Below, piece by piece: positions 1-64,000 of a stretch of 64,000 nucleotides of DNA. A program made the position numbers and the translations under genes. The notes under the pieces are model-generated. The model searched no databases. It had not been told where the DNA came from and saw nothing but the letters and a program-made list of their open reading frames with translations. Source of the stretch: Candidatus Latescibacterota bacterium (GTDB lineage Bacteria; Latescibacterota; CBDEFO01); contig CBDEFO010000007.1 in NCBI GenBank assembly GCA_965237525.1, forward strand, positions 512,001 to 576,000, written 5' to 3'. How positions within the stretch are numbered: the first letter of the stretch is position 1; each line of letters starts with the position of its first letter.

Positions 1-39
1 AGACAGAATGAGATATAAGAGGTTAGAAAGGGAAGCTAA

Positions 40-63
40 CCCCCAATAGATTCAATCGGGGGG
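40..63. repeat. 21-bp mini-palindrome family, locus 1
   Basis: cccccaatagattcaatcgggggg, one mismatch to consensus CCCCGATAGATTCAATCGGGG. Confidence 0.85.
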
Positions 64-342
64 ATTAAGACGATCCTTACAGGTACAGTTCGAAGGAGTC
101 TTCTCTTCTTGAAGGTGCTAGCGGCCATGGTTGAGTCCATTTAGGTACCCCTTGTTCCTCAGAATCCTGTGGGTCTAACCTTAAGGAAAACATACTTTGC
201 ACAGAAGCTCCAATTAGTTGGGACACCAGGAGGTGCTAGATTCTTCCTTCTATGCCCTTTCATAAGGTATGATACGAGATCCCTCTTAAAAGTAAATAAC
301 AACATAGAAAAGTCAGCAAAACAAATTATACGAGAAGGAATT

Positions 343-1242
343 ATGATGAAAAACATATTTGCGGTATCTACCATTCTGGTATCTGTGCTTTTTACAGTCG
401 GGCCGGGTATTGCTCATCTGCGGTCAGAAAGGACATTCGTAGCTGTCCAGGTGCCTATCAATACCAGTGAGTTCCAGAACATTAAGGTAGACGGTGACCT
501 CAGCGAGTGGGCTAACGTTCCTGATTTGCTATGGGTGACGCATGCCGATTTGATAGAGACCGTGCGGGGCCTCGGGGATCCGGACTCCTCCAACCTTGCC
601 GAAAGGATAATCGTGGGGTGGAGTCCGGTGACCAACCTGATATACACGATGGAGGATAGGTACGACGATGTTTCTCTTTACTTTACATCAGAAACCATTT
701 ACGAGATGCTCGAGTGGGTCATCGACGCTGACCACAGCGGAGGACGGTACCAGGTCATGCAAGATCTCGATCTGGACCCGGACAGGAACAACTCATCTCA
801 GGCTCAGAATTACCACTATTTTCTGAAGAGAAAGGATCCCATCTGGTTTTGGGGAGCAGCCTCGTGGCCGGGCTTACCTCCTTATGCCCACATAAGCTGG
901 ACCTTTGAGGGTGAAATGGGCGGACCGGGCACATTGAATGTTGAGACATACTTCATGGGATTTGATGATATAGATTTTAGAAGTGTTGATGATAGCATAA
1001 TACATACGTATGAGGAGGGCGCTATCATCGGAGTAGGCTTTGCCGTTATAGACACTGATAAGAGCGAAGTTGATGGCTACAACGGTTTCTGGACGAACAG
1101 CGGGGCCACAAGATTGGATAGACATGCCGACAACTTCGTCGACTATCTCCTGGCCCCCTTTGATCCGAATATCTGGGTGCCCGCCGGGACAGCAGTTGAT
1201 CGTGACACGCCAGGTCGCGTCAAGTCAACCTTGTCCGAATAA
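343..1242 (+). CDS. Secreted protein, possible CBM9/DOMON-like sugar-binding fold; paralog of 12222..13094
   Basis: ATG at 343 after RBS agaagga; signal peptide; VDGDLSEW, GWSPVTNL and IDADHSGG shared with the paralog; C-terminus TAVDRDTPGRVKST. Confidence 0.75.
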   Translation: MMKNIFAVSTILVSVLFTVGPGIAHLRSERTFVAVQVPINTSEFQNIKVDGDLSEWANVPDLLWVTHADLIETVRGLGDPDSSNLAERIIVGWSPVTNLIYTMEDRYDDVSLYFTSETIYEMLEWVIDADHSGGRYQVMQDLDLDPDRNNSSQAQNYHYFLKRKDPIWFWGAASWPGLPPYAHISWTFEGEMGGPGTLNVETYFMGFDDIDFRSVDDSIIHTYEEGAIIGVGFAVIDTDKSEVDGYNGFWTNSGATRLDRHADNFVDYLLAPFDPNIWVPAGTAVDRDTPGRVKSTLSE

Positions 1243-1898
1243 GAAACAAGTGATCAGGTGCTTCACAGGACTAAAGTATGGGGCCAAGGCATTTGAGTTA
1301 GTTCCACTTGCCCCGAATGAGTGCGGGCGTTTCCTGTCTGATATGCTGAGGAGCACCAGTCCGAAATGTGAACAGAAATCGGATATTCGTACGATATGAT
1401 ATGCGAAATTGAAAAATCGACGATAGCCTTTGTCTATATCTTTTGAGACCCCTGAAGGTTCGACCTTATGGTTGAAATAGTGTCCTCGGATAGGATTGCA
1501 ATGGTCAAGATACTTCGGGTCCTACAAAGGGCAAGGTTTTGGCTGATAGCGTGGTCCTGGAAGCTTTTGTTGATATGACACACGTATCCGCAGGGGCGAA
1601 GATACACTCTATGATACACGAAAGCATTGCTTCTGGCAATCAGGAAATTCCTTTTCCTTCGACGAGTTCTTCGATACTTTTTGGAGACCCAGGTTAGCAG
1701 TAGTCTGGCCTGAAATCAAAGGCAATATTCGGGCCAATTAAACTGTTCCTGGCCTAGACCAACGGTGTGAACGAGCCTGTGGGTATATCGTAGAGATATC
1801 TTCTCGTGAAAGGCTTTACAAGGCAGTCGTCCTGTCCGGAAACTTCTGGTTTCCCTCTTAATTCCAGGACCTAAAGCCATGTAATTTCGCCTTAGCGC

Positions 1899-2720
1899 TT
1901 AACCCTGATCCTCCAGTGGCGCAGGCAATTCAGGGTAGTTGGGGCCTTTGATGGTTGCGCCGATGGGGACGCCTTCGACACTCTCCATTCGAGGGTTCCA
2001 GTTATCGCCCATCCTGCGCGTGTTTCCCGGCATCAGGTGCAGGATGTAGCTGCGGCGCGCGTTGTCCGTCTTGTTGCCATATGAGCCGTGGAAGGTCAGA
2101 CAGTGGTGGAAGTGGCAATGGCCGGCCGGGACCTCGCATGGGACGGGTGTGGAATCCGCCTCGGGGGGAATCCCTGGCTGTTTGAGCAACCACTCTGGAT
2201 CACCGACGTCGACTTCGTCACGCGTGTAACGGAGTTCCCAGCGATGGCTTTGGGGGATCACGTACATGCAACCGTTGTCAACTGCCGCATCGTCCAGGGC
2301 AATCCAGCAGGTTCCTAATTCGGCGGGTCCAACGTTGTCCCAGTAAGTGTAATCCTGATGCCATGCGAGCGCGGCCTTGCGGTCGAAGGGTGGTTTGTAG
2401 ATCATCTGGTCCTCCCACACCCGTACGGGCCCGACCATCAGATCGTGGGAGAGTGAACTGATCGCTTTGTTATTCCAAACATTGGCGAAGACAGGATCGT
2501 GGCGAAACAAATTGACAATTTTTACTGACGGCAATTGCCCCTTTTCTTTAGACTTATCTACTGTTTCTCCCATCAGGTGGCTGGGAAACGCGACGCGACC
2601 CTCAAGGATAAGGTCGATACGCTCCTTAAGTGTGCTGATCTCCTCGTCTGATATGACCCGAGGCCCGGCCAAGTAACCGTTGATTCGATAGAACTCGATT
2701 TGTTTCTCCGTAAAGTGCAT
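1899..2720 (-). CDS. Phytanoyl-CoA dioxygenase (PhyH) family Fe(II)/2OG oxygenase
   Basis: WHQD, WIALDDA..DNGCM..IPQSH, FHHCLTFHGS..N motifs; RBS aggaga before ATG 2720. Confidence 0.92.
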   Translation of the reverse strand: MHFTEKQIEFYRINGYLAGPRVISDEEISTLKERIDLILEGRVAFPSHLMGETVDKSKEKGQLPSVKIVNLFRHDPVFANVWNNKAISSLSHDLMVGPVRVWEDQMIYKPPFDRKAALAWHQDYTYWDNVGPAELGTCWIALDDAAVDNGCMYVIPQSHRWELRYTRDEVDVGDPEWLLKQPGIPPEADSTPVPCEVPAGHCHFHHCLTFHGSYGNKTDNARRSYILHLMPGNTRRMGDNWNPRMESVEGVPIGATIKGPNYPELPAPLEDQG

Positions 2721-3437
2721 GGCTTCTCCTTTCTGGTTAGGCAATACACTTGTCTCGTTACGTCATGGGTTGGATCGGATATGAACTGAGGTGTCCCTCA
2801 GGGAGTTCCCAGTTACCTGAGAACAAGGCCTACCTTTCGTTGCGACAGCAGTCTCTACCCATGTTAAACTTGCCCGAAATACCGTTGATGATCTCGATTT
2901 GTCGCTGGTTGAGTCGTCATCGTGGAACGGATACACCTTAATCACCTGTCTGCTAGAGGGAATTGTTGTGAGTCAAGTACGTTGTAACCTGCCGCATTCT
3001 TGCCTGCAGAGCTATCAATAATGCTGGCGGTTTTTTGATTCGGGCGAGCCCCAAAAGTCCGGTGTACCACTGGAATGTCTGCAAGCAGAAATTTGCACTC
3101 CGGAAGTCCTGACCAAAGGGTCTACCAGGTGGCTAGCAGTGAAGATTCTCAAGCCCGAAAAGTTTGATTTTTGTCTCGATCAACCAGTTGTTCGCGTCAC
3201 CCCTTATGTTGGGAGGATTTTCGACGTTCGCTGCGCCAGGCAAGGAGAATTCAGCGGCAGATTTTTACGTTCCAGAGATACACGCCCAAGGTCCGGGGTG
3301 TTCACCTCTTTGGCAAGGAGAGCTCCTACAGGTCTGCCCGACGATGATACCACACGCCAGACATACTTCCTGTTACGGACTGTTGAGAACGAGCTAACCC
3401 ATTTTCTATTCCAACCTTAAGGGTGCAGTTACAGCTC

Positions 3438-5609
3438 TCATCTTTGGACTGAGTCCTCATCTTTGACAACGCTCTTCTCCTTATAAAGGAGCGCTAATTT
3501 GAGGCGGACGTCGGAATAGTCCGACTCTATCTTGAGAATCTCTTCGTATTGAGCAATAGCCTCCTCGTACATCCCCTTCTCCTTATAGACAGTAGCGAGA
3601 TTATAACGGGCATCTAGATGTGGGGGTTCGATCGCTAACAGTCTTGTAAATTCAGCTATTGCTTCGTCCAGCATCCCTTTCTTGGCATAAGCAACGCCCA
3701 GGTTATTTCGCGCCTCTAGGTTAGCGTCGCCAGTCTCGATGATTCTCAGGTACTCGTCCACAGCTTCGTCATAGAGTCCCTTCTTATCAAGGATGTAAGC
3801 TAACATAAGACGAACCTCTACATTACCAGGGTCTATTTTGAAGGCACTTTCGCACTCATCTTGCGCCCTGTCGTACATGCCTAATTGTATGTAAGTGTTT
3901 GCTAAAGAAAGACTGGTTTTGATGTACCCTTTCACCATGTCCTTTCGGGCAAGCATCAAGCTCGGCCTGGCCTCCGCAACTTTCCTTCTGGTAGCTATAG
4001 ATTGATCGTACATCCCTACCGCAGCGTAGCTTGAACCGAGATTCAGCCATGCCTCCCAGTAATCCTCTTTAAGAGAGACAACCTTCTCAAACTCCACGAT
4101 AGCGCTTGCATACATTTTCTTGCTCATGTACATTGTGCCGACGTTATAATGAATCTCAGCATTGTCGGCGGTGTCCATCTTTCCGATCTTTGTGTTTGCA
4201 GCCAGGGTGAAAAGGACAAACGGCACAACGGAAAGACTCAGAGTCAGATAGCGACCACCTTTAGCGCTCTGGAACCACCACCATATCGTGTAGGCTGCAA
4301 AGATCATCAAAAAGGGCAACACTGGAAGGCGATACCTGGACGTCACCAGAAAAAGGACCACAGAAGCGGCGTAGACTGTAACAAAGATATATAATAGCAG
4401 GAGCTTACGCCAACGGGGAAGAGATATGATCAGACCCACAAGAGCAAGAGGAGACAAAATTCCAAAGGGGAAGGCGATGATCCTCTTCCACACGGAAGCC
4501 CACATCAAAGAGGAATTCCCCCTGGAAAAATAGATTTCCTGATTCCGACCGATTTCGTTCCCGTTCCAGAATAAAAAGAGCTTCTTACAAAGGAGTTTGA
4601 AATACTCTAAGGGCTGGTCTCTGATAAATTCCCACGCCTTGGAGAAGAAGTACCTCGAACTTTCGGAGTGCTTGTCTATGCCCTTCTCTAAAGGTTCAAA
4701 GGAGAGGTTCTCCCACTCCCATCCCGGTCTGATCCCGACGGTTCGATCGTAGTCAGGGTTGTTACCGATGTAGAAATTTATCCCTGCGTTGTAGGAAATT
4801 ATGACAAAATCACCGCCTACAACGTAGTTTCTCAGCGTAACAGTTGAAATCACCAGAAGCCCACCCAGAAGGAAGCTGCCGCACCATACCGCAAATTGTG
4901 AAGTTCTGCTACCTCTTTGGAGTTTGGGTTCTGCAGTCTCTATCGTCCCTCTGTCAGCCGACAGAACTGAATCGACGTTTGACCTGGATCTGAACGCTAT
5001 CCACATCCAGAGCAGGATAAAAGGAGCAAGTGCTAAAACATTGGGGACCGTAATGGCAGATAGGCCGAAGATGAATCCCGAAAGGAGCCACTTCGAAAGG
5101 CGTGGACGTTCAGAAGCCTCTAAAAGAGACAGAATAAGAAGCAGATCCAAAAAGAGGGCGATGGATGCGGGCAGAAGTTCACAGTCAAAATATATCAAGA
5201 TGCCGTAAAGTGCACCCAACAGCGAGGCGATGATACCCACAGACGTATTAAAAAATCGTCTGCTTATCAAAAATATCAGCACACATCCCAAAGAACCGAG
5301 TACAATCTGTATCAGGCGAACTGCCCAGAAGAACTGGTCTTTGAAGATCAGCCGTACTAAAGCCAGAAAGTACGGATAAAAAGGCGGCTGCCAAAAAGGG
5401 CCCTTCCCGAAACCGAGCCAGTTTCCGCCAACTATATCCCTGGCTTGATCTACATAAGTTAATGAGTCTACGACAGGGGAGTCGAAAAGCGGACTATCCG
5501 CTACCTGACTGAGATAGAAAAGCCTTGCTGCCATGGCAATAAGGAAAATGCCTAATGTCTTACTACTGAGGAAGCTCTCAACCCATCCCTTATTCTTGCA
5601 CACCGGCAT
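3438..5609 (-). CDS. GT39/PMT-like membrane glycosyltransferase with C-terminal TPR repeats
   Basis: DSLTY, PPFYPYFLA, multiple TM segments, NFYIGNNP, SRYRLP, then TPRs; start codon uncertain. Confidence 0.85.
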   Translation of the reverse strand: MPVCKNKGWVESFLSSKTLGIFLIAMAARLFYLSQVADSPLFDSPVVDSLTYVDQARDIVGGNWLGFGKGPFWQPPFYPYFLALVRLIFKDQFFWAVRLIQIVLGSLGCVLIFLISRRFFNTSVGIIASLLGALYGILIYFDCELLPASIALFLDLLLILSLLEASERPRLSKWLLSGFIFGLSAITVPNVLALAPFILLWMWIAFRSRSNVDSVLSADRGTIETAEPKLQRGSRTSQFAVWCGSFLLGGLLVISTVTLRNYVVGGDFVIISYNAGINFYIGNNPDYDRTVGIRPGWEWENLSFEPLEKGIDKHSESSRYFFSKAWEFIRDQPLEYFKLLCKKLFLFWNGNEIGRNQEIYFSRGNSSLMWASVWKRIIAFPFGILSPLALVGLIISLPRWRKLLLLYIFVTVYAASVVLFLVTSRYRLPVLPFLMIFAAYTIWWWFQSAKGGRYLTLSLSVVPFVLFTLAANTKIGKMDTADNAEIHYNVGTMYMSKKMYASAIVEFEKVVSLKEDYWEAWLNLGSSYAAVGMYDQSIATRRKVAEARPSLMLARKDMVKGYIKTSLSLANTYIQLGMYDRAQDECESAFKIDPGNVEVRLMLAYILDKKGLYDEAVDEYLRIIETGDANLEARNNLGVAYAKKGMLDEAIAEFTRLLAIEPPHLDARYNLATVYKEKGMYEEAIAQYEEILKIESDYSDVRLKLALLYKEKSVVKDEDSVQR

Positions 5610-8289
5610 ATACCGTAGCAAAGGCTACACTGCCCGTTTGCGCATCCTCCTCCCCGGCGAACTTCTTTCTGCTCCATCTTAGCCCGAACTGGCTTATCAG
5701 CTTGTATCCCAAGTAGTCCACAACGTTGGAGAATTGCACTGCAAGTACGGATTCTTTAAAGTCGTCCAAAAGTCCTCCTCCAAGAGCGGTATCAGTAGGC
5801 CTCATCTGTCGGAAGATCGTATACTCAACTCCACCTTGAAATTCCGAGTGACTAAGCACTGGTAGTGTGGCTATCGTAAAGAGAATTAGAGTATTTTCCC
5901 TTCGCCTGGGATCTGATCTAAGCGCCGGGGCTTCCAACCTGAGTTCGTTCTTGATCCGGGGCTGGATATCAAAGACCCCTACCTTAAAGGTATAGTCCAC
6001 CTTATTGATCAGGCCGAAAAAGGTGAACTCGTCCCTAAGGTCTGGCCGTTCTGCCCTTTGGTTCCACACATCGAATTTTATCTTGCTGATAAAGTTCAGA
6101 TTTCTCTTCTTTGTGTAGTCAAAACTTACATAGGCGGAATTTATCCAGGTATCTTGAGCTGCCAGAGGATCGATAGTTGGAACGTTCCTCCTTGCTCGTT
6201 CATTCCATTGGCGAAGGTTATCTATTATGTTGTCCTTTGCCAACTTAAAATTCTCGAATATCTTCAGCCTACCTAATGCCGGGAAGTCCTTGTCCAGAGT
6301 AAAGAGGACATAGCTGTTAACATTGTCCCTATCTCCGGAAAGGAGTTCTTCTCTGTTTTGGCCGATCATAAGCCTCACTTCCGGAGTTACATGAAGACCA
6401 ACATAAGCGTTGAATCCTCTATGGTCCCTGTCGTAAGGAAAGTCGGCTGCGTCATCGTTTTCGAACCGATCCACCCATAAATTGTTGTTCATATCTATAC
6501 CGAACAGAAACTCCGGTCGATCTGTGCCGTACCTCAAAAAGGGTTCATCATAGTCAGGCACCGCGTTTGGCCTATCCCTGCTGTCATTTTGGTTAAAGTC
6601 GGATATAAAATCCTGGTTCTCATCGAAGCCCGGAAATACCTTAGTGTCCGAGCCTTGGAATATCCTACTCCAATCGGGGTTTCTATCTTGATCGTCGTTA
6701 TCGTCTACAAATTCGTACGTGAAACTCTGAATATCATTGTAAAATATATCATTCTCACCCCTTGCCGTAATAAATGCGGATGTATTATAATTGTCGTCCA
6801 TGCTGTAAGCCTCTCCCAAGAGGAACCATGGGTAGTCAATCTTTGATATGTTTACCATCCATGCATCGGCTTCGTCGGAGGCTGTTTTGTGCTGTTCCGC
6901 CACCCTGTTGGGATATTTTCTGTAACTGCGGCTCCGGTCATATTCTCCGTAAATATCAAATCCCAAAATATCGTTTGCCTCCAGCGTTACCCCGTATATT
7001 TCGGTGGCCGTTGGCAGACCGTAGTCGATCCTGAGGAGCTTCAGATTCGAGCTGTCTTTAACATTGCCATCGGCTCTGGCTGCTAAGAGATATACTATGT
7101 TTAGATTCCTGTCAAGCTGGCGGTCTGAAGACACTTCGATCCTGTAGTCGTTCGCCACGACTATCTCGAACGTGACCTTCTTTATCTCCGATGGATCAGG
7201 GCCTGTATATGACGCCTCTCTAAAATCAAACAACAGGTCTATCCGTTCAACTCCGCTTGCCTCCCAGAATCCTCTACGCTGGAAGCCGCCCTGAGGAGAA
7301 GGAATGAGTCCCACTTCGCTTGCCCTGACTACCTCCCTTCCGATCTTGATCGTCCTGTTTCCCTCTTCGTCCTCTTCAATGATTTCAACATCTGCTTCTA
7401 TGATCATGTCCCATGAAAATAGCGCGGCTCCACCCTCCTCATCCTCGGGTGAATCGTCCAAAAGCCTTATGAAAAGTTGTGTTATGCTAGTGGCATTTTG
7501 GCCTGTGGAGAGTGATCCGCTTCTCGGGCTCCCCTCGAAGCTCTCTAAAAGCGTCGTAGAGTTATGGGCGTTTACGTAGGTGGCTCCGATTTTGACAAAA
7601 TCGCCCAATTGGGTTGCCACTCTCCCCGCAGTCAAGACCGTCTGGCTTGTGTGTTCTGAGGCGGATGTACCGGAGCCTGCGGGGGAACTGGGCCGGGAAA
7701 GGAGCGCAGTGGCTTCATGTTTGTCGGATTGAAAATCCATCTGGATCCCGCTGAACCCTGGCTTTGAGAAGGTCATCGGAGTCAGGGTCGTCCTGATATC
7801 ATCACCTATAGTTACGGCCAGATGGTACTGTCCCATTTGGTCAGTGGCCACCAGCAAGTTGCTGAAAAAGGTCCTGTATCTTTCAGTCTTGAATATCCTG
7901 CTTCCGCTCTGCTGGGGCAGTGTCTGGGTCCAGTCGTAGATCAACCATCCACGAGTGATATAGGAGCCATAGAGATCGTAGTAATAATCCCCCTCGAGTG
8001 TGATGTCCACATAGCGCTGGTAGCGGTCCCGGGCGTAGTTTGTGTACTCCCACTGCTTCCATTGGTACTCGAGGAAAAGCTCCTGCGGGACATACCATTT
8101 CTTGACCGCCGGGTCCAAAGCGCCGAACAGGACACCAGGTCCGGTCGGTTCGAAGGAGATCTCTCTGCCCCGGCGCACACCTATCCGAGACTCACTCATA
8201 TCTTGAGCATAGGAGATTGTGTTGAAGATCATCACCGCCCAAACCATAGCAGCACCGATACCACGCGCCCTAGATCTGAAAGTTATCAT
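5590..8289 (-). CDS. Large secreted or outer-membrane hypothetical protein (899 aa)
   Basis: Signal peptide; Asp/Asn-rich Ca-binding-like loops (DDNDDQDRNPD, DENQDFISD, DMNNNLWVD); amphipathic beta-strand-like C-terminus. Confidence 0.8.
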   Translation of the reverse strand: MITFRSRARGIGAAMVWAVMIFNTISYAQDMSESRIGVRRGREISFEPTGPGVLFGALDPAVKKWYVPQELFLEYQWKQWEYTNYARDRYQRYVDITLEGDYYYDLYGSYITRGWLIYDWTQTLPQQSGSRIFKTERYRTFFSNLLVATDQMGQYHLAVTIGDDIRTTLTPMTFSKPGFSGIQMDFQSDKHEATALLSRPSSPAGSGTSASEHTSQTVLTAGRVATQLGDFVKIGATYVNAHNSTTLLESFEGSPRSGSLSTGQNATSITQLFIRLLDDSPEDEEGGAALFSWDMIIEADVEIIEEDEEGNRTIKIGREVVRASEVGLIPSPQGGFQRRGFWEASGVERIDLLFDFREASYTGPDPSEIKKVTFEIVVANDYRIEVSSDRQLDRNLNIVYLLAARADGNVKDSSNLKLLRIDYGLPTATEIYGVTLEANDILGFDIYGEYDRSRSYRKYPNRVAEQHKTASDEADAWMVNISKIDYPWFLLGEAYSMDDNYNTSAFITARGENDIFYNDIQSFTYEFVDDNDDQDRNPDWSRIFQGSDTKVFPGFDENQDFISDFNQNDSRDRPNAVPDYDEPFLRYGTDRPEFLFGIDMNNNLWVDRFENDDAADFPYDRDHRGFNAYVGLHVTPEVRLMIGQNREELLSGDRDNVNSYVLFTLDKDFPALGRLKIFENFKLAKDNIIDNLRQWNERARRNVPTIDPLAAQDTWINSAYVSFDYTKKRNLNFISKIKFDVWNQRAERPDLRDEFTFFGLINKVDYTFKVGVFDIQPRIKNELRLEAPALRSDPRRRENTLILFTIATLPVLSHSEFQGGVEYTIFRQMRPTDTALGGGLLDDFKESVLAVQFSNVVDYLGYKLISQFGLRWSRKKFAGEEDAQTGSVAFATVYAGVQE

Positions 8290-8344
8290 AAAGTACCCCC
8301 CCGGTTACAAGTTAGAACTGCAGAAACTTTTAGATCACTTAAAG

Positions 8345-8379
8345 CCCCCGATTGCTTCTATCGGGGATTCAATCGGGGG
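8345..8379. repeat. 21-bp mini-palindrome family, locus 2 (compound)
   Basis: cccccgattgcttctatcgggg + attcaatcggggg, directly after the stop codon at 8380. Confidence 0.85.
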
Positions 8380-10155
8380 TCAATAGACTAAAGATACGCT
8401 TTCTGTTTTCCCCAGTGTCCCCGAATCTGTTTTTAACTCCACACGAAGTAAATACGTTCCAGGCGGAAGCAGTTCACCGCCGTCGTCTGTTCCGTCCCAG
8501 TCCCGTTGGTATCTCCCGCTGGAGTCCTGACCCGAATAGATCTCCTTTCTAAGCCTGCCTGAAAGATCGTATACACTTACGGAGACCGGGACTATATCTG
8601 TCAGGTTTACAATGTCATAGGTTACACAGAGGATATCGTTAATTCCATCTCCGTTCGGTGTAAAGGGATTAGGCTCTGTCTTTATGGAATAGATCACATC
8701 TAATTCTTTATCTATAATTAGAGAGACAGAAAGGTCATCTCCGCCTGCCTGAGAATCCGAGGCTACGTCTCCATCTACAACCGATTGGGGAAACCAGTCG
8801 GGTCTTTGGCTATCCCACACCCTTCCGCTGAAGATTGTGTTAAACTGTAAAGCCAGGCTGTTGAACATTACCCTGAGGATCCTGTCCCCTATGATCCTCC
8901 TTGGAAAGCGTATTTTGAACCCGCCTTTGACATCCGTTTTGTCAATATCATCAACTTCAATTCCATCTATTTGCACCGAGCTTACCAAGTCTACCGGCGC
9001 CAGGGTCTTTATTTCGAGGGTGTCGAAGCCTGTGCTGTTAAAGGATCTTATCGTGTAGGCGAACGTAGTGTCTTGGGCGACGAGTGTAGTTTGCGGCCAT
9101 ATCTCGCCCTTTATGGAGTCAGCCACTGCAGGAGAAACTTGAAAGGCCAGCGAATCGACAGTCGCAGCGGACTGAGGCTCGTTGCTCTCAAAGAGGATGC
9201 GAAACTGAAAAAACCGGCGAGGCGCTGGCAAGAGAATATCAGTAAGGGCGCCCGCCGGGTATGGGATGGACCAATCGCTCCAAACAACGTCGCTGGAGCT
9301 TGTTCCACTTCCACTCCTTGCCCTTACGGTCGCACTTGATTTGGCCGGTTGGCCTATGCTGCCCCGTGGCCATTCTATACCGCCAAAGACGAAACGCTGT
9401 CCCTGTTTGAACATATCAAAAGAATCGAATATCTTTGATGTGTACGCCGCCGAGGATACAAAACCTTCACCGAAGACCTGAAACTCGTCTATCTCCCACT
9501 CCGACCTTACAGTCTGCTGGAGCCGTATAAAACGGATAGTTTGCAATGGGACAGACAGATCAACCACAGGATTGATGTTGCGAAAGGTTCTCTTGAAGAA
9601 TCTGAACACAGGATGCCCTGTAAGGGTCGTCTGCTCCTCGCTCCCATCGTTTAAGGATATCTCATAGCCCCTCAAAAAAAACTGTTCAAAGCCGCTCCTT
9701 GGGAAAAACTTGATCTTGTTGATACCAAAACGCTCGCCCAGGTCTATAAGAATTATCATTCCTGTGGATGAGATATCCCTAACTTCAAAAGCCTCCGTAG
9801 TATCAGCGCTAACCATAGTTGCTAACCGCTCTTCTACGAAAAGGTTAGTCTCTCCAAGAATTTTATCCGCATTAGGTGAAGTTACCGACCCCCCCCTTGC
9901 GATTAAACCCAGAGAGATGTTTTCATTAGGATCGGTCTGTCGAGGTTGAATAAAACCGGGGTTCGTGTCAAAATCTACGACCGACACAACAGAATATTGC
10001 TCGTCCCAGGGAAGGGCGCCCGGGGCCCCTCCTATTACAATCGTCTCCCCATGAGACTTTCTTGTTATAAGTCCAACTGACACAAAAAGAAGGGCTAATA
10101 GCCATGCGTTTCTAAAAAACTGCTGTCCATTCAATCTACTCCTCCTTTTAGGCAA
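8380..10155 (-). CDS. Secreted protein with discoidin-like region and C-terminal FlgD-Ig/T9SS type B-like domain
   Basis: Signal peptide; NPFTPNGDGIND, VYDLSGR, WDGTDDGGELLPPGTY. Confidence 0.85.
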   Translation of the reverse strand: MPKRRSRLNGQQFFRNAWLLALLFVSVGLITRKSHGETIVIGGAPGALPWDEQYSVVSVVDFDTNPGFIQPRQTDPNENISLGLIARGGSVTSPNADKILGETNLFVEERLATMVSADTTEAFEVRDISSTGMIILIDLGERFGINKIKFFPRSGFEQFFLRGYEISLNDGSEEQTTLTGHPVFRFFKRTFRNINPVVDLSVPLQTIRFIRLQQTVRSEWEIDEFQVFGEGFVSSAAYTSKIFDSFDMFKQGQRFVFGGIEWPRGSIGQPAKSSATVRARSGSGTSSSDVVWSDWSIPYPAGALTDILLPAPRRFFQFRILFESNEPQSAATVDSLAFQVSPAVADSIKGEIWPQTTLVAQDTTFAYTIRSFNSTGFDTLEIKTLAPVDLVSSVQIDGIEVDDIDKTDVKGGFKIRFPRRIIGDRILRVMFNSLALQFNTIFSGRVWDSQRPDWFPQSVVDGDVASDSQAGGDDLSVSLIIDKELDVIYSIKTEPNPFTPNGDGINDILCVTYDIVNLTDIVPVSVSVYDLSGRLRKEIYSGQDSSGRYQRDWDGTDDGGELLPPGTYLLRVELKTDSGTLGKTESVSLVY

Positions 10156-10157
10156 AG

Positions 10158-11765
10158 CTAATATAGAACCTGAACTAACCGGCTGACTGAAGTATCTTCC
10201 GCCGAATCTGAATCGGTATCAACATTATGCCTCATAACGTATCTACCAGCAGCGGCTGGTTCTCCTGAGTTATCGGTGCTATCCCAGGGAACTGTACATC
10301 TCCCGGTACAAAGAGGATCATAGAGCAATTCACGAACTATGTTGCCGCTACGATAGTATAGTTGCACCTGGACAGGAGTTAATAACCCCACTCGCAACAC
10401 CGAAAAGATTATGCTGCTCATCGTTGATCCCCTCACTGTTCGGTGTAAGATTCTCAGGAGCGACTATAATGCTATCTACTATCTTGGCTATCTAATATCT
10501 TGTTTCCTTCAAGCGCTACTACTACTGTCTTTTCGCTGTTTGTAACGCGATTTGCATCACCATCATCCGTCGTTTGCCAGAGACCCTCTATGGAAGAGTT
10601 GGCTATTGAACCAGCGAAAAATGTGCTAAATCCGTATAAAGTGCAGACTTGACCTCGATTAGAAGAGTCCCGGTAGTAGCTTTCATAAGGCTGGGCAGAC
10701 GAAACCGAAGAGAGTCATCCTAATCTGCTAATGATGTCTACCCCTTCGCTATCAACTGTATAACTTTCACGTTGGCTGATGCATCTGTAAACCTTTACGT
10801 GCTTAAAGTTCATCCTGACTCCAGCAAGGTCCTCGATAAGGACCTCAGCTAACCCGCTTCTCTTAAAATCAAACGCGGGGTGGATGAAAAAGGACAGTTC
10901 CTACAAGGTTGTCCAAACCGGAAGGTGTTATGGCTCCGATAACACCTGTGGGCAATAGGGGGACTGGTAAGAAATTAAGCGTTACTCAACAGCAAAGTAA
11001 CAGATTGGTGAGAATAGTCCGTCAGAAACGTAGCTTATCTTAAAGTATCTTCTGGTTATTGGGAGATCTAAACCTGTTACACGAACCCAACAGGGTTCGC
11101 CCCAGTCGCTTCCTGGGACTGTCTCAGATATTATATCTCCCTTAGCAAAACTGAAAAGCTTGTCATACGCTTTTTTTCTACATCCTCAGCGCTTCCCGGC
11201 GATTCTTTCGCTCTGAGATTGTCCCCTACCTTCTTGAAGTAGTTTTTATCTGCTTGACTGTATTACGTGTGTTGGTCTGAATGGTAGGGTCTGTGCCTGG
11301 ACGTATATGTGCATCCAACTCAATCGTCCTCAGATTCCACGACGCAGGCAGATCTAAGAAGGGGGCTGTTCCGCCAAAGTTAGATGCCATCTCGGTCTCT
11401 GCTACGGAGCCCTCCCCGAAAAGTTGTATCTCCACTAATCCGCGGTCTCCACCATAACCTGGTAGATTTACAGTAACTCTTCCGTCAGAAGTAACATGTC
11501 CCTCTGTCTCGACCGCTAAGGCTATGTTCTCTCCCTCATGATCTAACGCATCTGTATCGAGGTCCAACAGAAAATCAGATTTCAACCAGCCAATCTCCCT
11601 AAAATCGACTCCTATCTCCTGGAGGCTGTCTTTTTCTGCTGATGAAAAGGCCGTTCTGGTCCTGTAGATAATCACAGAGGAGGAGCATCTATTGAAATAC
11701 CGACGCCCACGAAAGCAAGCAGAATCGATCCTGCCAGCCTAGATAATTTGTTTCCAAATTGCCAT
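10158..11765 (-). pseudogene. Degraded paralog of the FlgD-Ig secreted protein family
   Basis: Broken frames give a signal-like SILLAFVGVG, SDWGEP, LPITRRYFKISY, APENLTPNSEGINDE and WDSTDNSGEPAAAGRY, colinear with 8380..10155. Confidence 0.75.
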
Positions 11766-11934
11766 CTACTTCTGTACTCTTATGTCTGTAAGTAGTTTAA
11801 TTAATAGACGACCACTTTAAATATCAATCTACCGATAGCTTGCGCATCCATCACTGATGAAATATCGGCAAAGCTATGTTCTCACTGTTCTGCGATCGGA
11901 TTAGGCTGAAGCAAGCCAACGTTTAGCGTGCTGA

Positions 11935-12055
11935 AGAGTGCCTTCTATCAACTCAGAGTTCAATCAGCTTGCTTTGCTTAAACGGATTCCTATCTCCTGA
12001 AGACTCTCCTTGCCTGCAGGTGAAGGGGGCCTTCCGATTCTATGTACCATCACAC
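11935..12055 (-). pseudogene. Second N-terminal fragment of the same family
   Basis: Translates MVHRIGRPPSPAGKESLQEIGIRLSKAS*LNSELI versus IIYRTRTAFSSAEKDSLQEIGVDFREIGWLKSDFL at 11675. Confidence 0.55.
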
Positions 12056-12159
12056 AGGAGGCGTTACCCTGATTGTTGTAGACACAGGCACGTTAGCAAC
12101 CCCGACTGGATCTCAACAGGAATGGCTTGTAGTCCACTGCTACGTCCTACGGCCCTAAG

Positions 12160-12200
12160 AAAAAAAGGGGGGCCATAGTGAATAATAACCGGCCCCCCTT
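12160..12200 (-). terminator. Rho-independent terminator
   Basis: aaggggggcc...ggcccccctt followed by a T-run on the minus strand, just after the stop at 12222. Confidence 0.75.
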
Positions 12201-12221
12201 AACATCTAACTTCTTTCCTTC

Positions 12222-13094
12222 TTATTCTCTAAAGGTTGACTTGATGCGGCCCCAGCTGTCTGCCTCAACAGCTGTCCAGATCGCAGGCTCAAAAGGAAGC
12301 AGGATGTAATCAATAAACGAATCCGCACAGCAGTCGGCGGTGGCGAAACTGCTGGACCACCAGCCTCCGTCGTAGCCACTATCATCGGGATCGTCACTGT
12401 CCTTAGTGGCAGTCACGATTCCTACGATCTCTCCCGCTGCAAGGGTGTGTATCGTGCTCGCCTCAACACCCTCAGAATTCAGGTCATCCCACGGAGTAAC
12501 GGCTATCTCTACAGTCTGGACACCTTCCCCACCTATTTCGCCATCAAGACTCCAGCCGATCAAGCCATAAGGAGGCTTATCTGCCCACGTGGCCGATCCC
12601 CAATGCCAGAGCGGATCCTCTCTGTTCAGATAATAGCGATAGCTCTGACCTTGAGATCCGTCCCACCTGGCCGGATCCAGGTCCTCTGAACCCAATCCCA
12701 TGAACCTTCCTCCGCTGTGGTCAGCATCGATGCCAAATTCGACGTTTTCCTGACGGTCGCCATCAGTTAACCGTGCATTATTGAAGTCGTCAAATCTCTC
12801 CTCCCACATATAGAGCAAGTTGGTCACCGGGCTCCATCCCCAGGCTAACTTGAATGCGAGGCTCGCGGGGTTCGGGTTATCAAACCCACCTTTGACGGTC
12901 TCTCTCACTTCATCTTGCGTTAAATAGTACGGATCAGTAAGCATCTGCCATTCTTCACCATCACCGTCCACTGAAATATTATCGGGAACCATGGGTATGA
13001 CAAACGTCTCATCTAACCTCAGGTGAGCCGATCCCATCGAAACAGCAAAGAGCACCACTCCCAGCAATATGAACATCGCAAACATCTGCTTCAT
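12222..13094 (-). CDS. Secreted protein, possible CBM9/DOMON-like fold, with C-terminal TAVEADSWGRIK motif
   Basis: ATG at 13094 after RBS gaaagga; signal peptide; paralog of 343..1242. Confidence 0.8.
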   Translation of the reverse strand: MKQMFAMFILLGVVLFAVSMGSAHLRLDETFVIPMVPDNISVDGDGEEWQMLTDPYYLTQDEVRETVKGGFDNPNPASLAFKLAWGWSPVTNLLYMWEERFDDFNNARLTDGDRQENVEFGIDADHSGGRFMGLGSEDLDPARWDGSQGQSYRYYLNREDPLWHWGSATWADKPPYGLIGWSLDGEIGGEGVQTVEIAVTPWDDLNSEGVEASTIHTLAAGEIVGIVTATKDSDDPDDSGYDGGWWSSSFATADCCADSFIDYILLPFEPAIWTAVEADSWGRIKSTFRE

Positions 13095-13328
13095 TGTGCT
13101 AATCCTTTCGTTGAAGATGATTAACTCATACAACGGATTCTATATATACACTATAGACCAGCATAACGCTCCTTTTTTACCACCTCCTTTAGCGGTTATC
13201 ATATTCCAGAATCAATATCTTAACACCACCTCCTTTCTTGAGATTTTGTGTCTGAGAGACGCCTAACGTCCCTTGCAGGATTCAAAATTAAGACTATACT
13301 TGTGGAAATTGCGCCAGCTTTGCTCTAC

Positions 13329-13357
13329 AATGTAATAATATCTCTTGTAGATGTCAA
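13329..13357 (-). promoter_or_regulatory. sigma70-like promoter
   Basis: TTGACA-17 bp-TACATT on the minus strand upstream of 13094. Confidence 0.55.
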
Positions 13358-13569
13358 GATATTTTTTTGAGATGCCACATGGCTTTTGAAAAAAATCGGC
13401 TTAAAGGCTTATAGTCGACATACCTAAGGCGGCTACATTTCTACAGGTTCAGTGTGCAGTTCAATCAAGGGACACTCACCTTCGAGGGACACTCACCTTA
13501 AATTTGCCAAACAGCGTACTCTCTTGTGAAGTTATACTACACTGACGTATGAAATTCGAATTGCTTCCG

Positions 13570-13656
13570 AATATGTTAGTCTCTCTTTCGGATGTCAAGA
13601 CTTTTTTTTCATAAAGAACTCTGATTTTGCGGAAAGGTAAAGGTTTAAGTTTTGCT
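13570..13656 (-). promoter_or_regulatory. sigma70-like promoter plus upstream box shared with 21343..21376
   Basis: TTGACA-17 bp-CATATT (13598..13570); box ctctgattttgcggaaaggtaaaggtttaagttttgct. Confidence 0.5.
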
Positions 13657-13842
13657 TAAGTTTTGCTGTAGTATATCGTTGAATGTGTGTTTCTCTTTCT
13701 CAGGGATTGGAAGGATTGCCATAGCTTATCCTGGGAGACGAACCTCTCTTTACTTGCGCCTTCATTCATTGGTTATCAGGAGCCTTCGAGGATGTTCGGT
13801 TCTCTATCGCGGAAGCTGCGTGATGTCTAGTCCCTGATAGGT

Positions 13843-14808
13843 TCAATCGCGGGAGGGTGCGGGCGACCAAGAAGGCATATGGTCGTCCGCCGGGTTGTCG
13901 GTCAGCCTTATGGGGTTTGTACCGTCAGCGTTCATCACGTAAATTTCCCCATTGCCATCGCGAGTTGAATGAAAGACGATCTTTGTCCCATCCGGAGACC
14001 AAGAGGGCGAGTCGTCTATGACCCTGTTATCGGTCAGTCGTGTCTGGTTTGTCCCGTCACTATCCATCACGTAGATTTCATAGTTGGCATCGCGGTGTGA
14101 CCAAAAGAGGATCTTCTGCCCATCCGGAGACCAGGAAGGTCTAAAATCGTTCGCTGTGTTGTCGGTCAACCTTATGGGGTGCGTTCCGTCAGCGTTCATC
14201 ACATAGATCTCATAGTCGCCATCCGAATCTGACATAAAGATAATCTTCCTCCCATCCGGAGACCAAGAAGGAAAGCCGTCGCGCGCCGGGTTGTCAGTCA
14301 GCCTTATCGGGTCTGTTCCGTCAGCGTTCATCACATAGATCTCATAGTTGCCATCGCGGTGTGACCGAAATGCGATCTTCTGCCCATCCGGCGACCAGGA
14401 AGGCGCGGTGTCATACTCGGAGTTGTGGGTCAGCCTTATTTCGTTTGTTCCGTCAGGGTTCATCACGTAGATCTCCCCGTTGCCATCGCGATATGACACA
14501 AATGCTATCTTCGTCCCGTCCGGCGACCAAGAAGGAAGGTAGTCCCTCACCGTGTTGTAGGTCAGTCTTATTGGGTTTGTACCGTCAGCGTTCATCACGT
14601 AAATTTCGGAGCTTTTTGAAGTAAAGTAATCATTGCTCTGGCGGTATGACACAAAAGCGATCTTCGGCTTTGGTAGACTGGATTTTGTTGTATTTGTGCT
14701 ATTGTCTTGACCAAAGCCTGTCTCCAGTGGCAGCAAGAGGACACTCAGCAGAGCTATGAGATGAAAAGCCCCTCGTGATCCTATAATGGTATTTCTCCTT
14801 TTTGACAT
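13843..14808 (-). CDS. TolB-like beta-propeller (PD40 repeats) secreted protein
   Basis: Repeated [25 protein letters not shown] units; signal peptide. Confidence 0.92.
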
Positions 14809-15085
14809 CGTGATGAAGTTCAGCCCCGACCTTCCGATTTTGATCTTGCAGCGAGTCGTGAATAATGCCGTTTGTACAAACTATACAACAATCACATTAC
14901 GATATGGCAGAAGCGATTGAATGTCCAGAATTTATCTCTGGCCACCAGGCTGGTCAGTTTTGTACTGTGTTAAAAGTTAACGGAGATATTCCAAAACTGG
15001 GCCTTAGCCCAGTTAAACCCGACCGGTCTACTATCCGTCGTAACCGATGTAACGGCGTACAAAGGTCAAGTCACTCTTCCCTTGT

Positions 15086-15120
15086 CCCCGACGGATTCTA
15101 TCGGGGGTCAATCGGTGGGG
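15086..15120. repeat. 21-bp mini-palindrome family, locus 3 (degenerate, compound)
   Basis: ccccgacggattctatcggggg + tcaatcggtgggg, followed by gaagcaatct. Confidence 0.7.
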
Positions 15121-15285
15121 AGTGAAGCAATCTGAGTGAGACTACCGCTCGCTGTATAGTTGTATACTATATTGGATCTCTATATTCTTGTCCATATTAT
15201 TTGGACCCGATACTCAAAAATATCACGCTTCAGACTGCTACGAACAGTCGATTTTCCAATCGCCTGTCATAAAAGTTCAAGGCGC

Positions 15286-17589
15286 TTAAGGTCCAGAATC
15301 TTCCACAACTGTGATGATCTGATTCGCAGGGACGTCCTTCAAGCTCTGGACTATGCCGCTGGGCCATTTAATCTCCACCAGGTCAGCACTTTCATAAGAT
15401 CCCAATCCAAATTCTAAGGGAAGACTGTTCGTAGATCCAAATCCACATCCCCCGCTCACCTCAGCATAGCGCAAGAACTGCCCCGTAGTTACTGTTACCT
15501 TGGCTCCAATGCCATCCCGATTGCTCTTTGTTCCGACTAATTTAACCGTGAGCCAGTTGTTGCCATTTCCTTCGTTGCGGTAGAGCTTATTTGCCCATCT
15601 ATCTCCCTCTAAGGCTCCCCCAACGGCGGCATAAATATCTTGATCTCCATCGTAGTCGTAGTCTGCGAAGATGACTCCGTGAGTCTTACCTATGTGTCCT
15701 ACTCCTGCTGATTCTGTGATGTCAGAAAATGTGCCATCGCCGTTGTTGTAAAGGAGCGCGCTCGGCTCCAAACGCCACATCTGCGGTCCACCGTTGCCAA
15801 AGTATATATCCAAATAGCCGTCGTTGTCCACGTCCCCGAAATTGCCCCCCATGGTGCCGAAGCACTTGTGCAGCTTAGCCTCATCTGTCGCGTAGGAGAA
15901 GGTACCATCCTGGTTATTGCGAAAAAGGAGTGGCTTGCAGTCGTCATTCGGGGCTTTCCCAAACACATGACTCTCTATCACATCTGGGTACGTCGCCATC
16001 GTGGAAACGAAAATGTCCAGATAACCATCGTTGTTGTAATCTAAAAAGAATGTGATAAATCCCTCTCTGGACCACCCCGCCACCCCAGCCAGTTCGGTCA
16101 CATCCAGATAGGTTCCGTCCCCGTTATTGCGATAGAGCACATCTTCCTGACCAGAGTTGACCACATATATATCTAAATCCCCATCGTTGTCGTAGTCCCC
16201 GAACGCTGTCCCGATTGCCTTACCCTTATGATTTACACCTGCTTGAGCAGATACATCCTTGAAGGTGCCATCGCCGTTGTTCCGATAGAGGGCATTGGGG
16301 GATCCGTCTCCCACTATACCGTTGGCGATGTAGATGTCCAGGAATCCATCGTTATCGTAGTCGCCAAAAGCAGCGCAAAAGCTCGATCGGGTATCTCCGA
16401 CGCCAGCCTGTTCGGTAACATCATCAAATCTGCCATCCCCATTATTACGATAGAGGGTGTTTCGACCGTTGCCATTCCAACCGTCTTTAGTTACGTAAAT
16501 GTCCAGATCTCCGTCGTTGTCGTAGTCTGCAAAGAGCGCAGCCCACCCGCCGTTGGGGTCATCAACCCCACTCTGTTGGGTTACGTCATCGAAGGTGCCG
16601 TTGCCATTATTGCGGTAGAGGGCAAGACCATCGTAATTTCCAACGGCAAAGATGTCCAGATCTCCATCGTTGTCATAATCGCCCCAGGCGCTGCCGCGCC
16701 CTCTATCCACCTTCATAGTCCCACTTTCGGGAGCTATATCGGTAAATTTAACGGGTGACTCAACAATTCCCTGTCTGGAGAGCTCTATTTTGTATTTCTG
16801 GTGTAAGTCGTTGGGGTACCCCCCTTGTTGGGCGTAGGCCAGTCTTAAATTCCACTTCGCCTCCATATGGAGGGGTTCTATATCAACTACACGCTTCAGC
16901 GACGAGATAGCATCTTCATACTCCCCAGCCCGAAGATGGGTCACGCCCAGGAGATAATGGTAATCCAAGTACCTGGTATACTCTTGCGTGAGGGCTTTAA
17001 ATTCTTTGGCAGCCTCCTCAAACTCCCCTAAGTTCAATTCTGCCACTGCCAGAAAGAACCTGATGCGCGTAGAACCCGGATTGAGTTCCAGTGCCTTTTG
17101 GAACTGTCTCTTGGATTCCTGGAGGTTCATCGTTGGAGTAGCAGGATTCATAAGAACCTCTCCAAGCGACACACGGCTTTCTATATGTCCTGGGTCTATC
17201 TCAACCGCCCGCTTAAATTCCAGGTACGATTGGTAAAACTTTTTCTGGTGCATAAGTGCCTCGCCTAAGAGGAGGTGCGCCTCGACTCGGTCGGGATCGA
17301 TTTCTATGGCCTTATTGAGTTCACGGACGCTCAAATCGAACTTATACTGGTGGATGTGCACCCTTCCCAGTTCAACACGGGCCTCATAGTAATTGGGATC
17401 TCCTTTCAGACACGCTTCATATTCCCGCGCGGCCTTGTCAAGTTGGCCGTGCTTGTAGTAACTGATACCCATCCAGTAGCGGTCTTGCACGTCTTCCCTT
17501 TGGGATCTTCCTGATCCATCTCTATCCCTATCGCACGAGCTGCAAAGAAAAAGAAATGCCGTCAACAGTGTTAAAAAGGACCTGCTCAT
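15286..17589 (-). CDS. TPR + FG-GAP repeat + ASPIC/UnbV (CRTAC1-like) lipoprotein
   Basis: Lipobox-like LCSSC; TPRs; DYDNDGDLD repeats; SNRDGIGAKV...FGLG C-terminus. Confidence 0.9.
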   Translation of the reverse strand: MSRSFLTLLTAFLFLCSSCDRDRDGSGRSQREDVQDRYWMGISYYKHGQLDKAAREYEACLKGDPNYYEARVELGRVHIHQYKFDLSVRELNKAIEIDPDRVEAHLLLGEALMHQKKFYQSYLEFKRAVEIDPGHIESRVSLGEVLMNPATPTMNLQESKRQFQKALELNPGSTRIRFFLAVAELNLGEFEEAAKEFKALTQEYTRYLDYHYLLGVTHLRAGEYEDAISSLKRVVDIEPLHMEAKWNLRLAYAQQGGYPNDLHQKYKIELSRQGIVESPVKFTDIAPESGTMKVDRGRGSAWGDYDNDGDLDIFAVGNYDGLALYRNNGNGTFDDVTQQSGVDDPNGGWAALFADYDNDGDLDIYVTKDGWNGNGRNTLYRNNGDGRFDDVTEQAGVGDTRSSFCAAFGDYDNDGFLDIYIANGIVGDGSPNALYRNNGDGTFKDVSAQAGVNHKGKAIGTAFGDYDNDGDLDIYVVNSGQEDVLYRNNGDGTYLDVTELAGVAGWSREGFITFFLDYNNDGYLDIFVSTMATYPDVIESHVFGKAPNDDCKPLLFRNNQDGTFSYATDEAKLHKCFGTMGGNFGDVDNDGYLDIYFGNGGPQMWRLEPSALLYNNGDGTFSDITESAGVGHIGKTHGVIFADYDYDGDQDIYAAVGGALEGDRWANKLYRNEGNGNNWLTVKLVGTKSNRDGIGAKVTVTTGQFLRYAEVSGGCGFGSTNSLPLEFGLGSYESADLVEIKWPSGIVQSLKDVPANQIITVVEDSGP

Positions 17590-17613
17590 TTATACTCCTT
17601 AAATTTCATCAGT

Positions 17614-19431
17614 TCACCGGGATATAGCAGAAAACGTAGTTCCCTCAACTATTCCACTTCCCTCCTGGACTACCACCAGTCGGTTGGCAGAAAGATTTTC
17701 GAATCTTTCGACAAGTCCGCTTGGCCAGATTACTTCTAACAGGTCTACAGTATTGCTCTTCCCCAGCCCGAAGTGAACTCTAAGATCGTTCTGTGATAGA
17801 TAGCTAGAACCGCTTCTGACCTCATTTATCTGAGTAAGTGCACCACAGCTGACCTTTATCCTTGTTCCTATACCGTCACTGTTGCTTTCGACTCCCACAG
17901 TCTTGACCATCAACCAGTTGTTTCTGTTGCCGCCTTCATTGCGCAGAAAAGTAGGAGTATCGTTCAGATCCAGGACGAATATGTCTATATCCCCATCGTT
18001 GTCGTAATCTCCAAAGGATGCGCCTCTGCTTACCTTCTTGATTTGCAGCCCCTCTCCCGAATTTTCGGAAACATCTTCGAATGTGCCATCTCCCAAGTTC
18101 TCAAAGAGTTGATTGGTCTGGGCATAGCTGGTGCCCAAGTTCGCCCTATCCAGCTGCGGAAAGATATGCCCATTAGCGACAAAAAGGTCTTTATCCCCAT
18201 CGTTGTCGTAGTCGAAAAACTCTGTGCCCCAGGCCAAGAATTCGAAGCTCTCAATTGCTACTCCGCTATCAAAGCTGACATCTGAAAAGAGTACGCCTTT
18301 ATCGTTGTGGTAGAGAGTATTGGTCTGCTCCCAAAAGTTAGTGACAAATATATCCTGATAACCGTCGTTATCGTAATCTCCAAAGGCAATTCCCATGCAT
18401 CCCTGTGCCTCGCCGTATGCGCTGTAGGCGGCACCTATCATCCAGCCTATATCTGTAAAGGTCCCGTCGCCGTTGTTTTGATAGAGGAAGTTAGGGCCAG
18501 TGTCGTTCGCCACATAGATGTCCTGGTCGCCGTCGTTGTCATAATCCCCACAGATCACTCCGAGACCGTAGAGCATCTTTTCACCCACAACTTTAGCCTC
18601 CTCAGTCACGTCCGAAAAAGTCCCATCTCCCTCATTGCGATACAATATATCCCCATCTCCCTTTATCCCTCGAGGTCCGAAGTGAACCTTTAGTCCTTTC
18701 CACCTGTAAGATCTATCGGGAGTGGTCTCTACAAAGTGATTAAAATCGACGTAGTTTGCGACGTACAGGTCCAGGTCTCCATCACCATCATAATCGAAGA
18801 ACGCGCATCCAGTGCTAAGCCCTTCATCTCCCACCTTGGCGCGTTCTGTTACATCTTTGAAAGTTCCATCACCCTGGTTGCTATACAGAACGTTTTTCCC
18901 ATAATTAGTCACATAGATGTCCAGGGCACCATCGTTGTTGTAATCTCCGGTTGCGCAGCCCATGCCCCAACCCTCATCGCCCGTTCCTGATTTTTCGGTC
19001 ACATCGATGAACGTGTTTCCGTCGTTCCTGTAAAGGGCATTTCGAGGATGATCGCCATCTGGAAACCCCACCACTCTTGATCCATTCAAAACGTACAGAT
19101 CTAAATCGCCATCGTTGTCATAATCGAAAAACGCGGATCCTCCCATCATAGCATCGACTACGTAGGATTGCTCACTGTCCCCGGAGACGTTTTTCAAAAC
19201 GACCCCCAGATCCGATGATACATCGACGAACATAACGCGACCGTCCCCTGGGGGACTTTTGGCAGTGCTGATCTTTCTGGAAGATCCACTGCTGCCCTCT
19301 GACACCTCGGCCTGACTATCCTCCGGAAAACTGTTGTCCGAACTTTTCTTAGAAGACTCGCTATTTCCCTGACATCCGAAGGACGATAACCCCACAAGAA
19401 CAAGGAACGATATGTAGAAGTGAATACGCAT
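17614..19431 (-). CDS. CRTAC1-like FG-GAP/ASPIC-UnbV lipoprotein
   Basis: Lipobox SFGC; DYDNDGD repeats; GSSYLSQNDLRVHFGLG. Confidence 0.92.
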   Translation of the reverse strand: MRIHFYISFLVLVGLSSFGCQGNSESSKKSSDNSFPEDSQAEVSEGSSGSSRKISTAKSPPGDGRVMFVDVSSDLGVVLKNVSGDSEQSYVVDAMMGGSAFFDYDNDGDLDLYVLNGSRVVGFPDGDHPRNALYRNDGNTFIDVTEKSGTGDEGWGMGCATGDYNNDGALDIYVTNYGKNVLYSNQGDGTFKDVTERAKVGDEGLSTGCAFFDYDGDGDLDLYVANYVDFNHFVETTPDRSYRWKGLKVHFGPRGIKGDGDILYRNEGDGTFSDVTEEAKVVGEKMLYGLGVICGDYDNDGDQDIYVANDTGPNFLYQNNGDGTFTDIGWMIGAAYSAYGEAQGCMGIAFGDYDNDGYQDIFVTNFWEQTNTLYHNDKGVLFSDVSFDSGVAIESFEFLAWGTEFFDYDNDGDKDLFVANGHIFPQLDRANLGTSYAQTNQLFENLGDGTFEDVSENSGEGLQIKKVSRGASFGDYDNDGDIDIFVLDLNDTPTFLRNEGGNRNNWLMVKTVGVESNSDGIGTRIKVSCGALTQINEVRSGSSYLSQNDLRVHFGLGKSNTVDLLEVIWPSGLVERFENLSANRLVVVQEGSGIVEGTTFSAISR

Positions 19432-19437
19432 TGTTTC

Positions 19438-21069
19438 TTACTTTTTCAGGCTCTGGAGGATCTCCAGTTCCTTCTGTGCGTCTTGCTGTCTGCCCAGTTT
19501 TATATAAGAATCTCTAAGACGAGAGTGAAACTCAGGGTTATAGGGAGCAAGAGCAATGGCGTATTTGTACGCATTGACAGCCTTTATGTGCCTGCCCTGA
19601 TTTGAATAGGCTATCCCCAAATCGCAGTGAAATTCGGGGTTACTCGGGACCATACTTACCCTACGTTCCAAATCGTCTACATTATGTTCGCGCAGCTTCC
19701 TGAATATCTCCAACTCCATTTTTCCTTCTTCAGATTTACCCTCTCTGATATAGGCGTTCCCCAGGCTGAAATGAGCTTCTGCGTTGTGGGGCTCGACTTC
19801 AATAGCTTTCCTGTATTCTTGTATCGCCTCTCCGTGTCTTCCGAGCTTGGCATACATTGCGCCTAAATTGTGATGAAATTCTCCATCGTCAGATTCGAGA
19901 CTGATGGCCTTTTTAAATTCTTCGATAGCTTCAGCGTACATCTTACGTCTTGAATATATCAACCCGAGCCGAAAGTGCGTACGAGCTATATTAGGATCTA
20001 TTTCGATCGTTTTTTCGTACTGCTTGGCCGCCTCATCGTACTTCCGCTGCCGTTCATAGGCCATGCCGAGGTTGTGGTGGAACCACCTGTTGGAAGGAGC
20101 GAGTTCCACAGCTCGACGATGTTCCCCGATAGCCTCAGATAGTACGTCTTGCTCCGCAAATACAGCACCCAAAGGGGCAACGGACAGTTCAATGTAAAGC
20201 AGACCCAATTTATCGTGCACATCTGCGCGGTTGGGATCATGCTTTAAAATCCTTTTGAACGCCTCTACAGCCTCGGGAAATCTACCTACGGCTCTGAGAG
20301 CATGCCCCAGAGCGTAATAGGCAGACGGGTCATTGGGTAGTAATTTTGAGGCAAGTTGTAATGCCTCTACAGCTTTGGAGTATTCTTGCCTTTCAAGGAA
20401 AATTCTCCCAAGCCTGTAGCGAGAAGGTCCGTAATTGGGATTGAGGCTGATGGCCCTCATAAAGCTCTGTTCTGCTTTATGCTTCTCCTGATTCAGAGAG
20501 TAGATAATGCCGAGGCCATGATGTGCCGGAAAGTACTTTGGAGAGAGCTTAACCACCTGTTCGTAAGCATCCCTTGCCTTGTCGTATTCCTTTCGTATGA
20601 AAGATATTTTACCTAAATGAAAGAGTGAGGGGACATCGTTAGGGTCGATTTGGAGCGCACCTCTAAATTCCTCTACTGCCTCACTATACCTGGCTTGTAT
20701 GGTATAAATTAAGCCGAGGCCGGTGCGAGCACGGATGTTCTTTGGATCCATTACGATGGCTTTCTTATATTCTGTCTCTGCGGCCCCGTAGTCGCCACTC
20801 TTGGCATAGTAGCGGCCGAGTTTATACTGTTCTTGTCCGCTTCGGGTGTTCTCCGAATCACTGTTCGGCTCCACGCTTAATTTCTGCCCGTAAGCTGCCT
20901 CAGAATAACACAGAAAGCACGCTACTAAGATGGCAAGCGCAAGACAAAGACGTCCGCTTCGCGTCTTACGGAGTTGATGTTCGACCCAGAGGTTTGGCAG
21001 ATGTGTAGAAAGACTCCAATGGTGCATAGACTCTTCCAGTTCCAGATAGAATGCGGACACAGGCGGCAA
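19438..21069 (-). CDS. Tetratricopeptide repeat protein
   Basis: Many TPR units after a hydrophobic signal-like segment; true start may be downstream. Confidence 0.85.
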   Translation of the reverse strand: MPPVSAFYLELEESMHHWSLSTHLPNLWVEHQLRKTRSGRLCLALAILVACFLCYSEAAYGQKLSVEPNSDSENTRSGQEQYKLGRYYAKSGDYGAAETEYKKAIVMDPKNIRARTGLGLIYTIQARYSEAVEEFRGALQIDPNDVPSLFHLGKISFIRKEYDKARDAYEQVVKLSPKYFPAHHGLGIIYSLNQEKHKAEQSFMRAISLNPNYGPSRYRLGRIFLERQEYSKAVEALQLASKLLPNDPSAYYALGHALRAVGRFPEAVEAFKRILKHDPNRADVHDKLGLLYIELSVAPLGAVFAEQDVLSEAIGEHRRAVELAPSNRWFHHNLGMAYERQRKYDEAAKQYEKTIEIDPNIARTHFRLGLIYSRRKMYAEAIEEFKKAISLESDDGEFHHNLGAMYAKLGRHGEAIQEYRKAIEVEPHNAEAHFSLGNAYIREGKSEEGKMELEIFRKLREHNVDDLERRVSMVPSNPEFHCDLGIAYSNQGRHIKAVNAYKYAIALAPYNPEFHSRLRDSYIKLGRQQDAQKELEILQSLKK

Positions 21070-21295
21070 ATTATGAAACTCGCGGAATTTCTGGTACTAA
21101 ATCGCCTTCCATTAAGAAGCTTTGTAATAATAATTTGGTAGTGAAGCCACGTAGAGCCTACCGCCTCCGGCGCGGCTCGACATCGGCACTCCGCGGGCGG
21201 GGCTTCAAACCCCCGCCCGCGGGAGCTGTCCCTCTCTTCCCCACATGGCATCCATCCGCCACTCACCTGTGGCGGTATTCTGCCAGAATTCTTAA

Positions 21296-21376
21296 AATAT
21301 AGTCAGGATAATTTATACTGTCAAGGAAAAACGAAGAGCTACCTCTGATTCGGAAAGGTGAGGTTTAAGTTTTGCT
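21296..21376 (-). promoter_or_regulatory. Near-consensus sigma70 promoter for the TPR-CRTAC1 operon plus shared upstream box
   Basis: TTGACA(21324-21319)-17 bp-TATATT(21301-21296); box 21343..21376. Confidence 0.7.
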
Positions 21377-21418
21377 ATATAGATTAAGAGATGACAATTT
21401 GCCCCAACGTATGTATTA

Positions 21419-21445
21419 GTAGTGGCGAGGGAACCTCGCCACTAC
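21419..21445. repeat. GTAG-type REP-like perfect hairpin
   Basis: gtagtggcgagg-gaa-cctcgccactac, 12-bp arms. Confidence 0.75.
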
Positions 21446-21463
21446 GTGGTTTGCTGGTACTTC

Positions 21464-21960
21464 GTGCCTCCTGCACAAGGTGCCTCCTGCACAAGGTGCC
21501 TCCTGCACAAGGTGCCTCCTGCACAAGGTGCCTCCTGCACAAGGTGCCTCCTGCACAAGGTGCCTCCTGCACAAGGTGCCTCCTGCACAAGGTGCCCTCC
21601 TGCACAAGGTGCCTCCTGCACAAGGTGCCTCCTGCACAAGGTGCCTCCTGCACAAGGTGCCTCCTGCACAAGGTGCCTCCTGCACAAGGTGCCTCCTGCA
21701 CAAGGTGCCTCCTGCACAAGGTGCCTCCTGCACAAGGTGCCTCCTGCACAAGGTGCCTCCTGCACAAGGTGCCTCCTGCACAAGGTGCCTCCTGCACAAG
21801 GTGCCCCCTGCACAAGGTGCCCCCTGCACAAGGTGCCCCCTGCACAAGGTGCCTCCTGCACAAGGTGCCTCCTGCACAAGGTGCCTCCTGCACAAGGTGC
21901 CCCCTGCACAAGGTGCCCCCTGCACAAGGTGCCTCCTGCACAAGGTGCCCCCTGCACAAG
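21464..21960. repeat. Tandem array of 31 x 16-bp units GTGCC(T/C)CCTGCACAAG
   Basis: Counted directly; one 17-bp unit at 21592; no spacers. Confidence 0.97.
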
Positions 21961-22173
21961 GGAGACAGACACGGACACGGTGCGTGCAGGGTCTGGTCTC
22001 AAAAGCGGGATGACCTGGCCCCCACATTTAATTTCAGTTAGTCATGTGTTACTTTAACCTAATCGTCGTTGGTTAAACCTAATCGCTTGAATCCTAACTT
22101 ACTCTTTCTAATATAAATACGGGTCCTTAGAAGCATATAGTTAGTGCACCTGGGAATCTTTCGAACAGGTCTA

Positions 22174-22196
22174 CCCCCGATAGATTCAATCGGGGG
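22174..22196. repeat. 21-bp mini-palindrome family, locus 4
   Basis: cccccgatagattcaatcggggg; the 21-bp core is flanked by gtctac on both sides. Confidence 0.95.
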
Positions 22197-22197
22197 T

Positions 22198-23694
22198 CTA
22201 CGAGTCCGGTCCGTAGTTCAAGCTGGACGCATACGGACCGTATTCGACTACGATTTCCACATCTTCAATTATCACTCCTCCTGTGAGCCCATCGGGCCTC
22301 TTCTCCAGCGACATCTCTAACAGGTTCTCACCCTTATGTGGACGTTCCCCTTCCAGGCGGAATTCCAACCACTGACCGTTGTACGGAACATTACTATTTC
22401 CGATCTTCTGTGTTCCACCGAAGGTGCGCGTGCAAGTCTCTTGGGACAGAGACCTTCCGTTCAGCAGTATCGCAAGATTGTCCGCCGTCACCAGATTACT
22501 GACGTTGATCTTAAGTCGCACTTCACGCACGCGCTCAGAAGAAGCTTGTATATTTTCTGATACATAGAAGGGGATCTCGTAGCGTGCATTCGAGTCAGCA
22601 GACGGGATTTGGATGGGCAATGCCGCATCGTAGACAAGCCCAACACCTGCCGCATCCTCGCAGCGCCTCGGCAGAACATAGTGCTTTTCCCCTTCTTTTG
22701 ATAGTTCGGGATTGCCTATCTCCGTGAGAATTCTGCGTTCCGCATCGCCTAAGGGCCAGCGCAAAAACCAGGTGTAGAGACCATCGGCGCCGCGATCCCA
22801 GAAGTTTCCCGCAGCAGCTCGCATCATCTCAGGTGTAGCATACTTTCTCCGGTGAGATGGTCCGCTCTCGTATTCTGAGTAGGGTTGAAGCACTGCGTAG
22901 ACAGATGCGCTGTCGTTTTGATGTGCCGATTGAATGAGCCAATCGATCGGCATGTCAGGGTCGAGCATGAAATACCCGTACAAAAGCGGCACGACAAAGT
23001 CAACGATTCCCTCCTCAAACCACGTGCGCACGTCCAATCCCGCCTCAAGGCACATCTTTTCGGTGGGGAATACTCGAGCTCCGACCTGCCCAGGCTCGCC
23101 CGGCCTATTCCGGACCATTTGGGAGATCTTACCGACGTACTCTGTCATCAATGGAGTTTGCTTTTCCACTTCGTCGGGCTTGAGGAAGAACGGGGGATAG
23201 CCGAAGTCTAGCTCTATCCCCTCTACAGAATACTCTGTGGCCAGCTCCTCAAGGACTGCAAACTGATGGTCGCGTGCCTCTGGATGAGCTAGATTCAGAC
23301 AGCCCTCCATTGGTCCGGGCACACCGATCTGATAGCTCGAATCAGTTCCGCTGAAGGATCCCATACGCAGGCTAGCAAAAAAGTCCAAACCTGCCTCATG
23401 CGCCCTGTCGATGAGTACAGTTAGTGGGTTGAGGCCCCTGTCAATCAGGCTCTGCATATTCTTCCGTGCACGCCAAAAATACGCGACTGGACTTTGATCT
23501 CCACCCCATTGTTGTCCGATCTTAGAGGGGTAGAAGAGTCCGCCGCTTGAGACGCCGTAGATGAACGTGTCAACGGCGGTGCCGGCGACCTCATCTATCG
23601 GCCTCCAGGCGTCCTCCAACTGCATGGGTGGCTCGAAGGCGTACAGGTAGTAATGTCGCGCATCATTAAAGTAGATCGTTCGGCGGCGTCTCAT
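22198..23694 (-). CDS. Glycoside-hydrolase-like TIM-barrel protein (GHL10-like), function unknown
   Basis: YFNDARH, FFASLRM, EGIELDF, GADGLY motifs. Confidence 0.7.
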   Translation of the reverse strand: MRRRRTIYFNDARHYYLYAFEPPMQLEDAWRPIDEVAGTAVDTFIYGVSSGGLFYPSKIGQQWGGDQSPVAYFWRARKNMQSLIDRGLNPLTVLIDRAHEAGLDFFASLRMGSFSGTDSSYQIGVPGPMEGCLNLAHPEARDHQFAVLEELATEYSVEGIELDFGYPPFFLKPDEVEKQTPLMTEYVGKISQMVRNRPGEPGQVGARVFPTEKMCLEAGLDVRTWFEEGIVDFVVPLLYGYFMLDPDMPIDWLIQSAHQNDSASVYAVLQPYSEYESGPSHRRKYATPEMMRAAAGNFWDRGADGLYTWFLRWPLGDAERRILTEIGNPELSKEGEKHYVLPRRCEDAAGVGLVYDAALPIQIPSADSNARYEIPFYVSENIQASSERVREVRLKINVSNLVTADNLAILLNGRSLSQETCTRTFGGTQKIGNSNVPYNGQWLEFRLEGERPHKGENLLEMSLEKRPDGLTGGVIIEDVEIVVEYGPYASSLNYGPDS

Positions 23695-23767
23695 GCGTAA
23701 TCTCCTTTCTCTGTCAATACCAGACCAGCCTACGACTTAATTCAGTATGGCGACTCCTCTACCGCGA

Positions 23768-23812
23768 CCCCCGATCGCCCCCGATAGACTCAATCGGGAG
23801 TTCATTCGGGGG
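23768..23812. repeat. 21-bp mini-palindrome family, locus 5 (copy nested in a copy)
   Basis: cccccgatcg[cccccgatagactcaatcgggag]ttcattcggggg. Confidence 0.9.
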
Positions 23813-23950
23813 AAAGTAGGATCTGATTGTAACATCTTCTTCTGTTATAGTCACTACAATCTTACGGTCGTCAGTCGTAAGCCGAAGCTAAGGTATCCTG
23901 ACCAGAAAGTCACCAAACGAGGAAGATTGCCAACTCCTCTGCTCAGTTTC

Positions 23951-23979
23951 AATATATGACGGAAAGAGCAAGAAGTCAA
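23951..23979 (-). promoter_or_regulatory. sigma70-like promoter
   Basis: TTGACT-17 bp-TATATT upstream of 23694. Confidence 0.55.
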
Positions 23980-24494
23980 CGGCTGTTCTGCTAGAGAAGA
24001 TTGTCGGAGGGGCGGATATTTTGTGAGCTCCTGGGGGGCTGACAGAGGAAGGACCGAAAGGTATTCAGTGTCGACATGAAGTAAGGGTATCCATTACAAT
24101 TTCGACCACGATGTTCCACAGGAGTCCAGGTACTTGGGGCTCTCTTGGTGGAGGAGACGCCATAGTAAGACAGAGTCCCTCTCGATTTAGAACGTCAGGA
24201 CTGCCCGGCCAATGACATGGGTGCACCGCATGTCAACAACTGGAAGCCGCTACGGGATCCCAGGACCGAACGCTCCGCACACATATACCACCTCGCCATC
24301 CGACATTTCCTGTGTGTGGGGTAGAAATAGCTCCTCCTGAGATCTTTCATTCATGTTGCCCTCGAAGACCTTCCCGAGCGAGATACATTCGAAAGGGATT
24401 CTCAAGTAGTCCAGCAGCCAGACCCGCTACAGCTTCGATCCGCACAATCCAGATCATGTCCTAGCCTTCTTTGCACTAATGGCCGGTACTCGAC

Positions 24495-24728
24495 CAAGGA
24501 CTTCCCGGGCAGGCACTGGCGGAAGAAGCGCAATCAGTTGCCGTGGAAGATCTTATCGATGTCCGCGGTGCTGTACCCAGACTGGTCCAGGATCATCCGT
24601 GAGTGCTGCAAATCAGCGGTGATCTGGTAGTCGGACGGGATATCGTTGTTGTGACCCGCGTCAGCACCGGTGGCCGCGTGCATGGTGTCTCCAGCAAGCT
24701 GGCAGACATGTTCAACGTGGTCGTCCAT
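24495..24728 (-). pseudogene. Membrane dipeptidase (M19) C-terminal remnant
   Basis: DHVEHVCQLAG...GYSTADIDKIFHGN*LRFFRQCLP; TGA at the usual GNWLR tryptophan. Confidence 0.75.
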
Positions 24729-24955
24729 CGCTGTCAGTTTCAGGTTATCCGGTGTGGACCGGCGCCCCTACCTCCAGGGGACAAGGGGCCTCTACCACTT
24801 CACCTACGAGGGGGCCGAGGCTGTTTTGTCCTACTACTCCGAGATGGCGTATTGGACTGGTTTCCTTACCCCGAAGAGCGCGGATGTTTACCGACACAAA
24901 AGGACCGATTGCAGCATCTACCTGGTGGAGATCGAAGGCGCCACGGAACCGCTGA

Positions 24956-25897
24956 TCAGTACCCTTTCTCTTTGTCGATTGGGCTCAGCAATTCTTTGCC
25001 CGCCAGAAATCTCTTGAGATTCTCGCAGAACAGATCCACCAGACGATCGTTGCGGTTCGGCGAGCCACCGGCAGTGTGGGGTGTGATGAGCACGTTCTCC
25101 ATTTTCCATAGAGGGTGATCCTCCGGCAGTGGCTCCTCCGGCAGTACGTCCAGCCCGGCACCGCCGATTTGCCCAGTTGTCAATGCCTTCATCAGCGCTT
25201 GCTCGTCGACGATCTTGCCCCGCGTCACGTTGATCAGCAGCGCGTGAGGCAACATCCGGGAAAACGCGTCGCTGTCGAAGAGTCCCTGTGTCTCCTTCGT
25301 CAGCGGCGCACAGACGGCCACCACATCCGACTCAGCCAGGAGGTCGTTGAAACGTCCCATCTTCCAGCAGATCTCCACTTCAGGTGGCACTTCCACCTCC
25401 TCCGGATCGACGGCGACAATGCGCATGCCAAAGGCGCCTGCCCTTGTGGCAAGCTCCCTCCCCGTCCCTCCAAGTCCGACGATGCCCATAGTCCGGTCGA
25501 GCAGTTCCCAGGATAAGGAGCGAATCGGAAACCGCTGGTCCCAGCTTGGCTTTCGCACGGCCCGATTGATCCCCCGCGTTAGCCCTAAGAGCAAAGCCAT
25601 TGCATGCTCGGCCAGATGCACCCCCACCGTCCCCTTGGCGCTGGTCAGCACCACCTCACTTGCTACCATCTCCGGAAAGAGCATTTCATCAACTCCCGCA
25701 CCCCAGCTCTGCACCCACCTCAACTTCTCCGCCTTCAGAAACATCTCCTGCCCAATCCCTCCGCAGACCACCTCCACTTTCGGCACGATGCTCAGTGCTT
25801 CTTCGCCAGATGCACAAAGAACTTCCACTTCATCCGACACGGCCCTAATTGCTTCGACAAGGCGACCTTCCAGCTCCACAGTAATCAGGATTTTCAT
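24956..25897 (-). CDS. D-2-hydroxyacid dehydrogenase
   Basis: GAGVD, GIVGLGGTG, INVTRG, GAGLDV..EPL, ITPHTAG; start at MKILITV. Confidence 0.93.
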   Translation of the reverse strand: MKILITVELEGRLVEAIRAVSDEVEVLCASGEEALSIVPKVEVVCGGIGQEMFLKAEKLRWVQSWGAGVDEMLFPEMVASEVVLTSAKGTVGVHLAEHAMALLLGLTRGINRAVRKPSWDQRFPIRSLSWELLDRTMGIVGLGGTGRELATRAGAFGMRIVAVDPEEVEVPPEVEICWKMGRFNDLLAESDVVAVCAPLTKETQGLFDSDAFSRMLPHALLINVTRGKIVDEQALMKALTTGQIGGAGLDVLPEEPLPEDHPLWKMENVLITPHTAGGSPNRNDRLVDLFCENLKRFLAGKELLSPIDKEKGY

Positions 25898-25940
25898 ACC
25901 CTTACTCCTAATCGAGACTCTCAGTGATGATGGTGCCACC

Positions 25941-27404
25941 CTACTTGACCAGCACCATTTTGCGCGTCTGCACGAAGTCAGCGATGCGAATCCGGTAGAC
26001 GTAGATACCGGCCCCGACCGCTCGTCCCTTCTCGTCGGTGCCATCCCAGACGACGGTGTGTTGCCCAGCTGATCTTGGTCCTTCGGTGAGTATGCGCACC
26101 CGACGGCCGAGAAGGTCGAAGACGCTGAGTTCGACCGAACCGCGCGGTGCCACTGTGAATGAAATCGTCGTCGAGGGATTGAACGGATTGGGGTAGTTCT
26201 GGTGCAGCGCGCGTGCTGGGGGCAGCTCGCTCTCTTCCGATAGGGCGGCGGTCGGCATCTCACCCGGCAGGAGCTCGAAGACGTAGATTGGCCCATCGAA
26301 TCCCACGATGTAAACCTCGCCGCTCTCGTCTTCGCCGAAGCTGCTGATGTGCGACGGACAGGTGGCGATCAGGTCGTTAGAGCGCACCTTCCCCTCTTCG
26401 TATCGCAGGCCCCAGATTTCCTTGGTTATGAAATCGCCGTAGAGGTAGACTCCGTATAACCCGCCCAGACGGGCGGCGCGGTAGACATATCCGCCCGTAA
26501 CCGCGGCACCGGCACCGCCAATGTGACCGTACTCGAACACTGGCAGGGCAAAGCCGACTGTGTCGCAGTAGATAAAGATGCAGTGAAATCCCTCCATCCT
26601 GTTCCAGCCGTAGTTTGCGCCCTTTTCGATGAGATCGACCTCTTCCCACTTATTCTGCCCGACGTCTCCTGCCCACAGCTGACCGCTTTTCCTGTCGAAG
26701 CTAAAGCGCCACGGGTTGCGCAGTCCGTACGCCCAGATCTCTTCGCGCCAGTCTTGGCTGTTGCCGACGAACGGATTATCAGGCGGGATACCATACTGCA
26801 GGTTTGCCGTACGAGCGTTCACGTCGATGCGCAGAATTGCGCCCAACCAGGTAGTGGGATCTTGAGCGTTCCCGAATTGAGGCCCGACGCCTCCTCCGTC
26901 GCCCAGTCCGACATAGAGCATTCCGTCCGGTCCAAATGCGAGCTGGCCGCCATTGTGAATCGCCGATGGCTGTGACGTCTCCCAAAGAACGCGCTCGCTC
27001 TGAATATCGGCGGCGTCAGGGTCGGAGGACACTTCGAACTCTGAAACACGTGAGATGAAGTCGCCGTGTGTGTAGTAGACGTACAAGCGGCCGTTATCTG
27101 CGTAGCGCGGATGAAAGGCGACGCTGAGCAGGCCCCCCTCGAGTTTATCGTTTACCTGATCTTGGATGTCCAGGAAATCCGTAGCGACGGCGTGGTCGAC
27201 ATTAGGCATTACCTTGACGCGGCCAGGCTTCTCTACTACAAAGATGCGGTCGCTGCCATCTCCGGCGTGTGTCAGAAAGAGCGGTTGGACGAAGTCGTTC
27301 GCCGCAAAGACCTGTCGCAACTCGCGCGCTGGCAACTCTTGGGCGTCGGAGATTGAAGCCGAGATCCCCAGGAGTGCACAGCAGAGACTAACACAGTATT
27401 TCAT
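25941..27404 (-). CDS. PQQ-dependent sugar (glucose/sorbosone) dehydrogenase with C-terminal FlgD-Ig/T9SS type A-like domain
   Basis: HNGGQLAFGPDG, YGLRNPWRFSFD, GDVGQ, NYPNPFNPSTTI. Confidence 0.92.
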   Translation of the reverse strand: MKYCVSLCCALLGISASISDAQELPARELRQVFAANDFVQPLFLTHAGDGSDRIFVVEKPGRVKVMPNVDHAVATDFLDIQDQVNDKLEGGLLSVAFHPRYADNGRLYVYYTHGDFISRVSEFEVSSDPDAADIQSERVLWETSQPSAIHNGGQLAFGPDGMLYVGLGDGGGVGPQFGNAQDPTTWLGAILRIDVNARTANLQYGIPPDNPFVGNSQDWREEIWAYGLRNPWRFSFDRKSGQLWAGDVGQNKWEEVDLIEKGANYGWNRMEGFHCIFIYCDTVGFALPVFEYGHIGGAGAAVTGGYVYRAARLGGLYGVYLYGDFITKEIWGLRYEEGKVRSNDLIATCPSHISSFGEDESGEVYIVGFDGPIYVFELLPGEMPTAALSEESELPPARALHQNYPNPFNPSTTISFTVAPRGSVELSVFDLLGRRVRILTEGPRSAGQHTVVWDGTDEKGRAVGAGIYVYRIRIADFVQTRKMVLVK

Positions 27405-27513
27405 AGTCAATTCCTTTGCAGAAAATTCCTACAGTTCGTGGAATCGCTTGCCCGACAGATTGTAGAGGTCCACAGTAGTAGACAGCACGAGGGGATGGGA
27501 GACGGCGCCCTGT

Positions 27514-27564
27514 CTCCCTCGATAGTCCCCGATAGGTTCAATCGGGGATAGATTCAATCGGGAG
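27514..27564. repeat. 21-bp mini-palindrome family, locus 6 (nested)
   Basis: ctccctcGATAG[tccccgataggttcaatcggg]GATAGattcaatcgggag. Confidence 0.92.
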
Positions 27565-27653
27565 TCTACCGACCACTGTCTATTTAATAAATTGGTTTGC
27601 GTTGTGGATCCTTTGAGCGGTCGGGATACGCCGATCTCGCAAGACCCGATCAT

Positions 27654-28136
27654 TCACGCCTTTCCGCCACATGTGACGTGGTCGTCCAGGTCGAGTAATT
27701 CGAACCAGGTGACGATGTCTTCGCGCTGCTCACTCGCGGCTTTGTGCAGTTCGTTGAAAAATTCGCGCGACTCGGGGTCAGGGGGAACGCGGGCTTCCTG
27801 ATAGGCGGACCCCTGGGCGATCTCCCAGGGGTCAGGGTTGTGCGGGGCATTGGCTTGGACCCACTCAAGGATTTCGGAATCGCTCTTACCCTCAGCGAGT
27901 TCCTCCTTTAACTGTTCCGGGTTGATGCCGGTGTAGCTAAGAAAGCGCTTGTCGAGAGGGCAGGCATAATGGTATTCGCCGTTCTGGTTGGCGATAGTAG
28001 CACGCCCCTTGTCCAACATGCGCGGTAGGATTACGAAACCCGCCAGGCGTACGCGCGGGCTGCGGGGCGGTCGTTGTCTCAGGTCGGGTGCTGCCATTCG
28101 TTTTTCCAAGTCTGTAGTCTGCTGGGGTTTGCTCAC
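27654..28136 (-). CDS. DUF5069-like protein
   Basis: PPRSPRVRLAG..ILPRMLDKGRA...GEYHYACPLD; GTG start after RBS ggagg. Confidence 0.8.
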   Translation of the reverse strand: MSKPQQTTDLEKRMAAPDLRQRPPRSPRVRLAGFVILPRMLDKGRATIANQNGEYHYACPLDKRFLSYTGINPEQLKEELAEGKSDSEILEWVQANAPHNPDPWEIAQGSAYQEARVPPDPESREFFNELHKAASEQREDIVTWFELLDLDDHVTCGGKA

Positions 28137-28502
28137 TTTTCCCTCCCTTGTCTTTCGGTTGTTTGTCCATGGGATGATATCAGGGACCGATTTTCCAACT
28201 CACTCCTTCCGCGCTACTATGGTTAAACCACCCAAACACATCAGCACGTGTTTCCAGTTTCCTGGCCGGTTGTCGGGCATTGTCGGAAGCAATAAGTTGA
28301 GACCTGGACCCGTTTAATAGATAGTTCAACAGAAAGAAGCCCACTGAAAATTTACCCATATAGTGCAGAAACTGGATGTAATCCGTTCTTGCCGGGCCTC
28401 TCGATCCTCTCTTTCTCAGCACGGGGTAAGGTGATGCAATGACCCCGCCTGTCCAGGAACTGATGTCCACAAACTCCGTTGCTAGATTGGTGAAGACTTC
28501 CC

Positions 28503-28738
28503 TATCCCGAATAATTCACAAAAAAAGGCCGTGTATTAATTAAGGGATTGTATTATATTATAGTTATGCCGTTTAACCACCTTCGGTGTCAATGCGAGCC
28601 GGAGGCGAAGCAATCTCGATTCTGTGGTAGATGTAATACTCTCCGGCTCTCATAGGAGACCACTATAAAACCTTGAGATTGCTTCGTCGCTTTGCTCCTC
28701 GCAATGACTTCCATCAAGTTTATGAATTAATCGGGCTA
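28503..28738 (+). mobile_element. MITE copy 1 (no palindrome inserts), probably IS630-like
   Basis: TIR tatcccgaataattcaca / tatgaattaatcgggcta; C|TA...TA|G flanks; internal gtca.tgcgag...gaagcaatc / gattgcttc...ctcgcaatgac hairpin; homologous to 40973 and 56384. Confidence 0.88.
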
Positions 28739-29036
28739 GAGAGCCCCCCGGTTGTAATACCTTGGCAACTCCCGCATAGATCTGCCAAGATAGCCCAACC
28801 GAGCACTATTCAACAGGGTAGTACTAAGGTCTGGGCTCTTTTTCTTGCGCTAATTAAAGTCGGATAACCGCTATCCTTGTGAATCCATCGGTATCTCAAG
28901 CTGGGAATAAAATCCACTGGGCTTGAAATTCAGACCATAACGACAACAGCTTCAGCCGTATCGGCTGAAAAGAAAGTTGAGATGCCCGATCCAGTAGAGG
29001 GGTGCCGCCTTGTATGAGCCAGATCCAGGTGTGGGT

Positions 29037-30230
29037 TCAGGTGCGGGCGTGGTGAGACTCGGCTGGAGCGCGGTACTCGACGCGCAGGTGCGGGGTCTCC
29101 AGGCGCTGGTGGTCCTCCAGGCGTGAGGTCAGGCAGCTCTCCAGGGCGCCGCTGACGAGCAGGGTGCGCTCGGCCGGGAAGGGGGCTGTGCCAGTGGCGA
29201 TCATCTCTTCGATCTTGGCCACCAGGCAGGCCGAGTAGGTAACGTTTGGCCCCGGGGTCAGGAAAAACTGAGTGGAGATCGGGTTGACTACATCCTTGAG
29301 GCGGGCGGCAAAGCAGAAGTCTCTTACAGCGCCGTTGAGCATCAGCAGAGTAGCCTGCAGCCCGTCGTTGTACTCGATGAAATAGGCGGCCGGGTTTTCG
29401 ACCAGTTTGGGCAGCTCTCCGTTGCCTAACATATCCTGTGTGCGGCCATCCTCCATGGTGAGGCCCTGGAGCCTATCGCTGCGGGAGAGGGCGGACTCCA
29501 GCAATTCTTTGGACCAGCGGCCCTCTTCGCCGGCCTCCCACACGGCGTCCCCCTCGATCAACTGCACAGCCCTGACCCCGGTCTCGCCACCTTTGCGGCG
29601 CTCGACCATGCATTGCATGGCCTCCAGGGCGTGGTAGTCCATGGCGTCCGATTCGCCCATACCCACCATCAGAGCACTATCAATTCCGCAGTCTAAGGGC
29701 AGTTCGATGTCAGGCAGGCGCCATGTCACCGGCAGGGACGAGCCTGCCAAAACCGGGAATCCCAGGCGGTGACTGTCATCCAACATTTCCCGGGCCTTCT
29801 CAAAGCTGTAGGACAAGTGCTTATCGTTGTAGATGGGCACGGAGCGCCCATCCGCCTCGAAGACCTCTACGCACTCCTTGAAGAACTCGTAGCGCGGATA
29901 GAGAATCTGTTCCTTCTGGTTACTGGGGTAGTCGCCGTGCTCGGCGATGATCAAGACGGCATCCACGGCAAGGTCATCGCCGCCGCAGCGCAGAGCCTGG
30001 GCAATCGTGGGGTACACGGAAAAGCCGAACTCGCGGCAGCGGTCCGTGCTCTGGTCACCTTCGGACTTCTGGTCTACGTAGAGCGAGACGATCTCCATAT
30101 TAGGCCGGTGCCAGCGCCCTTCGTAGGGATAGCCTACCAGGAAGCGATCCGCAAAGTGTTGAGCGTGCGACAGGTATCTGTAGATGGTGGCGATGACGGC
30201 GATGCGTTTGGGAGACGTGTCAGTTGTCAT
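29037..30230 (-). CDS. Conserved hypothetical protein, oxidoreductase-like
   Basis: SHAQ, VDAVLIIAEHGDYP, YNDKHLS, AGSSLP, YHALE; paralog of 30378..31574. Confidence 0.8.
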   Translation of the reverse strand: MTTDTSPKRIAVIATIYRYLSHAQHFADRFLVGYPYEGRWHRPNMEIVSLYVDQKSEGDQSTDRCREFGFSVYPTIAQALRCGGDDLAVDAVLIIAEHGDYPSNQKEQILYPRYEFFKECVEVFEADGRSVPIYNDKHLSYSFEKAREMLDDSHRLGFPVLAGSSLPVTWRLPDIELPLDCGIDSALMVGMGESDAMDYHALEAMQCMVERRKGGETGVRAVQLIEGDAVWEAGEEGRWSKELLESALSRSDRLQGLTMEDGRTQDMLGNGELPKLVENPAAYFIEYNDGLQATLLMLNGAVRDFCFAARLKDVVNPISTQFFLTPGPNVTYSACLVAKIEEMIATGTAPFPAERTLLVSGALESCLTSRLEDHQRLETPHLRVEYRAPAESHHART

Positions 30231-30327
30231 TTTGCAGCGTTCTCCATAGACAGTTTGGTGAATTACAACGACTAAGTATCAGATCAAAATAGTTCGGACA
30301 AATTATAGAGACCCGCAGTGGTAGATA

Positions 30328-30349
30328 CCCCGATAGATTCAATCGGGGG
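30328..30349. repeat. 21-bp mini-palindrome family, locus 7
   Basis: ccccgatagattcaatcggggg, exact consensus. Confidence 0.95.
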
Positions 30350-30377
30350 TACTGTCTACTGACTACTGTCTACTTAC

Positions 30378-31574
30378 TTATGCCCTCCAGAAGGTGGATT
30401 CCTCGGGCGCCTCATAGGAGATGGACAGATGCGGGGTCTCCTGTCGTTTCTGCCCCTGAAAGAGACTCTCTACTCCAGCGGCCACCAGACCGGTGGTCAG
30501 CAGGGTGCGCTCGACAGGGTACGATGGCTCGCCGGTCAGGAACATCTTTTCGACGTCGTTTACCTGGGGACTGAAGAAGTTGGCCAGGGTTGTGCGGTCC
30601 GGCGGCATGGGCAGGTACATCTGAGTGGACAGCGGTGCACCCTGGCCCTCAAGGTGGGCGGCGAAGTTGAAATCCTGCACCAGGCCGTTCATCAGGATCA
30701 TGGTAGATTTGAGGCCATCCACGTGCTCGTACTGGTAGGCAATGGGATCTTCGACAAACTCCTTCATCTCGTCCAGGGTTGGGAAGATGTTGTTGAAGCC
30801 CGGTCGCGAGGGGGTGAGGGTGTGACTGCGGCAGAGGGCTGCCTCGAAGAGCTGGGGAGACCAGAGCCCTTGATGATGGGCCTCCCAGAAGAGGTCGCCA
30901 CGGTAGGCCTGCAGCCACTTGACGCCCTTTTCACCACCTTCGCGGCGTTCCACCATGCACTGGATGGTCTCCAGAGCGTGGATGTCGTAGCTGTCGACAC
31001 CGCCGTATGCGATGCACAGAGCCTCCCGAACGCGGGTGCCCAAGGGCATGTCGATGGACGGGGTGCGCCAGGTGACCGGCAGGGACGAGCCGGCCATGAA
31101 TGCAAAACCCATCTCTTGAGAGATGTCGTACATCTCCCGGGCCCAATCCCAGTTCCACGACAGGTGTTTGTCGTTGAAGATGGAGGCGGTTTGGCCGGTA
31201 GCTCTGAAGACAGCGACGATCTGCTTGAAGAACTCGTAGCGCGGGTAGAGGTGCTGGCCTTTTTCATTGGTCGGATAGCTGCCGTGCTCGCCGATCAGAA
31301 GGACGCCATCGACCGCTAACTCACTGCCTCCCAGGGTCAGGGCGTCGGCGATAGTGGGATAGATCTTCATGGAGGGAAAACGCTTGGAACGATCGCGGCT
31401 CAGGTCACTGTCCCCGACCTGGTCAACGTAGAGGGAGACCAGATCCAAGGGTGGACGATGGTGCCGACTGTTCCAGCCGTACCCCTCCAGGAAGCGGTCG
31501 ACAATCTGCTGGCCGTGGGAGTGCTTGCGGTACTCCGTGACGATGGTAGCGATTCTAGGGCGATTCGACAGCAT
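30378..31574 (-). CDS. Conserved hypothetical protein, oxidoreductase-like
   Basis: Same motifs as 29037..30230 (GEHGSYP, FNDKHLS, AGSSLP, IHALE). Confidence 0.8.
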   Translation of the reverse strand: MLSNRPRIATIVTEYRKHSHGQQIVDRFLEGYGWNSRHHRPPLDLVSLYVDQVGDSDLSRDRSKRFPSMKIYPTIADALTLGGSELAVDGVLLIGEHGSYPTNEKGQHLYPRYEFFKQIVAVFRATGQTASIFNDKHLSWNWDWAREMYDISQEMGFAFMAGSSLPVTWRTPSIDMPLGTRVREALCIAYGGVDSYDIHALETIQCMVERREGGEKGVKWLQAYRGDLFWEAHHQGLWSPQLFEAALCRSHTLTPSRPGFNNIFPTLDEMKEFVEDPIAYQYEHVDGLKSTMILMNGLVQDFNFAAHLEGQGAPLSTQMYLPMPPDRTTLANFFSPQVNDVEKMFLTGEPSYPVERTLLTTGLVAAGVESLFQGQKRQETPHLSISYEAPEESTFWRA

Positions 31575-31656
31575 CTGAATATCCTTTTAGAAGTGTTGGT
31601 ACCTCCATCGGCAACGTGAAGTTTCTTCGCTTCATAGATGTCTCTTTCCATTAGTA

Positions 31657-33510
31657 TTACACTTGACTCTCGACCTCCTGTTGCTGTCTCGATCGGCTCC
31701 TGTCTTTGAGTACGAACTCGACTCTTCCCACCCCCTCCACTGTCGCCTCGCCGCACGTGCCCGGCGGAATCGTCTGATCGGAGGCAATGATCACTTGCTT
31801 CGCAACTCGACCCAGAGTCACCACATCGCCGGGAAAGAGAGTAATACCCTGGGTTATAAACGCCAGGGTCTGAGCGGCCAGATGAACATATTCATCCGTA
31901 TTTCCCAGTGCTTGACCAAACCCCTCGATCCGTAGAACCATTTCTCTACCCTTCAACTGCGCAGCCGATAAAGGGATAGGTGTCTCAGCGACCACACAGA
32001 AACCGTCGGCCCACCTTCCGTACACCTTAGGCATGCCCCAGTCGTGATCGTCCAAGATCTGTTTGATCTCGTCCTTGAACGAGAGGTCACAGAACGAAGC
32101 AAGCGGTACATAACCCAGAATGTACTCGTCCGCTTCCGACTCGGGTACTCGGCAGGCGACCTTGCGAACTATGAAGGCTAACTCCGCCCCAGCGTGGACG
32201 GCCCGAGCCCGCGGTGGAACCTCCACCTCAGCCGGAGATCGGCTCAATGCAGAATTAGGACCGTTGAGGAATCGAGGGTATTTACCCACTGAGGCCCCTT
32301 CCACCTTTTCGACATCTGTGTAATTCCCGTACAAGGTCCAAAGGTGGCGGGCATCCTCAATCCGCCATGCATCGGATTCGGGAAGCTCCGATGCATCTTC
32401 CACGAACGAATCCCGCACGGCAGGGGCGGGATGCACCGCTCGTCCTACGTCATCGGCAGGTCTCCAGTCTCCTCCCTCATGATCTGGAATGACCACGGGA
32501 TTGCGCAATACGCCGACTCTTTCAATCTCCGACTCTATGTAGTCATTCGGGCCAAAGCGCACGTCCTCGTCGCACGATAAGCCATCCACTCCCATCGTCG
32601 CACAGTGGAGCACATCGCCAGGATAGAGGGTTGCGAAAGATGAGAACCAGTGGATAAGCCGCTCTACTCCCAGTAACGAGCCTGCTGTATGAGAACGGTC
32701 TCGGAGCCAGCCCGACTGGCGGGTATAGACCAGCAGATCGTAGACATTACCGATTTCATCGCGAGTGACCAGATAAGGACCCATAGGGCACATAGTATCG
32801 CACTTTTTGCCGCCCCACGATTCGGTGGCGCCATCCATAAAGTCAGCTTTGCCGGGCCCGGCTTGTATCTGGCAAGTATAGTTGTTGCCACACGCATCAG
32901 TCACAACGGTAAAACCCGCAACGTGCTGCATCGCTTGGTCTACCGGGATATAACGTCCGCCCTGCCCTATAATCACGCCTAACTCGACATTAAATCCCCA
33001 TGGGAGGCCGTTTCTGGGCAGGACCAGAGGCTCGCCTGGCCCTATCACTGTCCCCTGAGGGCGCTGATGACCTTTTGGATAGAGGTTGAGGGAGACCCAA
33101 CTGGGTGCATGGCGGACAAAGGACGGGGAGTTACCAACCATGCCGTAGTAAAGCCGAGGGCGAGGGATCGGGGCGCGCAGCCGTACTTCGTTCAGTGGGA
33201 ACCCCGCTCCAATCATGAGAAACTGATCGGACTGCTCTAGAAATCGCTGCAGAAAGTCAAGGAGCCGGAGAGCAGCAGTCATGCCCGGTTCTCCCAAGGC
33301 CAGGAAGGTCTTCAGGTCCCTTGGCCAAGGTCTCACCTGAAGAAAATGTGGCCGATTGACACGATAACCGGTCGACCCACCTGATGTATACTGTTCCAGC
33401 CGTTGCTCAGTCTCTTCCGGATCGAAGATCCAGTCCGTTCCGCTTGCCGGATGGTTCACAATAATCCCGAACCGCTCCTTGCCCCGTTCTACAAATGTGG
33501 CGAGCTTCAT
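31657..33510 (-). CDS. Fumarylacetoacetate hydrolase family protein with two FAH domains
   Basis: ELGVIIG...AGFTVVTD, CPMGP, TLYPGDV; second domain ELAFIV...LGYV, TLFPGDVVTLG. Confidence 0.88.
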   Translation of the reverse strand: MKLATFVERGKERFGIIVNHPASGTDWIFDPEETEQRLEQYTSGGSTGYRVNRPHFLQVRPWPRDLKTFLALGEPGMTAALRLLDFLQRFLEQSDQFLMIGAGFPLNEVRLRAPIPRPRLYYGMVGNSPSFVRHAPSWVSLNLYPKGHQRPQGTVIGPGEPLVLPRNGLPWGFNVELGVIIGQGGRYIPVDQAMQHVAGFTVVTDACGNNYTCQIQAGPGKADFMDGATESWGGKKCDTMCPMGPYLVTRDEIGNVYDLLVYTRQSGWLRDRSHTAGSLLGVERLIHWFSSFATLYPGDVLHCATMGVDGLSCDEDVRFGPNDYIESEIERVGVLRNPVVIPDHEGGDWRPADDVGRAVHPAPAVRDSFVEDASELPESDAWRIEDARHLWTLYGNYTDVEKVEGASVGKYPRFLNGPNSALSRSPAEVEVPPRARAVHAGAELAFIVRKVACRVPESEADEYILGYVPLASFCDLSFKDEIKQILDDHDWGMPKVYGRWADGFCVVAETPIPLSAAQLKGREMVLRIEGFGQALGNTDEYVHLAAQTLAFITQGITLFPGDVVTLGRVAKQVIIASDQTIPPGTCGEATVEGVGRVEFVLKDRSRSRQQQEVESQV

Positions 33511-33542
33511 GTCCCTCTTTCTCTTAGTGTGGGTTCCCCATT

Positions 33543-33620
33543 TTAGACTGCGCTTTCTTCCCCCTGCAAAGTTTCAAGCACTACCTTGGTCTTGAATTGT
33601 GGACTATACGTCTTATTTAC
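33543..33620 (-). pseudogene. IS3-family OrfA N-terminal remnant
   Basis: KTYSPQFKTKVVLETLQGEES resembles the IS3 HTH start. Confidence 0.55.
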
Positions 33621-33669
33621 TTTGCAATCTAAATCTAATAATTCTGTGTGCGGGCTATACTCGAGAGGA

Positions 33670-33698
33670 AAAATACCAAGAACAATCTTGGATGTCAA
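33670..33698 (-). promoter_or_regulatory. sigma70-like promoter
   Basis: TTGACA-17 bp-TATTTT upstream of the FAH operon. Confidence 0.5.
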
Positions 33699-33810
33699 CA
33701 AAAACTCAACATTTCGGTCTATTATGACATCTGGATATTTACCTGACTTATGTCTGTTCCCCTTCAAGTGAATAACGGCTAACCACAGTTGTGCAGCCCA
33801 GATATCGACC

Positions 33811-33966
33811 GTGGCAACATTAAAAAAACAGCGCCCCAACTTGATTTACGCTGGTTCCGGATATTCTTATCTGCAAGATTGGCTCCCTAACGTCGCGCAA
33901 GCCGTAGTGAGCGAAAAGATGGTCGACTTTGTCGGCTTGGGACGTATGGTCCTGGCTTACCCGGAT
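33811..33966 (+). pseudogene. NADH:flavin oxidoreductase C-terminal fragment
   Basis: GSGYSYLQDWLPNVAQAVV...DFVGLGRMVLAYPD, cut off by the cassette remnant. Confidence 0.7.
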
Positions 33967-34224
33967 GTTCGGGTCGATGATCGCGGCCACGCTATCCAGG
34001 ATCTTCGGATGCGTCGCAATCTCCCAGATGAACTGTTGATCAAAATGTCGGTCGAACAGCCCCGTCTGAGCTTTTTCACGTCCCCCTTTCGCCTCCAGTG
34101 TATCAAAACAATCCCGGTAATACTGCACCTCCTTCTTATCAGTCATCACCCAAATGCCAGACAGAAAACCATCCTGCTCGTACGCCTCAACTTGCCGCTC
34201 ACTTACCATGTTCATTTGCCTAAC
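33967..34224 (-). pseudogene. Integron cassette 3: truncated duplicate of the PhyH cassette
   Basis: About 93% identical by eye to 35339..35596; begins at core GTTAGGC. Confidence 0.88.
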
Positions 34225-34350
34225 GGTATGCCAATGAGCCGCCTGCGTTATTGGCATACCGAACTCTTGAACAATCGTAATGGCTCGATGCGGAAGTTCA
34301 ACTTCGAAAAATCTGGAACTCAGCAGGTCGGCTCGCTTGGCGTGTTCTAC
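34218..34350 (-). other. attC site (133 bp)
   Basis: Minus strand: GTAGAAC-acgcc-aagcgagc-cgacctgc...gcaggcg-gctcatt-ggcatacc-GTTAGGC; R'' is complementary to the cassette start GTTCTAC at 34796. Confidence 0.85.
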
Positions 34351-34398
34351 GGCGACGACCAACACTTCGCCGATGAAGACCAGGGCGACGCGACCACA

Positions 34399-34749
34399 TC
34401 ACGACCCTGGCCAATCGGCACCAGCACCCGGCCCGAGAACATGCCAGTGCATGTGCGGCGTCACACCAGGAGCCGCAGCATTGGCCCGCATGTAGAACCC
34501 CTCACCATCCAGGAGGCCGAGCGAAGTCGCGGTTGCTTGAATCGCTCGGACCATCGACGACAGGAGGTCACCGTCGAGGGCGGCCTCGTCGAGTAGTGAC
34601 GGGACGTGGCTCTTGGGGACCACAACGACGTGAATCTCGGCCGCGGGTCTGGGATGGTGGAAAGCGAGGACGCGGTCGTCCTCGTAGACGCGCTGCACGT
34701 CGAGCTTCCCCGAGAGGACATCTTCGCAATACCAGTCACGCTTAGCCAT
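34399..34749 (-). CDS. HIT family protein (integron cassette 2)
   Basis: VYEDDRVLAF..P.P...HVVVVPKSH, HMHWH. Confidence 0.9.
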   Translation of the reverse strand: MAKRDWYCEDVLSGKLDVQRVYEDDRVLAFHHPRPAAEIHVVVVPKSHVPSLLDEAALDGDLLSSMVRAIQATATSLGLLDGEGFYMRANAAAPGVTPHMHWHVLGPGAGADWPGS

Positions 34750-34789
34750 CAAACCACCACATCCTTTCGGAAAAGAATAAGACCCGTCC

Positions 34790-34808
34790 GTAGAACGTCT
34801 GGTTAGGC
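34790..34808 (-). other. Collapsed 19-bp attC
   Basis: Minus strand GCCTAAC-cagac-GTTCTAC, 11 bp after the PhyH stop. Confidence 0.75.
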
Positions 34809-34819
34809 ATGGACCATGG

Positions 34820-35587
34820 TTACCTTATAGGAAACGGATGTCCTTGTACCTTGAAGTTCTTTTCACGGTCTGTGCCCCTTACCAGAATGGGTCTCCACTT
34901 CAAATCGATGCCAAGCGGACCCGCCGCGATCGGCTTGACGTGCGTGGGAATATAACGGACTGTCAGTCCGCAGCGGCGCCGGGGCGATCGATTCGGCAAA
35001 CTACCATGGATAAGCATCCCATCGTGCAGCGAAATCTCACCCGCTCGCAGGATACAATCCACTGCGTCCTTCTCCTCTTGCTCGGTTAGCTCGACCTCTT
35101 GATTGATGCTTAGCAAGTTGCCTTGCTGCTTTGATTTACCGTGATTCATCAGTCGGTCCCGGTGCAGCCGTGGGATAACGCGCATGCACCCGTTGCCACG
35201 ATCGCTGTCGTCCACTGCATACCAGGCCGAGACTTCGATTGGCGGTTCCAGTCCCCAGTACCGCAGATCTTGATGCCACGCCACGAACTTCTCCTCCGGC
35301 CCATATTTGCAGAAGAAATGGGTGGAAAGTAGCAGCACGTTCGGGCCGATAATCGCGGCCACGCTATCCAGGATCTTCGGATGCGTCGCAATCTCCCAGA
35401 TGAACTGTTGATCAACATGTCGGTTGAACAGCCCTGTCTGAGCTTTTTCACGTCCCTCTTTCGCCTCCAGTGCATCAAAAGAATCCCGGTTATACTGCAC
35501 CCCTTTCTTATCAGTCATCACCCGAATTCCAGACAGAAAACCATCCTGCTCGTACGCCTCAACTTGCCGCTCACTTAACATGTCCAT
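34820..35587 (-). CDS. PhyH-family dioxygenase (integron cassette 1)
   Basis: WHQD, GCMRVIP, HDG..IHGS.PN; ATG 2 bp after core GTTAGGA. Confidence 0.92.
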   Translation of the reverse strand: MDMLSERQVEAYEQDGFLSGIRVMTDKKGVQYNRDSFDALEAKEGREKAQTGLFNRHVDQQFIWEIATHPKILDSVAAIIGPNVLLLSTHFFCKYGPEEKFVAWHQDLRYWGLEPPIEVSAWYAVDDSDRGNGCMRVIPRLHRDRLMNHGKSKQQGNLLSINQEVELTEQEEKDAVDCILRAGEISLHDGMLIHGSLPNRSPRRRCGLTVRYIPTHVKPIAAGPLGIDLKWRPILVRGTDREKNFKVQGHPFPIR

Positions 35588-35589
35588 TT

Positions 35590-35640
35590 TCCTAACTAGG
35601 GCTTATACAGTTTTCTATGCTAAAAACCTGTATACAGCTA
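35590..35640 (-). other. Putative attI site
   Basis: Non-palindromic ...gcatagaaaactgtataagcccta|GTTAGGA between the intI 3' end and the first cassette. Confidence 0.6.
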
Positions 35641-35779
35641 TTTGAGCTATATAAGACCCCATTGAAATATTAAGAAAAAACCTGCAATATTAAAAAGCTC
35701 ATTCTGTTAAGTCATAATTATCATAAGTTTTGTAGGAATCATATACAGACTCCATAAAACCCTAATTCAATATCAATCC

Positions 35780-36060
35780 GCAAAAAATTGTCAGCAGGGC
35801 TTATCACTCCCTTTCCACAACCGTTTAGAACGTGAGTATAAATCATTGTCGTATTGACTTCCTTAAATGGCCGAGTATTTCCTGAACTGTGCGATTATCA
35901 TAACCATCTGCCAGCAAATGAGTCGCAAAAGAATGTCGAAAGGTGTGCGACGAGGCATGTTTTGTGATATCAGTTTTACGGACGGCCTCTTTCACAACTC
36001 TCTGTACGATCGTTTCATGAACGTGATACTGTCCCTCTTCGCCAGTCGTTTTATTATCGG
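35780..36060 (-). pseudogene. intI: Integron integrase, 3' remnant with a frameshift
   Basis: [21 protein letters not shown]...[27 protein letters not shown], frameshift, then [25 protein letters not shown]; includes the IntI-specific insert. Confidence 0.88.
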
Positions 36061-36359
36061 GTAATGGGGCATCTCCGATGGTGGGGTCACCGACATCGAG
36101 GACTAAGAGGACTAAGATGGTATCCGGCAGCTTTCCCCTGGATGACCTCTGCAAGAATGGACCCGAATTCGAACAATTGGCGCGTATAAAGAACGCGTTG
36201 AAAGCCTGAGTTTACGCGCTTCAATTAGCCGAACCCAGTCACCCATGCAAGCGTACAACATAACAAACATCGATCATCCGTAGATTTCACTGATACCGCA
36301 GATTTCATATTAGTGTTTTATGAGTAATCTGCGGATGTTAATGCGCCACACGGACAACG

Positions 36360-37109
36360 TCAGCGCGTGAAAAGTGTGCCTCGCACGTAGTCCGCAGCAT
36401 CCGACACCAGGAAGGCAATAACGCGTCCGACACCATCTGGTGACCCGAGCTCCTTCTTCGCTGCTTCGACAGCTTGATCAGGGGATCGACCTTGGCGCTC
36501 AGCCGCCTCCGCGATGATTTCTAGCTTCATGACCGTTTCAATCGAACCTGGACACAGCACGTTTACGCGAATATTTCGTGGTTCAAGATACTTGGCTAGC
36601 GTTATGCCAAGACCGTTGACACCGCCTTTGCTCGTAGCATACGCAATTGATGAACTCGGACCTGTGACGCCGGCGCCGGATGCGATCAGCACCACTACAC
36701 CACGCTGACTTGCTTCTAAAAGAGGAGACGCATACTTGGCACACAGAAAGCTGCCTTTAACGTTCACATCGATCACATCCTCGAAAACGTCAATAGGCAC
36801 TTCTTCTGGCTGCAGATACGCGCCGCGACACACGCCGGCGGCACACACTAACGCATCCAGCCGACCATGTTTTACTCGCACGTGGTCCATCAGATTCCCA
36901 ACTTCGTCCGCATGTCGCACATCGGTGCGTAAGAATCGGGCATCGCCACCCGCCTCTCGGATCGCTGCGGCAGCTGCTTCACCAACATCTTTCTCGATAT
37001 CGGCCATCATAACGTGGGCGCCTTGCATCGCACATAGTCTGGCCGCCGCCCCCCCAATGCCCCGGCCCCCGCCAGTCACAACAATCACTTTTTCGGCTAA
37101 ATCAATCAT
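36360..37109 (-). CDS. SDR family oxidoreductase
   Basis: TGGGRGIG, YATSK, IRVNVLCPG. Confidence 0.93.
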   Translation of the reverse strand: MIDLAEKVIVVTGGGRGIGGAAARLCAMQGAHVMMADIEKDVGEAAAAAIREAGGDARFLRTDVRHADEVGNLMDHVRVKHGRLDALVCAAGVCRGAYLQPEEVPIDVFEDVIDVNVKGSFLCAKYASPLLEASQRGVVVLIASGAGVTGPSSSIAYATSKGGVNGLGITLAKYLEPRNIRVNVLCPGSIETVMKLEIIAEAAERQGRSPDQAVEAAKKELGSPDGVGRVIAFLVSDAADYVRGTLFTR

Positions 37110-37208
37110 TACACATAACCTCCTTCCGCAAGGGCCCAACGGAAATCCTGGGATCGACAAGCCGCGTTGCGTGTTGATCCCCTGAAATCCCAAAGAGCCT
37201 ACACAATA

Positions 37209-38072
37209 TTAGCCAGATCGAATCTCTATATCCAACTCAGCTAGCTTCCTCTTTACGAATGTAGATGCTTGTGGGACTAGACTCGCGGGCAAATGTTCGA
37301 TCAATCCGAAGCCATCAGGCAACAGGGCCTCAAATCGTCGAAAAAATGTGCCAAAGTCCAACAATCCATCGCCTGGCACCGTTCCGCTGATATGAACAGT
37401 CAATCGATCCTCAACATAGACATCATTGATATGCGCAGCAATAATATAAGGGCCAAGTGTATCAAACAAATGGTTCAACAGAGACGTTGTATCATAGAGC
37501 TTCTGAACATCACTCACAAAATTAACCGGATCTAGACTCAACTTAACCCACGGAGACTCGGTGCGTTCGATGATTCTCTTGATCCGCTCCGGACTATCTA
37601 GAGGACTGATGACGTGGGTTTCGAAAGCAAACGGAATGCCATGAACCTCGCAAGCAGAAACAGCTTCTCGCAGAATGTCAACAATGGCATCCTCTACTTC
37701 AGGTGAATGATTTGCAGGATGTGGTGTCCAGGCACCAGCCGGATTCATGCTTCCGGGTCGAATGCCGGCCATGTCTGCACCAAGATCGGCCGCGAATGTG
37801 ACTGTATTCTGCAACTGCCGAACGGCCTCATCACGATTTGAGTCACCAGGGGAAACAATGACCTGTGGCACTGTCCAGGCTTGCACGACCCGTATACCGT
37901 GATTAGCAAATACAGATCGTGCATTTTGAAATGCGGCCGGAGAAAAGGGCTCTCGATCAGTCGTCAGATGGATACCAATACCGCTAAAGCCTAAACTGGT
38001 AATTCTCGCGGCCGCACGATCATCAATGGCGTCTAAATCATTGGGAAAGAAGCCGACTATGCCAAGTCGCAT
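37209..38072 (-). CDS. Sugar phosphate isomerase/epimerase (xylose-isomerase-like TIM barrel)
   Basis: FETH, LDPVN, AHIND, PGDGLLDF, IEH. Confidence 0.85.
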   Translation of the reverse strand: MRLGIVGFFPNDLDAIDDRAAARITSLGFSGIGIHLTTDREPFSPAAFQNARSVFANHGIRVVQAWTVPQVIVSPGDSNRDEAVRQLQNTVTFAADLGADMAGIRPGSMNPAGAWTPHPANHSPEVEDAIVDILREAVSACEVHGIPFAFETHVISPLDSPERIKRIIERTESPWVKLSLDPVNFVSDVQKLYDTTSLLNHLFDTLGPYIIAAHINDVYVEDRLTVHISGTVPGDGLLDFGTFFRRFEALLPDGFGLIEHLPASLVPQASTFVKRKLAELDIEIRSG

Positions 38073-38323
38073 CGCTACACCTCCGCGTGGTGGTGGACTG
38101 AAGACGTGAAACGAGACGCGTGACTTTGTACGTCAGTCACCAAATTACGAATCACGCAAGACAGCCGCTCGCACGGCCGGCGCTCCATATTTCCGAAAGC
38201 GACTTTGTACTTCGAATCTCGGTTTCATGTAAATATCTTTCGTCACATTAGAAATGGGAATCCCGTACGGGATAACGAGGAAATCTCGTCATTCAGCACA
38301 CAGGGCTCCATTATACAAGATCA

Positions 38324-38351
38324 ATTATACAAGATCAATGCATATTGTCAA
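38324..38351 (-). promoter_or_regulatory. sigma70-like promoter
   Basis: TTGACA-16 bp-TATAAT; the -10 lies in a 14-bp tandem duplication. Confidence 0.55.
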
Positions 38352-38439
38352 GCCAATTATGGTCGAAGAGTTGACCCAAGACACGGTTGAGAGGAAGATT
38401 ATGATTATTAAGCCATTTGTACAAGAAACTGATCTTGTG

Positions 38440-38592
38440 ATTCAAACTCAGTCATCACAGGTCGACAACACACCATTTCTGAGCATCATCATTCCCACAT
38501 ACAACGAAGCCAGCCGGCAGCCGGCCACGTTTGAAATGGTCCCTTCCTTTCTCGATCAAGAACCACTTGATCTCATTCTAAGCTTCGCGTGA
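38440..38592 (+). pseudogene. GT2 glycosyltransferase N-terminal remnant
   Basis: PFLSIIIPTYNEASR followed by an early stop. Confidence 0.65.
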
Positions 38593-38696
38593 AAATAGTC
38601 TGGACAAGATTATAGGATCCAAGATAGTAGACAGCTTAGAGGAAGAAGCAATTTCACCTATCTACTGACTTCATAAAGCCAACAAGTTTTATCAAA

Positions 38697-38804
38697 CTAC
38701 TTAATGTTGCATATTTCCACCAAATCCTTTGTTATAGCCTCCACAAGCCTTTTCTTCTGTTCATCTGTGCGTCCCCCTAACATCTTGACATTTATGTAAG
38801 GCAT
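38697..38804 (-). pseudogene. 4-oxalocrotonate tautomerase family, truncated (absent from ORF track)
   Basis: MPYINVKMLGGRTDEQKKRLVEAITKDLVEICNIK*; Pro after Met, 35 aa. Confidence 0.8.
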
Positions 38805-38864
38805 TTGAAACACCCTTTTCAGTGAGTAGATTGATGACTTTAGCTCCTCTTTAAAGTGGAGCAA

Positions 38865-39701
38865 TTATCCATCCTGTTGGGCGTGTAGTTCCATAATCTT
38901 TTTGGGCAGCTCTTTGATCTTGGGGAGGGCATCCACAGAGCGCGGCGGGGGAGCCACTTCAAAGTGGATGAATCCCTTATAGTCGATGTCGTAAAGCGCC
39001 TGGAAGATCTCCAGCCACGGCATATTGCCGTCGAACGGGGCGCGGTGATCTATCCCATCGTAGAAGTCGTGAAGGTGGACATGGCGCAGCCTGGAACCGA
39101 CCTTATGGAACTTTTCGGTTGGGACTCCAGAAAGTGTCATAGGGTTTTGACCTTCTGAATTGCGCACGTGCCCGATGTCGATGATCATCCCAAGCTGAGG
39201 ATGACCGATGGAGTCGATAAACTCTATGTTGTCCTCAATGGTCTGTCCCGGCCCGAAGTTCTCGACCAGCAGGTGCACGTCCTCTCCTTCAAAGTGCCGG
39301 AGGAGTTCTTCCAAGCTTTTCCAGGTGGCAGGTGTCTTGACGCGCCCGTGGCATCCCCAGATATTTCCGCCCATCCACAGCAGTGTGCCAATCTGCCTTT
39401 TGCAATTATCCACCCTTTTGCGCCTTTCGGCTTCGCTGTCCACCTCAAAGTTGGTTTGGCCGGAATGATACGTCCCGACGGCGAGTCCAAGATCATTGCA
39501 TATATCCTTGATTATCTTCATTGACTTGGGATCGTCCAATGCAAAGTGATCGGGATCCTCGGGGAAGCCGATCTCAATAGTCCCGATGTCGTTCTTTTTG
39601 ATCTCGCCCAACGTCTCTCGATCCAAAGGCCTTTTGCGGCGAAAAATAAATGTCGACACCGCCAGGCGATTCCTGATCTCTTTCTCAGTATAGAAGGCCA
39701 T
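38865..39701 (-). CDS. Sugar phosphate isomerase/epimerase family
   Basis: VEN, DIGH, HVHLHD, HRAPFDG, FE. Confidence 0.88.
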   Translation of the reverse strand: MAFYTEKEIRNRLAVSTFIFRRKRPLDRETLGEIKKNDIGTIEIGFPEDPDHFALDDPKSMKIIKDICNDLGLAVGTYHSGQTNFEVDSEAERRKRVDNCKRQIGTLLWMGGNIWGCHGRVKTPATWKSLEELLRHFEGEDVHLLVENFGPGQTIEDNIEFIDSIGHPQLGMIIDIGHVRNSEGQNPMTLSGVPTEKFHKVGSRLRHVHLHDFYDGIDHRAPFDGNMPWLEIFQALYDIDYKGFIHFEVAPPPRSVDALPKIKELPKKIMELHAQQDG

Positions 39702-39740
39702 GTTTTTTAAGTTTCCTCCTTAATATTACGGTCTGGTTTG

Positions 39741-39842
39741 AAGTGGAGCAATTATCCATCCTGATGCGCGTGCATTTCCATGATTTTTTTGGGCACCTCT
39801 TTGATCTTAGGGAGGGCATCCACAGAGCGCGGTGGGGGAGCC
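39741..39842 (-). pseudogene. 3' end of a lost tandem paralog of 38865..39701
   Basis: 102-bp diverged copy of 38854..38955. Confidence 0.8.
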
Positions 39843-40210
39843 GGTTCGAGTGTACTTCTCTAGGAAAATCGGTGCCGCCTCATCTATGGTCTCTATCGAT
39901 TGCCGCTCCAGTACGGCCCAGACCGGTGCCTGTGTGCGCTCACAGCTTTCGATGATCTTGAACATGTTCTACAACTCCCAGTGTGGGGTCTCCTCATGCT
40001 AATGATTCTTTTGGACAGCTCGTAAGACCAGACTAATTGAAACTTTTTCAAACTATAAGGAGGTCTTTTCGGTGTGATATCCAATCTACACTACTTTATC
40101 CAGTTGTTCTGCTACGGCTTGCAAGTCCGGACGCAAATGTCACCACCTTGAACTTAGCCTCCATTGACTCCTCAACTTGCTCGGCGTCCCGGGGTAAACG
40201 GAAGCCGCTG

Positions 40211-40882
40211 TCACGAAGACAAGGAGTTGTACGCCTCCACGAGCCCTTTCAGAAATTCAGGATCCATGACGATCCCCTTGATTCCATTTACCACAAACTG
40301 AACTCCCACGCATAACAAAAGAAATCCCATGATTTTAGTCATGGCATTCATGCCGTTTGCGCCCATAAAGGCTAGGATCTTGCTGGCGCTACGGAGCACC
40401 ACGAAACAGAACAGGCAAACGACAAATATGCCGCAGATTATAGCAACGTAATCCAACCAATGCTGGACCAGTGACGTGAGCCCGATGGTGACAGCTATCG
40501 CACCCGGACCGCTCAGGCTGGGCATGGCCAGAGGGGTAAAAGATATATCTTTCTTCTGTCTGGACTCTTCTTCTTCTTCCGGTGTCTGTTCGTCCTCTCA
40601 CGAAGGGTTGAGCATCTGGATGCTAATACGGACAATCATGATTCCACCGGCGATACGGAGTCCCGGAGTCGAAATCCCAAAAAAGTTTAGGATCATTGTC
40701 CCGGCAACCAGGAATACGACTAGAATGGCAAACATGTAAATAATGCCCATCCGGATCTGCTGCGCTCGCTTTTCTTCCGAGTCTCCATCCGTAATGGCCA
40801 GGAACACCGGTGCCGTGCTGAAAGGATTTGCAATAGGAAGCAGCGCGGTAAAGGTGGTCAGAGCCAGCGCTATATTTAACAT
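40211..40882 (-). pseudogene. marC: MarC-family membrane protein with in-frame TGA at 40598
   Basis: IANPFS, LRIAGGI, PLAMPSLSGPGAI, MGFLL; both halves in the same frame. Confidence 0.88.
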
Positions 40883-40972
40883 CGTGGACCTCCTGTTTGT
40901 ATACCATCGACAGAGTACGTCTCAACGTCAGCTCATCCAGCCAATCGGATCATAATGTCTAACTGTCAATTC

Positions 40973-41246
40973 TAACCCAAATAATTCACAAAAAAAGCCG
41001 TGTATTAATTAAGGGATTGTATTATATTATAGTTATGCCGTTTAACCACCTTCGGTGTCATTGCGAGCCGAAGGCGAAACAATCCCCCCGATAGATTTAA
41101 TCGGGGGTTACTGTGGTAGATGTAATAGTCTCCGGCTCTCCTAGGAGACAACTATAAAACCTTGAGATTGCTTCCCCGATAGACTCAATCGGGGACCGCT
41201 TTGCTCCTCGCAATGACTCCAGCAAGTTTATGAATTAATCGGGTTA
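40973..41246 (+). mobile_element. MITE copy 2 carrying two mini-palindrome inserts (41084..41107, 41174..41194)
   Basis: Colinear with 28503..28738; C|TA...TA|G flanks. Confidence 0.9.
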
Positions 41247-41328
41247 GATAAACCTTATCACTACTTCCTTTGATCGGAATCCCATATAAGTTTCTATCGT
41301 AGATCCATGCTTTCATTTTTCCAATTTA

Positions 41329-42741
41329 CTACCTTTTTACCTCTTCAAATGCATCAAGAGCGTAATTTAAATCTTCTCTGGTATGTGCATCTGAAATCTG
41401 GACTCTTATTGTTTCATCCCCTTTAGGCACAACAGGAGCAACTAAACCAGTGACCAGAATTCCTCTCTTATAAAGTTCATTTACCATTCTCTTAACTTCG
41501 GCCGTGTCTCTTACTAGGACAGGAATAATTGGATGAATCCCTGGAACGGTACCAAATCCTATGTTTTGTATTCCTTCTCTAAAATTCTGGGTGTTTTCTC
41601 TTAATCGCGCAAGCATGCTCTTGCCTTCTTGACTATTTACGATATTTACAGCGGCAATTCCTGCATTAGCTTGACCGGGTGAAATGGGGTTTGTGAAGAT
41701 GTAAGTGTCCGCTTTTTGTCTGACAAGTTCGATTATTTCTTCACAGGCAGCAACATAGCCGCCTTCTGCTCCAAATGCTTTCCCTAATGTGCTTGTAATA
41801 ATATCAACACCATTTTCTTGAGTAACTTCTGGAGTACCTCTTCCAGTTTCTCCATAAGCTGCAGTACCATGAGAATCATCCATAATCGTTATCACACCAT
41901 CTTTGAATCTCTCATTATATTCTTTTGCTGAAGCCACTATCTCTGCCAAAGGTGCGTAATTGCCCCTCATACTAAAGACTCCGTCAAAGATTATGATTAC
42001 TCTTTCTATTTCGGGAGGCATAGTCTCTAATCTTTCTTCTAATCCTCTTATATTGCCATGTTGATAGATTCCGTGTTGCTCTGATGGAACTCCAGCGATA
42101 TCCAATGCGATATTTACTAAATCTGGTAAGGCACTTTCATCTTTTCCCATATGGAAGACTTGGTTAATCATTATCATTGCCCTGCTAAGCAGATCGGGGC
42201 CAGTTTCTAAAGCCTCTCTTAATTGCCCCACATCGTTGTGTTGGTAGATACCCTTATTCTCAGAGGGTACACCGGCAATCCTTATTGCTCTGGCAATGCT
42301 ATTATGATTAAGCTGATCACTGATCACATATGTCTGTCTATTCATTAAAGCTATTGCAACTCCTAAATTTGCCATATATGCGCAACTAAAGATCTTCGCA
42401 GCTTCTGTTCCATGAAAATCTGCTAAGTCTAATTCTAAATCTCTATGATAAACTGTTGTACCGTCAATAAATCTTACCCCTCCAGGATTAACACCCAATC
42501 TTTCTGATGCCGCTCTTTCTGCTTCAATTAATCTCCGATCTTGGGCTAATCCAAGATAATTATTTGAGTTCAACCTTAGAAATCTCTTATCCTCCTCATC
42601 TTCCAACAAAAATCTTGGACCCAAACCGTCACCTGGTGAGGCATATCCTACAATAACACGTTCGGGAGGTTTTAATCTTCCCTCTTTTCTTAATTCTTGA
42701 AGTTCTATTTGAAACGTTTCTTTTAGTTTATCTACCGGCAT
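41329..42741 (-). CDS. Glycine C-acetyltransferase/AONS-like PLP enzyme with an internal 60-aa duplication
   Basis: SNNYLGL, SDQLNHNSI, DGVFSM, DDSHG, STLGKAFG. Confidence 0.88.
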   Translation of the reverse strand: MPVDKLKETFQIELQELRKEGRLKPPERVIVGYASPGDGLGPRFLLEDEEDKRFLRLNSNNYLGLAQDRRLIEAERAASERLGVNPGGVRFIDGTTVYHRDLELDLADFHGTEAAKIFSCAYMANLGVAIALMNRQTYVISDQLNHNSIARAIRIAGVPSENKGIYQHNDVGQLREALETGPDLLSRAMIMINQVFHMGKDESALPDLVNIALDIAGVPSEQHGIYQHGNIRGLEERLETMPPEIERVIIIFDGVFSMRGNYAPLAEIVASAKEYNERFKDGVITIMDDSHGTAAYGETGRGTPEVTQENGVDIITSTLGKAFGAEGGYVAACEEIIELVRQKADTYIFTNPISPGQANAGIAAVNIVNSQEGKSMLARLRENTQNFREGIQNIGFGTVPGIHPIIPVLVRDTAEVKRMVNELYKRGILVTGLVAPVVPKGDETIRVQISDAHTREDLNYALDAFEEVKR

Positions 42742-42975
42742 TTTTATCTCGCCTCGTCAATCGTTATAGCTCTACTTTCTTCTCGACTATGACCAACATC
42801 CACGTGGATGCCAGATGAAAAATAGTAATCACTGTTGCGGCTATTGTATGAGATGATCCGACAGGACTCACCGATCATCTGCTCGATATAGGAATGCCTC
42901 CCGGTGAAGTCAGTCAGCTACTCGATGAGGCAGCCATAGCGATGCAGACCACTCTCAAGAACTAAGAAGTTCGGC

Positions 42976-43971
42976 TCATCCGCTTCGACTTGATCTCATC
43001 CCCTCGATGAAACGCACGGCGTTCCGTGAGAAGTGATCCTCGATCTCCTCTTGAGTCAACCCTAATATGTCCGCCACCTGCCGTTCCTGGCGCAACTGCT
43101 CGTAAATCACAAACGTCGGTGTGGGATCGCAGTGAGAAACTTCCGGAGAACCTCCATAGTAGTCCCAGGCTCGGCCGTAGGTTATGTACTTGCCGCGAGC
43201 ACACCCGGCCAGGATGTTGTCCGAGCCGAACATCACTCGTTTTCTATCCTCATGTTTCATCAGCAGATAGTGCGAGTACATGTCGTTCACCGCTGAAGTG
43301 TCGTACCGGATATTCGGCATGTCCTTGAGTACGTGGATCGACTCCTCCATAATGAAGGCGTTGAAGGCCCGGGCACAGTGTGCTAGGATCCACTGGGCCT
43401 TCGGGTACTCTTTGGTATAGTACTGCAGATCCTTCAAGTTTTCGGGATCAGCAGCCCCGGTTTTCTTGGAAAGATGCATGGTGATCGCCAGCCCCATTTC
43501 GTGTGCTACCTCGATTAAGGACTCGGGGAGGAAGTCCTGAATCCGACAATTGATCGGATCGGGGGCGAAGATACGATAGGGCTTTAATCCAAGGAAGTTG
43601 TGCTTTTTTACTTGAGCCGCGACGTAGTCAGGACTCATATCCGGCGTGACCAACATGTTTACTGCCGACTGAGGATCTGGCTCCATCTGGGCAGCCATCC
43701 AGGCGTTGTGACCCTCTTTATCTATGCCCTGTATCGGATACCCCAGGATCAGGTAGTGTATTTCGCGACCGGGGTATAGTTCTGCCGCCCACGCCAGGTG
43801 GTCCTGGTAATCTACCTCCCAGCGTTGACCTGTGGGAGGGTCTTCCGATGCGCCTTTATGTGCCTCGGACCAGATGTGGGTGTGCATGTCGTAGATTACA
43901 GACGGTACATAGTTCTCCAATTCCTTTTCCCAGATATCGCGGTCCAAGTTCCGGTAATCGATAGTTTCCAT
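42976..43971 (-). CDS. Amidohydrolase family protein
   Basis: DMHTH, GLKPY, ILAHC, YDTS, MFGSD. Confidence 0.88.
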   Translation of the reverse strand: METIDYRNLDRDIWEKELENYVPSVIYDMHTHIWSEAHKGASEDPPTGQRWEVDYQDHLAWAAELYPGREIHYLILGYPIQGIDKEGHNAWMAAQMEPDPQSAVNMLVTPDMSPDYVAAQVKKHNFLGLKPYRIFAPDPINCRIQDFLPESLIEVAHEMGLAITMHLSKKTGAADPENLKDLQYYTKEYPKAQWILAHCARAFNAFIMEESIHVLKDMPNIRYDTSAVNDMYSHYLLMKHEDRKRVMFGSDNILAGCARGKYITYGRAWDYYGGSPEVSHCDPTPTFVIYEQLRQERQVADILGLTQEEIEDHFSRNAVRFIEGMRSSRSG

Positions 43972-44499
43972 GAGTTTCTCCCCTCATCTATGCAGCATCA
44001 GCCCTGTTCAACTGCGGCGGTCACTATGAGGTGCTCTATCCAGTCCTCGTTGTCTTAATACTTGGCCTTCGGTGGTGGATGCGTCGAACGATCCAGATTG
44101 TTCAGGTTTACGCCTCCTATACACCCCTACTCTGTGCTAAGGAGTCATTCTTCCATATCTGAATGGCTTAAATATGGTGTAGAAGATGCCACGCAGTGGA
44201 TCGAAGGACTTTTTTCAGTTCTGGGAAAAACCAAATTTACAGCAACGGAAGCTGTCGTGCTTAAATTTGGCAACCCTAATCTTAACACAGTTTCTCCTTC
44301 GGATCAACAAAAATTTTGACTTTTCTGTCTTTTTGGCGGTCAAGTCCTTTTTTCCTGTAGAATCGCCTATCCGACGGTGGGCATTCCATCTGCCACGGTC
44401 AGTCATCACCACCTATGGAGGTTCTGCGTCCTGCACAAAGGCTCATATCCAGGTATCATCTACTGTTGGTTCACTCCCTGGGAAACTCGATTGGCATGG

Positions 44500-44620
44500 C
44501 TCCTGCCGGACGAGCTCAGTACTTTTCGCTGGGAAAGATGCCGGTCACATTGGTGCGGCGAGCCATCTCATGATGGAATCTTCCCAGTCCACGACAGAAT
44601 CTATCGGAGGAATGACCCCT
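44500..44620 (-). pseudogene. IS256-family transposase remnant
   Basis: RFHHEMARRTNVTGIFPSE resembles the IS256 ERLNREIRRR..VVGIFP motif. Confidence 0.55.
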
Positions 44621-44922
44621 GCGAGGTGAATACCAACGCCTTATCATTGCGTTGATAGCGAGCAAACTACTGTGTGTGGAATTTTCTCTGTCGATCCTGG
44701 GGCACACTCAAATCTAAGCGTCCCGTACGAGTCTTTAGGGTGCGCGGTCTGTAGCAGTTGCGATAGATTGTCCCTTATAATACTTCTAGGAGAATTGCAC
44801 AATACTCTTGACAATCTGTGAAGTGTTTATGTATATTAAGAGACTAAGTAAGTTCTCTAATTTCACGTTAGCTCAAATGGTTGTCACATACTTGCACGAC
44901 TCACAGTGTACGAGAGGTCAAC

Positions 44923-45410
44923 ATGACAAACAAATAGGTAGACTGGTTATCTTCACATTGTTAGTATCTATTTATAGCTGCAGTGGCCCACAAGGACCTT
45001 CAGGACCAAGTGGCCCACGAGGACCTTCAGGCTCAGCAGACGATCTAATATTTATTGAACGTACGTTTAGCCGTCTCAGCTATGATGATGAGGGTGCTAT
45101 TAGCATTGAGGATGAGCGAATAATGCCTGAGAGCTTTGTCAATATCTATCTGAAGATCACTTTAGGAGACGGGCGTGAAGCCTATTCCCCACTCGATTCA
45201 ATCCTTATCGGGGTAGTAGGTATGCCTTCAGAACTTTGGGTAACTGGAGAGCCTACACCCTTCCTTATGGTTTTTGGTGGTGGCATTGTGATCGTGGATC
45301 CAAACGAAGTTCTATTGAATGTCGGGATTGTTTTTTCAGCTGCTTTTTCAGCCGTTTCGGGTGATACTTCGGTCATGTCTCTTGTAGTAAGTATCTTAAA
45401 AACAGGATAA
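44923..45410 (+). CDS. Lipoprotein with a short collagen-like G-P-X repeat; 5' end probably frameshifted
   Basis: Lipobox IYSC then GPQGPSGPSGPRGPSG; promoter TTGACA-18-TATATT at 44808..44837; RBS-ATG at 44923 is out of frame. Confidence 0.6.
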
Positions 45411-45512
45411 CCATAGTCGCACCACATGCCGACATGATTGTACTAAATGATTTCAAATTCCTCACATTGTATGGGAATCTAGACGATAAATTGAAAGAAA
45501 GGGTGAATTAGC

Positions 45513-45692
45513 TTGGACAACCTCTACACAATCCAGGAAACTGCGGTAAAACTCAGTACCCATGTGAGCACTGTCAGAAGATGGGTCAAGGAAGGAACAC
45601 TCGGGGCTGTTATCCTTCAGAAAGGGTAAAGGTAGAAATACAATAAGAATACCGGAAGCCGCCCTAAACTGTAAAATGTCGTGGAAAAGTAA
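45513..45692 (+). pseudogene. Excisionase-like HTH remnant (absent from ORF track)
   Basis: LYTIQETAVKLSTHVSTVRRWVKEGTL, then frameshift to RNTIRIPE. Confidence 0.65.
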
Positions 45693-45773
45693 CCCAGTGA
45701 AGAATAAGGGAATTATATACTTGCCACACACGATTGATTGTTGTATATTATGAGTAGAAAAGGAGGTGTTCAA

Positions 45774-46694
45774 ATGCAACCCAGCACTTTTGAGTTCTTC
45801 GACCGGTTCCCCGATGAAGATTCGGCACGAGAGTATTTGATTAACGCGCGCTGGCCGGATGGCATCATGTGCGTTCATTGCGGACACGATGAGGTTTGGC
45901 GCATCAGGGACGGGAAGCTGTTCACGTGCAAGGGATGCCGGAAGCAGTTTACGGTCCGTCTGGGAACAGTCCTGGAGGATTCGGCTATTTCGATTCGCAA
46001 GTGGCTGTATGCCATGTATCTGTTCGCAACTCACTCGAAGGGCATAGCGTCAACAAAGATGGCTGAGATGCTAGGTATCACCCAAAAGTCAGCTTGGCAT
46101 ATGGGTCACCGCTTGCGCAGGGCTTTCGAGAATGCGGACATCATCCTTTCCGGTATCGTTGAGGTCGATGAAACTTACATTGGAGGAAAGGAACGGAATA
46201 AGCACGAGAAGAAAAAGGTTCACGGAGGCCGTGGTTCAGTAGGAAAAACGGCCGTGCTTGGGATGCGTGAGCGTGGCGGGCAAGCTATTGCCTTTCCCGT
46301 GGGCAACACCACCCAGAGAGCTTTGAGCGGCAATGTCAATGCCAAGATCGCTGCCGGAAGTAAGGTTTACACGGATGAGCATTTGGGATACGGTGGGGTT
46401 GCGCATCGGCATCAGACAGTAACCCATAGTGCGGGCCAATACGTACGCGGGAAGGTCCACACAAACAGCATCGAATCTATGTGGGCACTTCTGAAGCGAG
46501 CGCATTACGGTATCTATCATCAGTGGATGAGCAAACATGGCCACCGCTACGTGACGGAGATTATCGGCCGTCAGAACATGCGGAAAATCCCCGCCTTTGA
46601 CAACAGTAACGGGTCGGGTATTACGCTGATTCGATTCATGATGGCCGCATTGGACGGGAAACGGTTGACCTACGGGAGGTTGATCCATGCGTAG
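45774..46694 (+). CDS. IS1595-family transposase
   Basis: Zn ribbon CVHCG..CKGC, VEVDETYIGG, YTDE, HTNSIESMW. Confidence 0.95.
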   Translation: MQPSTFEFFDRFPDEDSAREYLINARWPDGIMCVHCGHDEVWRIRDGKLFTCKGCRKQFTVRLGTVLEDSAISIRKWLYAMYLFATHSKGIASTKMAEMLGITQKSAWHMGHRLRRAFENADIILSGIVEVDETYIGGKERNKHEKKKVHGGRGSVGKTAVLGMRERGGQAIAFPVGNTTQRALSGNVNAKIAAGSKVYTDEHLGYGGVAHRHQTVTHSAGQYVRGKVHTNSIESMWALLKRAHYGIYHQWMSKHGHRYVTEIIGRQNMRKIPAFDNSNGSGITLIRFMMAALDGKRLTYGRLIHA

Positions 46695-47688
46695 TATCTT
46701 CGGAAGGTTGCTACGCAGTATCCCGAAAGACCTTCAGGCTGCTGATATGTCCACGTTCGCGGATTTGTTCTGTGGCATCGGGGGGTTTCATTATGCGGCG
46801 GAAGCCCTGGGGATGCGCTGCGTGTTTGCAAGTGACATAGATGAGGATTGTCAAAGGCAGTATGAACACAACTTCGCAAGACGTCCAAAGGGCGATATAA
46901 AGGGGGTCCGTGAGTCCGCCGTGCCCGACCACGATATTCTCTTTAGCGGGTTCCCCTGCCAGCCCTTTTCGATTATCGGTTCCAGACAGGGCATGTCTGA
47001 TGAGCGCGGCTCTTTGATTTTTGATATTGTCAGAGTGTTACGCGCAAAGCAGCCCCGTGCGTTTATGCTGGAGAACGTTGCCCAGTTGACAACAATCCAA
47101 GACGGAAAGGTCATGGCCAATATTCGGGAGATGCTGGAGGGTGTTGGCTACGAATGCGCCTATCGCGTGCTCAATGCGCTGGATTTTGGCTTGCCGCAGA
47201 AACGGGAGCGCGTCATAATCGTGGGCTTCCGGGATGACTCGATGAAGGGGTTCCAATGGCCGTCTAAAAAGAACGCGCATACACCCTTGTCAGAGATACT
47301 CGAAACGGACCCTGACAAGCGATTCTACGTCAGCAAACGCATACGTAACAAGCGCAGAGCAAAGCATACCGCAATGATCAAGCCAGCCATTTGGCACGAG
47401 AAGAAGGGCGGGGCTGTCAATAGCCATCCCTTTTCCTGCGCCTTGCGCGCGGGGGCATCCCACAACTACCTGCTCGTGGATGGGGAGAGACGCTTGACGC
47501 CCCGTGAGCAGCTTAGACTTCAGGGCTTCCCCGAACGCTTTGAAGTCATAGGGAACGATAGTCAAATCAGGAAACAAACAGGCAACGCTGTTCCGGTTCC
47601 CCTTGTTCGTTCCGTTCTCAAGCAGATACTTCATGCCGCGAGTCAGAATCTGAAGCAGGTTCGAGAAGCACGAACCCTTTCCGCTTAA
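46687..47688 (+). CDS. C5 DNA cytosine methyltransferase
   Basis: DLFCGIGG, GFPCQPFS, ENV, QKRER, RLQGFP, GNAV; alternative start 46747. Confidence 0.95.
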   Translation: MRSIFGRLLRSIPKDLQAADMSTFADLFCGIGGFHYAAEALGMRCVFASDIDEDCQRQYEHNFARRPKGDIKGVRESAVPDHDILFSGFPCQPFSIIGSRQGMSDERGSLIFDIVRVLRAKQPRAFMLENVAQLTTIQDGKVMANIREMLEGVGYECAYRVLNALDFGLPQKRERVIIVGFRDDSMKGFQWPSKKNAHTPLSEILETDPDKRFYVSKRIRNKRRAKHTAMIKPAIWHEKKGGAVNSHPFSCALRAGASHNYLLVDGERRLTPREQLRLQGFPERFEVIGNDSQIRKQTGNAVPVPLVRSVLKQILHAASQNLKQVREARTLSA

Positions 47689-48250
47689 CCGGTTTCCGTC
47701 CTCTGTCATAGAGGGCTTGTGCCAGCGGTTGGTGCACTTAAAAGCCGTGGGCCATGCCGATATGACCGGCGAACAGTTTTCGCGGATTTTCGCCGACGCC
47801 ATAAGCGGAGAGGAATACGGCAAGCCTCTAGGCGTTGCCGATGTTGCTTGGAATGGCTGCTGCTGGTCTGTGAAGACAGTCAACAATACCAAGCCCCATG
47901 AGTCGAGTTTGCCCCTTGGGCTCATCAGTGGACGAAACAGCGTGGACTACTCGGCTGGGATCTCCGACCCACGATCGGACTTACAGGAGACAGGCCAGGC
48001 CGTGCTGGACATCTATAACCAGCGTATCGACGAAGCCCGGGACGAACATGACGACGTTCGGCTTGTGGTCCTGGTCCGCAATATGTAGACGCAGGAATTC
48101 ACTTTGTTCGAGTGCCCACCAGTGCGGGTGGTGACTGACAACTATTGGTGGAGTCTGAAACAGCGTAATAATGTGATAGGAACGGACGGCGGGCGGGTAT
48201 AGTTTAGGTGGCAGCCCGACGGGAGCCAGTTCACGATACACGAATTTTGG
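47633..48250 (+). pseudogene. Putative type II restriction endonuclease with three in-frame stops
   Basis: One frame overlapping the MTase end: MPRVRI*...ADVAW..CCWSVKT...RNM*...RV*FRWQPDGSQFTI; PD-(D/E)xK-like spacing; function inferred from context. Confidence 0.65.
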
Positions 48251-48340
48251 AGTAGTATGTGTCAAGTATATAGCTCCCTTAATTTTTTAATATAGTCCAC
48301 AGGCTAGATACATAAATATTTATCCAATGGAGGTAAAGAA

Positions 48341-48655
48341 ATGCAAAGTTATCCTGAAGGAAAAACAAAGATTCAGTATATAGGAGATGTAGAAACTAGG
48401 TGGAGATTAAAGGGGTTAGCAGCTGAGATGAAAATGGGATATGGTGAGTTAATAGATCTGATACTAAAGCAAGTTATAGATCAGTATAAGAAACATGGTA
48501 TTTCTTCAACTATATGTATTAATCTTGTATATGTATTAATCTTGATAGTAGAAATGTTAGTCGTGGCTTGTAAGCAAGGTTGTGCTCAATTCTCAAAGGA
48601 GGTATTCTATGGCTCGCGAGGAAGTTCACCACTATCACCACTATCACCACTATGA
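48341..48655 (+). CDS. Small putative DNA-binding (RHH-like) protein; C-terminus shifted by a 17-bp duplication
   Basis: RBS ggagg; RWRLKGLAAEMKMGYGELIDLILKQ. Confidence 0.5.
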   Translation: MQSYPEGKTKIQYIGDVETRWRLKGLAAEMKMGYGELIDLILKQVIDQYKKHGISSTICINLVYVLILIVEMLVVACKQGCAQFSKEVFYGSRGSSPLSPLSPL

Positions 48656-48691
48656 CCAGATAGACCATACCAAGCATATGGGCTAAAGAAT

Positions 48692-49117
48692 ATGTCGCAC
48701 AAAATTAATCGAAACTTTAGCGTCATTTGTTTGATCGTTCTCCTGTTTGCAGGACTTATGCCAAGGGACATGGAATGTCCCGCCTCTGCGGGGAAACACC
48801 CCGGTTGCTGTGATATAAAGGACATAGAGAACGGGTGTGATATGGAGAATGAGGAGCAGACCGGCAATATGAAACGTGGGAAGTTGTGTTTCAATGTAAA
48901 AATGAACTGTCTCAAGTCAGATATCGCTTTGGTTCGTAACAAGATAAACTATTCTCACCCGCAGGATAGGAGATATCCAGTTTCCTTGCAGATATACGGG
49001 CTCAACAGTTTTGATCCGAATAGAGCGTCTCAAAGTGGTGTATTCGCAGCCTTCAACACAGATGTTTCCTCTCACCATAGATCCGTTTTTCTCCTCAATT
49101 CGTCTTTTCTGATTTAA
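48692..49117 (+). CDS. Cys-rich exported small protein upstream of the metal efflux operon
   Basis: Hydrophobic N-terminus, ECP...GCC...GC...LC...NC, ends SSFLI. Confidence 0.65.
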   Translation: MSHKINRNFSVICLIVLLFAGLMPRDMECPASAGKHPGCCDIKDIENGCDMENEEQTGNMKRGKLCFNVKMNCLKSDIALVRNKINYSHPQDRRYPVSLQIYGLNSFDPNRASQSGVFAAFNTDVSSHHRSVFLLNSSFLI

Positions 49118-49276
49118 GAAGTTTTCCTCCTCCGATTGGCCTTTTTTTGGGCTATCTCTATAGATTCAGATTCCCCTTGTTCACAAAGATTCCAGATAAA
49201 CGCAATAGATGCGTGTAGTTAAACATGAATCGGTACAGTTTGAGACAGAATCTAAAGCTGCTCTGACTGTGGAACG

Positions 49277-50551
49277 ATGAAGGGATGGTGTTGCATAGTG
49301 ATCGTTAGACGTTTGTTGTTTTCGATTCTGATAGTTTATTTAAGCTGGACATACACGGCGTCGGCTGATGATGGCGTATTTGCTCTGGATGAGGCTATAC
49401 ATAAAGCACTTTTAAGTAATCCGGAGTTGAAGGTATCGAAAGAAAGGTGGGATGTCTTTAAGGCTCGCCCGTCGCGCGCAGGGGCGTTCGATGATCCGAA
49501 GTTTAGCTTTAATTTTATGAATTTGCCCTCGGGGTCACTGGATTACGACAGATTCAATATGACCCAAAAACAGATTCTGTTTACGCAGAAACTGCCCTTC
49601 TTCGGTAAACGCTCCTTACGGAGAGAGGTGGCACAGAAAGAGGCCGAGGCGGTAGGGCAGGAGTATTCCGACAATGAGAATGTACTCGTAAGGAAGGTGA
49701 AAGAGACCTACTACGACCTCTACTTTATCAATAAGGCTATAGAGATTACAGAGCAGAACAAGGAACTTACCAAAGAATTTGTGGTGATAGCCGAGACAAA
49801 ATACGCTGTGGGGAAGGGCATTCAGCAGGATGTCTTAAAGGCTCAAGTAGAACTGTCCAAGATGATCAACGATCTTATTGTGCTCCAGCAAAAAAAGGAG
49901 ACAAAAGTAGCGAGGCTGAACGCCCTTTTATATAGGCCTCAGGATTCTCCTGTAGGGGAACTTGAAGAAGTGACAAAGGCAGATTTGGACCTGGACTTTG
50001 AGGAACTCCGGGATATAGCCAGAGAAAAGAGTCCGTTGCTCAAGGGGTTAGATATTCTGATTGAAAGGAGCAGATCTGCCTATTTTCTTGCACGGAAGGA
50101 TTACTACCCGGACCTGAACGTGGCCTTTGCATACGGTCAAAGGGAAAGTAGAGAGGATTTTATGACGGCTCTATTTACCATAAATATCCCCCTCTGGTAT
50201 AAAAGCAAGCAGAATTACAGGGTCAGGGAAGCCGAGGCACAGATTAGGCTCGATAAGGAGCGGTACAATACAATGGTAAACGAAATTTCCTTCCTTCTGA
50301 AGGACACCCTTGCGGAATTACAAAGGGACGAAAACCTGATCCAACTGTACAAAACCGGGATAATACCACAAGCTCAGGGTTCATTGGAATCTGCTATCTC
50401 CGGCTATCAGGTGGACAAAATTGACTTTCTGACGCTTTTGGACAATCAGATAACCCTTTTAAAGTTTCAGATAGACTACTACAGGTTCACCACAGACTAT
50501 CAAAAAAAGTTAGCCGAGTTAGAGGAAGTTATAGGGCAGAGACTATTTTAA
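49277..50551 (+). CDS. TolC-family outer membrane efflux protein (CusC-like)
   Basis: NPEL, QKLPFFGK, YYDLY, INIPLW; first gene of the RND operon. Confidence 0.9.
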   Translation: MKGWCCIVIVRRLLFSILIVYLSWTYTASADDGVFALDEAIHKALLSNPELKVSKERWDVFKARPSRAGAFDDPKFSFNFMNLPSGSLDYDRFNMTQKQILFTQKLPFFGKRSLRREVAQKEAEAVGQEYSDNENVLVRKVKETYYDLYFINKAIEITEQNKELTKEFVVIAETKYAVGKGIQQDVLKAQVELSKMINDLIVLQQKKETKVARLNALLYRPQDSPVGELEEVTKADLDLDFEELRDIAREKSPLLKGLDILIERSRSAYFLARKDYYPDLNVAFAYGQRESREDFMTALFTINIPLWYKSKQNYRVREAEAQIRLDKERYNTMVNEISFLLKDTLAELQRDENLIQLYKTGIIPQAQGSLESAISGYQVDKIDFLTLLDNQITLLKFQIDYYRFTTDYQKKLAELEEVIGQRLF

Positions 50552-50574
50552 ATTTCCATAAGGAGATTGAAATC

Positions 50575-52023
50575 ATGTGGGCAAATCTGATAAAGATTAG
50601 GCGGACAACCCTTATAGGCGTTTTGACGCTTTTAGGCGTCATAGGGATTATGACTTTGAGCGTTATAGCCCGGGGGGAACCCAAAAAGGAGAGGAGAATC
50701 CTCTACTGGCAGGCTCCTATGGATCCTAACTACATCCGCTTTGAACCGGGAAAATCGCCCATGGGGATGGATCTGATACCGGTGTATGAAGACGAGGTCG
50801 GGGAAGTGGAGGCGGGGACGGTCCTGATAGACCCTGTAACGGTTCAGAACATCGGTGTCAAGACCGAAAAAGCGGAAAGTCGTCGCTTACACAAAGTCAT
50901 CAGGACTGTGGGACGGGTGGACTACGATGAGACGAAGATGACCGATGTGAACACCAAGATAGCAGGATGGGTGGAAAAGCTCTTTGTGGACTACACGGGA
51001 CAGAAAGTTAAAAAGGGAGATAGGCTCTTAGAGATTTACAGCCCCGATTTAGTCTCCACTCAGGAGGAGTATCTGACAGCTTTAAGATATAGAGAGACGC
51101 TATCTAAGAGTCCCTTTGCGGATATAGTCGCGGGAGCCGACGCTCTGGTGGAGTCCTCCAGAAGGAGGCTAATATACTGGGATATTACGGAGGAGCAGAT
51201 AGAGGAATTGGAGGAGACAGAAGAGATTAAAAAGACTATGACTTTGTACTCCCCTCAAAATGGAATCGTGGTCCACAAATCGGTCTTTGACGGGATGCAC
51301 ATAAAGTCGGGCGAGCATCTGTACAGGATAGGGGATATTTCGACAATATGGGTCTACGCGGATATATACGAATACGAACTTTCCTGGATAGAGGAGGGCC
51401 AAAAGGCACACATGACATTGGCTTACTATCCGGGTGAGACTTTTGAGGGGAAAATCACCTTTGTCTATCCCTTCTTGGAATCCAAGACGAGGACTGTCAA
51501 AGCAAGGATAGAGTTCCCCAACTATGACTGGAAGCTCAAACCTCATATGTATGTGAACGTCAACATTATGCCCGAAGTCGCAAAGGAGACAGTAGTAGTT
51601 CCCGATAACGCCGTGATCCATTCAGGGGAAAGACAGATAGTAATTGTGGATAAAGGCGGTGGAAAATTCCAGCCGAGAGAGATCACATTAGGGGTTGAGG
51701 CCGGTGGATATTATCAGGTGTTGGACGGAGTCTACGAGGGCGAGCGCATTGTCACATCTGCCAACTTCTTGATAGATTCTGAGAGCAATCTCAAGGCCGC
51801 TATAAGCACTATGATAAGCGCAAAGACTGAGGCGGCTGCCGAAGAAGGTGAGATGGAACATGAAGAGATGAAGATGGAAGAGGATAAGTCCGATACCACA
51901 GAGTTGAAAGACAACCAGAACGGTACTAAACATGAGGAAATGAAACATGAAGGGATGAAGATGAAGGAGAATGAGGCCGACACAACAAAGTCCAAGCACA
52001 ATCATAAAGATATGAAGCGCTAA
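50575..52023 (+). CDS. cusB: CusB-like RND periplasmic adaptor
   Basis: YWQAPMDP....PGKSPMGMDL, FLIDSES; His/Met-rich tail. Confidence 0.92.
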   Translation: MWANLIKIRRTTLIGVLTLLGVIGIMTLSVIARGEPKKERRILYWQAPMDPNYIRFEPGKSPMGMDLIPVYEDEVGEVEAGTVLIDPVTVQNIGVKTEKAESRRLHKVIRTVGRVDYDETKMTDVNTKIAGWVEKLFVDYTGQKVKKGDRLLEIYSPDLVSTQEEYLTALRYRETLSKSPFADIVAGADALVESSRRRLIYWDITEEQIEELEETEEIKKTMTLYSPQNGIVVHKSVFDGMHIKSGEHLYRIGDISTIWVYADIYEYELSWIEEGQKAHMTLAYYPGETFEGKITFVYPFLESKTRTVKARIEFPNYDWKLKPHMYVNVNIMPEVAKETVVVPDNAVIHSGERQIVIVDKGGGKFQPREITLGVEAGGYYQVLDGVYEGERIVTSANFLIDSESNLKAAISTMISAKTEAAAEEGEMEHEEMKMEEDKSDTTELKDNQNGTKHEEMKHEGMKMKENEADTTKSKHNHKDMKR

Positions 52024-52049
52024 GATGATTCCGTGGAGGTTGTGAGAAG

Positions 52050-55000
52050 ATGTTAGAAAAGATCATAGAAGCGAGTATCAACAACAAGTTCCTGGTTATC
52101 CTTTTTACCCTCTTTGCTGTGGGATGGGGGGTATATGCGATGCTCAATACACCCTTAGATGCCATACCTGATCTTTCGGACGTTCAGGTGATAATTTTCA
52201 CTGAGTATCCAGGTCAGGCCCCCCAGGTGGTGGAAGATCAGATCACCTATCCTTTAACGACGGCTATGTTGGCTGTGCCCTTTGCTAAAGTAGTGAGAGG
52301 ATATTCGTTCTTCGGTCTCTCATTTGTGTATGTGATCTTTGAGGACGGGACAGATATGTACTGGGCCCGAAGCCGCGTCCTTGAGTATCTGAACTTCGTA
52401 TCCGGGAGGTTGCCCGGAGGCGTGACTCCGAGTCTGGGACCTGACGCCACAGGTGTCGGATGGGTCTATGAGTATATATTAGAGAGCGACAGGCACGATC
52501 TGAGCGAACTCCGATCCATACAGGACTGGTACTTAAGGTATGAGCTTACGAGCGTGCCCGGAGTCGCCGAGGTGGCGAGCGTCGGAGGGTTCGTCAAGCA
52601 GTATCAGGTGACTGTGGACCCCAATAAGCTCATCGCCTACAATATCCCTCTGCACAAGGTTAAGATGGCCATCCAAAGGAGCAACAACGACGTGGGCGGA
52701 AGGCTCGTGGAGTTTGCTGAAACGGAGTTTATGGTCAGGGCGCTCGGGTATTTCAAGTCTGTGGGAGACATCAAAAAGGTGGCTATAGGCGTGGATATGA
52801 ACGGGACCCCTATTACGGTAAAAGATGTGGGGGACGTTCAGCTCGGCCCTGAGATGAGAAGGGGACTTGCCGAATGGGAGGGAGAAGGTGAAGTAGTCGG
52901 CGGGATAATCATAATGAGATATGGAGAGAACGCCCTTAAAGTTATAGAGAATGTAAAAAAGAAGCTTAAAGATCTCGAAAGGGGTCTCCCCGAAGGGGTG
53001 AAGATCAGGACCGCTTACGACAGGTCTGCCCTGATACTAAGGGCCGTAGACAACCTCAAAGAGAAACTTTTGGAAGAGAGTGTTGTCGTGGCAGCGGTGT
53101 GCATAATCTTTCTGTTGCACTTTAGAAGCTCCCTTGTGGCAATCCTCACTTTGCCTATGGGGATATTGATCTCCTTTATAATTATGCACAAACAGGGCAT
53201 AAACGCCAATATTATGTCTTTGGGGGGCATCGCTATCGCTATCGGAGTTATGATAGATGCAGCGATAGTTATGATAGAAAACGCCCACAAGCACATAGAA
53301 AGGGATAAAGGCGTAAAGGATCACTGGCAGATCATTATGGACGCATCCAAAGAGGTTGGTCCCGCCCTTTTCTACTCGCTTTTAATAATTACACTGTCGT
53401 TTCTGCCCGTCTTCACACTCGAGGCACAGGAGGGCAGGCTCTTTAAGCCCCTGGCGTTCACAAAGACCTATGCTATGGCGGCCGCAGCGCTTTTGTCTAT
53501 AACGATTGTGCCCGTGTTGATGGGATTCTTCATCCGGGGAAGAATACCAAAGGAGAATAAGAATCCTCTCAACCGTCTCCTCATATTCATCTACCGCCCT
53601 GTGATACATCTGGTTCTTAAGTATAGAAAGACGACCATACTTTTGGCTCTTTTGAGCCTCATGATTACCATTTTTCCGTTCGAGAGCCTCATAGTATCCA
53701 AAGTAGAGGATGGAAGGGTATTGAAGCTCTTGACATACGTGGATAAGGCGTTCCCTCTGGAGAAATTGGGATCGGAGTTTATGCCTCCACTGTATGAGGG
53801 GGACCTTCTCTATATGCCTACGACCCTTCCCGGAATATCGGTCACAAAAGCCAGAGATATATTACAGCAGACGGACAAGATAATCCGCACCTTCCCTGAA
53901 GTCCACCACGTCTTCGGAAAGATAGGAAGAGCGGAGACGGCCACAGACCCTGCGCCTTTTAGCATGATAGAAACTACGATCATGCTAAAATCTGAGGACG
54001 AATGGCGGGAGGGGATGACGCCTGAGAAGCTCGTGGAGGAGATGGACGCCGCCATCAAGTTCCCCGGCCTCACCAACGCCTGGACTATGCCTATTAAGAC
54101 CAGGGTAGATATGCTCTCCACCGGGATAAAGACCCCCGTGGGGATCAAGGTAGTAGGGGAAGACCTGGAGGTCCTTCAGGAATTGGGAAAAAAGATCGAA
54201 CAGGTCATAAGGGATGTCCCCGGTACACTAAGTGTATACGCTGAAAGAGTGGTCGGCGGAAACTATCTGGACTTTGAGATAGACAGGGATCAGATAGCCC
54301 GCTACGGTCTGACCGTTGGGGATGTCCAGGACGTGATACAGTCCGCCATCGGCGGGATGAACATCACCACGACCGTCGAGGGACTGGAGAGGTATCCCGT
54401 CAACCTGAGATACGGGAGGGAGCTGAGGGACAACATCCCTGCCCTAAAGAGGGTTCTGGTCCCCACACCGAGGGGCGAGCAAGTCCCCATGGGACAGCTC
54501 GCGGATATAAAAATAAGAAAGGGTCCGCCGGGGATAAAGAGCGAGAACGCCCGCCTGAACGCCTGGATATACATAGACATCAGGGACATAGATGTGGGCA
54601 CTTACGTGGAACGAGCTCAAAAGGCGGTCCTTGAGAACGTCCAGATTCCCGCCGGATATAACATCATCTGGAGCGGACAGTACGAATATATGCAGAGAGC
54701 AAAAGAACGCCTCAAGATCGTCATACCGATAACCCTGGGAATCGTATTCCTGCTTTTGTATTTCAACTTCAAGAACATCACCGAAAGCCTAATTGTGATG
54801 CTCTCACTGCCCTTTGCTTTAGTGGGCGGGATCTGGCTTATGCACATATTAGGTTACAATATGAGCGTGGCGGTGGGAGTTGGGTTCATAGCGCTAGCGG
54901 GCGTCGCTGCCGAGACAGGTGTGATAATGCTAATTTACCTGGATCAGGCCTACAAGGAGAAGCTCCTCGAAAAAGGCGGGTCTATGGGGATAAAAGATCT

Positions 55001-55244
55001 ATACGATGCGATTATCGAGGGAGCTGTGGATAGATTGAGACCCAAGATAATGACTGTAACAGCTATTATGGGAGGTCTTCTACCTATTATGTGGGGTACA
55101 GGCACGGGGTCTGCTGTTATGAGGCGGATTGCTGCTCCTATGGTTGGAGGGATGATCTCATCTACTATACTAACGTTAGTTGTAATTCCTGCTATATATG
55201 CGGTTTGGAAAGGATGGGAGATAAAGAAAAAAAGGCATGCTTAG
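52050..55244 (+). CDS. cusA: CusA/SilA-type heavy metal RND permease
   Basis: DAIPDLSDVQV, GSEFMPPLYEGDLLYMP, AWTMPIK.RVDMLSTG, RLRPKIMT. Confidence 0.95.
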   Translation: MLEKIIEASINNKFLVILFTLFAVGWGVYAMLNTPLDAIPDLSDVQVIIFTEYPGQAPQVVEDQITYPLTTAMLAVPFAKVVRGYSFFGLSFVYVIFEDGTDMYWARSRVLEYLNFVSGRLPGGVTPSLGPDATGVGWVYEYILESDRHDLSELRSIQDWYLRYELTSVPGVAEVASVGGFVKQYQVTVDPNKLIAYNIPLHKVKMAIQRSNNDVGGRLVEFAETEFMVRALGYFKSVGDIKKVAIGVDMNGTPITVKDVGDVQLGPEMRRGLAEWEGEGEVVGGIIIMRYGENALKVIENVKKKLKDLERGLPEGVKIRTAYDRSALILRAVDNLKEKLLEESVVVAAVCIIFLLHFRSSLVAILTLPMGILISFIIMHKQGINANIMSLGGIAIAIGVMIDAAIVMIENAHKHIERDKGVKDHWQIIMDASKEVGPALFYSLLIITLSFLPVFTLEAQEGRLFKPLAFTKTYAMAAAALLSITIVPVLMGFFIRGRIPKENKNPLNRLLIFIYRPVIHLVLKYRKTTILLALLSLMITIFPFESLIVSKVEDGRVLKLLTYVDKAFPLEKLGSEFMPPLYEGDLLYMPTTLPGISVTKARDILQQTDKIIRTFPEVHHVFGKIGRAETATDPAPFSMIETTIMLKSEDEWREGMTPEKLVEEMDAAIKFPGLTNAWTMPIKTRVDMLSTGIKTPVGIKVVGEDLEVLQELGKKIEQVIRDVPGTLSVYAERVVGGNYLDFEIDRDQIARYGLTVGDVQDVIQSAIGGMNITTTVEGLERYPVNLRYGRELRDNIPALKRVLVPTPRGEQVPMGQLADIKIRKGPPGIKSENARLNAWIYIDIRDIDVGTYVERAQKAVLENVQIPAGYNIIWSGQYEYMQRAKERLKIVIPITLGIVFLLLYFNFKNITESLIVMLSLPFALVGGIWLMHILGYNMSVAVGVGFIALAGVAAETGVIMLIYLDQAYKEKLLEKGGSMGIKDLYDAIIEGAVDRLRPKIMTVTAIMGGLLPIMWGTGTGSAVMRRIAAPMVGGMISSTILTLVVIPAIYAVWKGWEIKKKRHA

Positions 55245-55539
55245 AGACGTTTCAGATACTATGAAACGTTCGCTTCGGGAGGCTTGAGCTTTATGGTGCA
55301 ATGTTTGCGTGTTGACCGAGACAAAACGCGCAGGATGCGCAAAATTTGCATATCTTGAGAGCGGTGTGTTCAATCTTCATAGAAGTTGCTAATTATATAA
55401 GAGTTTGTAAAAAGGTCGCTTATCATCACATAAGAGGCCTTTTTTCTTATTTGCGCGCAGATGGCATGGCAGATGCTAATTCAGTCTACAGAGGATATAG
55501 GAAAACCTGCCAATAGGTTGCTGAATAAGGGGATAAAAG

Positions 55540-55796
55540 ATGGTCCTAGGCACGGACGTAACGATGGACAAAGACAGGAGTTTGAATAGATACCTGGAAG
55601 AGATTAAACCATATAAACGCTTGTCCACCCGGCAGGAGAGGGAACTTGCGGCAAAGACAAAAAAGGGAGACATAGAGGCCAGGGACAGGTTGGTCAGGGC
55701 TAATCTGCGCTTCGTCGTGAAGGTAGCAAAGGAATATCAAAACTGTGGGCTACCGCTAACTGATATCATAAGCCAAGGGAATATGGGCCTGATTAG
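55540..55796 (+). pseudogene. RpoD/SigA-type sigma70 N-terminal fragment interrupted by an IS
   Basis: YLEEI...LVRANLRFVVKVAKEY..GLPLTDIISQGNMGLI (regions 1.2 and 2). Confidence 0.88.
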
Positions 55797-55891
55797 AAGG
55801 CTTGTGAAAAACCCTTAAATGGAAAAAATAGTATAAAAACATTGACGGAGCAATCTCGATGTATTATATTATATGATTGATAATATTATAC

Positions 55892-56383
55892 ATGGAGGGA
55901 ATAATAACGCCACAAAAGAAGGAACAGACAAATCCGATATGTCACTATTTTCGGATGGAGGATTTAGTTCCCCAAGACCATATTCTCCGTCAAATTGATA
56001 AAGCGGTTGATTTTTCATTTGTACGAGACGTTGTGTCAACTTGTTATTGTACTGACAATGGCAGACTTGGTATTGACCCTGAGCTAGTTGTGCGTATAAT
56101 TCTTATCGGCTACCTGTATAATTTGAGTGAGAATAGACTTTGTCAGGAAGTGGCGATGCATGCGGCATATCGCTTATTTTGTCATCAGACATTTGAGGAC
56201 GAGGTTCCGGATCGGAGCACGATCAACAAGCTTCGCAATCACAAGTGGGCATCCAGTGGTTTGTTTGAACAGATAATGCATCAGATAGTCCAGCGCTGCA
56301 TAGATGTTGGTGTTGTGAGCGGTAGACACCTAAGTGTCGATGGCACTCAGATACAAGCTGATGTTTCAGTAAAGAGTATTGAT
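55892..56383 (+). pseudogene. IS1182-family transposase, N-terminal half
   Basis: EDLVPQDHILRQID, GIDPE, PDRSTI, VDGTQIQAD, then fused to MITE copy 3. Confidence 0.85.
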
Positions 56384-56586
56384 CCCCGATTGAGTCTATC
56401 GGGGAAGCAATCTAAAGGTTTTATAGTGGTCTCCTATGAGAGCCGGGGAGTATTACATCTACCACAGAATCGAGATTGCTTCGCCTTCGGCTCGCAATGA
56501 CACCGAAGGTGGTTAAACGACATAACTATAATATAATTCAATCCCTTAATTAATGCACTGCCTTTTTTTGTGAATTATTCGGGTTA
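56384..56586 (-). mobile_element. MITE copy 3, inverted and truncated at a mini-palindrome (56384..56404)
   Basis: Reverse complement matches 28503 onward; carries the second insert but not the first. Confidence 0.9.
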
Positions 56587-56865
56587 GCCAGTAGTTGGCA
56601 TTTTCGAGCGCTTTTTACATGGTGACTATTTCAGAAGGCTTTTAGTGCAGGTCATCGTTCCCTCCTCGGAAAAGGATGAATGTAAATACGACTTGCTTCC
56701 TAAATATATCATCCTGCCCCCGGATAGGCGATGACCTTTCTTATCTCAACCAAATTTACAGAAATTTACGGATTCAATCCATATTTCACGGTTGTGTATC
56801 AAACTTTAGACAAAGATGTCTATAAGATCATAAGTGTATACGAAAACAGATAAAGATGATGGAGA

Positions 56866-57234
56866 ATGAAAAGAACAAAGTGCGAGGAATGTGGTGGAAG
56901 AATCATAAGGGAGAAAGTGAACTATGACTATCTGGGAGAGCATATTGGCAGATTTGAAGCTGAGATATGCAGTAAATATGGTGAGATAGTCTTCGATAAA
57001 GAAGTGAGTGACGAAATAGAAAAAAGAGTAAAAGACAGGGAATTATATGGCCTTGCAGTAAACACTAAGGTAGGCATCGCTGGCTCGTCTTATGTAATTA
57101 GAATAAACAAAAAACTGGCGGAGTTCCTAAAACTCGAGAAAGGAGAAGAAGTCCATATTCATCCTGAGGGCAGGAAAAAAAATAGTAATCCAAACATCGA
57201 AATGACGCCAGAAAAAACCGGAAAGTTAAATTAG
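56866..57234 (+). CDS. YgiT-type Zn-finger plus AbrB-like protein (antitoxin-like)
   Basis: CEECGG...ICSKYGE, then KVGIAGSSYVIRINKKLAEFLKLEKGEEV. Confidence 0.65.
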   Translation: MKRTKCEECGGRIIREKVNYDYLGEHIGRFEAEICSKYGEIVFDKEVSDEIEKRVKDRELYGLAVNTKVGIAGSSYVIRINKKLAEFLKLEKGEEVHIHPEGRKKNSNPNIEMTPEKTGKLN

Positions 57235-57309
57235 GAAAAGTAATTTACATAATAGAAAAGATAAAATTCATTACAGATTTCTCGAAAAGTAGACATTGCA
57301 TAGAACTAC

Positions 57310-57730
57310 AGTTTTGCTGCATTGCTTCGGATTAAGCAAGCCTCTCGAACACCTCTTTGCGTGGGAGAAAATCTCTATTTGCGCTACGGTTTCCGTGATA
57401 TCTTGGAAAAGCAAGCTGTGGATGTGATTATGCCGGACATCTCGAAGTGCGGCGGTCTTTCGGAATGTCGCAAAATCGCGAATATGGCAGAAATTTACTA
57501 CATTCCGATGGCGCCACACAACAACAGTGGTCCGCTTTAAACTCTTGCGGATAGCCCTATATGCGCTAGCATTCCGAACTTCCTTGCATTAGGAATGGCA
57601 TCGCTTTGGTGATCGAACGTGGGATAACACGCTTCTGGCGGATGCGCCTTTAATACAAAATGGATATGTTTTACTGCCAGATAACCCTGGTCGTGGGGCA
57701 GAGCTGAACGAAGAATACAGTCAGCAGGAC
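57310..57730 (+). pseudogene. Mandelate racemase/enolase superfamily C-terminal remnant
   Basis: PLCVGEN, DVIMPDISKCGG, MAPHN; broken downstream. Confidence 0.8.
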
Positions 57731-57820
57731 TAAGGACCGCTGTTCCAGTAAACAGGATACCTTTGAGCTTGTACTATTTGGGAAATTATTACTATCTCAA
57801 AATAAAAGCGTGGAGATTCT

Positions 57821-58393
57821 ATGACAGGGACACAACGTGTATTGACGACTGGAGAAGTTGCAAAGTATTGTCAAGTGACACCAATGACAGTGCTGAACTG
57901 GATCAATTCCGACCAGCTAAAGGCCTACCAGACCCCTGGGGGACACTACCGGGTCCAACACGATGATTTTAAAGATTTCCTGAAGCGGCACGGCATGCCG
58001 ATAAGGATGGATCTCTTCCCGGAGGAACGGAAGAAGATACTTGTTGTCGATGATGAGCCTCAGGTCGTCGATTTTATTCTCAGGGTTCTCAGAGGGAGAT
58101 TCCCAGATTTTGAGTTTGACACTGCGTTCAACGGCTACGATGCGGGTTTTCAGGCGGCGGTATTGAGGCCAGATCTTGTCATTCTGGATATTCGGATGCC
58201 AGGGATAGATGGGTTTGAGGTCTGCCGGAGGATCAAGACATCTCAGGAGACGATGTCGGCCAGGGTTCTGGCGATCACGGCATTTCCTGAGGATCAGAGT
58301 GTTGAACGTATAATGGCGAGTGGTGCAGATGACTATCTTATCAAGCCGTTTGATGCGAAAGAACTGATCTCGAAAATTTTATCACTTACGTAA
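57821..58393 (+). CDS. Excisionase-type HTH plus receiver response regulator
   Basis: LTTGEVAKYC...TPGGHYR; ILVVDD, LDIRMP, KPF. Confidence 0.92.
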   Translation: MTGTQRVLTTGEVAKYCQVTPMTVLNWINSDQLKAYQTPGGHYRVQHDDFKDFLKRHGMPIRMDLFPEERKKILVVDDEPQVVDFILRVLRGRFPDFEFDTAFNGYDAGFQAAVLRPDLVILDIRMPGIDGFEVCRRIKTSQETMSARVLAITAFPEDQSVERIMASGADDYLIKPFDAKELISKILSLT

Positions 58394-58889
58394 GTAAGCA
58401 ACTTTATAAAAAATATCATCGATACGCTGTCACACGCCCTTTTAGTCTTAGATAAGGTTTAATCAAAAGATAGTTCTCCTTATAGACGTAAGTGAAATCA
58501 CGAGTCTCCAAGAACCTCCTAATGACTGCCGAGGAGACCCTCCCTTTCTGTCCAAAGACCCGCTTTAGAAAATCCGCTACGATTTTGTGATAAGCTACAT
58601 CATCCTGCCTTTCCAGTCTTTTGGTAATTTGATCTCCGATGAAAAAATACCGTTAATTTCTCGCGATCTATCCTCTCTTCCTCAGAATCCACCTTTCCCC
58701 TGGAAGTCCCTTCTCATATACAATGTTCTTTCTGTTTTCAACTTACCCTCAAATCGAGATAGGGATTCAACTAAGTGATCCCCATCACAGTTTTCCCTTG
58801 ATAAAGTGTGGTTAATTGTGTATATTATATCAAAAATACAAAAACAATAAACAATTGCCCTATAAAAAGACAAGATCTGGGAGGATTCT

Positions 58890-59498
58890 ATGTCAGACAC
58901 ATAACGTCTATTGACGACTGGGGAAGTTGCAAAGTATTGTCAAGTGACACCAATGATAGTGCTGAACTGGATCAATTCTGGTGGGTTAAAGGCCTATCAG
59001 ACCCCTGGGGGACACTACCGGGTCCAACACGATGATTTTAAAGATTTCCTGAAGCGGCACGGCATGCTGATCAGGATGGATCTCTTCCCCGAGGAACGGA
59101 AGAAGATCCTTGTTGTCGATGATGAGCCTCAGGTCGTCGACTTTATTCTCAGGGTTCTCAGAGGGAGACTCCCAGATTTTGAGTTTGACACTGCGTTCAA
59201 CGGCTACGATGCGGGTTTTCAGGCGGCGGTATTGAGGCCAGATCTTGTCATTCTGGATATTCGGATGCCAGGGATAGATGGGTTTGAGGTCTGCCGGAGG
59301 ATCAAGACATCTCAGGAGACGATGTCGGCCAGGGTTCTGGTGATCACGGCATTTCCTGAGGATCAGAGTGTTGAACGTATAATGGCGTGTAGTGCAGATG
59401 ACTATCTTATCAAGCCGTTCGATGCGAAAGAACTGATCTCGAAAATTTTATCACTTATCGATGAGTCCCCGCCCAGGATAATCGCGAGGGTGAGCTGA
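58890..59498 (+). pseudogene. Near-identical duplicate regulator with TAA at codon 5 (may restart at TTG 58911)
   Basis: atg tca gac aca TAA versus atg aca ggg aca CAA in copy 1. Confidence 0.75.
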
Positions 59499-59558
59499 GC
59501 GCATAGGAGCGTCTGTCGTTTTTCAATAAGACTGATTGAGAATAAGAGGGGTTGATTC

Positions 59559-61673
59559 GTGGATACAACAACGAACAGATCAATCGATACTGCCAGTGCC
59601 GACATCACCGAGCGCAAGCGGGAGGAGGAGGGGCTGAAAGAGTCAGAGACAAAGTATCAAGACCTCTACGATAACGCTCCGGATATGTTTGTATCAATAG
59701 ATGCTACGACAGCGAAAATTATCCGGTGTAACCGGACTTTCGCGACAGCTATGGGATACACCAAGGAAGAAATTATCGGACGCCCCATTTTCGATATGTG
59801 TCACCCCGATTGTATAGAGGATGTAAAAAAGGCCTTTCAGTTGTTTGTGGAGACCGGCGAGGTGCATGATGCTGAGCTTCAATTGAGACGAAAAGATGGA
59901 AGCAAAATTGAAGTTAGTTTAAATGTATCTGCTGTTCGCGATGATCAGGGTAATATCCTTCACAGCAGATCTATCTTGCGAGACATCACCGAGCGCAAGC
60001 AGGTAGAGGAGGCGCTGCAGGTGAAGACCAAACAACTGTCAGCAGTCACCAATGCAATGACAAGCTTCCTCATGAGCGGGAACTGGCAAGAGGCAACTGC
60101 TATTCTCCTGAGCAGCGCCTTAGAGCAGACGAACAGTGAGTACGGATTTGCAGGGGCTGTCGTGGATGAGCCGGGAGGGCAAGTCTTACGTATCCTTTCT
60201 CACGAAGGTATCATCTGGGATAAACATAGAGGGAGGAAGTTGTATGAGGACGCTATCGGTACCTATAAGCGGCTCGGCTACTTGACATTCCCAGACTTCG
60301 ACAATTTGTTCGGTAAAGTAATCACGAGCAAAGAGACGGTCATTGCTAACGATCCGGCAACTGATTCTCGTACTGGCGGCATCCCTGAGGGCCACCCATC
60401 CCTGAATCACTTCCTCGGAGTCCCCGTGCTCATGAAGGGGGAGGTCGTAGGGCTGATTGGCGTTGCCAATCGGTCAGGAGGATACACTAATGCTGAGCAG
60501 GCCAAGATCGAGATTCTGACTCAGGCAGCTGGAGTCCTCTACGATAGCTACCGTCAACAGCTCCGGGAGGATGTGCTCGAGAAGGAGCGCAAGCAGGCGG
60601 AAGAGGCATTGCAGGAAAGCGAAAGGCGTCTTCGCACCGTTGTTTCCAATGTGCCCATTGTCCTGTTCTCAATGGATAACAAGGGCGTGATTATGTTTGA
60701 AGACGGCAAAGGTATGAATGCTATAGGATTCAAGCCAGGCGAGAGCGTCGGAAAGTCGGTCTTTGAAGTGTACCGTGACGTGCCATATATTGTGGAAAGC
60801 GCTCGTCGCGCACTTTCCGGCAAAGAGTTGACTTTGATTGGGGAAGTGGGCGAGTTGACGTTCGAGGTTCGGTGTTCTCCGCTCCGAGACGAAAGAGGCC
60901 AAGTCACCGGCGTCATCGGCGTTGCTACCGACATCACCGAACGTAAGCACGTGGAAGAAACGCTGAGGCAACAGACGGCGGCTCTGAAGCGTTCCAATGC
61001 CGAACTGCAACAGTTTGCCTATGTGGCCTCGCACGACTTGCAGGAACCGCTGCGCATGGTATCCAGCTACACACAGCTCCTGGCGCGGCGCTACAAAGGC
61101 AAACTCGATGCCGACGAGTTCATCTCCTACGCCGTGGACGGCGCAAACAGGATGCAGATGCTGATCAACGACCTTTTAGCCTATTCTCGTGTGGGCACGC
61201 ACGGTAAGCCTTTCGAACCGACCGACTGCGAAGCCGTCTTTGACCGTGCCCTTGTTAATCTACAGACAGCGCTTGAGGAGAATAATGCGGTAGTGACCCA
61301 CAATCCCCTGCCTACTATAACGGCCGATGCCTCACAACTGGGGCAGCTATTTCAAAACCTTATTGGCAACGCCATCAAGTTCCACGTTGAGGAGCCACCA
61401 CGTGTCCACGTCTCAGCCGAGCAAAAAGGTGATGAATGGGTCTTTTCTGTCCGCGATAATGGCATCGGTATTGACCCGAAATACGCCGAACGCATCTTTG
61501 CGATCTCTCAGCGCCTGCACAGCAAGACCAAGTATCCCGGCACCGGCATCGGCCTTGCGATCTGCCAGAAGATTGTAGAACTCGACGGTGGACGAATCTG
61601 GGTGGAATCGGAGCCCGGAAAGGGCGCAATATTTTACTTCACAATCCCAACGAGAAAAGGTGAACAACCATGA
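59559..61673 (+). CDS. PAS-GAF-PAS sensor histidine kinase
   Basis: DITERK linkers, [30 protein letters not shown]. Confidence 0.93.
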
Positions 61674-62116
61674 ATATTGGACAGATCGGTAAGCTGGTTG
61701 AGATTTTGTTGGCGGAAGACAATCCTGGAGACGTGCGCCTGACAGTGGAAGCCCTCAAGGATGCCAAGATGCGTAACAATGTGAGCGTGGTCGAGGATGG
61801 CGCGGAGGCCATGACCTTCCTGCTCCGGGAGGGCAAATACGCCGACGTATCGCGTCCGGATGTCATCCTGCTCGACTTAAACCTGCCTAAGAAAAACGGC
61901 TTTGAGGTATTGGCTGAGATTAAAGAAGACTCCAGTTTAAAACGCATCCCGGTGGTGATTTTGACGACATCGGATTCCGAACAGGACATTCTTGAGACTT
62001 ACGATCTCCACGCGAATTGCTACATCACCAAACCGGTTGACCTGAGTCAGTTCACCAAGGTAGTGCAGACTATCGAGGATTTCTGGCTGGCTATCGTGAA
62101 ACTGCCGTCGGAATGA
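61670..62116 (+). CDS. Single-domain response regulator (Rcp1-like)
   Basis: [31 protein letters not shown]. Confidence 0.95.
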
Positions 62117-62125
62117 GAGGACAAT

Positions 62126-63982
62126 ATGAACGCTGAGCCAATCAAAGTCCTGTTAGTTGAAGACAACCCAGGAGACGTCCGTCTGCTTAAAGAGATTTTA
62201 GCAAAAGCGGACAAAGATCAGTTCGAGTTGACGCATGTCGAGCGCCTCAACGAGGCCCTGAAACGTCTTGTTGAAGAGAGCTTTGACGTGATCTTGCTGG
62301 ATATCTCGCTGCCGGACAGCCAGGGGTTTGACACGTTCGTCAGGTCGCAAGCGCAAGCGCCAAGCGTGCCGATCATATTGTTGACTGGCCTTGACGATGA
62401 AGTGTTAGCAGTCAAGGCAGTACGAGAGGGCGCGCAGGATTATCTAGTCAAGGGTCAGGTGGATAGCAACCTGCTGAGGCGCGCCATACACTATTCAATT
62501 GAGCGACATCAGATGCTGGCAAAATTACAGGCCCGCGAAGCGAACTTCCGCAACGTCATAACCACTAATATTGATGGCATGATCATCGTAGACAAGAATA
62601 GAGTTATGCGTTTCGTCAACCCAGCTGCGGAAGCCCTTTTAGGCCGCAAAGCAGAGGAACTTCTGGGTGAATTATTTGACTTTCCTGTGGTGACAAGTGA
62701 AACAATGGAAGTTGAAATTATCCGCAAGGGTGGAGAAAGAGTCACAGTAGAACTGGGCGTGGTGGAAACAGAGTGGGAAGGTGAAATTGGCTACCTTGCA
62801 TCTCTTCGAGATATTACCGAACGCAAACACCTTGAGGATCAGGTTCGCCAGTCGCAGAAGATAGAGGCCGTCGGCAGACTGGCAGGAGGAGTGGCACACG
62901 ACTTCAACAACCAGATGATGGTAATTCTGGGCACTGTCAACTTAGCGATACCAGAACTTTCCCCCGATCATCCAGTCCACAGCGACCTGCAAGAGATTCG
63001 AAATGCCGGTCAGCGTGCTATGGATCTGACCAGTCGACTGTTAGCTTTCTCCCGACGGCAGATCGTTGAACCCCAAGTCCTCAATCCCAACGACCTGTTG
63101 CTCAACATCGACAAGATGTTCCGCCGTCTCATCGGTGAAGACATAGAACTTGTGATACTGCCAGAGCCAAATCTGGGGATGACCAAGATGGATCCTGGTC
63201 AGTTAGAGCAGGTTCTTGTCAACCTCGTCGTCAATGCGCGCGATGCTATGCCCGATGGGGGTAAACTCATAATTGAGACTGCCAACATCACACTGGACCA
63301 CGAGTATGCGCGCCAAGACCCTGAGATAACCCCCGGTGAGTATGTGATGCTGGTCGTTCGCGACACCGGTTGTGGGATGACCAAGGAGGTCAAGGAACAT
63401 CTTTTTGAGCCATTTTTCACCACGAAGGAGCAGGACAAGGGTACAGGGTTGGGTCTGTCGACTTGCTACGGGATAGTCAAGCAGAGTGGAGGTCACATTT
63501 TGGTTTACAGCGATCCTGGGAGAGGCTCGACATTCAAGATTTATCTGCCTTGTGTTGAGGGTGCCGCAGATGCCCTGCCTCAGCGTGACGAAGAAGGTAA
63601 CCCGCCGCGGGGGACTGAGACGGTGCTTTTGGTGGAAGATGAGCCATTGGTGCTAAAGCTTGTGTCCCGTGTGTTGGGCAGGCAGGGCTACACCGTTTTA
63701 GAGACGGCTAATGGTGAACAAGCTCTGCGCGTGGCCCGGGCATACGGAGAGGAGCCGATCCATCTCCTTTTGACCGATGTTGTGATGCCCCAGATGGGGG
63801 GTAAAGAGGTGGCTGACTGGTTTCAGGCTGTGTCCCCCAAGACGAAAGTGCTGTTCATGTCGGGCTACACGGACGACGCTATAGTCCGCCAAGATGTATT
63901 AGACACAGATGTTGCATTCCTGCAAAAGCCTGTCATGCCGGAAGTATTGGCGCGCAAGGTACGAGAGGTGATGGATACATAG
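62126..63982 (+). CDS. Hybrid REC-PAS-histidine kinase-REC protein
   Basis: AHDFNN, NLVVNARDAM, FEPFFTTK, GTGLGL; receiver domains at both ends. Confidence 0.95.
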   Translation: MNAEPIKVLLVEDNPGDVRLLKEILAKADKDQFELTHVERLNEALKRLVEESFDVILLDISLPDSQGFDTFVRSQAQAPSVPIILLTGLDDEVLAVKAVREGAQDYLVKGQVDSNLLRRAIHYSIERHQMLAKLQAREANFRNVITTNIDGMIIVDKNRVMRFVNPAAEALLGRKAEELLGELFDFPVVTSETMEVEIIRKGGERVTVELGVVETEWEGEIGYLASLRDITERKHLEDQVRQSQKIEAVGRLAGGVAHDFNNQMMVILGTVNLAIPELSPDHPVHSDLQEIRNAGQRAMDLTSRLLAFSRRQIVEPQVLNPNDLLLNIDKMFRRLIGEDIELVILPEPNLGMTKMDPGQLEQVLVNLVVNARDAMPDGGKLIIETANITLDHEYARQDPEITPGEYVMLVVRDTGCGMTKEVKEHLFEPFFTTKEQDKGTGLGLSTCYGIVKQSGGHILVYSDPGRGSTFKIYLPCVEGAADALPQRDEEGNPPRGTETVLLVEDEPLVLKLVSRVLGRQGYTVLETANGEQALRVARAYGEEPIHLLLTDVVMPQMGGKEVADWFQAVSPKTKVLFMSGYTDDAIVRQDVLDTDVAFLQKPVMPEVLARKVREVMDT

Positions 63983-64000
63983 CCGTGCTGGACACAGGGG

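Follow-up and report, generated by a model that had tools for sequence, protein, structure and literature searches.

A 23-nt non-coding hairpin that carries its own paired ends is inserted into previously empty sites, both in the genome from which the 64-kb window was taken and in that of a sister organism. Its junctions include classes in which four target bases are lost or duplicated, the unit nests within itself and the same unit occurs in a second phylum. Copies within genes survive only at frame-preserving lengths, where length is readable. We see about an even chance that the hairpin was inserted at hundreds of unrelated sites by a trans-acting nuclease with these −4/+4 outcomes.

Copies in the window and structure of the unit

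The window, meaning the whole 64-kb stretch analysed, lies in a genome that is 96.6% complete (G000) and was compared with a sister genome of the same genus (G001; single contig, 98% complete), these being the two high-copy genomes. A search of both strands of the window for the 21-mer, allowing up to three mismatches, returned 17 strand matches corresponding to 11 loci, with none in 100 shuffles. The copies, as window positions, are:

40..62, plus strand: 23-nt unit with a C.G end pair and one stem mismatch; common to G000 and G001.
8345..8379, minus strand: compound copy; nest 12 nt longer in G001.
13831..13853, plus strand: decayed copy with 3 mismatches, overlapping the stop codon of ORF 13843-14808; common to G001.
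15085..15107, unstranded (.): decayed copy adjoining an NTS-like (GCAATC) repeat; common to G001.
22170..22200, plus strand: exact 23-nt unit at 22174-22196, with a 4-nt direct repeat TCTA at 22170-22173 and 22197-22200.
23769..23812, plus strand: nested pair, inner unit 23778-23800 in an outer copy; common to G001.
27517..27563, plus strand: nested pair, inner unit 27526-27548 in an outer copy, inside a GTAG/CTAC repeat; common to G001.
30327..30349, plus strand: exact 21-mer in a CTACTGT heptamer tract; common to G001, where the 5' end C is kept.
41085..41107, plus strand: unit in a multi-copy NTS-like composite repeat, most host copies of which lack the unit.
41173..41195, plus strand: passenger unit in the same composite as 41085..41107; its TT|AC junction is that of the largest flank family.
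56383..56405, minus strand: unit ending another copy of the 41-kb composite, in frame at the 3' end of DUF772 transposase fragment 55877-56500.

All 10 loci listed in the first-pass annotation are present within three mismatches, but the 21-mers themselves start at 41, 8346, 15086, 22175, 23779, 27527, 30328, 41086, 41174 and 56384, and the eleventh copy, at 13832, had been missed. The start numbers given there took in a flanking base or an outer copy. Its statement that copies lie outside intact coding sequences is roughly true of the window, excepting the copies at 13832 and 56384, but not of the genome, in which 58 copies lie deep in ORFs. Similarly, the shared orientation it described is a local one (8 plus, 2 minus, 1 tie) and is absent genome-wide (141/118 by strand).

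The unit had been described as 21 bp in length. However, the bases directly outside the 21-mer are T|A at 270 and C|G at 169 of the 552 sites in G000, and positions −1 and +1 are complementary at 442 of them (shuffles: mean 263, maximum 291). Since these bases pair, the unit is 23 nt rather than 21, Y-CCCCGATAGATTCAATCGGGG-R, comprising the 21-mer plus one base on each side with an end pair of T·A or C·G. Among 14 clean pairs of filled and empty alleles differing by +19, positions −1 and +1 were each unlike the empty allele in 9, whilst position −3 was unlike it in none. The layout is an 8-bp stem and a 7-nt loop, and stem pair 4/16 is G.C in 462, A.T in 32 and T.A in 8 of 553 copies, the unit being a dispersed hairpin within the 20–30 nt range with paired stem changes. 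The exact copy at 22174-22196 gave a DNA hairpin of −9.9 kcal/mol (z −4.45).

Eight of the 11 window copies are common to G001, and no clean single-unit polymorphism was found between the genomes at any of the 11. Likewise, four runs compared over window positions 22001-42000 gave no single-unit polymorphism among the matches listed. The composite holding the 41085 and 41173 units (~40974-41244) is entirely missing from G001, and the allele at 8345..8379 looks like a collapsed nest because the G001 nest is 12 nt longer. It is other parts of the G000 genome that supply the evidence for mobility.

Junctions of filled and empty sites

The earlier proposal of a tiny mobile unit was borne out by comparison of filled and empty alleles outside the window rather than by observed transposition. 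Net gains in 34 ortholog pairs were +19 (15 pairs), +20 (6), +27 (6), +18 (3), +15 (3) and +21 (1); 19 of the 34 are therefore other than +19. The +19 class, the commonest junction, corresponds to loss of four target bases. At C4:151897 runs X2 and X4 were filled, whilst an independent run yielded a contig without the 19 bases, and in multi-copy hosts single filled copies stood against 135 and 134 empty matches, which gives the polarity of the change.

Exact repeats of 4 nt are found on either side of 24 of 507 copies in G000 (expected 4.0, maximum 9), 10 of 218 in G001 (expected 1.3) and 7 of 66 in other taxa (expected 0.9), and are preceded by a purine in 20 of 23 cases and followed by a pyrimidine in 19 of 23. 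This excess occurs in the 23-mer register only, in which no 5-nt flanking repeats were found; direct repeats of 1–5 nt at the 21-mer boundary showed no excess. The first-pass annotation had seen no consistent target-site duplication, which is correct in that the 4-nt repeat belongs to a minority, but the junctions are patterned, with either loss or duplication of 4 nt. The gtctac repeat noted at 22174 fits the genuine duplication class, although an empty allele of this site was searched for and not found, whereas the GATAG noted at 27514 belongs to an outer copy. A copy within a gene at C4:311432 has two ATCAAT where its empty paralogues have one.

Other junctions depart from these two classes. 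Several +27 pairs have a donor-like CAGG/CTTG tail and no target repeat, and 8- and 14-nt replacements were seen in deltaproteobacterial hosts, where a pattern search for one host repeat gave no match and alleles were read from individual loci. In self-nested copies the TAGA/TCTA of the unit's own loop is lost in 37 of 53 nests (22 in the same and 15 in the opposite orientation), and a 17-nt sister unit occupies the same nest window. Composite nests share inner variants, so these rows are not all independent; a nest may be propagated as a whole, or through gene conversion. Selection need not be invoked for the two orientations or the paired stem changes, since template switching that inverts the loop could account for them.

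Distribution, genic copies and search for an enzyme

Counting genome-wide, as had been proposed from the window, gave 552 copies in G000 with 477 distinct flank pairs. Copy numbers are similar in G001, and the identical sequence is present in unrelated Deltaproteobacteria MAGs, but the unit was not seen in 58 of 60 relatives; viral contigs gave no match. The carriers include G000, G001 and G061-G072. The densest cluster, at C8 740-752 kb, is a tandem gene duplication. The reported placement of copies within other hairpin repeats reflects a favoured host, but 213 of 525 copies have none of the screened repeat motifs nearby; hairpin hosts are therefore preferred rather than required.

In-frame copies were found in proA, meaB, fmt, lpxD and others, including the PIDSIG, PDRFNRG and PRLNLSG peptides that the first-pass annotation had suggested as inserts. 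The ProA insert makes the protein only ~2 residues longer than a distant solved homologue. The duplication class accounts for 5 of 52 copies in genes and 19 of 455 elsewhere, which is not a significant enrichment (Fisher p 0.088). At relA, nine deltaproteobacterial loci comprise four filled and five empty, the difference being +27 with a near-exact 4-nt repeat.

The lack of a RAYT gene noted in the window extends to both high-copy genomes, in neither of which PF01797 (Y1_Tnp) was found, although RAYT/Y1 genes are present in 9 of 9 deltaproteobacterial carriers tested and also in 16 of 26 non-carriers. Short GIY-YIG proteins are represented in G000 only, by one 96-aa gene at C4:479839-480126 lying between NTS-like inverted repeats, a homologue of which was not found in G001, G061, G063 or G064. 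Reverse transcriptase occurs only in G001 and G062 of five genomes. The four-helix-bundle family PF05635 is absent from G000, present as one stop-containing copy in G001, and found in 8 of 9 other carriers and 10 of 26 non-carriers; DUF559 gave two weak matches in G000 and none in G001. None of RAYT, Ssn, RT, four-helix and DUF559 is intact in both G000 and G001, and this search therefore did not identify the enzyme. The 69 ORFs with copies on both sides resemble, by eye, mostly metabolic genes and IS fragments, and the neighbours of 64 sites in other taxa include no recurring real protein. DUF772 transposase genes are present in G000.

Proposed mode of insertion and relation to known repeats

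The 4-base replacement and duplication pattern likely points to a cutting enzyme, and delivery by an enzyme acting in trans, as envisaged at first pass, would take the following form. A trans-acting nuclease would make a staggered nick in the target, at a pair of purine-pyrimidine steps separated by four bases, and those four bases would then be lost (net +19) or duplicated (net +27) on receipt of a folded donor hairpin. Movement would be copy-in rather than cut-and-paste, with one or a few donor flank bases now and then carried over to give the +20 and tailed +27 forms, and the unit may be descended from the hairpin core of a CGTC/NTS-like repeat. More tentatively, the insertions might represent a new transposition chemistry: symmetric R^Y nicks four bases apart with 4-nt loss or duplication, made by an enzyme outside RAYT, Ssn, RT and DDE on a gene-less, tag-less hairpin without room for transposase ends, which would have crossed phyla unchanged and added peptide loops to housekeeping enzymes.

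It is possible, though rather improbable, that host replication or repair copies the hairpin in with no dedicated enzyme, either by switching templates or by annealing a short single-stranded donor at a fork or gap, where a few matching bases (CGA/TCG, for instance) would guide it. The hairpin foot would then bridge a gap of ~4 bases, and composite nests would multiply through gene conversion. Such a process is consistent with the failure to find an enzyme common to both high-copy genomes, the varying junction sizes, the recurrence of the same inner variant in composite nests, an arm-like CG at the empty centre of 5 of 14 clean +19 pairs and donor-like bases at −2 in 5 of 14. However, it would not readily produce exact 4-nt duplications preceded by a purine and followed by a pyrimidine, it leaves unexplained 552 copies in one genus and none in 58 of 60 relatives, and copies are not biased towards either replication strand (135 vs 139 when sorted by GC-skew sign, summed by hand).

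An unlikely source of the activity is a single-strand GIY-YIG nuclease of the Ssn type, intermittently present in these lineages, moving a freed core of a CGTC/NTS-like repeat. NTS-like repeats of G061-G063 have cores 1–4 bases from unit variants, the deltaproteobacterial core sequence being near-identical to the unit. Locus L285 holds the exact 21-mer within a complete frame bearing the TGTC tag, NTS-like motifs lie beside 87 of 525 copies and beside 115 of 2879 control positions, and the 96-aa gene described above lies between NTS-like inverted repeats. The CGTC REP/dRS3/NTS-SRM repeats also share an 8-bp stem and intragenic copies with the unit (PMC3733652 and PMC11893778), and no dedicated transposase is known for CGTC REPs. 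The CGTC/TGTC tag with AT at the stem base is nevertheless kept in 1 of 552 copies in G000, and the unit, without tag or tail, has a 7-nt loop, occurs as singlets rather than head-head dimers, flanks no ssn gene and inserts into NTS-like repeats rather than being one. The ssn-like gene of G000 is flanked by a different repeat. Its homologue was found neither in G061, G063 or G064 nor in G001, a genome with insertions of its own. According to PMC11893778, SsnA makes its cut upstream of the hairpin by a few bases, requires bases outside the palindrome and spares dsDNA.

It is very unlikely that the unit is an ordinary REP or REPIN of a since-lost RAYT transposase, although it resembles a REP in size and in forming a hairpin, RAYT/Y1 genes were present in each of the nine deltaproteobacterial carriers tested, and GTAG-type repeats remain in G000 without RAYT, so enzymes do get lost there. 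Like GTAG REPs/REPINs, it is a palindrome, short and abundant, that lies mostly outside genes and has expanded in particular lineages (PMC3116915 and PMC3733652); unlike them, it lacks the GTAG tag, doublets and RAYT. GTAG or CTAC stands at the stem foot in only 18 and 17 of 552 copies, in host repeats; 461 are singlets, 16 have an inverted neighbour within 200 bp, no cognate RAYT was found in G000 or G001, and Y1 genes occur in non-carriers too. REPIN singlets are treated as immobile remnants in those parts of the same two papers, whereas the polymorphic form of the unit is the singlet.

A fixed functional site (terminator, operator, uptake signal), or a mere passenger of larger MITEs or IS elements, is highly improbable. 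In its favour are the eight shared window copies and the 96 of 552 copies in flank families (largest 37, 10 and 10), duplicated together with their host, but convergent positions hold 67 of 492 copies (13.6%, vs 13.5% of intergenic DNA), orientation to flanking tandem genes is unbiased (170 same, 186 opposite), a T-run follows 1 of 552, the window has no Rfam match, there are 477 distinct flank pairs and in-frame copies in enzymes, and clean empty alleles rule it out as a general account. Some sites may have a secondary function. For 209 lone arms no shared continuation as an IS end was found (top count 3). The unit is not a terminator, tagged REP or REPIN, and is probably not an IS end.

Nearest in kind are the small dispersed repeats (SDRs) of cyanobacteria, of which Elhai et al. 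reportedly described SDR1-8 in Nostocaceae in 2008; the likeness is of kind, not membership, because the hosts here belong to other phyla. We know of no enzyme for SDRs. SDRs and the unit alike are hairpins of ~20–27 nt with paired stem changes, nested in themselves and in heptamer repeats, with filled and empty alleles, and by these criteria the unit resembles an SDR in its filled and empty homologous sites, self-nesting and copies within heptamer repeats. The sequences and phyla are unrelated. The system, a candidate for an undescribed one at first pass, is accordingly not wholly undescribed, SDRs and untagged REPs being of similar kind. MITEs of IS5, IS1182 and IS1380 type DDE transposases have 4-bp targets and inverted ends, and the unit has a minority class with 4-bp YNNR duplications. 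However, most unit junctions lose target bases, the commonest losing 4 nt where a MITE would have a consistent target-site duplication, and two transposase-binding ends would probably not fit into 23 nt. Rickettsia palindromic elements (RPE), such as RPE-1 of ~150 bp, also insert in frame into housekeeping enzymes, but most unit copies are intergenic and change length by a non-multiple of three.

RPE are named in the available text of PMC3733652. SDR5 inserts precisely between HIP1 bases 3 and 4 (PMC4390886), whereas the unit loses or duplicates four target bases at no fixed target word. PMC5861425 reports no SDR-like repeat in HIP1-rich cyanobacteria beyond Nostocaceae; SDRs are also treated in PMC2884548. 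Within the literature covered, mainly open-access main text, nothing was found on the unit sequence or the −4/+4 rule; the repeat-family lists supplementing PMC3733652 and PMC11893778 could hold a related core.

The junction signature, a 23-nt unit with four target bases lost or duplicated between purine and pyrimidine, was seen in two phyla; it constrains the chemistry and supplies defined donor and target substrates for assay. Copies of the unit further provide in-frame loops inserted into enzymes such as ProA, MeaB, Fmt, LpxD and RelA.

Distribution and extent of the unit

The first-pass annotation had listed ten motif loci in the window; all ten were present and shuffled sequence yielded none, although the list was incomplete, as an eleventh copy lies at 13832. 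The genome to which the window belongs, G000 (4.58 Mb, 96.6% complete), contained 552 sites with up to 3 mismatches, 117 of them exact, with 477 distinct flank pairs. A slightly degenerate pattern gave 259 matches in G000, 216 in the same-genus genome G001 and one in G052, with no match in 58 of 60 relatives. Among the matches listed from the genome collection, most were at loci titled Ca. Latescibacterota, and the identical 21-mer was also listed in records titled Deltaproteobacteria and Thermodesulfobacteriota and in one Nanoarchaeia contig, at 2–18 copies each in five of these genomes. The 21-mer was also found on approximately 130 metagenome stretches; a search of viral contigs gave none.

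The bases directly outside the 21-mer were T and A at 270 and C and G at 169 of the 552 sites, and complementarity of positions -1 and +1 was observed at 442 sites versus 263 under shuffled pairings. The same two end types accounted for 61 of 64 sites in other taxa. Relative to the empty allele, -1 and +1 were each changed in 9 of 14 clean orthologue pairs and -2 in 5; +2 and +3 both changed in 3 pairs, and -3 never did, the pairs having been chosen using positions beyond 3, which are therefore no control. Since the end bases were often unlike the empty allele, the end pair comes in with the unit, and it belongs to a 23-nt unit that sometimes carries one further base and folds into an 8–9-bp stem with a 7-nt loop. 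Stem pair 4/16 was G.C in 462, A.T in 32 and T.A in 8 of 553 copies, whereas simple arithmetic predicts approximately 3 A.T pairs under independent change; lineage expansion or template switching could explain such paired changes as well as selection.

Filled and empty alleles

Comparison of G000 with 2.0 Mb of the 4.5 Mb of G001 (approximately 94–95% identity) gave an anchored orthologue for 143 of the 225 copies in G001 and for 150 of the 549 in G000. Among these, 63 and 66, respectively, occupied exactly the same register in both genomes, 45 and 61 did not match, many of them only because of run length or the size of the nest, and 35 and 23 lacked a local register. Net gains were scored in 34 rows with up to 6 bases replacing the unit and up to 6 flank mismatches, and were +19 (15 rows), +20 (6), +27 (6), +18 (3), +15 (3) and +21 (1), some rows representing the same event (passenger copies, nests) and a few keeping remnants. 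In multi-copy hosts, single filled copies were set against 135 or 134 empty matches, and in nests, where one copy lies within another, the canonical motif was the outer copy; together these observations give the polarity as insertion. At C4:151897 of G000, 19 bases were absent from one contig of sequencing run X7, with runs X2 and X4 filled. The unit is very probably an inserted, mobile element. That it is only a fixed site or passenger is most improbable. In the window, eight of the 11 copies were common to G001 and three came or went with a larger host.

Other repeats and genes in the window were as follows.
21384–22057: low-complexity DNA, probably tandemly arrayed, in which six overlapping ORFs are open on the two strands.
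~28503–28740: MITE-like repeat of ~240 bp with dozens of copies in G001; two hairpins with 135 and 133 occurrences in G000 are probably part of this or a similar element.
~40974–41244 and ~56380–56500: multi-copy NTS-like composite with the unit as passenger; the composite is missing from the orthologous G001 site, and one X7 contig has 11 bases instead of 41065–41206.
45738–47688: IS1595-family transposase gene with a C5 cytosine methyltransferase gene directly after it.

A self, NTS-like, heptamer or GTAG-type motif lay near 312 of 525 deduplicated copies versus 441 of 2879 intergenic control positions, and the copies favoured neither convergent gaps nor one gene direction nor one strand by GC skew (strand 135 versus 139, summed by hand). 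A crude caller placed 58 copies deep in ORFs, some of them spurious; 20 such ORFs were hand-picked because they seemed likely to be genuine genes, and the curated NCBIfam cut-offs were passed by six of them (ProA, MeaB, Fmt, phosphoglucosamine mutase, DinG and LpxD). Extra residues relative to solved homologues numbered approximately 9 in a FabF-like protein, 7 in MeaB and only about 2 in ProA, and the proA gene of G001 carried a bigger nest (+33 bases) with the frame kept. A ResB-like gene had the unit in frame (+15) at L163 of G065; across loci L353–L360 the L353 copy was partly deleted and six were empty. Genes resembling fabF and prfA, with the same copies and small differences, were present on G000 C2 and C4:540000–550000, which may reflect a strain haplotype or a duplicate in the assembly. 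The gene next to window position 22175 has a paralogue near G000 C8:56200 that bore a different short hairpin at the same position, which suggests reuse of an insertion site.

Four-base junctions

Net gains of +19 and +27 equal 23 - 4 and 23 + 4 and are read as loss and duplication, respectively, of four target bases. Among nests in an intact outer copy, the same four bases (TAGA/TCTA) were lost in 37 of 53, in the same orientation in 22 and the opposite in 15; the second orientation could arise by loop inversion, and nests may spread as composites. The same nesting window was occupied by a 17-nt sister palindrome, CCCCGATTAAATCGGGG (17 exact copies in G000), which has Y|R ends as in the unit. 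Further small palindromes in G000 were TCAGACAGGAATGTCTGA (20 copies), ACAGACAAGAATGTCTGT (16) and CCCCCTTAATAAGGGGG (10). Apparent TAG repeats (n = 15) would fit 4-nt loss out of a 7-nt tandem tract.

Of 507 deduplicated sites, 24 had exact 4-nt direct repeats abutting the 23-mer; 4.0 were expected, the highest count in 300 shuffles was 9, and 5-nt repeats were absent. Such 4-nt repeats occurred at 10 of 218 sites in the G001 sample, partly those of G000, and other taxa had them at 7 of 66 sites, which represent four distinct contexts. Enrichment of this duplication class in genes was not significant (p 0.088). C4:311432 has ATCAAT twice and its empty paralogues once, and at nine deltaproteobacterial relA loci, four filled and five empty, the gain was +27 with a near-exact 4-nt repeat. 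Duplicated targets were preceded by a purine in 20 of 23 and followed by a pyrimidine in 19 of 23. Insertion of the unit thus produces two junction classes, -4 and +4. Exceptions to a strict four-base rule comprise the 19 of 34 pairs other than +19, several +27 pairs with a donor-like CAGG/CTTG tail, and deltaproteobacterial replacements of 8 and 14 nt.

From these junctions we infer nick geometry, donor form and enzyme: a trans-acting nuclease would nick the target at two R^Y steps with a spacing of four bases, and the 23-nt unit would be joined into the nicked target after trimming or fill-in, a reading to which we give an even chance.

Candidate enzymes and known repeats

Placement by host replication or repair with no dedicated enzyme is possible but unlikely; the search of G000 and G001 found no candidate family intact in both. 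RAYT, Ssn-like GIY-YIG, RT, four-helix-bundle and DUF559 genes were each absent from one or both genomes or present there in broken form, which is not decisive against these families, because repeats of the GTAG and NTS types survive here even though their own enzymes are lacking. Movement by Ssn is more doubtful still, because SsnA acts on single strands alone and cuts upstream of the hairpin (PMC11893778). Within L001:1409–1767 (G000 C4 ~479800–480160), a 96-aa Ssn-like GIY-YIG gene is flanked by NTS-like inverted repeats, appears to sit in a short tandem duplication and was not found in G001. Mobilization by a RAYT that was later lost is very improbable.

NTS-like repeats in G061–G063 have cores 1–4 bases off variants of the unit, and the exact 21-mer lies inside a tagged frame at L285; this sequence similarity provides a lead to its possible origin. 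An RT domain match in G062 is followed closely downstream by the 17-nt sister (G062:C45:2867–2885), and the two may share one 786-aa open frame.

Cyanobacterial SDRs, reportedly described by Elhai in 2008, work in a similar way to the present unit. Compared with SDRs (PMC5861425, PMC4390886, PMC2884548), the unit's sequence, hosts and junctions differ. In tag, doublet arrangement and enzyme the unit does not match GTAG or CGTC REPs (PMC3733652, PMC3116915), and it does not show the consistent duplication of MITEs. The literature search found no account of this sequence or four-base rule, a result on which subscription papers and supplements may bear. The family is real, and the SDRs are the kind of repeat closest to it.
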